A stretch of 64,000 nt of DNA. Source: Isurus oxyrinchus. Taxonomy: Eukaryota. A program made the position numbers and the translations under genes. Each line of letters begins with the position of its first letter. Position 1 is the stretch's first letter. Positions 1-64,000 of this stretch are shown here, in pieces. The notes under the pieces are model-generated. The model did no database searches. It saw only the letters and a list, made by a program, of their open reading frames with translations, and was not told the DNA's origin. Where the stretch lies: NCBI GenBank assembly GCA_026770705.1, contig JANJGN010000034.1, positions 6,572,001-6,636,000 on the forward strand, given 5' to 3'.

Positions 1-850
1 GAATGTGCAATTGTGACAGGTGGACACTGTGATTCCACCATTTTGTGTATGTTCGACGAAAAAGTTGTCCACAATAAACAAATGAAAATCATGCTTTTTG
101 TGGCTATCCTGCAATTTGGCAGCGGCTCTTTTTGCCAAAGAGAAAATTCGATTAGAAAGCCAGCTTTAAGATAATGTTGCTTTAAGAAAATGTTCCATTT
201 GACTATGCACTTGAATGGAAAATTGAAACTGAAATTCGACTGAAGTCTGGCTGATCAGCAGTTGTTTCAGAAAACGCATTAGAATTCAACCCCGTTCACA
301 GTGTATTCCATAAAGAAATAAGCAGATTTGAACACAAGAATGGAAGAAATGGCTTTGCGAGGAGACATCAAGTCCGTTCTAAATTTTTGTACCATCCAAT
401 ACATTCATGATCATAATATTAAATACGAACATACCACCTTGGCCTATATCCCTTTATTCACCGGGAGACTAAAGTATGACTTTCACGCCTTGAATTGTCT
501 TCATGCATTGAACATCAACAAACTGTGATGAAGAAAATTCCAAAAAATACAACATTTTGAGTGAATAAAGATATCCTCTTCTGAGTCTCAAATGATTGGC
601 CTTGTATCCCGGGAATCTGGAACCCTGCTCCCCCGCAACTTCAGTGTTCAATATTTCCCCAATTGGGGAACCAACTTCTCACCGTCTATAATAACAACCT
701 GCTTTCAGTTTTTTTATTTTCTTGCATGCTTCAAGGAGAGCACCTCTCATGTTTCTAAACAAAAACGTAAGAAGTTGGACAGGAGTTCTGCTCCAAAAAA
801 CAGAGCACAATCTCACTGTATCGAATTCAACAAATCTTTTCATACTTCAG
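1..850 (+). pseudogene. Copy A exon (PFDY to MLGEE region, upstream of the glycosyltransferase domain)
   Basis: PFDY and FLFSCMLQGE motifs in one frame with several in-frame stops; ends at CAG|GTATCT (850/851). Confidence 0.7.
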
Positions 851-979
851 GTATCTTGCTTATATTAAAACTTTCTCAGGAATAAAATGGAAACCCATAA
901 GTTAGTTGTTTCCCTGTCATCTACGTATTTGATACTGTTTATAATCTACCTATCGTATTTCTCAATTTGCCCAGAGATT

Positions 980-1122
980 TATATTATTATTATCATTATC
1001 ACCATCATCATTATAATAACATAATTATTATTATTATGGTTAACTATAGTAGTGATAATAGTAGCAAGTAGCAGGAGTAGTTGTAGTAATTGTAGTAGCA
1101 TTAGTAGTGGTGGTAGCAGTAG
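980..1122. repeat. Degenerate (ATT)n/(AGT)n trinucleotide microsatellite
   Basis: attattattatcattatcaccatcatcatt...agtagtagcagtagt seen directly. Confidence 0.9.
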
Positions 1123-1229
1123 TCGGGCTACCTTGTTAAAATGTGGTGCAACTTTTAGTGACTCAAGCATTCATAAACTGAGATCACTTTGCACCTGTGC
1201 CTGAAAAGCGTTGGGCATTCATTATCTAC

Positions 1230-1925
1230 AAGAACAAGTTGAAGCCAACTCTCTGTAACATTCAATGACATTATCTGTTAGTCCCTTATATCATCGTTCT
1301 GGACAACGCAATCGTCCAGAAAATGAAGTGGGTCAGCCGTATGAATATTATGGCTACTAAAGCCTTTCAGCGCTAGGGAATGCATTTGGGAGTGTCTTTC
1401 GAAATTCTGTCCACGATTTACAAGGCACAATTCAGTGGTGTAATGCAATATGCTGCACGGGCCTTAATCCGTGCACCTCCAACAAACCTCAATAAGATTG
1501 ACCCCATGCAGGATATAGCAGACAGAAAGATCAGCATGCCAGACACCAATTTAAACTTTCACTCCCTGACGGTGGCAGCAGTGCGTAGCATATACAAGAT
1601 TCGTTGCTGCAACTCTCCAAGATTCATTCGATAACATCTCCAAGTTTGCTACCTAAAAGGAAAAGTCCTTCTGGCACATGGGACACCAGATGGCGTCCAT
1701 GTTATGTTACAATCCATACACACTTTTGACATGAAACTTTTTGCCCTTCCTTCTCTGCCGCTGAATCAAAATTCTAAATGTCAATTCCGAAAGCTGCCCC
1801 AACTGTTGTAGACACATTATTCTGTGTATGAAGGCCGCACCAGCCACACACCTTCTCAGGCCAATTAAGAATGTTAAACAAAACGTGGCCCAGGGTTGCA
1901 GCATGCAGATTCAATAAAATTAATT
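1230..1925 (+). mobile_element. CR1-group LINE, 5'-truncated decayed 3' end
   Basis: Similar to the 3' part of the 15480-18185 element (IYKAQFSGVMQY RT C-terminus; caccttctcaggccaattaagaatg tail). Confidence 0.75.
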
Positions 1926-1989
1926 GAATAAATCGGTCTTGCATGTTCTAAATAACAATTATTCGAAACAATTTACAAGACATTACATT

Positions 1990-3330
1990 TAGCAGGGTCG
2001 ATCTGTATTTGTCATTTGTTCCGAATCCTGGATGTTTATTGCTGTCCTAAAGCAACTTGTTGTACTCCTCATCAGTATTAATGATATCCAAGGATCGGTT
2101 TGCTCTTATCTCCACATTCATTTACAGTGATTTTGATTCCAAAGTACAACAGTTAGTTGCAAATATCAATAGTCACAACAGTTTCCCTTGTGAAAAACCT
2201 CCCCTCTTCTTTTCCAAATAAAATAACTAAATCCTCCGACTCTGTTTTGAAAGCACTTAACATCCGTCTTCTACTTTCAATAGGGAATCGACATCCTCTG
2301 GCGTTACTCAGGATGTAATTTTGGTCTAAATTTCCAAAGCATTTTTGAACATCCAGATCAAGCATCTCTCCCTCATTTCCATTGACTACTCGCCCTGTGC
2401 ACTGTGTTATTTCGAACAAACAGATTTCCCTTTGATATGAGTTTTACCTATTCACTCTTAAATTATTCGTTGCAAGTTTGTCTTCCACTGGCCCTAATAC
2501 TGATTGCTCATTTTCTTTTTGCCCTGCCATTAACTTCCAGGTGACTGCTCAATAATGCCCCAGGCAGATTTGCCCTGTACCCCTAAAATATTCAAATCAT
2601 TATTTGCCAGTCCTATGACACAACTTTTTTTTTACTTCAAACCAGTAATCATTTAAGTGCTTCACGTCTCTGCAGTATCTTACTTATATCTGGATCAAGT
2701 GGATCAATACTTTGCTTCTGGGCTGGTTCTTCCTCCGCCACCCACCCCCTCCACACCACCGAATTGCTTATGGATTCAGCACAAAGCATTTATCTATTTG
2801 TTTGTTAACCGTACATAGTTGCTCATCTATTCTTTCAATATCATATATAGCTCTTCTATCTCCTTCGTAAATAGGGAGTGCAACAGTTAGTTAAAATTTC
2901 GACCATCTGTCTATCGTTGCACTTATTGTTAAGCTGCCCAGCCATTCTCCACCCTCTTGCACCCATTGCCTTTTAAAAAAATCAATGCTAAACTTTTGTA
3001 GTCAATCTGTCTTCCAAGAAATTTTTTGGTTCTTAATATTTTGGAATCCTGTTTTCCCACGCAATATTATGTTTAATATGATTCTCTCTGAACAATGACC
3101 GGTCCTCTTATGCCTTTCTTCATTAATGGAGTGTCAGTAATGTTTAGGTTATTATATCCTTTAGTGGAAGGTAATTCACTGCGCTCTGTTAAACACTATT
3201 TCATTGGTTTCCAAATGTTGTACTATATCGTCCTCTGAGGAAGTTGCTGTCCATGTATGTTGTTCAAGACTTATTCCAACCCACTCAATATTCCCGTCTC
3301 TCACTTGCATAAATAGGGCTTTGAACGCAC
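1990..3330 (-). mobile_element. Decayed CR1 LINE fragments
   Basis: Pyrimidine-rich + strand text typical of antisense CR1 ORF2; minus-strand ORF 2153-2419 is RT-like linker sequence. Confidence 0.5.
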
Positions 3331-4419
3331 TTCTGAGCTTTCCAGTTACAACTTTAAAGGATATTTTACCCCGTTCACAGTTGCTTGCATGTGGAATAAT
3401 AAGACAAAAAAGACGGATTCGAAACCTTTAATCTTTTCAATTTGTTTATCTTTCCAAAGATGCTGCCAGGCTGCTGAGTTTTAATCCCTTTCTCTGATTT
3501 TCCTGCGTGCATCTCGTCCTGCTTTTACCTCTCTTGACCCCCACTATTACCTCCTCATTGGTAGATAGGACACTGAATCCCCGTTTGTGCGTTTGTGTGC
3601 GCTTGTTTTAAAATCTAGATGGGAAATGAGCTTGTACACATTTTAAGATCTCGACTTCTTCATTTTTTTCTGATTTATTTTGTCTGCATCTTCTGTACAA
3701 TTAATATCAAGAGGTGAAACAATACCATGTTTATGCCCCTACAATTTGTTTTTCTCCATATCTGAATTATCATGAATATTTATTCACCAACCTCCATTTC
3801 ATTATTAGTTGACAATTAGACTACAACTGTTAGAGTCATTGTCTTTTTTTAAAAACATTCTCTATCCATATGGATTTGTGGCTGCCTTGCCTATAGTTGT
3901 GTCCCTTCCTCTACTGCATTAGGCCATATTTAATACTACAGATGCACTGCTTGATTGGTATATAGGATATGTTCATTCGAACTATGTCACACACAGTAAT
4001 AATTCATAATTATGATATTTCCAATGCCATATCACCTTAATCCATATAATGATTGGTAGTCTCCAAAGCATGGAGTTTCATCTGCTTCCATAGTTTGATC
4101 CTGCGGCTGCATGTTTAGCTGTACAAACAATTCAACTTGTTTAAACAAATTTCCTCTCATTTTATAAACACCAGTTTTATAGTTCATTTTGTTCCTATAA
4201 CGTCCTTTCTCTCCTTTACATATTGCTTTCTTCCCTAATCGTTTGATATTTAGGCTTCATATGCTCCATGTATATCCATTTCTTAATCGTACTGGATTAA
4301 AGTTGTAGCCACATAAGCATTTATCGTTTTTGTAAAAACCACGTATCACATTCCGCTTCAGGAGGAGTCTATTAAACCTGCCTACGTATTTTGTGTCCAA
4401 GAAAATCCGCAGTTTTCTA

Positions 4420-4787
4420 TGGTGGTGGCATAGTGGTGATGTCACTGGGCTATATATTGCAGAGACCCTGGGGACATGGGTTTGTATCCCATCAAGGCAG
4501 ATGGTGAAATTTGACATCGATAGATGAATACAAATATGGAATTAATGTTCTGAAGATGTCCATGAAACCATAGTCGATTATTGATTATAAAAACACATCT
4601 GGTTTGCTAATGTACCTTGATGGAAGGAAATCTGCTGTCCTCACCTGGTCTGGCCTCCATGTGATTCCAGACCGATGGTAATGTAGTTTGCCATTAAATG
4701 TCCTCTGAACAAGCGCAATTAGGGTTGGCCAATAAATGCTGGCCTAGGCAGCGATACCTGCATCTCACGAACGTGTACAAGAACAAG
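4420..4787 (+). mobile_element. tRNA-derived SINE sharing its 3' tail with the CR1-group LINE
   Basis: A-box-like ggtggcatagtgg; B-box-like gggtttgtatccc; body ggaaatctgctgtcctcacctggtctggcctccatgtgattccagacc; LINE-like tail gcaattagggttggccaataaatgctggcctaggcagcga. Confidence 0.8.
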
Positions 4788-5174
4788 AAAACCTCTGTTC
4801 TCCACCCGTCCCCTAGTCAACTATTAGTCAACTTTTCATCAAGCTCTACGGATAATGCGATTCGTTCCTGGTTTGTGGAAAATCGGGATAATAGATTATT
4901 CGTTAAACGTGGAGAAATAACTTCCCACAGTGCCCCAGGTGTGGTTTCAGAAGAAATCACTGCAATTAGAGAAAGAAAACATTATTTTTGAAATCTGACA
5001 CATTTGCATTAACGACTACAATGTGATTTCCCTTCCTAACTGCTTGATATACTGGCATCCTACTTTCCTTATGCGAGCCAAGTTCCTCAGAGATAAAAAC
5101 AATTGGAGATTCACACCTTTCTAAGATCTGTTTTTTCTATTCTTTCTCCCAACATTTTGGCAAAACATGTATAG

Positions 5175-5717
5175 GAGAAATGCTTGTTATAACGACAACA
5201 GAAGTGATGCATTAATATGGCATTGCACGTTTGCAGGAAATCAGTTGAAGCATGTTGGAAATGACGATTGGGAGACCAGGGACCGGCACGCAACTCATTT
5301 CTCCTGAGGCTGTCTCCTGATCTAAAGTATTTGATAAAACCATTTTAATTGAAACCAATTACTATGCTTGTTTCAAGCATCTTAGTTTTCTTATTAAATA
5401 CGAAAAAAAGGCCTGTCCTAAATTATGTGGGAGCTGATTATCACTTTATACATAATTACCACAACCAGGAAGAACAAATCTATTGCAATTGCAAATAGGT
5501 GGACAGGGCAGCTGTCAAATGGCAATGATGGCCTCAGTTTAAATATCTCTTTGGTGCTGCTGATGGATTTTGATCGATTGACTTTTGACCTGAGACCACA
5601 AAATAATGTGGTTGAAACCTGAGTCACATAGATAGATTACTCTGATCGGAGATGGTGAAAGGAGAAGGTGGTTGAGGCAGTGTTTTTCTCACCTAGTTGG
5701 TATATCACAGCAAACAG
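5175..5717 (+). pseudogene. Copy A exon (start of the TAGT glycosyltransferase-like domain)
   Basis: Pyrimidine tract and TAG acceptor at 5174; KSIAIANRWTGQLSNG...VFFSPS resembles KSPTFTPTTGRHEHG...LVLPS; donor AG|GTATCT. Confidence 0.55.
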
Positions 5718-6092
5718 GTATCTATTACAACGTTGCAGCAGACGATAAAAAAGGAAAGCAATGCAAGTGAAGGGTTAAACAAGGAGAGCACAGGCTGTGC
5801 TCAATCATATTTAGTACAATTGTGCAACTATCCTTTGAGATGTTTGGCACTGCCTGTTTTTTTAAAAAATATTATTAAGAACGTTCATCTGACTGAAGGT
5901 CTCTGGGGAGTCCACACCCAACAGACTTCTCAGGAGGCTGATCACACTTTAACACCTCTGAGAAATTACAGTGCTACAGCTGATGCACGCCAAAACAAAC
6001 AGCAGTGCTAAAAATGAATTAACCCATAATATGCTAAAAATAAAACAGCAATTCGCTCTGTCTCTCTGGGCTAACAGTTTTTTTTTTGGCAG

Positions 6093-6376
6093 AATTCTAT
6101 GTGTGTATGCAATTTCGCTGAAATTAGTCCTCAATTAATGAGATACACTGCAGTGAATCAGACGGAGAAGAACGAAAACATTATGAGAGTTTGAGAGGAA
6201 AACAGCATGAAAACTGGGCGCTGGAATGTTCAACAATAACAGATTTAGGTGACCACAGATATCTTGAAAAACCTTCGCATCCATGGCGTTAGTCCTTGCC
6301 AGGTCGATCACTGATATCATAGCAATCAATGGAGGTTGCTTTGCGGAACATGACTCATTGATGGAGTTTGGAAAAG
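6093..6376 (+). pseudogene. Copy A exon (IKEL...WPF..DD region of the glycosyltransferase)
   Basis: ttttttttggcag acceptor and AAG|GTAATA donor; INEIHCSESDGEERKHYESLRGK resembles IKELSYHNLELERNRQEELGIK; frameshifted. Confidence 0.6.
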
Positions 6377-6619
6377 GTAATAACTGTTTCTGGTCAAGTC
6401 AAGGAAAAAAGATTAACAACGTATTTCAGTTTTTGCCCAAATGTTTAAGAACACAGCTGTTAGCAGGTATCACAAGTTACACAGTGATAATCCTGATCCA
6501 CGGCTTTCCCAAACGAGGACAGTATTCTACTGGCCGCAATAAGGATATATGGTCCTTTCCTACAAGCCGTTGCATTAACAGAAGAAGGATTAAACAAAAA
6601 AGTATTACTGTTTTTGCAT

Positions 6620-7040
6620 ATCTTGCCGTTTCGGGGGAGACCAACATTTATTTCCGATCACTATTTTCCCTTTGGAAGGTGGTGCTGAGCTGACTGCTTG
6701 AACTGTTGCAGTCCATGTGCTGCAGGAACGTTCACAGTACCGATGGGGAACAACGTGCTGAATTTTGATCTAGTTACAGTGAAGGAAGGGTGATATAATT
6801 CCAAGTCAGGGCGCTGCGTGTCTGTGAAGATAAGGTGAAGGTGCTGGGGTTTCCATGTATCTGCTTTCCATTTCCTTAAATGTGCTAGAGGTCGGCGGTT
6901 TAGAAGATTTTGTCGAAGGACCTTGCTATGTTACTGAAGTGCATCTTGCAGGTGGTTCACATTGCTTTCATTGTGTGTCGGAACTGGAGGAGGGGAGCTG
7001 GCAAATGGTGGATAAGATGCTAATCTAGTGGGTTGCTTAG
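6620..7040 (-). mobile_element. CR1-group LINE 3' fragment, antisense
   Basis: cccttttggaaggtggtgctgagctgactgcttgaactgttgcagtcc is the reverse complement of the family tail. Confidence 0.75.
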
Positions 7041-7275
7041 CCACAGCAACACAAGCCCCTATTTATTTGTCTCGAACCGTTCAGTTTGATTTCTAGGATG
7101 TGTCCATGGATAAACTCATACTACTTGATCTTTTACGGGTTGAATTGTTGTGAACAAGAGCATTAATGAGGTGTAGTGAGCGGACATTGCACCGGCAAGA
7201 GTGATCAGACAATCATGCCAAATTCCTGCATGGAGACGAAAGTGAGCATCAATATTTCTGTTCGTCACCACATAG

Positions 7276-8975
7276 GCAAATTAAAGGCAAAATCGATGCA
7301 CTCTCTCCAACAATAGTGTTACGTTCCTAAGTATCTCCCGGTTCTACAGCAAAGCACTCACTATTGCTCTGACAAGACGCTAGGTCTGTCGAGTGTTGCC
7401 AATAGCAGCAAATCATTGGCCAAATAAATGACACTAAAAGGAAAAGTCATGTATGTTAAGATTTGAATGATAAATACACAGGTTTTTTCAGTGGAAGCTT
7501 CAAGGAGTCAGCATGAGCTGAATAGAGGCATTGATCTAATTTCTGCAGACGTGCCATCGTACAAGAAATCCGTTCTGCTAGAAGAAAATGCAGAATTGGT
7601 GGGATTCGAAACCTGAAGAAAGAAGAAACAAATGATTGATTTGAGGAACATTACGTGGAGGTCCTAACTTCCTCCATGCGAAAAGCTTATGCCAAGATAA
7701 ATTAGGTGCATTCCCTGATGATAAACCGACAAATGCTGCATATGGGGAAATTAGTTAGATCCATAGATAAGTGAAGTTAAAAACGCACTTTTGCAGACCT
7801 CAGCAAGTCGTTCTATACGTTGACTGAGGGCTGAACGTGAAATGTATTCTTTATATTGGGGTGAAGTCCGATGTTCCTCAACATTCTCAAACAACAGTGT
7901 GAAAGCCAGATAGGCCATGAAAAGATAGGAAGTAAACGTTTTGTTCTGCTAGTGTAACAGCATGTTTTGGAAGCAGCCTTTTACTCCATTTCCTTAAGCA
8001 GCATAATGGTTAGGCAACGCTATCCTTGATAGAGCGTATACACAATCGTGTCCGAAGAGATGGCAGTTTCTCCAAACTGCGACCACTAATGTTACACTCA
8101 AAAACCAGAGAAGAGCATACTCTAGAACTTCTAGTTTCCATCATTTCCATTTTCCAGGCAAATGGAATCAAGGCTTACAGATCCTTTTAAACCGGGTTTT
8201 TAAGGCAGCAACTGCATTTGTCCAAACTATTATCTGAAAACCAAGTAAATGTGTCGAACAACCGCCCGAGGAAAATATGAGACACCAATAATCAACATTG
8301 ACTGAAGCAAACTTAATTCTATAGACCAGTTCACCAATCATTGTAGAATTATGTCCAATAATGACACTGTCATCACGGAATAAAACAATTCGAGTTCCAA
8401 ACACAGCCCATCCTTTGGGCGCCTCTCAAAGCCTACCCTACGAAAACATTCACTGCGCGTTTCTAAAACAAAATTCATGCAGAAAATTTGTCATCTTGGC
8501 CCTCTTGAATGCGTCAGAATCACGTGCGCTGCACAGAAAACACAGCAACAGCTCGAACGCCGACATTAAAGTTGTATCTCCTCCAACAATTGCAACCTTA
8601 CCAGAATATAATGCCCTATCTGAAAAAATCAACCTTGTTAGGCAATGATAAATGATGCGAATGGAAGTTTGCAGATTGACAAATGCAATGTTTCCAGTGA
8701 TATATGATTCAATGCATGCCCACGGTGAACCATGTAAGCACTCAGGCAACTGCTGAAAAGACAAATCTCACCGGCGTTCATTGGCCGACGGAAGCAGAAG
8801 ATTACACCCAAAGCCAGCTGACACAAAGAAAAATGAAATAACACAGAATACATTACAAGTTCCAAACAAAGCAGCACAAGCTGTGAAAGGAAAGCACAGA
8901 GGAAGGAGGGAGCCCAGAAATACAGTCACCCCTTTGAAAGATGAATTTTTGTACCAAACCTGCCTATGTCCCTGA
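7276..8975 (+). pseudogene. Copy A terminal exon (end of glycosyltransferase, GREB1 C-terminal domain, then ~270-codon extension)
   Basis: CATAG acceptor at 7275; GREB1-like motifs 7495-8170, then a stop-interrupted frame continuing through ORFs 8361-8648 and 8781-8975. Confidence 0.65.
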
Positions 8976-8999
8976 AATTGAAGAATTGGCCCCTTCATC

Positions 9000-10365
9000 T
9001 CGAACAGTCATGCCAGCATGATTTGTTTCTTTACATTCACTAAAATAATTTATTTCACTTTATGGAATGATGGTCATTCATGTCCACGTATTTCCTCAAA
9101 GACAATTGGCCCACTTGGCACACGTCACCCTTAATCACTACGTCCAGCAGTGCCTCCGTTCTTGATGAATTGTAAGTAACCAGATCAAGGAAGTTCTCCT
9201 GAACAAGTTTCAGAACCTGCACCTTTCTAAGTCTACAGTGTAAACCTGTCCAATCTATACTTGAGTGCTTAATGTCCCCAACGTTAACAAGGAATATTTC
9301 TAGCATGCCTCTAATTTCCCTGCGTAATTCACTCTCTATCTCTCTGCATCACCATCTGTGGGTCCATATAGTAAACATACGAGCGTAAATATACTACTGC
9401 TGCTTCTCATCTTCAACAAAAGTGATGCTGTCCATACCAGGTCAAGTATACCCTTCTTTACAACAATACGGTGTTTTATCTAATCAGTATTGACATACAC
9501 CCTCCCATTTGTTGCTTCCCCATTAATTGATAAACACGTTATATCCCTAAATATTATGCATACAGGCTCGCCATCTGAGGTAACGTTCATATTTTCGTCA
9601 TCATCTTATTCACCTTTGACGATTTATGCTCGTAACTCACCTACCTTCCTCTCCACTGATATTTTTTTATCATATAGATGGACTGCAAACCTGTATTTGC
9701 ATTGGCTCATAGTCCTTCTTCATGGGCCCCACGTAAAGTAGTGTTCAGTTATCTGCCATTGTACAATTCTCCCAATTTTACCCCTTATTTCTCCATTATT
9801 CATCTTTTGCCAAAAAAAATTGTTACAGCATAATAATCACCACGAACCCCACCAACCACACAAACGTAGTTCTCCTGAGGAAAAGTGGATCAATTCCATT
9901 TCTGTGCATGCCTGTCCTTTCGAATAGATGTCACCTGTCCAATCACTGGTTCTAATGCACCAAAAATAAATGTTCCATCGACCTGCAGATTGCACCAAAC
10001 CACTCGTTGATTATTCCCAGCTTCTGGTTTCTGCACGTTCACGTGCAGCACCAGGCATACCAGGGATTCTTCCATTTGAAGTGATATATTTTTCAGAAAC
10101 GCTGTAATTAACGAATATCTGGCCTAGGGCGGCAAAACCTGTCCTGGCTACGTTTTTCATATTGGCTTGTTCAGCAAGTTCTTACTCGCTTCCCTCTGCA
10201 CAACATTGGGACCACTTTCTCGTGTCATTTAACCAAGCAGTAGGGAGGAACCTTTCCATACAGGCTCACATTGATCTTTACCACAACAGGTATTTGTCGC
10301 TTGAGTGGAATTTTCCTATAATGTTGAATCCGCCTGACCAGTTGCTTGAACTTGGCCATAACTAG
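9000..10365 (-). mobile_element. Decayed CR1 LINE (endonuclease/5' region)
   Basis: Minus-strand ORF 9055-9306 (VGDIKHSSIDW...VQENFLDLV...RTEALLDVVI...NDHHSIK) matches CR1 APE motifs GDFN.P.IDW / LLDLV / SDH. Confidence 0.75.
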
Positions 10366-10404
10366 ACTCTTTCAGGGCTCTGTCATTCCCAGCAGCCTCT
10401 AATG

Positions 10405-10600
10405 NNNNNNNNNNNNNNNNNNNNNNNNNNNNNNNNNNNNNNNNNNNNNNNNNNNNNNNNNNNNNNNNNNNNNNNNNNNNNNNNNNNNNNNNNNNNNNNN
10501 NNNNNNNNNNNNNNNNNNNNNNNNNNNNNNNNNNNNNNNNNNNNNNNNNNNNNNNNNNNNNNNNNNNNNNNNNNNNNNNNNNNNNNNNNNNNNNNNNNNN
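10405..10600. other. Assembly gap (196 N)
   Basis: Run of n. Confidence 1.
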
Positions 10601-11731
10601 ATTCTGTCAGTCAGTGTTATTAAGGATGTTCACCTAACTATTTTTTGAAATATGCATGCATGTGGGCTGGACGTTTCCTAAGATTTAGTGTCCTGGAACA
10701 ACTAATCACCCCCAATGATCTGCAATGGGATAGTTGCCTCTGAACCCTTGAAATCTTGAGCTCTCCCTGGAACAGCTGCAGGCACATTAGTCACACTTGG
10801 TCTCCCAAACGTGATGTCACCTAAAGCCCCCAATGTCTCATGATGTTGTCCCACTCGAATCTGTTGTTTGTGGACAGGTTTTACTGGCGCTCTCGGGCCT
10901 GGTCTATTACCCATTCCATGCTGTGAACTTAATTGAAATATCTTTAACTATGTGCTACTTAAATATGCAAATTTTCCATTTAGTAAATAAGGTTTATCCA
11001 CCGGATGTTCTGCGCCAGCTATCATAACCTTAAGGAAGGATATTTGTCATCCTATAAATTTTGTGATATTCGCAAGTCGGGATGAATGCCTTCATCCAAT
11101 ATATATAGTGTTTTGCCCAGCCTACATCCTGTTGCAATGCATGCAAAAATTATGTTACTGTCTACTTATTGTCTCTATCTTAACCATGCATGCATATGTG
11201 ATATTCGCTTCGAAGCTTTATGTAGTAACAAGTTCTATATTCCAACAGCTCTCTGCGTCAACAAGTCCTCCCACTTGTAGTCCTCACTAATGTATTTAAC
11301 ATCGATTAGCTTATGTAAATGAGCGCTAAATTTTTGCACTTCACATTTTACCTACTTTCATATGTTGTTGCTTTCTGTATTATATTTAATAATGTTTAAT
11401 ATAGCAAGTGGGAGACTCAGCCTTCTATGGGGATAAAAAATATGAGCAATAATTATTTCTCGTGTGGGAGGAGGTGGTGCGGTGTGGAACTGCTGATAGC
11501 TATAATCTCTCAGTGTTGGCCTCAACATTGTGGATTTAGTTGTTCCTTCATGTTTTCAATTTCATCTCTATCATATTTGATTTTGACAAACTTACGCTAG
11601 AAAATCACATTGGATGCTTACAAATGCATCATGCAGGTTTAACATCACGTTATTTGCTTCAGGATTCTATTTCCCATGGAATGAACTCTTGCTGGATCCA
11701 AGAGTGAGTTTATTTTGTGCGGAGATTACGC

Positions 11732-11890
11732 CATTGCAACATTCCTGCCTCCGAGCCAATATGCTCCATTCAGTTAGAGAGAAAGTTGCATTATAATGTT
11801 ACTGAAGTGCTCGAAGACGCGAATTCCGCCTACTTAATCGCCATGTTCATCATAGCTGCTTCGAAATGTAACTGATAATTCATTTACCAT
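11732..11890 (+). pseudogene. Copy B first coding exon (GREB1 N-terminus; start codon decayed)
   Basis: gccattgcaac in place of MGN; CNIPASEPICSIQLERKLHYNVTEVLEDANSAYLIAMF~[36 protein letters not shown]. Confidence 0.65.
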
Positions 11891-11945
11891 GTATATGTTG
11901 CAATAAAATAACCTCCGTTCATTTTATTTTATATATGAAATGCAG

Positions 11946-11981
11946 AAATAAAGCAACTAATGCAGCAATTAGACGAATGCG
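11946..11981 (+). CDS. 36-bp phase-1 coiled-coil micro-exon (E)IKQLMQQLDEC
   Basis: tgcag|aaataaagc...gaatgcg|gtaaga; stop-free; symmetric phase 1. Confidence 0.65.
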
Positions 11982-12424
11982 GTAAGAAAAGAAATTATGA
12001 ACTTATTTACGGTCGAAATTAGATATGTCTTAGCAGAAAACAAAGTCTAGCCGCGGAGCCAGGATTTCCAATTTCACTTTGAATAATTGATAATGCAACA
12101 AACCATCTCACATAGTTAGAAGCAATTATATGACTTTCCGCAAACATGTGAAACCAAGTTCAATCTCTGTCTTTCCAACTGTCACATCCAACTTAACCAT
12201 TTTGGACGTTCAGTCTGATTGAGGGACAGCTATATTCCCTCTGACAGCCACGGATATTTTGAAGCCTGACAAGGCACACGACAATGTCCGCTCTCTCACA
12301 CGGGTCACGCAAGCTCTGAATTAGCCACAAATTAGCATCTTGAAGTAGTTATAGGAAACAACAGACAATATTATACTTCAGATGATGTGTGGTGAAAATA
12401 TAGGTCGTTGAGTACATGGAAAGA

Positions 12425-13085
12425 TAGAAATATTGAAAATAGTAGCATGAGTAGGCACACCGGCTCTTGGAACCGGCTCCACCATTCATTATGACCATGG
12501 CTGATCATCCACCTCAATAGCCTGGTCCGACCATTTTCTCATTGATCCATTTCACTGAAAGAGCTATATCTAACTCCTTCTTCAAAACATAATGGTTTGG
12601 CCTCAACTATCCCTTTGGTAGCGAATTCCACAGGCACACCTTTGTCCTCATCTCAGTCTTAAATGGTCTACCCCGTATCCTCAACCTGTGACCGCTGGTC
12701 TTGGACTTCCCCTACATCGGGCACATCCTTCCTGCATCTATCCTGTATAGTTCTGTTAGAAATCTGTAACTTTTATGAGATCAACCCTCATTCCTCTGAA
12801 TTCCAACTAATATAATCCTAACAGACTCAATCTCTCCTCATATGTCACTCCTGCCATCCCAGGAATCAGTCTGGTAAACATTTTCTGCACTCGCTTTATA
12901 GCCAAAACATCATTTCTCAGATATGGAGACCAAAACTGCACACAATATTCCAGGTTAGGCCTCGGCAAGGCCGTTTATAATTGCAGCAAAGCACCCATTC
13001 TCCTGTAGTCGAATACTCTCGATATGAAGGCCAACATACAATTTGCCTTATTTATCGCCTGCTGCACCTGCATGCTTACCTTCAG
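12425..13085 (-). mobile_element. CR1 LINE 3' end, antisense
   Basis: gtaggcacaccggctc...atggctgatc...gaccaaaactgcacacaatattccagg is typical antisense CR1 RT/3' UTR. Confidence 0.85.
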
Positions 13086-13849
13086 TGGCCAATTGGGAAG
13101 TGCTATGCTGAGTGCCGAAAGAAACTGTCAACTTCAGAAGATAGAAAACATGGACAGGCTTTAGACAACAAATCAGAAAATAAAGTACAGGAGAATAAAG
13201 GCAACCAGATAAATTTTGGCCTTCTGACGGAGATAAAATTAACCGCAGAGAAGCTTTGAAATGAAGGATGATGAAACACAGTATCAACTCAAGGGTGATA
13301 AAGTAATATAGACTGCCAAGAATATAATCTGGGTGCAGGAAATCAAATTCCAGCGCGGCTGCTCGTGGAGTTTATGAATTCAACCTTTACATTAAACAAA
13401 GAGGAAACAGATGCCAGCAACAGTGGTGATACATACGAAGCTACCACATGGCAAAGATAAATCCTTTTTTCACTAATATCATTTCGGGAAGGCATCCTTC
13501 AACCTTAACTTCTCTGCCCTATTCACACATGGTGATGACTAGTGTGTAACGTCAGCCTGCGTTTCTTTTTGCATGATGTGGTTCACAGGCCACCAGGCCA
13601 AATATGGACTTTAAAAAATTCCAATGGAGTTTAACTGGCTTCCTTAGGGTAAATAGAAATAGACCTGAGGGTCTCATGGGAATAAAACACTAAGAGGCAA
13701 TGACAGTTAAAAAAATAATAATTGTAACCGGGATTGGGACTTCCGATGTTTAATATTGGCAGTACAAAGCACGCTGAGGAACGAAGAAATGTTAAAGGTG
13801 AACTGGTGAATATACTGTCCTCAGAAAATCACAAGTCCCACACTAAATC

Positions 13850-14440
13850 TTATTGCGGACAACAAAAGTTCATGGCATAGGGGGTAACATATTGGCATGG
13901 TTAAAACATTGGATCGGTTAACAGAAAACAGGGAGTAGGCATATATGGGCCCTTCTCAGGTTGGCAAGGTATAACGAGTGGTGTGCCACAGGGATCTTTT
14001 CCGTGGCCTGAACCGTTTACAATAAATAAATGTGTGTATATATATATATCAATGACTTGGATGGAGGGATAGATGGGATGGTTGACAAGTTTTCTGACGG
14101 CCCAAAGATAGATCAGAAAGTAACTTGGGAAGAGGACAGAAGGAGGATACAAAATAATATATAAGGGTTAAGTAAGTAGGCAAGGATCTGACAAGTGGAG
14201 TAAAATGTTGGAAAATATGAAAATGTCCATTTTGTAATAAACAAAATGTAATTTAATGTTATCTAAATGGTGAGAGATCGCAGAACTCTTACCTGCAGCG
14301 TGACCTCGTTGCCTTAGTACATGAATCGCAAAAGGCTGGCATGAAGCTGCAGTACGTAATTAGCAAATCCAATAAAATGTTATCATTTATTGCAGGGGGA
14401 ATTGAATACAAAAGTCAACAATTCATGCTTCAGTTATATA
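13850..14440 (+). mobile_element. CR1 LINE RT fragment
   Basis: catggcatagggggtaacatattggcatgg...agtggtgtgccacagggatc (SGVPQGS) ...gcagggggaattgaatacaaaag. Confidence 0.85.
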
Positions 14441-14539
14441 CTGGAGAACATTGTTGCTACTGTAGGTCTACAAATGTTGTTGAGGGAACAAACAGAAAGG
14501 AAATAATAATTGGCTCTCACCCATTTATTTAACGCATAG

Positions 14540-14708
14540 ATGCATAAGCCCATCACAATATTGACATTAGTGAAAACCATTCAGTAATTGTGGAGCATAA
14601 CTCTGTTTTCACATGGAAGGTACCCCATCGTGCTGTGTGGAATTACTGCAATCATCAATGGCATATATTCATTATAAAGCCAGAAGCTAAATTCTTGAAT
14701 TGCAATAG
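14540..14708 (+). pseudogene. Copy B exon
   Basis: catag|...YPIVLCGITA...IAIG|gtacta; resembles DHLLVCAVDK...NALLG. Confidence 0.6.
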
Positions 14709-14807
14709 GTACTATGGGGCATCCCCAACAGCAGTATTGCACTCAACAGAAATATGTAACTGCAGAGCACGCTATGTCCCTCAATCTTTCTTTTACATAC
14801 GGTGCAG

Positions 14808-15186
14808 GTGTACATAATGTACATTGTGGGAAAAGACGTCAGGAGTAGCTGCAAACATACCTCGAATTGAAAAGCCAAGATAATGAAGAAGCAACACAAG
14901 ACACATATTTGGACTATTTTTAATGGACATTTTAACCGACGCCACAGCAAAATGATTGGATGAGAGCTCTGCAATCCTATCAAAGCCAATCCTGAATGGT
15001 GGTGGAGAAATGTACAAGGAGGAGCAACAGATCTCCCGGTATTATTTGACTCGTGGATTTCAGCACTGCAGTGCAAATGGAAGGCTGAATAATTGCAACC
15101 AGTTTCAGACAAGAGTGTTTAGCAGATGATCTAACTCAGCGTCATCCTGCAATTGCCACAATGATATATTCCTGTTTTTGCTTTAT
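14808..15186 (+). pseudogene. Copy B exon
   Basis: Pyrimidine tract then gtgcag|; GVHNVHCGKR~GFSGNCVGCGKK; EEQQISRYYLTRGFQ~KKQKHLKYYLVRNAQ (RYYLTR 15037-15054). 3' end approximate. Confidence 0.7.
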
Positions 15187-15479
15187 GTTAGTCACTAAAA
15201 ACGATGCCAATGAACGCCTGAATGCAATGGATATAGCTAAAATTATGAGCCCCAGGGGTCGCGTAGTTATATTGTCAGGGGATCGTAGACATCCAGCATT
15301 AGGCCATGTGTGGAACTTGCATTCGATTTAAAATGTTTGATAATGGTCATATTATAGATTTCCTTATGAACTTTAAAGAAGGAATTCTGTGGCTCTTAGC
15401 TGACCTGACTTAACCTGTGACTCCAGGTCCGCAGTAATGTGGTTCAGTGTTAAATGTGAACAAGGAATGAAACGGGCGG

Positions 15480-18185
15480 ATCACTCAGCATCGAGCCAGG
15501 CGTTGGAAACGACAGCAGAAAACCCAGCGCTGCAAAGTCCGCCTTACTAACAACTGGGGACTTGTGCCAAGATTGACAGAGTTGCCAGACTGACTAGGCA
15601 AGGAAAAATCTGATCTAGTCATGCGCATACACATGGGCTGTGTAGTAATGTCCCAGCAAAAGAACAGCTGGAGTGGTGCTAATATGATATGAAGTCGGGA
15701 GGGAGATGATATGGGCGTCCTCAGCATGGAGTCTGGTACCCAATTTCGCTGATGCAGCAGTGCTCCAACATGTTGAACAGCACTTGGAGGAAGCACTGAG
15801 TGTGGCAAGATTTGTCAATGTACTCTGGGTGTGGAAATTCAATGCTTATCACGGCGATTGGCTGGGCAGCCCCACGACAAAATGTCCTGGCCGGGTCCTA
15901 AAGGACATAGCTGTTATACGGGATCATTGGAATGTGGTGAGGGAGCCACTATGTCGGGAGAAATCTTGACTTCATTCTCAGCAATCTGTCTGCCGCACAT
16001 GCCTCAATCTATGAAACTTTTGGCATGGGTGACTATTACAAATTCGCTGTGGATGTGAATTCACAGCTTCGCATTTAGGATAAGCTGGACCGTGTTGAAT
16101 GCCACTACTGGCGTTTTCGAATAAACCTGTAACATAAGACTGGGCCATTATTAGGCGCTGTGGGCCAACAGCAGCGGCAGATTTGTACTCAACCACATTC
16201 TCTAACCTCATTTTCCGGCATATCCGCTACATCGCTATTGCCGTCAAGGCAGTTAATTAGCCCTGTTCAATGATGATTACAGGAGGGCTTGCCAGGAGCA
16301 GCACTAGGCATACCTTAACATTTGGTGTTAAACTGATGAAGCTACAACAAAGGGCTAGAAGCGTGCAAACATCATAAACAGCAAGTGATAGACACAGATG
16401 AACGATTATACAAGCAATGGATCAGAATCAAGCTCTACAATTTCTGCCACTTCCAGCTACTAGGGGAGGAGGCTCCACAGATATCTCTATGCATAGTGAT
16501 GGAAAAGCCCAGGTAGGCAATGCAAAAGTTGAGCTTGACGCATTGACAACAAACTTCAACCAAAAACAACAGATTGGATGATTCACCTTCACATCCTCCG
16601 GAGGTCCCCTGCATTACCGCTGCCAGTCTTCAGCTATTTCAATAAATTCCGCGGGATATCAAGAAAAGGCTGAAGGCATTGGAGTTAGCAACGACTTTGA
16701 TATTATTCCAGCAATATTACAAAAGTTGTGTGCTCCCAAAGCTGTCACCACCCTACCCAAACTCTTCGAGCACAACAGTAACGCCTGACATATTCCCAGC
16801 AATGCTGAATCTTGCCAGTTATGTACTGTTGACTAAAAAGGAGAACAAGACGAAGCCGACGGATTATCGCCCCATAAGTTTATTGTCCACCATCAGTAAA
16901 GTGTTGGATTGGTCATCACCAACACAGCAGAGGGCCATATGCTTAGATATAACCTAGTCGCTGACACTCAGTTTATATTCCGTCAGGTTCAGACAGCTTC
17001 GGACCTCATTATAACCTTGTGTCGAACATGGTCAAAAGCTCTGAATTCCAACGGTGGGGTGAGAGTAACTGTCCTTGTCATCAAGCCAGCATTTCACCCA
17101 GTCTGAGATCAAGGAGCGCTAGACTCCTTGGTAAATGTGAATCATGGGGATATGCCTGCGCTGGTTCGAGTCATACCTAGCACAATGGAGGTTGGTTGTG
17201 GTTTGCTGGACGTCAGTCATCTCACTTACAGAACATCACTACAGCCCGTGCTCAGGGAAGTACCCTGGGTCCAACAACCTTCAGCTTCTTCATCAATGAC
17301 ACCTTACACCTTAATGTCAGAAGAGGAGATGGTCGCTGAAGATTGCACAATGATCAACAAACCATTCACTACAATATGTAGGGTTAGGCTGACACGTGGA
17401 AGGTAACAGTCCCAATGGAAATGCAGGTCAATGGCCTCCTCTAACAAGAAATTATCTAAACATCACGGTTTGACATTCAATAGCGTTGCCATCACTAAAT
17501 CTCCCTTTATCAACTTACTGGGGGCTACCACTGACCAGCAAAATAATTCAACTAGCCTTATAAATGCTGTGGCTACAGGAGCAGGTCAGATGCTAGGAAT
17601 CCTGAGGCTAGTAGCTCACCTCTTCACTCCGAAAATTCTGACCACTGGCTATAAGATACAAATCGTGCATGTGATGGAGTGCTCCTCGCTTTCCAGCAAG
17701 AGTGCCACTCCAAAAACACTGAAGCAGCTTGATCGCGTCCAGGAAAAAGCGGTCCGCAAGACCTGTGCCCCTTCCACACACATTCACTCCCTGCAGCAAC
17801 TATGTACAATGGAAACACGGTGTGACTGTGCTAGATGCACTGCAGAAACTCACCAAGGCTCCTTTGGTAGTACCTTTAAAAACGCACAGCTTCTACCACC
17901 AAAAATGACAGGGGCAGCAGGTACAAGGGAGCACCAACCCCTGTTGGTTCCCGTCCAAGCCACTCACCAAGCTGCATTGGAAATATAACGTCGTCTTTTC
18001 ACGATCGCTCGGCTAAAACCTTAAAACCCCCTTCCTAAAACACTGTAGGTGTGCATAATGCACAAGGACTGCAACTGTTCAAGTAGGCAGCTCACCACCA
18101 CCTGCTCAAGTGCAATTACTGATGGGCAATGAATGCTGGTCCAACCTGGGAAGCCCATCTCTCTTAAATTAATTAAAAAAAATAC
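15480..18185 (+). mobile_element. CR1-group LINE, long decayed copy (APE endonuclease + RT + 3' tail + A-rich end)
   Basis: FNAYHGDWLGSPTT..GRVLKDIA (APE); DYRPISLLSTISKV; QFIFRQ..ASDLI; GYKIQI..VMECS (RT); tail ctcaccaccacctgctcaagtgcaattactgatgggcaatgaatgctgg then A-rich. Confidence 0.9.
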
Positions 18186-18229
18186 AAATCAAAGTTAAGC
18201 AATTCGCTGAACATTAGCTCCAAGTTTTA

Positions 18230-19650
18230 GATTCTTCCTCGACACCTAGATGCCCAATATCTACCCATCCAGGTCGAAAAGGCCGAGTTATTCCCAGTCT
18301 GAAAAATGCACAAAAGTTATCATCCATCCAGTTAAAGCAACATATTTTAACTTTCATTTATAAAAAAACATGAAAGATGCCATTGACCGTTCTATCATTG
18401 GCACTTAAACAACAATAGCCTGTTGAAAAATGCACATTTTGGATTCTGCCAAGGTAATTCGGCTCCTGACATCGGTGAACCTTGTTTCAAAGGTCCCAGC
18501 AGTGCCACACCCAGCCATGGCGTGAGTGTGATTTCCCGTGATATCAATGAAGCGTCAAATACCCCGGAAAGATTGTGAGGCGGCGGGTGAGGTGATATCC
18601 ATTATTTGTAGTTAGATCAAGCTGGAAAGGAATTGTTATTGTTTTCTAGAACCTGTCGGATCAATCCCAAGGCATCGGTGCAGAAATTCTTGAGGGAAAT
18701 GTTTGCCACCCAAACATTTTAATTTTCTTCAGCAATGACCTCACTTCCATCATATGGTCAAGCAGAAGAGGGCAAGTTCGCTGACCATTGGACAGTATTC
18801 AGACGTAATTCCTCATTTGTGCCCATATGCAAAAATGGCTTGAAAATATGCAGGCTTAGGCAAAAAATACGATGAAACGGTCGGCCATGCAAGAGGCAGG
18901 CAATAGCAATTTACAACAAAAGAAAACTTAATCATGTTCCATTGTCAATGCTGATTGCCTTACCAGCTGTATCCTGGGGATAAGCTTCTTTGTGGAGCTT
19001 AATTGACCGGCGATGTAAAGGTTGTAGCTATAAAATCACTTCACACACTGGAAACTATGTAGCGAGTAACTCACAGTAAAGCTCCCCAAGGCCTTTTCCC
19101 ATGTACAGCCATGAGTCAGGACAGTGATGGACAATGCCTGCAAGGCTAAAAATCCATCATGACTGAAGAGGTGTGACGCTATCCAGGATATAATGATAAC
19201 ATCATTATTAATAATAATAATAACAACAATTAGCCCTCTTCTTCAGCATCTTATGCATTGTCTGACCATCGATGTGCAACGGCAGCTTTCCTTTCTGTAA
19301 AAAAAATGATGCGCTGCAGCATCTAAGGACATGTCATTCAGCCGCAATTTCCAAGTTCGTGACATAAACCAATTAGATAGGAAAACACAGTAAACGTACG
19401 GGAAGACCAGAGCATTCAATTTCCTGTAAAAACAAAAACACAGAGCATCCTGTAATGGGAAAAAAACAAATACCTACATGCTTTTCCATGTGACTGACAC
19501 CAAATCCTGGAGGTTTGTTCATAGCACAATCTTGTTGTGCGTACACCTCATGGAATGCAATGTTTGAAGATGGATTACCATCACATTCGAAAGCGAAAAT
19601 ATAGTTGGCTACACTTGCCAGTGACGCTCATGTCCTGTGAAGGAACATAT
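18230..19650 (+). mobile_element. Second, older CR1-group LINE RT/3' fragment
   Basis: Degenerate similarity to the preceding element, ending cacttgccagtgacgctcatgtcctgtgaa. Confidence 0.6.
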
Positions 19651-20061
19651 CTGAAAATGAAATTAAAGTTGTTGACGTAGAAAAAACATTTCCAATTTTA
19701 TGTACCTAAATGGTCCAAAATGGGCAAATATATTTGTCAATTTGTGATACGATTAGGCACCATGCAATCATAAATTTGTTTCTGTCGAATTACGGCCGTC
19801 TATTCATGCACCAATCGTGAAGCGACCATAATTTCGAGTGAATGGTCTAATTTTGCTGTAATAACGAGGACCGTATGAATTCCATGCAACATGTGACTGT
19901 CCACATCTCGCTCAAAAACACACTTGAAATTTTGTAATGAAATCAGCTCGGAAAGAAATGTTAATATTTCGCTTTAAAAGTTATTCGGTTTGGGCTGCAT
20001 TATTCAAATTTATTTTCTTTGCTTAGTCTAAGTTCTACAATGTGTGCTCATATTAATGCAG

Positions 20062-20088
20062 AAAAAAAGTTGATTAAGAAACAAACAG
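20062..20088 (+). CDS. 27-bp phase-1 micro-exon (E)KKLIKKQT
   Basis: taatgcag|aaaaaaagttgattaagaaacaaacag|gtaaga. Confidence 0.65.
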
Positions 20089-20189
20089 GTAAGAAATGAA
20101 CAGGCAAAAGTATTTGGGAAGATCACGCTTCAGTTAAACAAAATAAAATCACCAGCTCCGACCTTTCTGACGCAGCGAAATAGATATAT

Positions 20190-20460
20190 CACTGTTGAAT
20201 GGATCGTTTAGAAGCATGGGATCTTGTTATTATTGAATGGAAACATTGGTTACAAAAGCCGACACGTTTTGCTGAATCTCGCTGTAAGCCTCTGGTTTGG
20301 CTACAGGTGGAGAATTGCTTCCAGCTCTGTACGCCGCATCTAGCGAAGAATGTGCATATGTTGAGCGGGGGCAGAACCGATTTTGGAAAATTAGTCAAAT
20401 AATGAGATAATTTAGCTGCAATGTTAATTACGCTAAGCAATACATCTCAGCCTTAATTTA
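20190..20460 (+). pseudogene. Copy B exon
   Basis: ORF 20199-20402 KPTRFAESRCKPLVWLQVENCFQLC~VPDNLLKICKAKPVIFKGHGNFPYLC; boundaries approximate. Confidence 0.6.
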
Positions 20461-20878
20461 AGAACCGAATTCCAACCCTACGGAGCAGAGAGTTTCCGTT
20501 ATCTAGTTCTCTTCCTGGAATAAATAATTATGTGTATGTCAGCCTCCTTGAACTGGTAGCCAACATTCGTTTAGACTCCAAGATTGTTCATTGCACATGT
20601 CAACATGCTTAACAAGATTTGTGTACCTGCACTCCAAACGCTTTTTTAAAATATTTTTGTGATGTGCAACACTTATCTTTCCTTTTAATCATGATTTTAA
20701 CCTATGATGTTTAAAGTAGGCGTCCCGAAAGGCAGGGGCAAATCTCCGGAAGGTAACCACGTTTTTCAACTATATTTAGGAAAGCTATTTTCTTTAATAG
20801 ACAATAAACAGCTTTTCAATTATTACTGTCTATTTCATACATAACTCTTCAACTTTCTCCCCGTTTTTCCACCGGCAG

Positions 20879-21260
20879 AAATTGTGACCCTATTTTTTCT
20901 AATGTGGCAAAGAATGACTGTGCAAAGTGTTTTCAAGTGGGTATGGAAAAAATCTTGAAAACATATTCCACCAGTTATTTGCAAAGAACGTGGAACATGA
21001 AGAAAATCATCAATAGCTTCCATGCAATTTGCGTTTGAAAACCTTCAACCATTCTACCTCCCTGGCGCTCAAAGCATTTAAATTGCAATACATTATCCCT
21101 GGATGTGTTAAAATACAACTTCTTTAACCTGATACAACAAAATAAGTATCTTTTCCAACAGCTAAAATTCGTGCCGAAGGCATTTAACCATCTTCTCATG
21201 GGGAATGTCGCAATCTTCTAACTCTTTATTGCACTTCCGGTCAAATACGTTGGCTGCAAG
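20879..21260 (+). pseudogene. Copy B exon
   Basis: ttttccaccggcag| ... GI*PSSHGECRNLLTLY~AIQPISEEMQLLLTVY ... caag|gtaatc. Confidence 0.7.
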
Positions 21261-21479
21261 GTAATCCGCAGCTTCGGCAGCCTAAACTCTGAGATCAAAA
21301 TCATTATAGCTGCATAGGTTCTGGCATACTTTCCTGCAACATTACAAGGAGCATTACATCCTCCGATCAATATGAAGACTTAACAAGTTGCAATACGCTA
21401 TTTTATGAATCCGTTTTGTTGTCTAAGCACTATCTTCCTATTCACTACCGCCTTCAGGGGTGTATGCACGTCAGCTCTC

Positions 21480-22300
21480 AGGAAGTAATAACCATTTAAG
21501 AGCGGTGACACTAACCAAACTGTTCTCTCCCCATTGCCTTTGTGATAGTGCATCAACATATATCCGTGGGATATCTGAAATTCTACCAGTCAATATATGT
21601 CCTCTTCCAGTCAATTGATACCATTTTCAGTGTCAGGCTCACCTCCAAGTTTGAAGGTATTGACAGTTTTTGAAAGCCCACTTGGTATTCACAAACATAA
21701 GTGGTGCATCACGACTAAACATATCAGGGATGTTAACACTGAACCTTGGCTAAGAACACTGATGAAAACATTAAGTATGCGGCAAAACGACTTACTAACA
21801 TCTTCGCATAAAACATTTCACTTGATATAATATATCTTACTTAAAGAGTCAAAAGACCATGCCTGTTCCACAGTCACCGGCTCCACTAAAATAGCCTTTT
21901 ATGTGAGATTTGCAAATATGATCATTTAAATCCATATAAGAAGAATCTGTCACTTTCCCTCAATCAAATCCGCACATTTGCTTCAACGGGAACATCAGTT
22001 GAAATAAATTAATCAGGTCCTGTTTTAATAAACTCGTTCTGGCTGCTCTTAATTAACTCACATTTGCCAAATATTTGACAACCTTATACCCATCAAAGAT
22101 AATGCATTTTTTCAAAAAAAAATATTCTCCGCTGTTTTAAAACTGATCAGCTGTATGTAGCAAGAATGTCCTGTGAAACTTTCCTGATTGAAGTTGTCAC
22201 ATGTGATGTTCTCAAATCCTCTGGCATATTCCAGTATCCACAGAAGGTTGGAAGGTTATGGCAATTCTTTCCTTTGAGGCGGCCCACATTTCTCCCTGCA
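21480..22300 (-). mobile_element. Decayed CR1 LINE RT fragment
   Basis: Antisense CR1 text (ccggctccactaaaatagcctttt...tcaaatccgcacatttg...aaactcgttctggctgctc). Confidence 0.55.
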
Positions 22301-22394
22301 AACCAAGATGCAAGCCCTCCAGGCAGAGCTGGGCATAGACACCGCTCTCAGGGCACCCTTCTTCTTAGTTTTCATGCTATACATTACCTCCACC

Positions 22395-22960
22395 ATCTAT
22401 CTATTTGCCTGCCTGTCTGTCTGTCTATTTTTCTATGTATGTATACAAGTATGTATGTATGTATCTAACTACCTACCTACTTACCTTTCTATCCGTCTGT
22501 ATGTCTGTTTGCTTATCTTTCTGTTTATATATCTACAGCTATCGACATTTTCATGCGACCATCTACCATTATCTCGCCATCTATTTATCATTCTATTCAC
22601 GTATATTTCTGCTATCTATACGTCTATTATTCAGCTGCTCACGACTATTTATCTATCTGTTTACCAATATTTCATTGCTTAGCTTTAACTGTATATTCTC
22701 TACCAAACTATCTCCCGTCATTTACATAACTATATCTCTACTAATCAGCTATTTAGCCATCTATAACCTGCATGCATTGGGTCATTTTCTAACGCTACCA
22801 GCCCGTCTTGCTTGATCTATTGGTAAATGTATCCACAATTAGTAATCTGCCTATTTTCTCAAATTTATCTCTATCAATTGAGCTATTTCTCTAGGAAGTT
22901 GGTTTCATATACCTCTGGATTATAACCCAAATATCTAAATATTTATCTGCATTAACCGAA
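22395..22960. repeat. Degenerate (TATC/TATG/TGTC)n tetranucleotide low-complexity tract
   Basis: atctatctatttgcctgcctgtctgtctgtctatt...tatgtatgtatgtatctaactacctacctac; explains spurious ORFs 22166-22815. Confidence 0.9.
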
Positions 22961-22964
22961 TAAG

Positions 22965-23080
22965 CAAACTACTTTGATTAATGGAATCCTGAAATAGAAA
23001 TCGGCAAAGCTGAAATTCTGAACCAGTCTCACAGGATCGGTGTAGAGAGAATTGGTGTTCATGTTTAACGTCCAGGAACT
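22965..23080 (+). repeat. Short dispersed chondrichthyan repeat (Penelope-like terminal repeat fragment)
   Basis: ggaatcctgaaatagaaatcggcaaagctgaaattctgaaccagtctcacaggatcggtgtagagagaa...; related copies near 3420(-), 24930, 36470 and 63380. Confidence 0.55.
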
Positions 23081-23721
23081 TACATTCCATCTGCAAGACA
23101 AATTCGCGAAATTTGAGGTTCCTGCAATCGTACGCTGTGTGTCTATGATAGCGAAACGAGCACTTACATGCTCACTTTCATTGATGCTAATTCATCTGCC
23201 AAGCATGCAGAACATTTGGCGATCAGCATAGGAGCAATCAATAGGAAGACATAAATGGATTACTGGCATTGGAAAACAATGGCAGTTTAAAAATATGACA
23301 GATATGTGAAAGATCATACGTTGGTAGGGAAAAGCTGGTGATAATTGAAAATTTTAAAGATATTTTACTGATAAATATAAAATACAAGAAAGATGAACTT
23401 AAAGGTGCATAAACTCAAATTCTTGAATGTGGAAGAACAAGTCGATAAGTGGTTAAGAAATCAATGCAGCCTATGCAACATTCAGCTTATTTTATTTTCG
23501 ATGAAAAACGATTCATTTTATGCCCAGAAGTGAACTTCCTCATGACTGTATATTCCACAGCAGCAGTGATGCCGCTTTCTGCTACAATCCATTCATCTTC
23601 TATGCCCTATTAATGATTTCCAACACAATATTTGCTCATTTTTCGCTTAACCCTGTGGGGAAATAGTTGTTTATTTGTCTTTGCATGTGTTCCCAACTCA
23701 TTGTTGCCTCTTTATTTTCAG

Positions 23722-23748
23722 AACTTCAGGCCCTCCTGGAAAAGACAA
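23722..23748 (+). CDS. 27-bp phase-1 micro-exon (E)LQALLEKT
   Basis: ctctttattttcag|aacttcaggccctcctggaaaagacaa|gtaagt; consensus splice sites. Confidence 0.75.
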
Positions 23749-24662
23749 GTAAGTGTTAACACCCAGTACCAAAATATGGAGCAACGAAACAAAAGGCCAT
23801 TGTTGGATTTGGATTAAAATATTTAAGTGAATTTTTCACAATATACAGAAAAGTAAAAGCTGAGTTACAGATGACATGGCTACCCACTGAACGATGTTGG
23901 AGAACGTCAATATGAGGTATAACCCGACTAATGCAACATAAATAAAAACATACATGCATACACACAAATGTAGCCCACGTTATTCACTAGCCAGCCACAT
24001 GTGGAGACATGGAAAAACATGTCGTGAAGGTTTAACAAATTGCTAACTTTTGAGATCAAGGTTGATGAAGAGAGGCATTTCGGCACACCAAAACTTTAGA
24101 AAGCCATTGGATGGGAGTTTGGGTTTTGACAGCCGCTGATAACGCATCACTGGAAGAGCAATTAATATTTTTAACGTACAACTGTCTAGTAAATAATTGC
24201 TGGGGGGAAAACGTTTTTTCTGGATGAAGCTGGACACCGAGTTAAAAAGTAGGGTGCAAGGTTGACTGTGGTTGAGTATTTTTAAAATCTTTGCGTTGAA
24301 GTACCGAGAAGTGGGCTAGCCAAGTGAACACAGTAATGGTTGGTACGGAGTGAATTCAACACATTAGGGCGATTTCAATATTTATTATGATTCTTGGATG
24401 ATCGCAGGTCTGTAGGAACGTTGGGGTAGACAAGGCCAGAGAAAAGAAAGCAGAATTCCAATAGGAGGTTGAGGTGCAGCAGCGGCTGGAAACGGTTGAA
24501 GAAACAAAGCTCAATTTGGGGCCAAACTATATACCAGGCTTGCACACCACACGGTTCTGCCCACGCATTTATTGGGGAAAGGAATTGAGTCACTACCTAT
24601 TGAATGGATTTGTTTCATGGACATAAATCAATGGTGCTTGTCCCAAAATTTACTTGAGCACA

Positions 24663-25419
24663 TTGTCCGCTACTGAAACCAAGGCAGCGAGTTTGCAAAT
24701 CAGAAACATTGAAATTTGGAAATGATCGCTGGTGCAGTCAGACTGGGTGTGCTCAGTGTGCATATTGCAACTGTCAAGGTCATTGATGAGTAGCTTGTAG
24801 ATGATCAACTTGCAGCATGCTAAAAGCACAGACATTCCAATTGGAAACCCACGGAGCAACATTATTCCACGTCCGATGTTTGGATGGCTAAACATAGTGA
24901 ATCCTGGGTTTCTGAAGTCAAATTTGAACAAACATGAAATGCTCAGAAGGCCTGGCACCATCTGTGGAAATAGAAACTGAACTAACGTTTCAAATCGATG
25001 GCCTTTCGCCAGCGATTGGTAATGTTTGACTAGACAAGGAAAAAAATGCCTTATGAAACTATACCTCTTGGTCTTGAGTTCGGTTTAAAAATAACATAAG
25101 TTGTTTTATTTCATCTATTTCACAATCAATGTAGTAGACTATGATTCAGAGTTGCTACACATACTGCATTACATTTTCAGAGGAAATGACTCCGAATAAA
25201 ATCAGTCATCAACCATGGTCTGACCACGCAAGATTATTTCCATGTTTCGAGCAACTCCATGCCTGAATGCTTCCAATTAGTTTTTACCGCTATTATCGCT
25301 GACAATGGCAGATGCATCATGCACGCTATGCACATCCAACCCGACGCCACCAGCGATCATATCCAGACTTCAATGCTTTTAATTTGCAAACTCGCTGCCT
25401 TAGTTTCAGCAGCGGATAA
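24663..25419. mobile_element. MITE-like element with long imperfect terminal inverted repeats
   Basis: tccgctactgaaaccaaggcagcgagtttgcaaat... (24666+) is the reverse complement of ...atttgcaaactcgctgccttagtttcagcagcgga (to 25416); the two arms give near-identical peptides on opposite strands (SDH.Q.SM.LICKLAALVS.AD). Confidence 0.75.
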
Positions 25420-25504
25420 GCAAAAACGTGTTTTGTTTTCATGTAAGTGTATCCTTTATGGTATTACCATGGTTAATGCATTGAACTCCGAATTGTTTTC
25501 ACAG

Positions 25505-25531
25505 TGAAGCATTTGTTTGAGAAAGAGAACG
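25505..25531 (+). CDS. 27-bp phase-1 micro-exon (M)KHLFEKEN
   Basis: ttgttttcacag|tgaagcatttgtttgagaaagagaacg|gtaagc. Confidence 0.75.
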
Positions 25532-27164
25532 GTAAGCCCTTTTGCTCCTAGTGGTAGACAAGCATCTACAATTTTATCAGGGATTTTATTTATTATTTTA
25601 ACTTTGTGTTATTGAAGTTGAGGCCCTCATTTTATAAAAATTGGCAGTCAGTATAAATTTGGGTTGCTTTTCATCAACGGCACACATCGAAATTTAGACG
25701 ATTACACAACATGCCAAACTTATAAAGAAAAGGAAAACTATATCATACTATTCATTACTATCAATTGAATCATTCCGCAACAGCCTACATTACATAGGCT
25801 ATCTTTCCACGTGAGTACGTCTCAAAGTGCTTCATAGTCAACGTATTTTTATTTAGCGTACATAGAAAACTCATAGATGAAATCTTGGGGAAATGGCAGC
25901 TGACATCAGCAGAATCAGCTCCCACAAACATGAATCTAAGAATTACCACTTCAAATGATTACCAAGTGATTTCGTAGTGATGTGGACGTGTACTTTGCGA
26001 ACATGCTGGTTAGATGTCAAGCGTGCTCCAGCGAAAACTCCAGTTATACTTCAAAGGAGGAAGACTCACATTGTGAACAACCCATATTCACTAAATTTGA
26101 CTTGAAACAGTCGTTTCAACCACCCCCTCAATGCCAGGCCCACAAACACACACACATTCATATGCATACGTTCATGTACACCAATATGCACACATACTGC
26201 TCTCCGAGAACATGTATTCAACAAGTTGCCTCACATTCAGAAGCCACTCATGTTGTTTCAGGGGAGGGAAATCAAGTGATGCAGTGTTGAACGTTACCTA
26301 AGCGGCTGGCTGGGAAACATTGAGTTTCTTTTGAGTTTCTAATGTTAGACCTGCCCTATTTACATGACAGGCGGCGCGCCCAAGAGCGTAGACGTTTTCA
26401 GGACGACTATGCTGGCCTTTGTTTTAGGAAATTGATGGCATTCAAATGAATCATTTAATCGCTGAACCATTTCTTCACTTGGAAGACAGAATAAAGCTAA
26501 AATTTATAATAAAATTCTGACAAATGTAAATCGTGAAGTTTACTTGTCAGAAATTCCTAATAAACTTTCAACCCTTCATGGTTAAATAGCACTAAAGTTT
26601 AAATGATGATGATGATAAGATTAATAGTACAAAAACAATAAAACAATATAATAATATAATAATAATATTAATAATAGCCGAATTTACAGAGTTTCCTTTT
26701 TTCAGGGTCTATGAATGTGTCCTAATTGCAATGAAGATATTCAAATTTTTTTGAAGAGAAGCTAAATATTCCAATGTTACAAACACCGTAGTCAGCCCAC
26801 AAAGAATATTGCCTCAGAACCAGCAATTTATTAATAAGCAAGCAATCTGCTGCAGTGTTGTGGAAGAGGAAAAATTAAGTTTGGGCATCGAGAATACCTG
26901 GCCTTATTTTTAATATTTTTAAGAAAAACTATAGGTCCACTTGAGATCTCAGAATGAGATTCTGTTTCAATTTTGGCGTTGACGAACAAGAACGTATGAT
27001 TTGTGAGCATCGATGAGCCGAGCTCTCTTTCAATAAGTTAACGCTGGCTTGCTTGTGGTCTTACTTCCACGTTGCTGTCAGTCTCACATAAGCATTTGCT
27101 CCCCAGCAGATATTTTCCTTTCCATATTAGCTTTGACTATATTCATTGACCCAACTCCGGATTA

Positions 27165-27385
27165 GAATTGCTTAATGAACAATGACTTACTGAGTATGGA
27201 ATTACAACTCATTAGGGACTGATATGGGAAGCGCCTTTTTAAAAAACGGGGTCCCTCTATGGGAAATACTACTTTCCACTATTCAGGATGTATCAGCAAA
27301 CATTCGTAAAATCATGGCCTGAATCTCCCGAGGAAAGGCTGACACAGTTCAATTTGCCACTCAGCTACTACTTTCCATGCCATGG
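27165..27385 (+). pseudogene. Copy B exon
   Basis: MYQQTFVKSWPESPEERLTQF~DLEQIFLRSWRESHLTEIRQY (core 27294-27350); boundaries approximate. Confidence 0.7.
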
Positions 27386-27399
27386 TGCTGCTCCATATT

Positions 27400-28560
27400 T
27401 CTGGTTGGCATTCGATAAGGCATCACATAAAAGATTGCTGCAGAAGATACGACACCACTGTATTGTGCTTAATGTATTAGCAAGCATAGAAATTTGACTA
27501 AAAAAACAGGAAACAGGATCATGTCAAAATGAAACAATTGTCAAACGGTGAACTATATTTACTGATTTGCCCCAAAAATCAAGTGCTGGGGTCTGTGCTA
27601 TTTACTATTTATTTTCAGGGCATGGATGGTGGTACAGAGTAAATTGTTGTCAAATTTGCTGTTGGTACACTGATGGATGCAAAATTATCTTTTGCGGAGA
27701 ATGCAAAGAGCCTTCGACAGATATAAATAGGTTTAGCATGTTGATACAATTTAGCCGATGAAATTTTCTGTGACAAAATTTCCTGTTGGTCATTTTGTCA
27801 GGGATAATAGGAATGCCAACATTACTTAAAAAGTGAAAGACTGCAGATTGCTGCGGTACAGAGGGCATAGTGCCCCGTTGTACATGATTTACATGTTAGC
27901 ATAGAGTGACAGCAAGTAATTAGGCGAACAAGATGCTTTAGTGCAAGGCACATTTCTTACTCCAACTGTGTAAGATATTGATAAGACTGGACCTTGGGTA
28001 ATGAACACAGTTTAAGTCAAAATACTTAGAGAAGGTATATGAGCCTTTGAAGCACTTCAGTGGGTGTTCAATTGTCAGATAACTGGGGTAAAAGTGCTGC
28101 TTCATGAGAACAGCTTGGAAATTATACATTGGTGTTTAGAATAATGGAGTGATATTGCTTAACCATCTTAGATTCTGGGGGTGAATTGGAAATGGGGTGA
28201 AGTGAGTTTGAAAGGATTCTTCCTCACCTGGGGAGTATGTAAATATTGGGTGCCCGGCAACTAAAATGGACCTTCAATTTCCGAACGAATTGAGGCAGAA
28301 TTCCTTTTCTCGAAGAGTCATCAGATTTTTTTGTAATTCTCTTGAACAGGGAGCAGTGGAGGCTTGGCAATTGAATGTATCCAATTATGAGTTGGACCAT
28401 TTTCCCTGATTGACAAGGGAGACAAGGTTATGTGGAGCAGGCAAGAAAGTGATAGTCAGGCCATAATCAAAGATCCGTTAACTGATCTAGCGGTAGAGCA
28501 GACGTGAGTGGCTGATTTGCCTCTTTGTGCTCCTATATTTTACAATTGTACGATCTTATG
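27400..28560 (+). mobile_element. CR1 LINE RT and 3' end
   Basis: LAFDKASHKRLLQKI (AFDKVPH.RLL.K); 3' tail ggctgatttgcctctttgtgctcctatattttacaattgtacgatcttatg. Confidence 0.85.
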
Positions 28561-28619
28561 ACATTTGTTCCGTTTTTGAACACGAGTGTCAACATTCTTT
28601 TAGACAGTGCACTTACAGG

Positions 28620-28834
28620 TTCCCTCACAATATCTTATACTTGCATCAGAACACCTTTTCGTCTTCGAAATGCTTCTGTTTATGGATCTTACATACTCAT
28701 ATTTTCGCCAAAACACAATCCCACGAATCCACTGAGTGATGATTCTATGAATTGCTTTCAATGCAGGGTGTCCCTCCAGGAATTAGCAGGCTCATCCTGC
28801 AACAATGGTGTATGTGTGCTATTATTATTTTCCA
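28620..28834 (+). pseudogene. Copy B exon
   Basis: VSLQELAGSSCNNGVCVL~LPWLASLAASSCNDSVHVI; donor ca|gtaagt. Confidence 0.7.
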
Positions 28835-28900
28835 GTAAGTACACACATGTATTCTATCACCCGAATGCATTAAACTCATCAGTTTGACATTCATTTTCAG

Positions 28901-28924
28901 AAATAAAAGATTTGAAGGACAAGG
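28901..28924 (+). CDS. 24-bp phase-1 micro-exon (E)IKDLKDK
   Basis: cattcattttcag|aaataaaagatttgaaggacaagg|gtgaga. Confidence 0.7.
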
Positions 28925-29149
28925 GTGAGAGACAAAGGAAAAATACAGAACTTAATTTCCACCTTGATTTTTTGATATACATGCTCTGCATGCAACTTTG
29001 GCCCTCCGCTTTGACTGTTTGTTCAATTAAGTGAAATGTGTAAAGGATACTTTGATTTTGTCACTGTCCCTAGAATTAGAGAATTTTACATAAAAAACGA
29101 TCAATCAGTCGTGAGGAGGACCACCTTCTTCAATCGTTGCTTCCTTACT

Positions 29150-29625
29150 TTGTGTAATTACTGCCGTCTCACACTAAACCTTCTCCATCCAACACGCCAA
29201 CACTTGCTGACTGATACACTGACAGCCACTTAAACTGGGACTTGATTTTAAAAACTGCCATTGTTGTTTTCAAATTTATCATGGCTTCTCCTCATTATTT
29301 CAGCAACATCTTCCTAGCCCTCAACCGTACGAGATATCTGCATGAATGGAATGTTGCCCTCTTTAGAAAGCCCAATTTTAATTGCGCAAAAATTCCAGCC
29401 TTTGGCAAGCTTGAGTCTATAATTCCCACATAGGATTCGATGATGATTCCCACTCTTTCCTCATTAAACACGCTGTGCACATAACTTGTCTTTTTTTTCT
29501 TATTTCTTTCATGTGCGTTTTGAGGCTTGGTGAAAGAAGAATAGTAGTTCATAACACTCCACTGAAGTGCATTGCGCTGTTTTTTTTACACTAAGGGCTG
29601 TAAATGCGGAAAGTTTCTGTCGTTT
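29150..29625 (+). mobile_element. L2 LINE 3' fragment
   Basis: tttaaaaactgccattgttgttttcaaatttatcatggcttctcctcatt... typical L2 C-terminus (FK..L.FK.LHG) and tail. Confidence 0.6.
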
Positions 29626-29727
29626 TTGTTAATATTGTGAATTAATATGAAATGAAGTAATGATATATTTCTTGTATTATTAATTTTATAGAATCTATGC
29701 TCCTAAATACATATGCTTTTTTCATAG

Positions 29728-29754
29728 CTGCCCATGTGGCTGATTCGGCAAAAG
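29728..29754 (+). CDS. 27-bp phase-1 micro-exon (A)AHVADSAK
   Basis: gcttttttcatag|ctgcccatgtggctgattcggcaaaag|gtaaag. Confidence 0.6.
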
Positions 29755-29769
29755 GTAAAGCAACTCACA

Positions 29770-29898
29770 ATGCAAAATTAATATCCATACTGAACAAAAG
29801 AGCAGAGGAAATCGTTTTTTCTGCTGTGCAAATTGAAATCCTATGTTGCTGTCATGGTCTCCTCGAATACTATTTATTTGTTCTTTTGTCTCTTTCAG
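29770..29898 (+). pseudogene. Copy B exon remnant
   Basis: LCKLKSYVAVMVSS~EGKLAKTNYVVIICA; weak match, but in the expected order. Confidence 0.4.
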
Positions 29899-30299
29899 GC
29901 AGGCAAACAATGCACAATTAATTTATATGCCAAGTTCTCCTTTAAACTTTGCATAATCTATGGCAGGCATTCATCGAGTTCGCAGCTCATTTGAGCGGGT
30001 CTGTTATTGTTGTACCACGCTATGAATTCAGTTCCATGGGACTAAGAATCCGTTGACATAACGCAGTTGCCATCTACCATTCTCGCCATAATTAAATTGT
30101 TGATGATTGTCATCATCCACGATTCGTTTGTAATGTCTTTTCGATCAAAATATCTTATTTAAATCTTTTGTATGATCTATCTGCTATATTTGGCCACTGA
30201 CGTCAACGCTAAAATTAGATAAGTTAACTTATGTCCAAATATGAACACAAGCAGGTGAAATTAAGTGTTTAGGGGACCGTAATGGTCATTGGCATTATG

Positions 30300-30650
30300 A
30301 CACAACTTGTCTCAATGTCTTTTTATTGTCTTACACGGATCTTGGGCGTCGCTCCCTCGGGCAACATTCATAGCTCAGCGCTAATTGCCCTTGGGGAGGT
30401 GCTGGCGAACTATCTTCTTGAAATTCTCCAGTCCATGCATTGTGGGTACACCAGAATGCTATTAGGAAGAGTTTTCCTGGATTTTGACACTGTGGCAGTA
30501 AAGGAACAACAATATTGTTATAAGTCACGGCGGTGTATGGCTGCTGCGGAAAACGCAGGTGGGGTTGTCCCCATACATCTGCTGCCATTGTCTTTTTAGG
30601 TGGAAGAGTTGACGGATTTGAAAGACAATCACAACAGCATTCTTAGAGTG
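30300..30650 (-). mobile_element. CR1-group LINE 3' fragment, antisense
   Basis: ctaattgcccttggggaggtgctggcgaactatcttcttgaaattctccagtcc is the reverse complement of the family tail. Confidence 0.75.
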
Positions 30651-30939
30651 CAATGTACACCATAGAATCTACTGAATGCAAATCCAAAGCGAATAATTGG
30701 AGAAGAAAATGTATACTGATTTCATTTAGTTGCAGAACGAACAAAAGTAGTTACCTTTGTTTCAACTTAATTATCAGTCCCCTAAAGACACCTTTGCATG
30801 CATTACACAGCACATTTGAAGGCCCAGTCTTCATCAGCTGCGTGTTTCTCCTTATCCTAACGTTAATCCTGCATGCCTTCTTTCTTTATTAGCAAGTTGT
30901 CAATCATTTGCAATTGCTAAAATAATGAAGCTTTCGTGC

Positions 30940-31730
30940 TTGCATGCCGTATGACCTGGAGAACCTCCAGAAATGGTTTGATCTGCGTAAAATGCTTTTA
31001 GCGCCAAATAATTAGCAGGCAATGACCATCTGAAGCAAGAACAAATCTTATTAAACCGCTTGAAGCTCACCAGAATATTACTGCTGATTCCCAGACCATC
31101 AACCTCTTGTCATTATACTTGACCACGAATTTAATTTGAGCAACGAATTTGGTGGCTATTAGAGCAGACCAGAGGCTTTGAACTATGCACCGAATAACTC
31201 ATGCCCTAATGCTCCAGAGCCTTTCCATCATCTTACAGTGGAATATTGTGTGGGCGATTGAAGCCCCTCTTCCTTCCAGGGTGAGTGTAGTTAGAAAAAA
31301 CATTGAGAAAGCTGGGTTCCAGCGAGAGAAAAAGGAAAAAGTCATTTGATTGGCAGCCTGTCCACCACGCTCATTCGCAGCCTCCACTCCTGGTGCCTAG
31401 TGTTCACAATGTGCACCAATTATAAATGCACCAGAGCCACTCTTGAAGTCCCTATCAGCAAAGCTTTTATAATTTGTAAAAGCTTCCTCTTAGCAGGACA
31501 AGAACAGCAGAGTGATAGCCACACCACCACCAGTAAAATCCCCCTCAAGGCAGGGGCTGTTCTGCCTCGGAATGACATTGCTGTTCATCCGTTGATGCTG
31601 GGTTGACATACGGGAACATCTACCACATGGACCGCCGTGTTTCTAGAACATAGCTGGCCATCTTATCCTCATGAGAAGTTAGGGATGAGATTTTATAGCG
31701 ATGCTCAGAAGTCATGAATGTATCAATAAA
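30940..31730 (+). mobile_element. CR1-group LINE 3' fragment
   Basis: Same RT C-terminus and tail family as 15480-18185, more decayed. Confidence 0.65.
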
Positions 31731-32049
31731 ACATTTAACCAAAAGTGAGGGGTGTACATTCGGCCACCCATTGCATGTTCAATCCAGTTCATTGATTAGC
31801 CAAATATGATCTATATAAAACAATTAGTTTATTCCTTGTCAGCTGTGGTAAGGGAAAATTTGCTCTTTGCCTAGGTGTGAAGATCAAAATGCTGCACCTG
31901 AGTTTCCTCTCGTGGTGCTTTTTGTTGTCAGTGAAATTCCGCCAGTAACAAAGCACCATTTTAAAATTGTGCCTCCACGTTTTAAGCAATGCGCCACCCT
32001 TGCCAGCCCGTACAGAAGCTCACTCCTTTACATCGCTGGTACAAGCTTC

Positions 32050-32500
32050 GCCATATTCTTTATGAACATTTTCATGCAAGATCTTGCCGAGCATTTGCTC
32101 CAAGATCTTCAGTTCCTTTGAAATGTAGTTCGAGAAATCTCTGATATGGAGCTTGCAGCTTTGCCAGATCCAAGGGGAATTCCAATAAGAGAACATGTCG
32201 CTCTACGCCATCATTACTGACCTGACCAAGGCCGTTCATACGGTCAATCCTGAGGTCTTTTGCTAGGTATTGCAGAAACTCAGCTGCCTTGAGAGAATAA
32301 TACCATGGGTCCCCAGTTCCATGATAGTATTCTGGCAGGTTTCAGGACTGTGGTGAGTGTGTTGAAATGTCACAAGTCCACAACAGAGTAAAATAGATAA
32401 ACGTCATACCACTAACGCTCTGCAGTTTTTGTAATCATTACCTACTCCGATGCATTCCGGGCTAGTGACCCTGGTATTAAAGTAGGGTATTGCGTGAATT
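32050..32500 (+). mobile_element. RTE (BovB-like) LINE RT fragment
   Basis: QIQGEFQ*ENMSLYAIITDLTKAVHTVNPEVFC*VLQKLSCLERII matches RTE consensus Q.QEKC.EQ...LY..F.DLTKAFDTV.R..LW..L.K.GCP. Confidence 0.75.
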
Positions 32501-32689
32501 CGAATCTGCTGGGAATGAGACGATACCTGGAAAAGCACAAGGCCTGCAAATGGCATTGAGGAATTGTAATATTTAAACATGCCATATCTTTGCCTGCTCT
32601 CCGAATGAACAATTCAAAGCGTGCAATTCCTTGCTTTTATGCACAGAGCTCACAATTTTACTTTTCAGCTAATAACACAATTTCTACTT

Positions 32690-33420
32690 CAATGTCTTCA
32701 TTCAAACTGCCGACAACAACGCTCCCAAGGATTGCATTTCATATAATAACACAAATCTCCATGAAAAGAAAGATTGCACTCATGCCAACGTTGTATTATT
32801 TGCCTATTATGTTAAATCTGTTTGCTCCTGATCACCATACTTCCATCAGTATTTGGTTTTTGCTCTTCAATCTGCCGTGATACGACATTATTTTACTTAC
32901 CTCGATCAAAGCACTCTCAGTTTCTCTTGTCCAAGGAAAATAGTCTCAGATTATTTAATCTGTCTACATAACCGAAGTTATTCACACCAGAAGGATTGCA
33001 GTGAATTATTTCTGACTCTGTCCAATACCTAATCATCTTCCCCAAATACTGATGCCCAAAAATGGATGCAACACATTTGAGGCTGAACAAATATTTTCAG
33101 TTTCTTTATTGTAACCTTATTGTTCTTTTACTGCCTGTCTCTAATAAGAAATCCTGGTATACTGAATGCTTTACTATTCGCTCTCTCAGGAATTGTTGCT
33201 CTCTTCGATTATCCATACATGTATTTACGAAGGTACCTCTTGTCCTGCAAAGCCTTCAGAATTGCTTCTTTTATGGTAGGTTGTCTCTCAGTCATCTTGC
33301 TCCTAATAACAAATCTCCTGTGCTTTGAATTTCATGCACCGTGTGTTCGGGGAACTCCAGCAACACGGCCTTTTTGGATTCTGCACTGCCCAACTCACAA
33401 TTCACAAAGGTTCGATTTAT
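32690..33420 (-). mobile_element. Decayed CR1 3' fragment, antisense
   Basis: gcccaaaaatggatgcaacacatttgaggctgaac resembles the antisense CR1 core cccagaactgtacacaatactcc. Confidence 0.55.
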
Positions 33421-33479
33421 CGGATTATCTTTTCATTTCAAAATCGTGACGACTACGCTCAGTTTTCGCACTTTAGTAC

Positions 33480-33730
33480 AGATTAGGAAGAACAAGTCAC
33501 TAAATCTCTGAGTAGGTCCACCATAAAACTTCGGCCGGTCCGAAAGAAATGTCCATCTGAGAATATTGTATGCTGCCTGTTACACAACAGGCTTGTGCTC
33601 CCTATTAAGAGTGCCCCACTTACTTCAAGAGCGTTCAATTTATCGGAGGCCTGTTGTGTGGCAATTCATAAAATGCATTTTGGAACACTACGTTTACAAT
33701 TTCAGCTACATGATACTCTTAGCTGCCCTT
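33480..33730 (+). pseudogene. Copy B exon remnant
   Basis: VHLRILYAACYTT~YQARILSESLLTP; weak but positionally consistent. Confidence 0.4.
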
Positions 33731-34879
33731 CACTCAAATCCTTCAGCAAAATACATTAACATAGTTTGCCTGCGTGAAAAAAAAAGCAAAATCGTGGCTC
33801 AGTTACCTTAATTGTTTCACAATTGTCCAATTGAACTATAATTTTGATCAGAATTATTTGCCAAAAAACTTTCGATGAAATATGCTATTTAAGAAGCCAG
33901 CCTTCCAACTCATGAAGCAGAAGAGCACGCTTTGTGCGGCAATCTGTGGATTGACCTGCACTTGGGGGTATCTGTGGGATAGAGCTATTTACCCTCTGGC
34001 CGGAAATTAATCGTATGTAACCGGGAGGTAGTTGGCTGGTGTTGCGGGCATAGTTGGGTATTGTCCACGACTGCATGATGCTTAATCGCCCACTGCAACA
34101 TCCTCTTCAGCCGTGAGCAGATTTATTGAACCCCAGTCCCGGTAGCAAATCAGTCGCATGGGCTCTCGTTCTTCACTACAGAGAACACTGTCAATCTCAC
34201 TCACTATGCAGACCCACACTACTACTGCATTCCTTTTTGCTCCATTAATTGAATGCCTACTACTACATGGTTAGTTTTGTCATGCACCCTGCAGCCCTTG
34301 GTCTCTCCTAAACAACCTGAGAGAACCTCGAACGTATTGGCTAATTGCAAAGGCTCATACACCTGCACTTCAATATTCTGTGCCCCCTTACATTCCTCAC
34401 ACACCATCGCAGTCCCAGCCTGCTTGTTGCGTCCCTGCATTATTTCCATTTTTCCCCATTTCGTACCATTCCTCCCTTCCCAAATTATGTTACTTACACA
34501 CACATTGAAAACTTGAGTTTTTATTTTGTTGGCTTACAGTCTGCCTTTTCTTCTTTTTTTTTGCTTCTCATATTGTCTTCCTCTTTCTCCCATCCATAGT
34601 CAGCCTGCATCTACGTTGTCAACCTAACCGTTTTGTAAAGTACACATTGTCATCTTAACCTAGAACTTTTCGCCCACCTGCAAGCTCCAGATTTTCTTGT
34701 TATACATTTCCCAAAGTTTGGAATGCACCTTTACTTGGCCCAAACCATCTCTTTGTTAAATGTACCTCTTTATTTCATCAACATTTGCGCTATCATGATA
34801 ATGGTAGTAGTGGGGAAGTTCTATGATTATCTTATAGAGCTCAGAACCCGTTGCAGCTCCTCAGAGGCTGAAGAAGTCC

Positions 34880-35790
34880 ATATAAAAATGCAGCAAGACC
34901 CAGAAAATACCTAGGCTTGGGCTGACAATTGGAAAGTAGCATCCACACCAAGCAAATGCTCAGCAATGCCCATCTCCAACAAGGGAGAATATAAACATCG
35001 CCCTTGACAGTCAATGGCATTACCATGGTTGAATCCACCACTATAAACGTACTGAGGGTTAACGTTGACCAGAAACTGAAATAGACTAGCCACGCAATTA
35101 CTGAGGCTACAAGAGCAGGTCAGAAGACAGGAACCTTAAATAGACTAGCCACGCAATTACTAAGGCTACAAGAGCAGGTCAGAAGACAGGAACCTTGCAG
35201 CGAGTAACTCACATCCTGACTCCCCAAAGGTTGTCTATCCTATACAAGGTACAAGTCAGTAGTTTGATGAAATTCTGCCGACATGTCTGGATAGCTGCAG
35301 TTCCAAAAACACTCAAGAAACCACACAGGATCTAGGACAGAGCAGCCCAATTCATTGGCCTACATTCAACATACATTCCCTCCCTCCACTACCGACGACA
35401 TTTGGAAGCAATGCGTATAAATTCGTACCGTCTAAAACATGATCTGCAGAAACTCACCAACGCTTCTTAGGCAGCACCCGTTAAATCCACAAACGCTACC
35501 ATCTAGATGGCCAAGGGCACGATTGGAACACTACCACAGCGAAGTTCTCCTCCAAGCGAATCATCATCCTGATTTGAAAATATATCATCATCACTCCACC
35601 GTCGCTGGACCAAAATTCAAAAACTCCCTCCCACCAGCGCTGCCACCGAACCTTCACCACAGGGGTTGCAACGGTTCAAGATAATGCCTCATCACCACCT
35701 TTGCAAGGTGCAATTAGTGATGGCTAATAATTGCTAGCCTAGCCAGAGACGGTCACATCCCATTTATCAATAATTAATTTTAAAAAAAAC
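34880..35790 (+). mobile_element. CR1-group LINE 3' end containing a 59-bp tandem duplication
   Basis: atgcagcaagacccagaaaatacctaggcttgggctgac ... caccacctttgcaaggtgcaattagtgatggctaataattgctagcc tail, then A-rich. Confidence 0.9.
35079..35196 (+). repeat. Tandem direct repeat, 2 x 59 bp, one mismatch
   Basis: aaatagactagccacgcaattact(g/a)aggctacaagagcaggtcagaagacaggaacctt at 35079 and 35138. Confidence 0.95.
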
Positions 35791-36076
35791 ATTAATTCAA
35801 GCTTTTGTTGTCCAGATCTATCACACATCACCACCACCCATGTTCCTCCAACGACATCTCACTACTTTGAAGTTGGTTTTGCCCAGTGAAATATATTTTT
35901 TTTCCCGTTGATTATTCATTGTCTGTTTTCAATAGCCTAGGCTACACCTTAGGGCAGAATGTTCAATGCTTCTGAAAATGTTCTTCTACTGACATGTGTG
36001 CTGCAACGTCAACCTCATTTCCAAAACGCTAAACCATCCGTGACTGCTTTCTCCATGAGCAGAAAACATACTGTAG

Positions 36077-36780
36077 AATTTTTCCCTGAGCACAAATTAT
36101 GAATCTTTCATCTCTTGGTTGTGTACAACACATCTGTCCTAGTCCATGTTCGATTACTAAAGTCTCCCATTATAACACAATTAGAGTGTCTCTGTTTACC
36201 GATGACTATGCACCGGATCTTGGTTCTGATTTGGACATGGAATTGCTTGTTGAACTTGTGTCCAAGCTATTTGTTGAATATGCCTTGCAATCAGCACGGC
36301 GGAATCTGACGCAATGCACCAGTCTGCTCCAGGAACTAATTTATGCAAATATTTCAGCGGATTAATTTGTCTGATCACTGCAGCAGACTGGCTCAAGCTG
36401 TCTATAACGATAGCAACAGGCATGCAAGAATTGCTACTACGTTGCAGCCATCTGAAGAATTCGAAGACTAAAGCAAAATACTGTGCATGCTGGGATTCTG
36501 AAACAAGAACTAAAATTCCTGGAAAACATCAGCTGTCTGTGGAGAGGAAGACAGGATTAACATTTCGAGTCCATATGCCTCTTCATCAGAAGAATTTGAA
36601 TGCCATTTTGGGAATTACATCCATTAAGTATTTTCCTCGAATTGAAGAACAGGGGGTGTCACGCCCAGAATTGCTGCAATTGGCGCAAAAAAAGAAAGAT
36701 ATATATTGGAATAATTTCAGAGGTAGTAGGAAAAACGCACGGGGAGGGAAACCCCGGGCAGCAATTCGTCAGAAAATGAG
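36077..36780 (+). pseudogene. Copy B exon(s) with a short repeat inserted at ~36470-36590
   Basis: STAESDAMHQSAPG..FSGLICLITAA~SIADSSTQNLDLG..VDFLICIPPSE; then ELLQLAQKK~VLLELGLKK. Confidence 0.6.
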
Positions 36781-39700
36781 TAGGCTGTGAAACCTGTGTT
36801 ATTTGCAGCCAAACTATGCGGGTGCAACTCGTTCCTCATCCCCCAGAGGAACCCAGCAAAACACACAGGCTGTGAAGATAGTCTCAATGACCTTGAATTA
36901 TGCACAAAAATGAAAAAAAGGATCAAAAGGAGCAATGCACAATTATCCATGAATTTTTATGAGCTGATGTGTATTACCCGAACGTCAATTTCCACTCAAT
37001 GGCTCACAAACATTTTTAAATGTTAGATCATTTACTGTCCTTTTAGAATACCCGGCATTGTGCTGCAGGTACTCACAACTATCAGACTGACCTCGTGATT
37101 TCAACTATTTATTCATTCTAAAGCCATCTTCAGCTTTGGTAATCAAGCTTTACCAAGTTGCCAGCTGAATCTCACAAATAATCTATAGAGGTTTTCTTCA
37201 CAGATATCACAGCAGATTTGGTTAAAAGAAATAGGACATTATTGTTTTTGAAACTTTTAGTCTTTTTGCTCAGCTACATCCGCTGTATTCTGTATAGTCA
37301 CACAGTAACTGTAACAACATGACACATATTCCTGCTCTCTATTGCTGTACTCAGGCATTCTGAACACGAAAACAGTAACTTACTACATATAATGAATACG
37401 ATGAGCTGAACAGAAATTCCTATATCAATTACAATGCACAATGATACATGCATATTTAATTGTTTCGTAATTAGTAAACCAGGCCTCTGTTCAACATATC
37501 TACAAAAGAAAAACAGTGTATGAAAATATAACATTAAGTAACGTGAAACAAATTGTGTGTCTTTTGTTTTGGGTGCAAGTGGTGACGACTCGTTTAATAA
37601 TGTGGGAGTGGGTGGTATGGGCTATCGAGCAAGGGAGGAATTAATGTTCTTAGTGAATGATGAGTAGATTCCATAAACCAGGTAACGGCCATGTGTCTCT
37701 GGTGATGCGGTCAGTGGAATTAGTCTCTGTCTGGAAATCCCGCTCTTTCTGAACCAAATCGGATTCTCAAACGACCTGATCTCAGTTTTTACCCTATGCT
37801 ATGGACTCGCTCCTCCACTAATGAACCACATGTAGCCTCTCCCCGCAGCACCCCACCTGTCGCCTACCCTCCTCAACCCAGCAGCCGAAAACGACTTGCC
37901 ACCACGCCCCCCGCACTCCCACCCCCCTCCAAACCCTTCATGCTCTCAGTCTTAGCACGAGTTAAAACATGAATGCTCTTGCTCAGTTTTCGAAACTCGG
38001 TTTTTCAGATCTGAAGGCATTGAAAGCACAGGTCGATGATTTAGGTGGGTCGCTATTCCCTTATGGACCAATTAAATGCATCATGTAAAGCGAAACGTGT
38101 ATCGAGCTGAGTTATTGAACAATGGGTTTGTGTAAGGTGGAACCAATCACTAAGTTGCAAAATGCCACTGTCAACAGTTTCACCGAAAAACCAAACATTG
38201 CCTCTCACTATTCTTTTTTACAGCAACACTGCATTCTTTTTTCTGAAAGTTTCTATTTTAGTTAAATACAACAGCTTCTGAGCTAATGCATTCGAAATCA
38301 TGTCATGAATTTGCCTTTAGAAGGTCCTTCTATAGTATTTAATGCATTTGTCAGTTTCTCTAAACGTGTGCTTCAGATATTCACACTTTTGTCACTGGAG
38401 ATAGTCGTCCTAACTCATTTTATCTGAGCACTTAATGTTTTGAAAACATTTTTAAACATATTCCCTTAACATCGTAGAAGGAAAATTCCACATCATGGGG
38501 CATTTTCATAAAACTGATATCCTGCATAGTTACTGCAATTTCAAACATCATCATTTTCAGCACTGTATTCCTTAGCATAATGACAACTCGCTGCTAAAAA
38601 ATTATTGACAGTACTGAGCTCTTTTGCTGCTTTGCTACTTGCATCAAATATATGATTCCTGCTGATTCAAATTCGGTCACTTGGCATCTTCGGTAATATT
38701 GAGTCCAGTTCAGAGGCAAGATCCTTCTGCACTGGGATTAGTATGGCTACGTTTGGTATCAGTGTCTTCCTATCAATTTTCGCTGTATTTATGAGATGCC
38801 AAGTGCACTGGCCTAATTGTGTCAAAAGCTTTGTCACCATTCAATAATATATATGAAAATGATCGTTAGATTAATTCAACACTATCACTGACAAGCCCAT
38901 TAACTCGTATACAATGCTTAACGTTGACCTTATTCAATGATGCAACATTACGGATAAACTCATTGTCACTTCCTGTCAGGCGCTCGTCTTCACACAAATC
39001 CCTACACAGTTCGATGGCCTTGAATTGTTTAACGATAACAGCGTTATTTTCCTCTCACACGAGCACGCTGCCCTCACACAAACCCTTTCTTCCTTTACTG
39101 TTCGACTCTACTGTTCCTAGTCAATTAAATTGCAGGATCATGTCGATTCCATCCCAATGAAAGTAATGCACTTTTCCTCATTATTTGTGCCAATGCCCGA
39201 CAAACTGGAACACAATGATTTCCGTACTAGCTTGTAAGCCAAGCCTTCAAATCTTTTCTCTTTCAATCTTTACCAATTCAAGAGCACCGCCAGTAAGAGC
39301 CAAAATGTTATTCACTTTTTGGTCAATGTCATTTAATTGGCCCCTAGTTCATTAAAGACGCCTAGCTATAATGCCATTCCCTGTTCACTGTGTACCCTTG
39401 CTTTCTAGATGATTGACAGCAGTTTCACCATGCAATTCATCCTCAGGGTTTATTCTCCAGATGATCCCTAACACCAGCCTCTAAACACGATTTTGGAGCA
39501 CCTGGTGGAAGAAACAGAGAACATCCTATGCTGCCTCCCACCTCCAAGGCAGTGATACCAAAGGCACATGACTTTCCCCTGGCACATTAAGCGAGAATTG
39601 AAAGACGCACCAAAGTGTTTTTACCATATTGAGCATGTGCCCCACAATTTTCCCCCTCTACATAGATCCGTCAATAACAAAACACTTTGAATTAAGGGCA

Positions 39701-39880
39701 GAGGACGACTGCCCTTTACGGCTGAATGTGTGGTCCTTTCACTGATCTAGCTCCTGGCCCTATCAATTTATCCCTGACAGTTGGACACGGAGGGGGCTAA
39801 CTTGGCGCATGTAATTCCGAGCAGTTCAACTGGATCAAGTGCTTATCCCTGCGCTGAATTTCTATGTATTTTTATTTCAG

Positions 39881-39907
39881 AGAATAAACTCAAAAAGTGT
39901 CTGAAAG
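39881..39907 (+). CDS. 27-bp phase-1 micro-exon (E)NKLKKCLK
   Basis: gtatttttatttcag|agaataaactcaaaaagtgtctgaaag|gtgagt; consensus sites. Confidence 0.8.
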
Positions 39908-40092
39908 GTGAGTACCACACTGTTGTGTTCTAATCAATAATTGATGTATAAATTATTCAGTTCATTAAGTTATTCATTGATTATCAAATTGATTCAGCTT
40001 TCTTGATATCCTTCATTAAGGATGTTCTTAGCGTTGGTATGGAAGTTGAATAGCAACGATCAGAATGTTTTTTCCTTTAACTCTTTATGTAG

Positions 40093-40740
40093 CAAAACCG
40101 CAGAAGGCACTTCACAGGCCAATTTTTATCCATGATTTGTCAACAGCTGTTTTATCAAAAATGTAAGTTTTATGGTTTCCCTTGCAGAAGGAAAGCGCAT
40201 TACAAACACTAATTGCTTTAGGAAAGAATTTCAAGGCTTTAAGACACAAGTCACTGAAGACACGGCCACCTGTTATGGAATATTGAACATTATGAATATG
40301 CAGGGTGGCGTCTAGTGAATAACATGGATACCTAGTCGGTTTGCTCAGCATTGTTCATTACAAAAATAGACGAGACTACCGAAGGCGATTTTTAGAACTT
40401 TCAAAAGTTATAGCTTTACAGACCATACTCCAATCAATTCAGTGAGCACACGAGTTCCAATCTACTAATCGGTCGTTCCTTATGTTTATCATACTTAGTG
40501 CTGCTGTGTTTCCCTCTACCAATGTTTTGGTGAATCAACGATGAGTATCTATGAATTATCAAATTGGTGTTGCAGAACATCCCTTTACATTTATGTGCAT
40601 GTGGCACGTTAAATTCCAGTGTAATCTTTGTGAAGGAGGTCTGTTGACAATATGGTTGAACAATAAAATCAAGTGCACACCAATCAGAATGCTGAAAACA
40701 CATAAACCTCGAACGTGGAAATGACTAGTTCTGCATTCAA
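40093..40740 (+). pseudogene. Copy B exon (permuted SF2 helicase Walker-B region)
   Basis: RKEFQGFKTQVTEDTATCYGIL/IEHYEYAGWRLVN~TKFKAFLQNSFQNPHTLFVLIHDHAHWDLVS; YQIGVAEHPFTF~TLHVTSFPYAL. Confidence 0.75.
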
Positions 40741-41159
40741 TTTCATACACGGGCTGAGCAAATTTGAATATAAATTGCTCCTGCTTGCCAATTTATAAAG
40801 ATGTTAGGGAAGATAAGTAGACCATTTCGGAGAATACGATCTTCAATGAAGGGAATTGACCCTCCATGCACAAAGTAGGAACACACGTCATCACGTTTAC
40901 TTCAGTTCAAGTCGGAGTCCAAGAGCATAAATGGCGTTCTTGGAGTAAATGTAGCTTGATTCCTTACTTTAGTTCCGTCACAATCTTTCAGGTTGACTCC
41001 AGCAGCAAGATCCTGAGTTCAACCAATTTCAACTGGAGGGATCTGCCTCCCCTTTATCTTATCGTGTCCTACTCGGGAAATAATTGCCTTAACATACACA
41101 CTTCATAGCAGTTAAGGCAATATTTCTAGTCATATGAGTTTTAGGAATGTCGGGACTTG

Positions 41160-41600
41160 ACTTGTACCTTGCAAATACTAACCAGCATACACCAAGGTCG
41201 CGGCTATTCGATGAGGATCTGGAACAGCTTCACCAACAAGCAACAATATCGCCTTAAATTTATGGCTTCACTTGCAAGATCAACATTCGATGCCTAAGCA
41301 GCCTTGTTCCTGAGAAGATGCTACTGAATAGCCTTTGGGAAAACGCTGAAAAGTTTGTGGCAAATACTTCACGAGTGTACTGTTAGATAAGGAGGTTGAT
41401 GCATGATTTTGTTCTACTGACCATGAAGATACAACAATGTAATTCAATCATCATTGTATGAAACGTGAGGGAAATTTTTCCCATTGTGCTCGGTACACTC
41501 ATTCATTTAGCTGACAGAACTCACGGGGTGGAACTAGATGATGAAGATTCCTTGGCGATATGTTGCAGTGCACATTGTAGATTAAATAAGCCGAAATTTA
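41160..41600 (-). mobile_element. CR1-group LINE 3' fragments
   Basis: gggacttgacttgtaccttgcaaatactaaccagc...ttcctgagaagatgctactgaatagcc antisense family text. Confidence 0.55.
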
Positions 41601-41994
41601 TGGCGCTAACATAGTGGGATGCCCGGCAGAACAGTAATGGCAGATGTGCAGTGTTTTCCTAAATAACTGATCTGAAGGAAATACATTCTTCACTCAACAA
41701 TTTTGTTACAAATGCCAATAAGTTTGATAACGGTATAGAAAATTAAGTTTATATATTACACCCCTCCCTCTATTAATTAACTGCCCCTTGCGACTGCCAG
41801 TAAAAAGAAAATAAACAACCGCTGCTGGCAAGTTAACAATGTTTATCCAATCCATTATTTTGCTACTGTGAGATTTTCATTCCGATGCAGAAAAAAATCA
41901 GAAGTCGGCGGATGAGCCAACGATTCACTCTTTTACGTGGCATCATTCCTTAAAGTTGATCTTTTCTTTAAAAATAAGTGAACAAATCTTTCAG

Positions 41995-42830
41995 GTGATG
42001 CTGATGGTGGCGGTATTAATCACCGCAGGAGCCTCTTATATTCTACGCCTGATGAATTATGCTACTGAGGTTGTGATTATGCACTTGGAAAGTAACAGGC
42101 GGCGGATACGTCAGCTGGTGCTTTGCTTAAGAGCCAAAACCGTACTTTTTCTTTGAATATCGAGATCCAGGGAGTATCATAATTTAACCAAAACCTAATG
42201 GAGACCGCTGTGTTTGTGTTTTTTTTTAAACTGAACGATTTGAAGGGCAGCCAGAAAGATAAAGGTGAGAAAGGTCAAGGTGGATGTTTGCATTTCAACG
42301 ATGTAGCATTATTGCCCGAATTATAGAAGCATCTAAAGTTTGGATGGTCGCGTGCGTTTGGTCATTTGGTCGAAACTTATAACCCGCCCTAGTTTATCAA
42401 GAATAAATTATACTGCTTGTCTGCTGTTGAATCAATTCATTGGTGAAAACAAAAATCAACTTCGCTGGGTGACTGACGTTTAAAGATATTTCTTTGAAGT
42501 AAATAGCGTGAATCCCAGGTTGCAGAATTCCTTTTCTATGGAGTGCTGAAATAAGGGGCCTGGTGACTGTATCAATTTGACATAGAGGGCAATGTGCTGA
42601 TGATGTCACACACAATGTTCAAACAAAAGCAAAAGCATGACAATTTGAATGAGAATTATGATTTAGGCTCTGAATTGGAAAACATAGTCTCGCCTGTAAT
42701 AACCTGAGGTCATTGACGAGCTTTGGGATGGAAGGGTTAATTTTTCCCGGCACACAGTTACAATGTTCGGGAAAAATAAACATCTGTACTGATGCAATGG
42801 GCTCCAATTGAAATGAAATATAACTCGTGT
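41995..42830 (+). pseudogene. Copy B exons (two islands, ~41995-42160 and ~42390-42830)
   Basis: RSLLYSTPDELCY*GCDYALGK~SLPLLRYDSSFEAMVTALGK; TACLLLNQF~RTFVLVQHY; MTI*MRI..A..T*SRL~MVLLRV..LA..AYERL. Confidence 0.7.
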
Positions 42831-43179
42831 GTTTGTACTATGTATAAAAATGGCAGTGGAAACTGTTTCAAATTAATAAGCTTGTGCTGCTGCAGAAGTC
42901 AGGGCGAAGGTGTATATTTACAATACACATAGTCTGACTAATTGAATACACAGTAAATGGGAACACAGATAAGTATAAGAAATAGATGGAACAGCTGACA
43001 AGCAATTGATTCGAACACAGAAGATGAGACGAAAAGATTGTGCAACATAAAATTAACTGACAACCGATTAAAAAGAGGGAATTGTGTCTGGACATCACCC
43101 ATAATGAAACAAGGCCAAGTTAACCAAACATCTGCTGTGAGTAAGCAATCATAGCATACATTACTGAGGGACACTTACA

Positions 43180-43720
43180 ACGAAATAAAAAAGGTAATTA
43201 ATCGCTGCAAAACATAACATATCGAGAAAATATATTGACAGAAATATGAGGTGGGGCAGTATTCAGAATATAACAATGCCATGAGGCAAAAAAAAAGGAT
43301 GGTGCTATCCGAAATACCATAATATAATTCATAGTCATCAAAAATAACACGCCATGAAAGAAGAATCACTCTAAGTGTTGATTTTTACAGTGTTTCTAAT
43401 AACGAATGTAAAGTGGAAGAAGAATTATGCAGGATAGTTAAGGAATTGAGATAAACATTACACTGTAATTATAACAATAATGATAATAATGATAATCGGT
43501 CAGGGACTTCAACTGACTCAATATTAATTGGATGGGAAATTCAGGAAAATGGGGCAAGAGTTTGATTTTGTTACCATGTGCACAGGACACCTGGCTATAA
43601 CTGCATCTAAAAAATCCAACGTTCGCTTACGGATCCAGTAATGGAAAATAAGCAAAACGAACAAGAGTATTAAAAGTAATGAAACAGTCAGGTTTTACTT
43701 GGCCATAACACAACAAGCTG
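43180..43720 (+). mobile_element. Decayed CR1 endonuclease fragment
   Basis: ataatcggtcagggacttcaactgactcaatattaattggat corresponds to GDFN.P.INW. Confidence 0.6.
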
Positions 43721-45049
43721 CAATATACACGGACTGGTTGCAATTAATGGTCCGTTTCTGTTTCATCTATCATTTGTAATGATTTTAAAATTGCGAGTTC
43801 GGTGAAGGATATCTCAATAGCAATTTGAGTCGAGTACTAGGGTACTGTGCATTAATGAAATGAGTTCTAGTGGACTTACGCTTTGCAAGTTATGACTGGC
43901 GCACATCATCATTAGCCCTAACTACAACTGCTCTGATATTTGGCAGAAAACCGGCGTCTTAATGTCCTCCAAGTATTATGTTAGGTGACTGATTATCAGT
44001 AAGGTTTAATCAGAACACGTATGTTTGCAAGTGTTGCAGATTGGCCACTGTTACTGCTGAAGATGTTTTTGTACACCCGCACCCCGCCCCCCCCCCCCCC
44101 ACCCCCCTTTATCCGCCCTAGTAACAAAATAAAATGCTAGTATGCTAAATAAAATACTGGAGGTATATGCCCTTGCATTGCAGGCGATCGAACTCAACCG
44201 CCTCCTGATAAAGGTGAAGGTGAGGTTTGAAATATATTTACTCACTAGACTTGATGGCACTTGATTATTCCAAGAATTTATCAATTAAATAAATATACAA
44301 CTTAATAGAGATGCGTTAAGAAGTGTAGCTAACTGCATAGGAATTTATAGTAAAGATGCTGCGTTCACTATCACATATGCGATGCAACTGAGCTGAATTT
44401 CAGCTAAAATCCCTTTGAAGGTCTGGGGGAACTACCAGATTCGTGCTAATACCGAAGAGGAACATTTGTCTGTCTTTTGATTTATTGTATCTCGAAGCAA
44501 ACTTAATCAACTTCAGACATCCAAGAAGTTGAACATATTTAGGCGCTTAAATATGACTGGCTTTTGACATGTAAAACACGCACAAAATTCAGAATTCAAT
44601 TTAAACAAATTCCCATAGACCGATATATCCCTCTTTCCTCTATCGCATAAAGGGAGATCCGAAGACCATGTCACAAGCATGAGTTAAATATGCAGTCGAG
44701 GGCTGCATACATGTTACACAACAAACAGAGCATATTAAAAAGCAACAAATGCAGCACCTTCAATTCTAAGAGAAAATCCAGCCATCCCTTTTGGAATTCA
44801 ATATCGTTTCCATTGCTGAACTTCTAACTAACAGCATCCCTTTCTATTTACCTGAAACTGAACTAAAGCAGCCAGACAAATTTGGTGGCTCAAGAATGAT
44901 TTGAGCCTTGGAATTCTGCATTGAGTAACTCACCTCCTGACTCCCCTTTACCTATGAGGAACGATCGTGAGAAGGAGGCTGCAAAACACCCCGTCTTAAA
45001 TAAATATGAGGTTGAAAATTTACCTCTATGTCTAATCTGCATTGCACAG

Positions 45050-45900
45050 ATGATGATGCAGTTACTTATGTATTAATTCTCGGAATATGTGCATTACCTC
45101 ACACTGAACATTTAGATAAGCGAAATGAAGGTAGCCTAGTTAACGGCCGTTTAGTGGTAAATGGTACAGCATTGCAAGTTGCTTCTGATGTTGGGGTGTA
45201 GCAGTTACACTCACACGTGACATTATCACATAAACTAACAACATAAAGCGCACCTGCATTTAGAAGGCTCTTACATGGTAAGAATGATGCCACGTGAGTT
45301 TCAGAATAATACTTCCAGCAGACCGAGCGCAAGGTAGGAAAATGGAAATTAGACTCCCTGATGTCGCAATATGTCTCCCAGCTAAATAAGTACGAATGGT
45401 TGTATGCATTTCCGCAATGCAACAGAATGTACATGAAGCTAGTTGTATGAAGTGACGCTAACTGACCTGGTGAAAACTAACAGCATTGTGAAATTTGAGC
45501 TGTTGACAATATTTAATATGGAAAGGCATGCAACGCAATGAATGCCAATCTCATCGTACTGCATTGCACATCTTGCAGATTTACAGCTTCTGAGAAAGAT
45601 TTTAGGTGAAATGTTTTGCAAGTTATTCATTCAAACTATTTATTGGGAATCACCGTCGGTCACTTGAATACTGTTCCAGCAATGGTTGCTTGAAATGCAG
45701 CATTTTGGCTAACAACAGAGTTTTTTTTTTCCCAACTGGTGCGTTTCAGGTATATTATGCATTATTCATAATCGGAGAAAAGCATAAACTCTTTGATATT
45801 GCAAACGAAAGTCCAATGAACTGCCCTCCTTTTCCAAACCCCAGAGTGATATGAAAGTCATCCAAAAATTTACCTGGCAAAGTTTAACTATTCATCTGAC
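45050..45900 (+). pseudogene. Copy B exons (~45050-45680 and ~45750-45900)
   Basis: TYVLILGICALPHTEHLDKR..RLVVNGTALQVASDVGV~PCILIFSGMDPHGESLPRS..RLINSSCLVRTALEQELGL; FPNPRVI*KSS~LPSPSVMWASS (45831-45863). Confidence 0.75.
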
Positions 45901-46479
45901 AAACTTAAAAATATTTTCGGTTTAGCTGAAAGTGTTTCTGCAAGGCTGCACAAGATAAATTCTTCCTTAAGATTTCATTTTCCTTGGTAAAATTTAAAGT
46001 TAGTTCTGGATATATGATAACTGAAAATACTCTTCCCAAAATGGCGTGGTAGCAGCGAAACTCTGTGCAAATTAACTTTGGGAGAACAAATGCATTTAAA
46101 GAGCTCTTAGCACATATGGCCTAATGTTTCATCACAAATATCAGTTTCAACGTGCATCTTCAAAGAGGACTGTTTTTTTGTTTAGCATGGGGTGCATATG
46201 GAGAGTTTTCCAGAACTTTGGCAGCTGAAGGCATGAGCAAACTTCGACGCACATGAAGGGAAGTGATGTTAAAACTGCAAACATTGGAGGAGGGCAGGAG
46301 TCTTGCAGAGATTTGAAATTAGCTTCCTAATAACGAGATTGAGGCTTTGATAGGTATACACCCAACTGAGGTCTGTTTACACCATGGTGATATATATGCC
46401 AGACCTGGAGTGCGCTCACTTCTCGCTTTAGGCGTTTCGATGGGTCTAAATTCACAGTGGGTGACATAAGTAAGAGATC

Positions 46480-48305
46480 TATGTTATGTCTGCCATGTTA
46501 ACTCTGCCCAACAGTATCCTAATTATTACGTATCCCGTTAAATCTTCCTTTATCATATAATGTAAGAATTTCGCTACTACCGAATTCAGGCTAATACATC
46601 TATATTTCCCTATTTTTTCTCTACCTTTTGAATAAAATATTGGGAAAACATTTTCCTGATGGAATGTTGCAAGAAACATTACTTTGTCTAAATAAGGCTT
46701 ACAGATGAGGAGCAATACATCTGCCATCGCAGCCTCCACCCCTACCAATACTCTGGGATGTAGGTCATCATCTGCATGGGATATATCGAACTTAAATTTT
46801 CTTTCCTAATTTTCCCACTACTCTTTGCTTTGCTAATACCAGTGTTTTGCAGTTTCCTCTTTACAGTAGTCCCTTCAGTCTTTGTTATTTCTGGGAGGAT
46901 TGATATTTTTGTTCCTAAAGACAGACACAAACTATGTATTTATTTTCTCAGTCATTTCCTTATTCACAAATATAAAGCCTGCTGACTCCGCTTGTAATGG
47001 GCACACTTTATCCATGTTTGTTTTTTTTTATATTTTTGTGCTAATCTGTTCCTTTTTGACTGCTACAGTAGCTTTTGACGTCTGATTTAATGTTTTTTTT
47101 GCTCGTTTACTCTCACTCAATTTTACATTTGTTAAACATTTTCTTGATTGTGATTTGCAGAATTCTAAAGAGAACCAAAATCTAAAGTGTGTTATTTCCT
47201 GGCAGCTTTATACGCCTCTTTCTTTGTTCTAACACAGTCGTGGATATATTTTGTTCCCAACAGTTGGAACATTTTCATTTCTAGATTTGTGTGCATTAAG
47301 AGAATGTGTTTTTGTTGTGTGCTATGTATTAGTTATTTAAATGTTACCTACTGCCTGTTTACATTTATGCTTATCATTTTAAATAGTTTCCCAATCTACC
47401 ATAACCAATTTTCCTTCATACGTTTATAAATTTCCTTGATAAGACTTGACACTAGTCTCCTGTTGAACTACATCACTTTCAAACGTAATGTAAAAATTCT
47501 TTCCTAGATGTGCTTGATAACACGTTTATCATATCACCCGTATTCATTGCACAATAATGGATCTGAAATAGCCCCTTCTCTGGGTGATTCCTCAACATGC
47601 TGCTTTGGAAAAGTATCTTCTATGCATTCCAAGAGGTTTTCCTCAACATAATCAGTACTAATTCATATTACACAGCCTATATGTGCATGGAAATCTTCCT
47701 AAAACACCGATTTAATGATGCTGCAAGTGCTTCTAATATCCTGATATATACGTTCACTTACATCAACGTTGCTGTTGGTTGGCCTATATGTATATATATA
47801 TATTAAAAATACAGCAATGTTACCTGCCTCACGCTGTTTCTCAGTTTTGCACAAACTGATTATACCTCTTGCTCTTTATAACTAAATGCATCTGTCAATA
47901 CTGTACTAATATTGTCTTAAATTAAGAGAGCTACCACACCCCATTTCCTTGCTTTCTACCCTTCCTGAATGTCACATAAACTTGAGTGTAAACCTCCCAG
48001 CTTTGGTTCTGTTCTAGAGACCTCAGTGTGACGGCGTTAAAGTCACAGCTATAAACTTATGTTTGAGCAGACAATGCATGTCTTTTATTGCAAATTAAGA
48101 CTTTCTTTTACACTTTTTTGTGGACTCTGGCTCCAAATGCGGGTAAACCCATAATTTTGCAATCACTGTCCATTCATGCCATACACTTGAATGTTGTGAA
48201 CTAAGTTGTTACGTTTGTCTATGGCCTTGGCGTTTCGTGCTGCCATACTCAATATTAACGTACATGAACCCACTCGACCCCCATATTTAGTTTCAAGCCC
48301 TATAG
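46480..48305 (-). mobile_element. Decayed CR1 LINE (RT to 5' region), antisense
   Basis: Minus ORF 46479-46748 NVFPIFYSKGREKIGKYRCISLNSVVAKFL matches NVTPLFKKG.R...GNYRPISLTSVVGK.L. Confidence 0.8.
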
Positions 48306-48418
48306 ACCACATTTAGTCATTTAGAAATGCCTCCGTCAGGAAGGTAAAAACTCTTGCAATATGTGTGGCATTGATTAAATATGTTCTTTCTATTTAATTT
48401 GATTGAATATTGTAACAG

Positions 48419-49135
48419 AATGGCCATTTACCTCATCATGGCACTTGATCAAACTGCTGATGCACCGCCAGCTGAGCAGATATGGGTTGTGGCTTTAAAG
48501 CTTTGATAAGTTATGATTCAGAATTTCCCAGGGTACTGTATAGACAGCTGTGCGAAAATATATGGGTTGGTATTGATTCTTCGGCCCTTGGCCCAATTTC
48601 TCAACGGCATTAATATTGCCCTGATATTTACATTCTAAAATATAACATAGGCCCTTGTCCAATCCACCGGTATTGAAATTGTGAAGCTGGCGAGGAAAAT
48701 GCGGAGGGACAGGCTCTTAAACTTTTGCATGCATTATTGGGTTCGAAGTGAATTGGTGAAGTGGTTCAACGTGCGTAAAGTTAATTTTGTTGACTGTTCG
48801 TGGCCGTTCCTTAAATTTAGTCCGATGAGCAATATAAATCAGTAGCTGATGTGTGGTTTGACGGGCGGAATACAACGATGCTGCTATTTTGTATCTCAGG
48901 CCATTACAAACAATAGAGCCAATAGAGTAAGATTCCCATCTCCCCCAAGCCCATCTTTTCTCTGCATAATAAAACGCAATGACTGGTGGCAATTCTGTCA
49001 TAACAATCGGAATACTTATTAAACCTTCCTCGCAATGTCATGCATATACAGACATTATGGGAAGAATGATGAGTGAGGACAATGAAGAGTTGGCTATTGC
49101 AAATTTCACATCTACTATTACCGGCAATGGATAGA
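48419..49135 (+). pseudogene. Copy B exon (permuted helicase Walker-A region)
   Basis: SEFPRVLYRQL~TEQSLYYRQW; AMTGG.../NTY*TFLAM~LLSGPPQIGKTGAYLQFLSV with no intact GKT. Confidence 0.6.
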
Positions 49136-49291
49136 ACGTGCAGAGAATGGTTTAACTTTGTGACTATTTTTTTTACTAACGTAGCATTATTTTAAGGAGG
49201 AGTACTTAATAAAAATGTGATTGTGAACTGAATATTAAGTTCTGGAATAAATAACGTGACCCTTTTCGAGAGATCATATCTTATCTTAAAG

Positions 49292-49327
49292 AACTGGAAA
49301 AAACAAAGACACTGTTGAACGACACAG
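49292..49327 (+). CDS. 36-bp phase-1 micro-exon (E)LEKTKTLLNDT
   Basis: tcttatcttaaag|aactggaaaaaacaaagacactgttgaacgacacag|gtaaga. Confidence 0.75.
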
Positions 49328-50045
49328 GTAAGATAAATACACAAAGGCATTAAAGTTAATAGTACTTCAATTAAAGATGAGACTTTAGTCCTACGCATCT
49401 TCTTTCAGGCCCAGGTGATGTTGGGGGCACTTTACGGAACATAGGCACTATGCCAAAGTTAGAATTTCTCCAAAATCCCCCTAAGTAATTGAATATTTGA
49501 GTGAATTCCTGTTCCATAACTAAATTATTGAGGTTTCATCAAGTCTCCAAGGCTGAAAAATTATTGTGGAGGCTGAATATTCCCTGTGGTGATATAAATG
49601 TTCTCTAAATTCAATGGAACTGAACATACAGCGTACATTCCCACATTTTGGTCATATTGCCAGGTTATTATTGGTGCACAATTTCAATTTAATCCTGAGG
49701 ACATTTTTTTCTCAATTTGGTTAAAAATATCATGTTTACATCACATTTCCTCTCATATTTATGAATTTAGGAAGTATGAATTCAAGGTGAATTATCATGA
49801 TAACCAAGTAATTTGGAGCATTATTCTTCAAATTTGTCAAGTCCTAAGTAACAAAGCTAAATAGAATACTTTGTAGGAATAAATCCGATTTCTTGTCAAT
49901 AATATTGTTATTGATGTAAAAACATACAGTTATGGATATTAACAAGAATGATCGATTATAACTATTAATAATTAAATCATATATTATAATATCGATATTT
50001 ATGTTTTTCCCTTGTTATTGAGATTACATTTTGTAACATTTTCAG

Positions 50046-50072
50046 AGATAAAGCTCAGGAACTGCGAAAAAG
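50046..50072 (+). CDS. 27-bp phase-1 micro-exon (E)IKLRNCEK
   Basis: taacattttcag|agataaagctcaggaactgcgaaaaag|gtagat; paralogous to the 39881 exon. Confidence 0.75.
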
Positions 50073-50174
50073 GTAGATGATGATAAAAATTGAACAGTGA
50101 TTTCTGATCTATTTTGAGAAACTGAATGTCTTCCTCCTGATCAGCCTAACTCTTTTTAACATCTATATTCGTAG

Positions 50175-50201
50175 CTCTTAAGGAAAAGTGCAATAACTAT
50201 G
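50175..50201 (+). CDS. 27-bp phase-1 micro-exon (A)LKEKCNNY
   Basis: tctatattcgtag|ctcttaaggaaaagtgcaataactatg|gtgagt; 102-bp intron from the previous exon. Confidence 0.75.
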
Positions 50202-50329
50202 GTGAGTGATGATAACTAAGCAGCTTGTGCTGCGCTAGTATTGGGCAACATTGAGATAATGATTGTGATAGCTCACCGGGGTTATAGTATGCCAAAGGTG
50301 ACGGTCCATTTTTCACATTATTTTTCATT

Positions 50330-50835
50330 AATTCATCGAACGTCGGCGACGTTGCATAGGGTGGAACTTATTTCCCATTCCTAGTTGCCCTTGAAGACGC
50401 AATGCTTTACTGCCTTTTGAAATACTGAAGTCCATGTGGTGAAGTTCAAGCAGTCAAGGCGGTGTCTGAATTGGAGGGGAACTTGCAGGTGATGTTGTTC
50501 CCGTGCAGCCACTCCCTTTGTCCTTCTCGGTCGAAAAGGTCGCCGGTTTTATCGGCATTGTGGAATGGGCATTGTTAAGCTGCTGAGGTGCATCTTATAG
50601 ATGATACACACTGTGCATGGGTGGTGGAAGGATTCTATGTTTAAGTTAACGGGTGGAGAGCCAGTGAAGTGTGCTATTATGTCTTGAAGGGTCCTCGGCT
50701 TCTTCGACGTTTTGGAGCTTAATATCCAGGAAAATGACGATTATTCCGCCATACACCTGATTGTGCCTTGTAGATGGTGGACAATGTTGACTTGCTTTCC
50801 ACATAATGAAGCTTATGACCTGCTCTTGTAGCAAA
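50330..50835 (-). mobile_element. CR1-group LINE 3' fragment, antisense
   Basis: ttatttcccattcctagttgcccttgaaga...ttggaggggaacttgcaggtgatgttgttcccgtgc. Confidence 0.8.
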
Positions 50836-51269
50836 CTCTTATTGCACTTTATGTGCTACTTATAGTGAGGTACACTTCTCACACTCAATCTGTTTTCTTT
50901 GGGTACCTTGCGTCCAGAGACAGAACACACCTATGTTTCCTTCACTACCGCTCTAAAGCAATGTTACATTTACCTGCATTTTCTTTTGCTCTAGTTTTCC
51001 CTTCTTTTCACTTTGTGCAAACCCTGCAATAGAATTGTTTGTATGATATTATTTGGCCATGTTTCAACTGCACTTTTGCATCCGTACTGCCACCACTTGT
51101 GAATATTTTACCGAATGATTCCTCTAATCACTTTCATGTGCGCGCTTCAGTGCACCAGCTTAACATTCTCATTTTACTTACATCTGACTTGCCTCATCTC
51201 GCAGCTGCGAAGCACCCACACAAAGTTACAACACAAATACGATGAGAAGGCTGTTGCCACAGAAATATG

Positions 51270-52042
51270 TTAGAACATAAACCTCAAGCTACGTTTCCAC
51301 TGACTGGGCATCTCAGTATAAGCTCTGTAAGTGTCAGAGAGTTGAAGGAAATGTTGTGGCAAGCCATACGATGAATAACTTTAATGGGTAACCATTACCC
51401 AACCTATCTGGTGAGATGATGCCGAACGGAAACTCAAAGAAACATTCCAAGAGGTTGAGAATAAATTGGATGAAGCAGATATATTGGGGGATTAGAGATG
51501 ATAATTGGATGAGTTATAGTAAAATACAAGCACGTTGTAAATCTGATCAGCAATCTATATCCGGGCTCGACAACATCCAACATACAATGAGCTTAGTACT
51601 AATTTCAAACATACCCTACCAATCAGCAGATTTCTGAGCATTGCTCCGTTCCAGTCACTGAACACCAAAGTAAAGCCAACACAATTTGCAAACCGAAATC
51701 ATATATTAAGTAATGATTTATTTTGTAATTACCAGTACTCTGCATGGCATAATGTCTTTGCCTCTTCCGGTACTCTTAGGCCATCTATCCTATTCGCCGC
51801 AAAGTCATTGGACAGATGCAACTGGCACATGAGAGTGACCTCGAAATCTATGAGAGCAGAAGTCCCAGATACTGTCTGTACCATCTTGATCTGGGTTTCC
51901 AAAGCCTTGACTGTCTTGAAAGTTTACACGAAAGCCATTGGTAGGGTGGGGACTGTGGGTATGAATTTTCATCAGAAGACAAAAGAACAGCTGTGTGCTG
52001 CATGAGATAAAAAAGCATATCTATTAAAAATGGTTTAATTAT
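51270..52042 (+). pseudogene. Copy B exon, 5' part (split by Gypsy)
   Basis: LVLISNIPY~LELFKKLPF; QYSAWHN..DRCNWHM~KYAAYNT..EQCHQYM. Confidence 0.6.
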
Positions 52043-52271
52043 TGTGAAAAGTAGCTTTCATAATAATACTTGTTAGGCAAGGCCACATGATATTTAGTAG
52101 CCATTAGAAGAGTAGCCCGGACTACCTCAGCAGCCAGGGTAGAGATAGACTGGAATTGAAAGTGCACATGTAGTTGCTGCTGATACTTTTTAAATAAACT
52201 TATTGTTACATCTAATAAGTATCTGCAGATCAACTCTATCATTAATATCACAACTCAGACGTCCTACAACA
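52043..52271 (+). repeat. 5' LTR
   Basis: tgtgaaaagtag...aataaactt...tctgcag...ctacaaca; direct repeat of 56443-56695. Confidence 0.9.
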
Positions 52272-55200
52272 AACTGGCAAGGACGGTGAAACAGGATTGA
52301 ACAGAAGAAATCGAGTTATAAAAAACACAGCACTGCACCTCACACAGTGATTGAAAGTAGCAAACTCCATTAGAATGGAAGCAATTATCCTCTCTAAAAA
52401 TGCAACAATTTGGAAAATTGACCCTTCTGAAAATACCACAGGTGCTTGGTCTCAATACATAGAGTGCCTCACATTCTTTTTTCAAGATAATTAGATTGCG
52501 GGGTAAGAGAATGCGTATGTGGCCATCTTGGGTGCTTACGGATGCTAAAGCTATAGGCTGATTCGAAGGTTTACAGCAGCAAGTGCCCCAGATTCGAAGA
52601 ATTCTGATGAATTCATGGACCACGTGATTGTTCATTTTCAACCAAAGCCCTCAGTTGCGATGTACTTGTTCGGGTTTACTGAGCGAAATAGAGTCCTGGG
52701 TGAGACAATTGTATGCCTCATGGCATATTTTAAGCAGCGGACAAAACATTCTGAGTTCAACTCCGAATTACATGCTCGGTGGTCGTTTCAGATGTGGTGT
52801 GAAAGAGGAAAATTATTAAGAAAAGATAGTGAATAGTGAATCTCGATTTCAAGGAGGTGTTGGAGGCAGCTCTGGCCATAGAAAGCGCAGGGAGAGCTTC
52901 GAATCCAAGACACTTCACGCAAAATGACATTATCCTTCATATCGGACAGGAAACCTCAGTTGAAAGATTCTGTCAAAAAGCTGGAAAGAGCCCCCTGTTT
53001 CCGATGAATGAAGAAATATGGCTTAACAGTGAAATTTAAGAATAATTCTAATAGAGCTGAAAACAATCAGACTTTTAGCAAATAATCATTAAAAATAAAC
53101 ATCAAAAGCGGCTATTGCCATGGAAATTGACATTAGGTGAGGCAGTGCAGTGAACTTCAAGTAGGCTAGTAAACAAATGGAGAAACGCAATGAACCTGTC
53201 ATGCAGAAGAGCCTGTAACAGCAAATTCAGACATATACTCGTTGTTCAATCTGAAAGCTGAAAGGGCAAGACCAATTATTGTTGCGGTGAAAATAAACGT
53301 TAAACTTGTTAGAATAGCAGTGTACACGGAGGCTTTCACTATAGTAAGTTGAGTACAAAGCCTTCAGATATTTGAATAATAGGGAACATCAATTTACTTT
53401 AGAAGAAACACAAACCAAGCTGAGAACATATACAGTTGAACACGTTTCTGTAAAATACACAAGCAGAGTAACTGTCCATTACAGGAGCCAATCGGCAAAA
53501 CTATGCATGATGGTGGTAGCAGGTAAAGGGTCAAACCTCCTGGGGCGAAATTGGTTAAAGGGGATTAAGTTAGTTTGGGCTGTTTACATTTTCCAGTTGA
53601 GCGCCAGTGAGTTACCAGAGTTACTTAACCATGCACCATAACATTTAAGGACAAAGTAGGGAACATCCAGGGCCTGAAATCCAAGTTTCATGTGGTTCCG
53701 GATGGAACCCCTGACTTCACGAAATTGAGACTGCTGCCATACGGCCTGCAAGAAAAATATGTTATTGTATTTAACAGAATAGAGAAACTGGGCGTAACAC
53801 AAACTGTTCAGCTCTCAGGATGTGCAGCACCCAGAGTTCCCGTTCGCAAGCCCGACCATGATGCCCGAGTGGGTGCAAACTACGAAATGAAGGTTAAAGT
53901 AGCTTATCTAGACATGCACGCCATTCCAAAAATAGAAGACCGGAATGGCAATCTTGTAGGAGGTACAAAGCATAGAGATCTTTACGTGAGTCACGCTTAT
54001 CAATGGCTATAAATGCGTAATGCCTCTTGGTAAGTTGTCACAATTAATATCCAAAAAGTGTTGTACCAATATAAATGATGGCCTTTTGATGTCTATTCCG
54101 CTTGTGCTATCATTAAGAGAACAATGAAAAGCTTTCTGCAGGGGCTGCTCTGGATTGAAGCCTATTTAAATGATGCATTTCTTGGAGGGTTCATTTAAAT
54201 ATAACATTTGGTATACTCAGAAAAAGTCTAAAACGTTCTTTTGCAAAATGGAGTAGATTTAATGAAGGAAAAGTCCGCGGTCCATGCGAGTTACTTAATT
54301 TCCTTGGATGACTGGGTAGATTCACAGTGCCCCCACTCCATTGAGGAAAAAGCGACAATCAAAAGAGAGACATCTGTGCCAAAGATCGCCGCAGAGCTCA
54401 AATCATTCCTAGGAATGAACAAATATTATGGTTGGTCCTTACCCAACTTGCTCCTGCCCTTGCATTCTCTACTGAAAAACAACCAACCTTGGTCTTCAGA
54501 TGCACCCTGGAAAGAATCTTTGAGAAAGGTGAAATCATTGTTGCACTTAGCAAATAAATTAGTTTATTAAGACCAGGTGAAAGAATTGGTGCTTATATGT
54601 GGCTCCTCTCCCTACAGAATGATAGCAGTGCTATCTTATCTGATGGACAACGGCACAGAGCGGCCAATGGGTTGCATATCAAGAATGGTCACTACAGTAG
54701 AAAAAGTTTACTCGCAAATAGAACAAAAAATGCCTGCCCATCATCATTTTTGCCAAGACGTTTCACCAGCACTTAGACACCCGCCATTTTACAAGGGCTG
54801 CTTAGTGAGGACAAGGCTCTACCACCCATCGCCAAATCAAGAATTCAAACACGTGCTTTAATGTGCTTTAATTGTGGGAGCACACAAATACAGGTACATA
54901 CAAAGATCTGTCAATCAAATCGCAATCGCCAATGCCCTTAACGTTTTAGATTTGCAAGAAAATGATGAGCATGTCCAAGTTCCAAATTAAATTGTTTAAT
55001 GTTAAATTCATTACCGTCCCCGCAGGTATGTCCTTGACTGAATCAGAGACTACAAAAGTCAGAACCCAGTGCACTGTCAAATACGAAACTATGTTTTACA
55101 TGCTTGGCACAAGGGCCCATAACAGAATAAATGAAACTATACTTCAAGAGAAGAAAGGAAATAGACAGCCAGGATGTCATGTTATTGTGGGCAACAGTAG

Positions 55201-56442
55201 TTGATCTAAAGGGAAGCGGGATACTTTTAGTTGAACTAATGGCGCCCATCCAGGAATTAACCTGTTGAAGAGCACAGAACGTAACTCCCTATGGTGGCCT
55301 TCAATTGATGGCAAAATAAAGGCAGTAAAGCACTGTGTGCAATGTCAACAACTGCAAAAATTGACAGTGACAGCTCCATTTCATCCATGGGAGAGGCGAG
55401 GTAGAGCCTGGTTGTGGTTACATATTGACCATGTTGGACCTTTCAGGGAAAAAATGTTCACTGTTGATACACATTCAAAATCCTTGGACTATATGAGGTG
55501 AAGTCACCAATGTCGGCTGCTACACGCGACAAACTTCGACAGCGTTCTGAAATTCAGGGACTATCAGGACTCGTAATTTGCAATAACATGACAGCATTTA
55601 CACGTTCTGACTTTCAACAGTTAATCAGGCACATCGTTATAACTCCAGGCTGATCGCTATAACTCACGTGAAAACTGCAACATACCACCTTTCCTCAAAC
55701 AGACTGGCTGAAAGGGTGGTTCAAACGTCCAAACAGGCATTAAAAATTTAACTTGCAATTCCTTGAAAACGAAGCTGGCACAATTTAGTTTCCATTACTG
55801 GAATATTCCTCATAAAACAACAGATGTCTCTCCTGCAGAGTAACTGTTGAAACGCCATCTCATGACGAATTGAGCTTAATGATGTGGAATTTAGACAGCA
55901 AAGTGGAGTGCAGCTAGGAAAGCCAGAAAACCTAATAACACATGTATTGTCATGAAACGAAATTTAGCGTGGCAGAGCCAGCAGAGATGAAAAGCCTCAG
56001 GAATGAACCAAAGTGCTAATCGGGTGAAATAGGTGTTGCAACTGGCCTTTATCTTACCATATGGAGATAGAAAGCTGGATCGTTTGTAAACATGTGGGCC
56101 ATTTAAGGAAGGGACAAATCACCAAGATTTGGTTCCACCAATGATCATGGGCGGGTTAGCTTTTCCTGTTGAGAATATTCAGCCGAGCACTGACATGCCG
56201 AAAGTTCCTGAAAGAGTAGATCAGTTCAGAACTACAAGTGCCTACTGAAGCACCTGATGTTCAGGCAACTCCTGAAAGGGAGGCGCCTTACAAGGGAACT
56301 GTAATTATGAGCTGAAACGTTCCACAACTTCGAGGAAACCACCGGAAAGGCTGGACTTGTAGATTCCGTTCCCAGTGTAAATTATATGTTGCCATGAAAA
56401 ATATGTATTTTTCAATATACAGACGAATTAAAGGGAGAAGGA

Positions 56443-56695
56443 AGTGAAAAGTATCACTTTTAGTGCATAATGCACTTTTAAGAATAGCACTTGTTATCCA
56501 ACATTCCATGATCTATATTAATGATTAGGATAGTAGTTCGGGCTACCTTTGCAGCCAGTGTGGAGAAAGAGTTGGATTTGAAAGCACACGTGTAATTGGT
56601 GCTGAATATATTGCAAATAAACTTAATGTTCCCACCTAAAAAGCGTCTGCAGAGGAATTTTATCATTCATAGCACAACCGCACCAACCTGTAACA
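56443..56695 (+). repeat. 3' LTR
   Basis: agtgaaaagtat...aataaactt...tctgcag...ctgtaaca, directly after the PPT. Confidence 0.9.
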
Positions 56696-56950
56696 CCATT
56701 GTATTTGGTGCAATGCTTCAGCAATCCGACTGCAATGCTGGGATGTCCAGGCATCAGTTCTAAACACTGCCATAAAGATACAGTGTTGTAGCAGCCTGAG
56801 ATTACACGGCATCAAAGGACTTCTATTAGATCACTTGTAATTGTTGGAAACGCTTGGTGCTGAAATCAAAGCTGAAGTTTCGGCCACTAGATGCTGCATC
56901 ACGATTGCTTGTTCACATCGTCTAATGTAGCAGTCCCCCTTTCACCAATA
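56696..56950 (+). pseudogene. Copy B exon, 3' part (after Gypsy)
   Basis: IVFGAMLQ (copy A FLFSCMLQ; GREB1 AFSYSML); LGAEI~LGEEI. Confidence 0.65.
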
Positions 56951-57730
56951 GTAAATAATGGGTTTGCACTCCACGAATTTCCCCAAGCCTTGTTTTTGCT
57001 GCACATAGCATCTTACATGGCATTGTTTGTAGTAGGATTTCAAATCATTCTTCTGCAGCAGAATTCATGATTATTTCGGCAGCCAGCCAGCTTTCTCGTG
57101 CAGTATCCTTCTGCCACTACCAAGGCTGCATGCCACATCATCGACATACTCTCCCTCGTTTACCCTCTCACCAATCACAAACACAGACAAACGCAGACAC
57201 TGACACACACTGGCACACACTTGTCCATGTTCAATTGTACCCAGTCTCTGGCCAGGTGACTGTTCTTTCACAACCGCACCCTTCAAAGAAGGCGCTGTTC
57301 AATATGTGACATTGGGATGGTGCAACTGATTAACTTATTCTTTCCTCTGTGCATGTTTATTTTTTTACGTCCAGTGAATGAGAAGAACAATTATTTAGAA
57401 TCCACAAACGTACAATAACAAAACCGAAATAATTTGTGTGCTGGGTGGAGATCAGTGCAGACAAGCATGGAAGGAAAGCATGTTCAAACATTTCAGGTAC
57501 AATATATTGGCGGATGAGAGGTGGGTGGAATTAGAGAAAGATAAATATTGTTCTTGATACCATCATGATCACAGACACACTTCCTTTGGAAGACCAGTGT
57601 AATTTCTTGCAAGGCGTATAAACCTGCAGGCATGATTATCCCCCACCCCTCCCCACACTGCTCACCTCCCAGCAAGTCAGTTAATTACAGCTTCCTATTG
57701 TTATGATGTGCCTTCTCCTTATTCGCAAAG

Positions 57731-58246
57731 GTGAATTCTATCAATATGTGTTGTGAATGATTTCCCTATTCCGGGCTCTGTGGTTGAATAGATGTCATTG
57801 CACGTGTGTGCTATGCAAAATTGGTATATGGTTTACGGCTACACTCATGACATGAATATGCCACAAGCGTTAAGAATGGTATGGTTCAGTCGTTCTTATT
57901 GGCGGTTGCTAGTGGATGGATCATTATTGTTGCCATGAACTGAGCAGTGGAACTGGCTGCTTTTATCCTTTCTAGGATATGGCAATCGCTAATGAATTCA
58001 CCAATCTGGACCTCTCTTGTGAGATAATTAGCCGATCTTTTTATTGTGCTTCCAGTTTATTGCACTATACTGTTCCCGCAGGCCTGGGCTGCTATATCTT
58101 TTCCACTGCCAGCTGAGCATCATTCTAGATGCCCTCGAGCTCAGTAATTCTTTGAGTTCATTCCCTGTCATGGGAAGCTTTGCTGAGGTTTTAACTGCAA
58201 ATGCATTTGCTTAATCAATATAGAATGAACCTGGACGTTCAGAATT
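57731..58246 (+). pseudogene. Copy B exon (start of the TAGT domain)
   Basis: NSPIWTSLVR*LADLF~KSPTFTPTTGRHEHGLF; LSIILDALELSNSLSSFP~LHVLVVKEYEMAIYKKYWP. Confidence 0.6.
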
Positions 58247-58458
58247 GTAACTTGTCATTAAGCAGAGTTCAGCAAGCGCATTTTCGTGTCCCCTGTTTGG
58301 CTGTGCAACAAATGACCAGGGCTGGGATTGCTGGTTGCACGCAATAACCTTTCATCTAAAATAAATGAAATCATTGTATTTTTTGACTAACAATAAGTAT
58401 GCATTAAGGTTAATCATGGGCAGATTTTATTTTATATTTCGCCATTATAATATTTTAG

Positions 58459-58650
58459 CGGTAGGTTTTAAGAAGCCTTCTTTGTGTAAATTGGAATGTG
58501 AGATTTTGGAACGTTTGCTCATGACAGCACATTGTTCAGTACAACGCATAACTCTTCAGACATTGGAACCGTCCATGCCATTTGCAGCAGCACCTCGACA
58601 ACATTCAGGTGTGAGATGATAAGTGCCAAAAGACATTTACTGCACACAAA
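58459..58650 (+). pseudogene. Copy B exon (TAGT catalytic DD region)
   Basis: AVGFKKPSLCKLECEILE~GVGAAHFLIKELSYHNLE; SMPFAAA/LDNIQV*~IWPFIVISDDSCVMW. Confidence 0.7.
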
Positions 58651-58659
58651 TGTCAAGCA

Positions 58660-59160
58660 ATGAACATTATCAAGAAAGATAATCTTCCTGCTACTCCTTC
58701 GCAATCAATATCATTACGATATCCCATTATCAACCGGCCGGGAACTGACATCACTAAAGCTCCATTTCTGAATAAGATGAGATAATTCACTTTGACCAAA
58801 GCTAACCTTGATCACACATATCAAAAGTGTAACTGCACACGCAGGTAAGAGGCTGAAAATTCTGTGCCACGTAAGTGATCATTCCCTTCAGGAATTGTGT
58901 TCATAATGCCAATGCATAATTCAGCAGTATGGTGACATCTCCATTTGCCTTGCTGCGCGTTATTCCAACAAAGCTGAAAAAGCTCGACAACAACAAAAGC
59001 AAACCATCCCCTCTGATGGTCATCATCCATCACTTAAAAACTCATGGACTCGACCACCGACAGGCAATGCCAACAGTGTGCACCGTGTACAAAATGAAAG
59101 TACAGAATTGCTCAAGACGAGTTGGAGTGAACAATGAAAGTGCATGACATCTACCATAGG
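58660..59160 (+). mobile_element. CR1-group LINE fragment
   Basis: IPTKLKKLDN; caacagtgtgcaccgtgtacaaaatg family text. Confidence 0.65.
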
Positions 59161-59164
59161 AAAA

Positions 59165-60900
59165 CAGAATGTCTGTAGCACAGACGTAGGTCATTCAGCC
59201 CTTCTTGTTTCAGACAATTTGTCTTGTTCCATTCTTCTGCTTTCTACAAGCAGTAGGGCACAATCTTCATTTAAAAAAAAAACAATCAGGTTCCTTCTTT
59301 AATAACTCAGCTGAGCCTCCTTCACCAAACTGTCAGGCAGCAAATTCCAGATCCCATTAATTCGCTGCGTGAAGTTATTCTTCATTATTTCTCCTTTACT
59401 TCTTTTTTCAATTATCTTAAACCTGTGCCCTTTTGTTTCCCTCCTTTGCACCAATTGTAACATTATTTTCGCTATCCACTGTGTCCAGAAACCTCCTGAT
59501 ATTGAATAGCCTCTCATTCACATACTCTTCTTGATAAACAATATAAGCTTATGTCAACTATCCGTGTGATGCATGTTTGCAATTTTTATGTCCGGTTTAA
59601 TGCCTGCACAAATTTCGTGAATTTTTTTGAACATAAATAGACGCAGTGCCCTAGTGAAGGGCCAGCCAGTTTTATGCAACGTCACTGTAACAATTTTATT
59701 TTCGTTTCAGAGATGCCCCTATGAATAAAGCTTGAGAAGTTATGACATTTATTAACTACTCAACCTGCCCTGCCAAATTCAATGATTTATGCGCACATCA
59801 TATTGTATAACCTCTATGTCTGCACCGAAGGTATAATTATATCATATATTTTCTATATTCTCTTTGCTTTATTTATACTAACAAGAATGACTTCACATAT
59901 GGTGCATGCAATTTTATTGGCCACTTGTTCCCCTATTCCACCAACCTGCCTATATAATGTTTAAGTTGACACATGACAATGCTTACAAGATTCATATTAT
60001 CCACACATTTTGAGATTCTACCAAGGTCACCAAATTATTACTAAATTGCATATTTCAGGAGGAGCAAGGGATTTAACTCAGGATCCCAGACTGTTTTTTT
60101 TTTATCTGAAAATCCCTCTCCCTCTCTCATTTCTAAAAATAAAGTCGGTTATCATTCATTAAACACTACGGCTTGTTTCCTGCCACTCAATTTCGTACTA
60201 ATCTTGCTATTTTCACTTTTAATGCATAAATTGTAAGTCCGGGCCACAAAGATTAAGCTGGCTGGACCGACATTCCTGCTGTTGCCTGCACAGCATTTGA
60301 TTTGAACAGGTGTGCAAGTTTGCAAATCCTTATCCCCTGGCACCAAGTTTCATTGTAAGACATACTGTGAAGCTAAATCCAAATCCTCCCCAATTTCCAC
60401 TGTAACGTTCCTTGGCAACTTTAGATGTATCCCATACGGTCCAATTGCCATATGAGCTGTAAGCACACACAGCCGATCTAAAATATCTTCCTCATCAGTT
60501 TGAAACTTGTAAAGTGTCTGGACCGCTTTCACTTTCACCATGAAGTACATTGCATCTTGTTCATTTCGAAGGAGAAACGCAAAGTTTTGTACCTCAGGCA
60601 AGGCCCCTGTTTCTATTCGTTTTCGTGTCCAATCAGTTTTTCTTTTCTCTGATCAGTTTCAATGCTCATTTACATGCATTCTACAAGTTATAGCTTAACT
60701 CAAAATATTTTTCTTCCGTTTTAAATAGTTACTGGGCTGCTTTAATTCTCTCTTTTTGTATATATTATATATTTATTATTTTCATGTCCCCTATGAACAT
60801 TCGACATTCAGCCTGCTTTTAAGTTTTTATGTGCTCCTTATACCTATAAATGCACACTTTTCCTTCTTTATCTCAATCTGCATCTGTTTTATCTTCTTGG
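59165..60900 (-). mobile_element. Decayed CR1 LINE, antisense
   Basis: Minus ORF TKGHRFKI...NNFTQRINGIWNLLP (CR1 C-terminal TRGH..K...FF.QRVV..WN.LP); AIGPYGIHLK (GPDGIHP). Confidence 0.85.
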
Positions 60901-61364
60901 ATTTCAGGCTTTGTTTGCAATGCTTTTCATTTAATGCAAAGATATTTTGTCTCTGCCATAAATAATTCTTTTCGAAATGAAGCCCATTGTTCCGATAGTG
61001 CTTGGCCCGCCAGTTTCAAAGGGCATGAATTACAGACACATCAGATAATAGACACCTATAAGTTTGCTTCAAAGCCACGCACCACCCTGCGTAGCAACAA
61101 TATCAAACATCATTCACTGTCGCTGTATCAAAATATTTGTCCTCGCTTTCTAATAACAGTGTGGGTGTTGTCCATCTGCACTAAGAGGACTGCAGGTTTC
61201 AGTAGGCGACTCACGGCCATTGTTTTATGGGCAATTAGCAATGGTCAGCGTACTAAGACCTCACTGAGGACATGTATCTCCCATGAGAGGGAAACAGTAA
61301 AATAAAAACTTCAGAAAAGTCTCACGGCGCCTTTGATCCAGAAATTGGTGTGTCAAATTAAAAG

Positions 61365-61570
61365 GTACTAACATCCAGTGCAGTACTGAATAAAGTGCTT
61401 AACCACTGCAAGAGCCAACTTTTAGATTTCACGTTGAATCGAAGGGCTGTCTCCACTCTCTCAGGTCGCATTAAAAGGTTGCAGAGCGGGATTTTAAAGT
61501 AGAGAATGACAGTTGTCACGGTCAATATGCATGCCTTGGAAAAATTGCAGCCGGAATGTATTACCTGTTT
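61365..61570 (+). mobile_element. Deu-domain SINE fragment (SacSINE1/AmnSINE-like)
   Basis: cagtgcagtactga...ttttagatttcacgttgaatcgaagggctgtctccactctctcaggtcgcattaaaag matches the Deu core. Confidence 0.65.
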
Positions 61571-61724
61571 GTAATAACTGAAAGTCGTAGGTTCTGCAAT
61601 TGTGCAATGGATCCATTTTAAGTGTTCCTGATTTTTTGTAGTTTTGTTAGGGAGGCCTCTCTGTCGTGAATAGTCTTTTAGAAACGCAAGCCTTCATTTA
61701 TCCTTTACATTTAACATGTATAGG

Positions 61725-61930
61725 GACAGTAGTACATAAGACACTGCTTGAAACGAGCGTTGTCAAAGGAACTCGTTTTCGACAAGAATTCCAAAAAAAT
61801 ATGTCATTCAAATAAAAGTAGACAGTCGGCTAAGATTAATTTGTTAATGAGAAGGCTGGAGAATGCACTTTCAGAAATGTCAACTTTTCCAAATGTTGAG
61901 GACTGCAAACATCAGAAACACAAAAATTTT
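61725..61930 (+). pseudogene. Copy B exon
   Basis: LENALSEMSTFPNV~LKHIMQHIEAAPDI; boundaries approximate. Confidence 0.5.
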
Positions 61931-61987
61931 TCTTGATTGCACGGATTTAATTTAAAAAATTATTTGTTTTGCTTTTTTGGTTCTCAG

Positions 61988-62023
61988 AATTGGACAAACT
62001 GAAGGGAGTTCTCAGCGATACAG
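61988..62023 (+). CDS. 36-bp phase-1 micro-exon (E)LDKLKGVLSDT
   Basis: ttgcttttttggttctcag|aattggacaaactgaagggagttctcagcgatacag|gtgggg; paralogous to the 49292 exon. Confidence 0.75.
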
Positions 62024-62701
62024 GTGGGGTAATTAAATTAATTTACTATTTCAGAAATCAGTTGTTCTCATTGACCGGTACCTTGCAAAGAACTAACTGT
62101 CAAATAACATAAACCCTCATCCACATTCAATTTCACCATTAACATCATTGAAATCCATTACCTCAATACAAGTGAGTAATAATAGACTTGACAACATGTG
62201 AATGCCGTGGTACAGTTCATTTAACAAAATGCTTCAATCCAACTGAACACACCTGGAAATTAGAGGCCAAGGATCAGTCAAAACCTCTGCAAAACACTAT
62301 CACACCAAGTACTCACACGTAGAAATCTTCAGGTTTTCTGGTAGCACATACTTAGCTGGCAGCAATGTTTTAAATGAAGACATTACTTGAGTTTCATGGA
62401 AATATTTATCTGCTGTCAAGGACTACTAAATAATCCTAAAAGAATCATTGCACTGCAAGAAGGAACTCAACGCCATTTAGTTCATTTGACGAGATGAATA
62501 GTATGTGTTTCAGTTTAATATTAGCAGCACAGGTTCAATTCCCACCATGGCCGTGGTAGACTTCTGACCGGCCTTATTGCCCCGTTGATCGAAAATAGAA
62601 GGCAATGGGAAGGCATAACTGACTAAAACTGCCAAAAAAAAAAACAGCTCAGGATGAAGAATCCGCTGATAGTATTCCATGAACATGGCTTTAGGCAACA
62701 G

Positions 62702-63300
62702 GCACATAAGATACTAGACACCACGATTTATCTTACATGCGTGCATCATGGAATATTATTGTATGATTCAACTGTCTTTATTTAAAGGTTGTATAGACAT
62801 TTTCGGATAGTACTATTGCCACTATGACTCTGAACTGTTGAAGCTTCAAGAAAGACTATGTGTCTAACAGCAGATTGTACATATTGTATCAATGCTGAAG
62901 ATTACTATGAGATGCGTTTTTTTGTGTTTGCGTGTGAGTGCTGGATTGCGGGTGAGTTCGCACTTCCTGGTCCTCATTGTTCAGGAGTTATCAGATTACA
63001 CTGTTCTATGATGACAAGGCTGGAAGTTGTTTGCAGGAGACAGAGAGCAGCGCGGTTAAGTTTGGCCTCGAGTGTGTAAAGCTCTAAAGCCAGGGTCAAG
63101 TAAGAGGTACTAATTGTTGCAGTGCAAATTAATTTGTTGATATAGATAATATTGTTTAGTGCTAAGATGAAGGATAAAATGTGGCGTTCATGTGCAGTTG
63201 CTGTGATTTGCATTGTGGCCTGCATGATGTAATTGACCATGCGGAGGTATTAATAGGCAAATTCACCTGCCTGACTCCTTTTTATCAATGTTAGTGGAAA
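62702..63300 (+). pseudogene. Copy B last recognisable exon (TAGT end and C-terminal domain)
   Basis: SFKKDYVSN~PFSRCHVHN; LCLRVSAGL~FNLRVHSAGL (62928-62948); VWPRVC..KPGSSK~VVPAQYICAPDSK; VICIVACMM*L~VLSVDCYLNL. Confidence 0.7.
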
Positions 63301-63937
63301 ACTTAACGGAGATTTGTGCATATTAGTCATTGGAGTTCCATTCAAAAAAGATTAATCTTCAATTAGCTGCAAACAAGTTGATATCTGAAATTATAGCATA
63401 AGTGCTGGGAAAACTCAATGGGTCTGGCAGTGTTTAAGGAGATTGAAGCAACGTTAACGAGTCGAGTCCGTAAGGCACTTTTTTAAAGATGAAAGGTAAA
63501 ACTGCGCCCGGTTTTATGCTGTTAATCAGGTCGAGTGTGTGTGTGGTGTGGAGCAGCTGGAGCAACATAGCAGGTCAGCGATATGTTTGAGGGTAGCAGT
63601 GGTAAACTGACAAGGACGTCTTGGACACAAGGCACATGAGAGTAGTAAATGACTAAAGCAAGTGTTAATAGCAGCAGTAAGGTCATAATTATGAATATAA
63701 TAATGGCAGAACAAGAGTCAGAGCTTTCTGAAATCAAAGTGTTGGAACAAGGTACAGACTGACGCTTGGGGAAGGAGGCAGAGTGGTGATAGAAAAAACA
63801 AACAATGAAATGATGAAAAATTTCTTGGTCCTAAGATGTTGAAGCCAATGTTAAGTCCAGAACTATGGAAAATGTGTAATCGGAAGATTAGATGCAGTTT
63901 CCCGTTATTCATGGGCATTACTGGGACATTGTAGCAG

Positions 63938-63967
63938 GCCAAATTCAGAAACGCGAGCATGAGGACT
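63938..63967 (+). CDS. Candidate 30-bp phase-1 micro-exon (G)QIQKREHED
   Basis: gtagcag|...gaggact|gtaagt; strong donor, weak pyrimidine tract. Confidence 0.4.
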
Positions 63968-64000
63968 GTAAGTGAATTAAACTGAAAAGAGAGGTCAGGG

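What the first reader, a model, noticed from the sequence alone, without database searches (positions are those of the whole stretch)
11946..63967. Hidden micro-exon gene: 11+ symmetric 24/27/36-bp exons spread over 50 kb splice into one coiled coil
Seen in sequence: AG..GT-bounded exons at 11946 (36 bp), 20062 (27), 23722 (27), 25505 (27), 28901 (24), 29728 (27), 39881 (27), 49292 (36), 50046 (27), 50175 (27) and 61988 (36). All are multiples of 3 and stop-free in the phase-1 frame, and most have pyrimidine tracts and GTRAG donors. Joined in order they read (E)IKQLMQQLDECEKKLIKKQTELQALLEKTMKHLFEKENEIKDLKDKAAHVADSAKENKLKKCLKELEKTKTLLNDTEIKLRNCEKALKEKCNNYELDKLKGVLSDT. Motifs recur across junctions (LDEC|EKKL vs LRNCEK|AL vs LKKCLK|EL). 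ORF finders cannot see this. Established: short phase-1 heptad exons are typical of butyrophilin and chicken B-G cytoplasmic tails. Inference: a possibly live gene whose terminal domains lie outside the window; identity unknown.
Basis: partly seen in the sequence, partly recalled or inferred. Interest (0 to 1): 0.88.

Follow-up and report, generated by a model that had tools for sequence, protein, structure and literature searches.

The report
Megabase micro-exon coiled-coil B30.2 gene
The tiny exons are real and conserved, and they lie inside what appears to be a million-base cartilaginous-fish gene that likely spells a very long helical rod in over 300 pieces of 21-36 bases, tipped by a B30.2 binding domain; its function is untested.

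Summary
All 11 exons are present, AG..GT-bounded and open in phase 1. All 11 keep length, splice sites and frame in a tandem paralog 1.08 Mb upstream. The window is about 6% of a gene spanning about 1.06 Mb, with at least 305 phase-1 micro-exons (6 on the minus-strand control; about 3,200 codons), ending in an intact B30.2/SPRY exon. Selection is shown: dN/dS 0.40 with dS equal to intron divergence, and 75 of 77 paralog exons intact here against 25% of controls. No Ig, transmembrane, RING or B-box exon was found, so it is not filed as a butyrophilin, B-G or TRIM. Its B30.2 falls in a separate clade whose named members are all cartilaginous fish, auto-named TRIM39/A33-like; their isoforms differ by 9-residue cassettes. 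Best reading: a soluble, parallel coiled-coil rod up to about 0.5 micrometre with B30.2 heads, length-tunable by exon skipping. There is no RNA evidence for this gene, and the first coding exon was not found. This scan has already reported this gene and its neighbours from other windows.

The parts
1..64000 (+). Internal slice of gene A. The gene runs from about 138 kb before the window to about 861 kb beyond it (G000:C34 about 6.434-7.497 Mb; window = 6,572,001-6,636,000). Its terminal B30.2/SPRY exon with stop lies outside the window at G000:C34:7,496,442-7,496,962
   Evidence: terminal exon (SPRY E 3.5e-12)
11946..11981 (+). 36-nt phase-1 coding micro-exon
   Evidence: 3 mismatches in paralog, sites kept
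20062..20088 (+). 27-nt phase-1 micro-exon
   Evidence: 5 mismatches
23722..23748 (+). 27-nt phase-1 micro-exon
   Evidence: 2 mismatches
25505..25531 (+). 27-nt phase-1 micro-exon
   Evidence: 2 mismatches
28901..28924 (+). 24-nt phase-1 micro-exon
   Evidence: 1 mismatch
29728..29754 (+). 27-nt phase-1 micro-exon
   Evidence: 3 mismatches
38009..38044 (+).
   Evidence: (1 mismatch)
39881..39907 (+). 27-nt phase-1 micro-exon
   Evidence: 3 mismatches
44184..44219 (+).
   Evidence: sites kept, 8 mismatches; 2nd of 430 by splice score
45579..45605 (+).
   Evidence: (2 mismatches)
49292..49327 (+). 36-nt phase-1 micro-exon
   Evidence: 4 mismatches
50046..50072 (+). 27-nt phase-1 micro-exon
   Evidence: 0 mismatches
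50175..50201 (+). 27-nt phase-1 micro-exon
   Evidence: 3 mismatches
61988..62023 (+). 36-nt phase-1 micro-exon
   Evidence: 4 mismatches
5697..5717 (+). Possible 21-nt exon (weak)
   Evidence: 95% identity, modest splice score
45319..45333 (+). Possible 15-nt exon (weak)
   Evidence: sites kept, 73% identity

Best explanation
The window is an internal part of a conserved gene of about 1.06 Mb whose 300-plus symmetric micro-exons are predicted to splice into a roughly 3,200-residue coiled coil ending in a B30.2 domain, likely a soluble two-chain rod that tethers or spaces whatever its B30.2 heads bind. Shown: exon anatomy, purifying selection in both tandem copies, heptad periodicity, an intact terminal B30.2 exon, and no Ig, TM or RING exon detected. 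Inferred: one transcript runs from the 5' block to the B30.2 exon (about 0.8). The gene grew by tandem duplication of exon cassettes, above all the 36+27-nt pair that equals three heptads. Because every exon is phase 1 and a multiple of three, exons can be skipped without a frameshift and rod length tuned. The chains pair in parallel, with Cys at one d position and Lys at another in each 21 residues fixing the register. The protein is cytoplasmic and structural, in the manner of the B-G-derived zipper protein (about 0.45 for this functional step). Full length would be a rod of about 0.47 micrometre (0.148 nm per residue, established value).
For: Exons real and beyond chance. Of exons scored in the paralog alone 75 of 77 are intact in this copy, and 71 of 77 the other way, against 643 of 2,591 and 646 of 2,634 control AG..GT pairs; dN 0.085, dS 0.212, intron divergence 0.212, 89 exon pairs. 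Unbroken plus-strand array from 6,459,146 to 7,492,642: 305 exons at score 10 or more against 6 on the minus strand, largest gap 24 kb. The next B30.2 exon downstream is at 7.496 Mb, and none was listed between it and the window. Hydrophobic period 3.49-3.52 in four segments. In 78 pairs of 36+27 nt, a positions are 82-94% L/I/V/M/F and d positions are Cys 73%, hydrophobic 55% and K/R 85%. RefSeq models of clade members are coil plus B30.2 only, and their isoforms differ by 9-residue (also 6- and 7-residue) blocks in chimaera, catshark and electric ray. One such 9-residue block sits where this genome has a 27-nt Trp-containing penultimate exon.
Against: No spliced read or transcript of this gene was seen, so the joined protein is a model. 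The first coding exon was not identified. This copy lacks 241 kb present in the paralog, including a 111-nt exon and about 41 micro-exons, so its N-terminus is uncertain. dN/dS of 0.40 (0.52 on 11 window pairs, small counts) is moderate constraint, and part of it could be splicing-enhancer constraint. Annotated clade members found are only 230-945 aa. In the window the exon lengths do not sum to whole heptads, so the coil needs stutters or more exons are missing. Regular Cys is easier to explain outside the cell. One exon copy in the 21-nt region has lost its donor (6,491,721).
Confidence: 0.75

Rival explanations
1. Same gene, but the protein is secreted and forms a disulfide-stapled extracellular fibre or gel (for example in a reproductive or glandular secretion), with Cys at d positions cross-linking parallel chains.
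For: Cys at a fixed d position in 73% of 78 three-heptad units; 131 Cys in 3,226 modelled residues. The skate model XP_055510696, in the same sub-branch, begins with a hydrophobic, signal-like stretch.
Against: The skate stretch may be a translated intron acceptor (inference from its ending and from intron-like starts in P0005 and P0037). Catshark, electric-ray and chimaera models start without one. No signal exon conserved in both copies was found.
Confidence: 0.25
2. An innate-immune sensor or adaptor: a RING-less TRIM/BTN-like protein whose B30.2 recognises a pathogen or metabolite ligand, with the rod adding avidity or reach.
For: The profile's best solved matches are the B30.2 domains of BTN3A1 (E 6e-33), TRIM7, TRIM21 and pyrin. 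B30.2 genes are heavily expanded in this genome (150 listed matches, mostly on one other contig).
Against: No effector domain was found. The two B30.2 copies are 92% identical with dN/dS 0.45, showing no sign of diversifying selection. A rod of 3,000 residues is not needed for sensing.
Confidence: 0.15
3. The array is not one gene product: several shorter transcription units or many short isoforms use subsets of the exons, so the full rod is never made.
For: Annotated relatives found are under 1,000 aa. Symmetric exons are freely skippable. No full-length RNA was seen.
Against: No second terminal exon or other domain in 118 gene-body ORFs of 125 aa or more. Exons are under selection throughout the 0.4 Mb that could be compared. 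ESM Atlas lists chordate SPRY clusters of 1,277-1,802 aa near the catshark protein (lead only).
Confidence: 0.17
4. This copy is a pseudogene left by the tandem duplication, or the exons are chance AG..GT matches.
For: It lost 241 kb of 5' coding region relative to the paralog.
Against: 97% exon survival against 25% expected at the same divergence; intact terminal exon; own copy of the 22-kb 5' block; minus-strand and shuffle controls empty.
Confidence: 0.03

Closest known systems
Uncharacterised chondrichthyan coil + B30.2 database models (XP_055510696 skate, XP_038668997, XP_038671249 and XP_038672306 catshark, XP_069775384 and XP_069797409 electric ray, XP_042191566 chimaera, GCC29436 bamboo shark), auto-named TRIM39/58/69-like or A33-like
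   Same: Same B30.2 clade (100/99); coil plus SPRY only; isoforms differing by 9-residue blocks.
   Different: The models are 178-945 aa against about 3,200 plus 173 aa here. No functional study was found (paper searches).
Butyrophilins (BTN/BTNL, e.g. BTN3A1)
   Same: Heptad coil followed by C-terminal B30.2 (PMC4046983 and PMC12841164, passages); coiled-coil dimer modelled as parallel (PMC10665462, passages); best PDB match of the domain profile.
   Different: No IgV/IgC or TM exon found; hundreds of exons rather than a few heptads; separate B30.2 clade.
Chicken B-G genes and the zipper protein
   Same: Coiled-coil tail built from many tiny exons; zipper protein was described as a soluble tail that controls actin-myosin interaction (PMC4046983, passages).
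   Different: B-G has an Ig-V and TM and 13-36 exons of 21 (or 24) nt (same paper). Here there are over 300 exons, mostly 27 and 36 nt, with a B30.2 end. That B-G lacks B30.2 is recalled.
Enterophilins (guinea pig)
   Same: Recalled: soluble proteins of many heptads ending in B30.2. Only a table row on SNX1 binding and a reference were seen (PMC13749957, passages).
   Different: Mammalian, far shorter (recalled); no sequence comparison was made here.
TRIM proteins with PRY-SPRY (TRIM39, A33)
   Same: Coiled coil plus B30.2; source of the database names.
   Different: No RING or B-box in this gene or in the 7 clade models scanned; different exon design.

Membership tests
Butyrophilin (BTN/BTNL) | Extracellular IgV (and IgC) exon(s) | tested here: not met
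   No Ig hit in 145 of 158 plus-strand ORFs of 68 aa or more at 6.372-6.462 Mb (left out: 12 short ORFs upstream of the paralog's last exon and the SPRY ORF), 63 of 139 ORFs at 4.81-5.0 Mb (those up to 4.90 Mb), 118 gene-body ORFs of 125 aa or more or 37 window ORFs. In 127 of 127 ORFs at 5.0-5.1 Mb the only Ig-type row was a weak CD3 Ig_4 hit, E 0.039, under cut-off. No D-x-G-x-Y-x-C motif in either 5' region.
Butyrophilin (BTN/BTNL) | Transmembrane exon | tested here: not met
   No symmetric phase-1 exon of 45-420 nt with strong sites and a TM-level hydrophobic run in gene A or the paralog's 5' part. Weak-site or non-symmetric exons were not excluded.
Butyrophilin (BTN/BTNL) | Short heptad-encoding exons before B30.2 | tested here: met
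   sizes mostly 27 and 36 nt, 14 of 315 are 21 nt
Butyrophilin (BTN/BTNL) | C-terminal B30.2 domain | tested here: met
   SPRY E 3.5e-12; profile aligns over positions 2-162 to BTN3A1 B30.2; Pfam PRY not hit
Butyrophilin (BTN/BTNL) | B30.2 groups with BTN domains | tested here: not met
   16 rows form a separate clade, 100/99, against 7 BTN and 14 TRIM rows; deeper branching unresolved, midpoint root
Chicken B-G | Single IgV plus TM | tested here: not met
   as above
Chicken B-G | Tail of 21-nt exons | tested here: not met
   153 of 315 are 27 nt, 136 are 36 nt, 14 are 21 nt
TRIM (RBCC + PRY-SPRY) | RING and B-box | tested here: not met
   No motif in either 5' region; no Pfam hit; none in 7 clade models
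Chondrichthyan coil + B30.2 clade (unnamed) | B30.2 in the clade, coil only upstream, 9-codon cassettes | tested here: met
Enterophilin-like soluble coil-B30.2 proteins | Cytoplasmic location, no signal peptide | tested here: inconclusive
   first coding exon not found
Expressed gene | Junction-spanning transcript | not testable with these tools
   see Tried and rejected

The most novel reading that the evidence does not exclude
Cartilaginous fishes carry an undescribed family of giant rod proteins built almost wholly from frame-neutral micro-exons. This copy has over 300 coding exons and its upstream paralog, by extrapolation, about 400, more than titin's 364. They are spliced across 1-1.5 Mb into Cys-stapled coiled coils of about half a micrometre whose length is set by exon skipping: a modular molecular ruler or fibre capped by B30.2.
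Probability: 0.4. Interest if true: 0.85.

Novelty: new variant of a known kind. Interest (0 to 1): 0.66.

Why it matters
If spliced as modelled, this is among the most exon-rich vertebrate genes (titin, the mammalian record, has 364 exons; PMC6279932, passage), yet it is invisible to ORF finders and held in databases as short, misnamed TRIM-like fragments. It would be a natural test bed for how hundreds of 21-36-nt exons are recognised across kilobase introns, for coil growth by exon-cassette duplication (12+9 codons = three heptads), and for where the heptad-exon/B30.2 design of butyrophilins came from. It also points to a cartilaginous-fish protein family with no assigned function.

Tried and rejected
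RNA: no RNA holder listed for window 45000-54000. Three small runs labelled as the same species (RNA is a guess) gave no cover of the terminal exon. Neither counts for or against expression. One run of another organism label covered that exon's region with contigs at about 92-97% identity. A two-copy complex prediction of the skate relative gave no verdict (score 0.01). Single-sequence search for longer relatives of the B30.2 exon: none of 832 candidates scored; the profile search found 91, mostly TRIM/BTN. One giant gene with an internal duplication: rejected, because each copy has its own B30.2 exon with a stop and its own 5' block. This copy as a headless duplicate: rejected by the shared 22-kb 5' block. 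First coding exon: not established. A 30-nt conserved candidate at 6,452,560, a conserved donor at 6,440,476 and a hydrophobic ATG-led stretch just after it were examined. N-termini of six relatives gave only chance-level matches (best E 0.058 among the first 30 rows printed). Window candidates 31239, 58588 and 58591 are rejected (stop, indel or lost site in the paralog). 63710 and 56423 are unsupported (single-copy score only; absent from the top 26 of 430). The V-set genome search lists only the top 150 and showed one match on this contig, at 13.07 Mb. Literature: five searches found no paper on this family. Subscription journals and preprint supplements were not searchable, and no supplements were read. 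The paralog was read only at 4.81-5.20, 5.34-5.84 and 6.372-6.396 Mb.
Full report
1. Observation. All 11 segments are at the stated places, flanked by AG and GT, multiples of three and open in phase 1. With generic splice weights they crowd the top of 2,963 plus-strand candidates. With a model trained on distant exons of the same gene, the window gives 9 hits on the plus strand, none on the minus strand and none in 40 shuffles; the training set came from an earlier model that had seen window exons. The window is G000:C34:6,572,001-6,636,000 in a 4.98-Gb genome, and its 50-kb region has one other copy 1.08 Mb upstream. That copy is collinear for more than 400 kb at about 79-81% identity, which makes an internal conservation test possible.

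2. Conservation. All 11 exons keep AG, GT, length and frame in the copy, with 30 mismatches in 321 nt. Two further exons (38009, 45579) behave the same way, and 44184 is probable. Over 264 kb there are 86 conserved open phase-1 candidates on the plus strand (61 of 27 or 36 nt; overlapping candidates counted) against 7 on the minus strand. Exons called in one copy alone are intact in the other in 75 of 77 and 71 of 77 cases, against 25% for control pairs. dN/dS is 0.40 over 89 pairs, with dS equal to intron divergence, 0.212. Both copies have therefore been selected as protein-coding since the duplication.

3. Whole gene. A SPRY-bearing exon lies at 6.396 Mb and a 92% identical one at 7.496 Mb; each has a phase-1 acceptor and a stop. 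DNA after the first matches DNA after the second, and 6.434-6.456 Mb matches 4.828-4.850 Mb. These are two tandem genes: B (about 4.83-6.396 Mb) and the window's gene A (about 6.434-7.497 Mb). I read all of A. It holds 305 scored micro-exons at the strict cut (6 on the minus strand) or 315 at the looser cut (10 on the minus strand): 153 of 27 nt, 136 of 36 nt and 14 of 21 nt, 3,226 codons, median intron 1.9 kb. The model finds only 9 of the 13 paralog-validated window exons, so this is an undercount. A lacks 241 kb of B's 5' part, with a 111-nt exon and about 41 micro-exons. B was only partly read; adding its scored extra exons to A's and extrapolating over unread stretches gives about 400, an estimate and not a count. 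The first coding exon was not found in either gene.

4. Protein design. The modelled chain is rich in K, E, L and D, with a hydrophobic period of 3.49-3.52; 238 of 315 junction residues are Glu. In the 3' part the unit is a 36-nt plus a 27-nt exon, 21 residues or three heptads. Its a positions are 82-94% aliphatic or Phe; its d positions are Cys (73%), hydrophobic (55%) and Lys/Arg (85%). From established coiled-coil rules this suits a parallel, in-register dimer (inference; not tested). In the window the pattern is less regular and needs register shifts.

5. Family. No Ig, TM, RING or B-box exon was detected in the 5' regions or the gene body (subsets are given in the membership table). The closest database proteins are cartilaginous-fish models auto-named TRIM39/58/69-like or A33-like that contain only a coil and SPRY. 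With five exons of this contig they form one clade (100/99, long stem) apart from 14 TRIM and 7 BTN rows. The clade rows were chosen by similarity to the query, and the deeper tree is unresolved. RefSeq isoforms of chimaera, catshark and electric-ray members differ by 9-residue blocks, with one 6- and one 7-residue block. This is indirect evidence that such exons are spliced and skipped in the family; it is not evidence for this gene. The best solved match of the domain profile is BTN3A1 B30.2.

6. How it most likely works. Shown: exon anatomy, selection, heptad register, intact B30.2 end. Inferred: one long transcript; growth by duplication of exon cassettes (visible as repeated exon series at 7.0-7.17 Mb); length tuning by frame-neutral skipping; a parallel dimer of up to about 0.47 micrometre carrying two B30.2 heads. 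I commit to a soluble structural tether (about 0.45), by analogy with the B-G-derived zipper protein that controls actin-myosin interaction (PMC4046983, passages). Rivals are a secreted disulfide-linked fibre (0.25), short isoforms only (0.17), an immune sensor (0.15) and a pseudogene (0.03).

7. Known systems. It works like the intracellular half of a butyrophilin or a B-G tail, but fails their defining Ig/TM tests and the TRIM RING/B-box test. B-G tails have 13-36 exons of 21 or 24 nt (PMC4046983, passages). Butyrophilins are reported across jawed vertebrates, cartilaginous fish included, and their described architecture is IgV, IgC, TM, heptads and B30.2 (PMC12841164, passages). BTN3 juxtamembrane coils are modelled as parallel dimers (PMC10665462, passages). 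Titin has 364 exons (PMC6279932, passages). Enterophilin is recalled; only a table row and a reference were seen (PMC13749957). Searches returned no paper on this family, within the limits of the library.

8. Earlier notes. After I had reached this reading, one search showed 68 notes in this genome fitting the words, 8 displayed, describing the same gene and its neighbours. They agree but are not independent support. Two added leads: the size of the next gene upstream, and 15-nt exons.

9. Verdict. Observation confirmed and extended; interpretation partly right. This is a new, extreme variant of the heptad-exon plus B30.2 design. Interest 0.66, limited by the lack of RNA evidence and of any function.

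Noticed in passing
G000:C34 2.708, 3.474 (minus) and 4.817, 6.396, 7.496 Mb (plus): Five B30.2 exons of the same clade on one contig. The three more distant ones also have 27-nt (one also 36-nt) phase-1 exons just upstream. The 3.474 and 2.708 genes pair with catshark and electric-ray models.
   Followed up: partly
G000:C34 4,850,373-5,091,193 and about 5.20-5.435 Mb: Two large blocks of the paralog are absent from the window's gene, including a single-copy 111-nt exon and about 41 plus 26 scored micro-exons.
   Followed up: partly
G000:C34 6,459,146 (L071): The first retained micro-exon carries an in-frame ATG kept in both copies, a possible replacement start after the 5' deletion.
   Followed up: partly
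G000:C34 7.00-7.17 Mb (L169-L186): Near-identical exon series repeat many times, showing recent tandem expansion of multi-exon cassettes.
   Followed up: partly
L142:5485-6959 against L065: The 3' ends of the two copies are closer (89% around the penultimate exon; dS 0.094 in the B30.2 exon) than the 0.4-Mb background (0.212). Gene conversion or local constraint; unexplained.
   Followed up: no
L067:3857-4807 (C34 6,415,857-6,416,807, +): Broken rhodopsin-family 7TM reading frame with stops, between the two genes.
   Followed up: no
window 9403-10959, 52636-56488, 56679-57088: Stretches without a counterpart in the paralog, likely insertions; no Pfam hit in 37 window ORFs.
   Followed up: partly
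window 35072-35196: 59-nt tandem duplication, 2.1 copies, intronic.
   Followed up: no
L044:5352-6974, L050:3307-3930, L187:1588-1962, L162:8263-8946: Intronic retroelement remains: three RVT_1 frames and one with a weak OSK hit.
   Followed up: no
G000:C21 about 82-118 Mb: A very large cluster of other B30.2 exons; most of the 150 listed matches.
   Followed up: no
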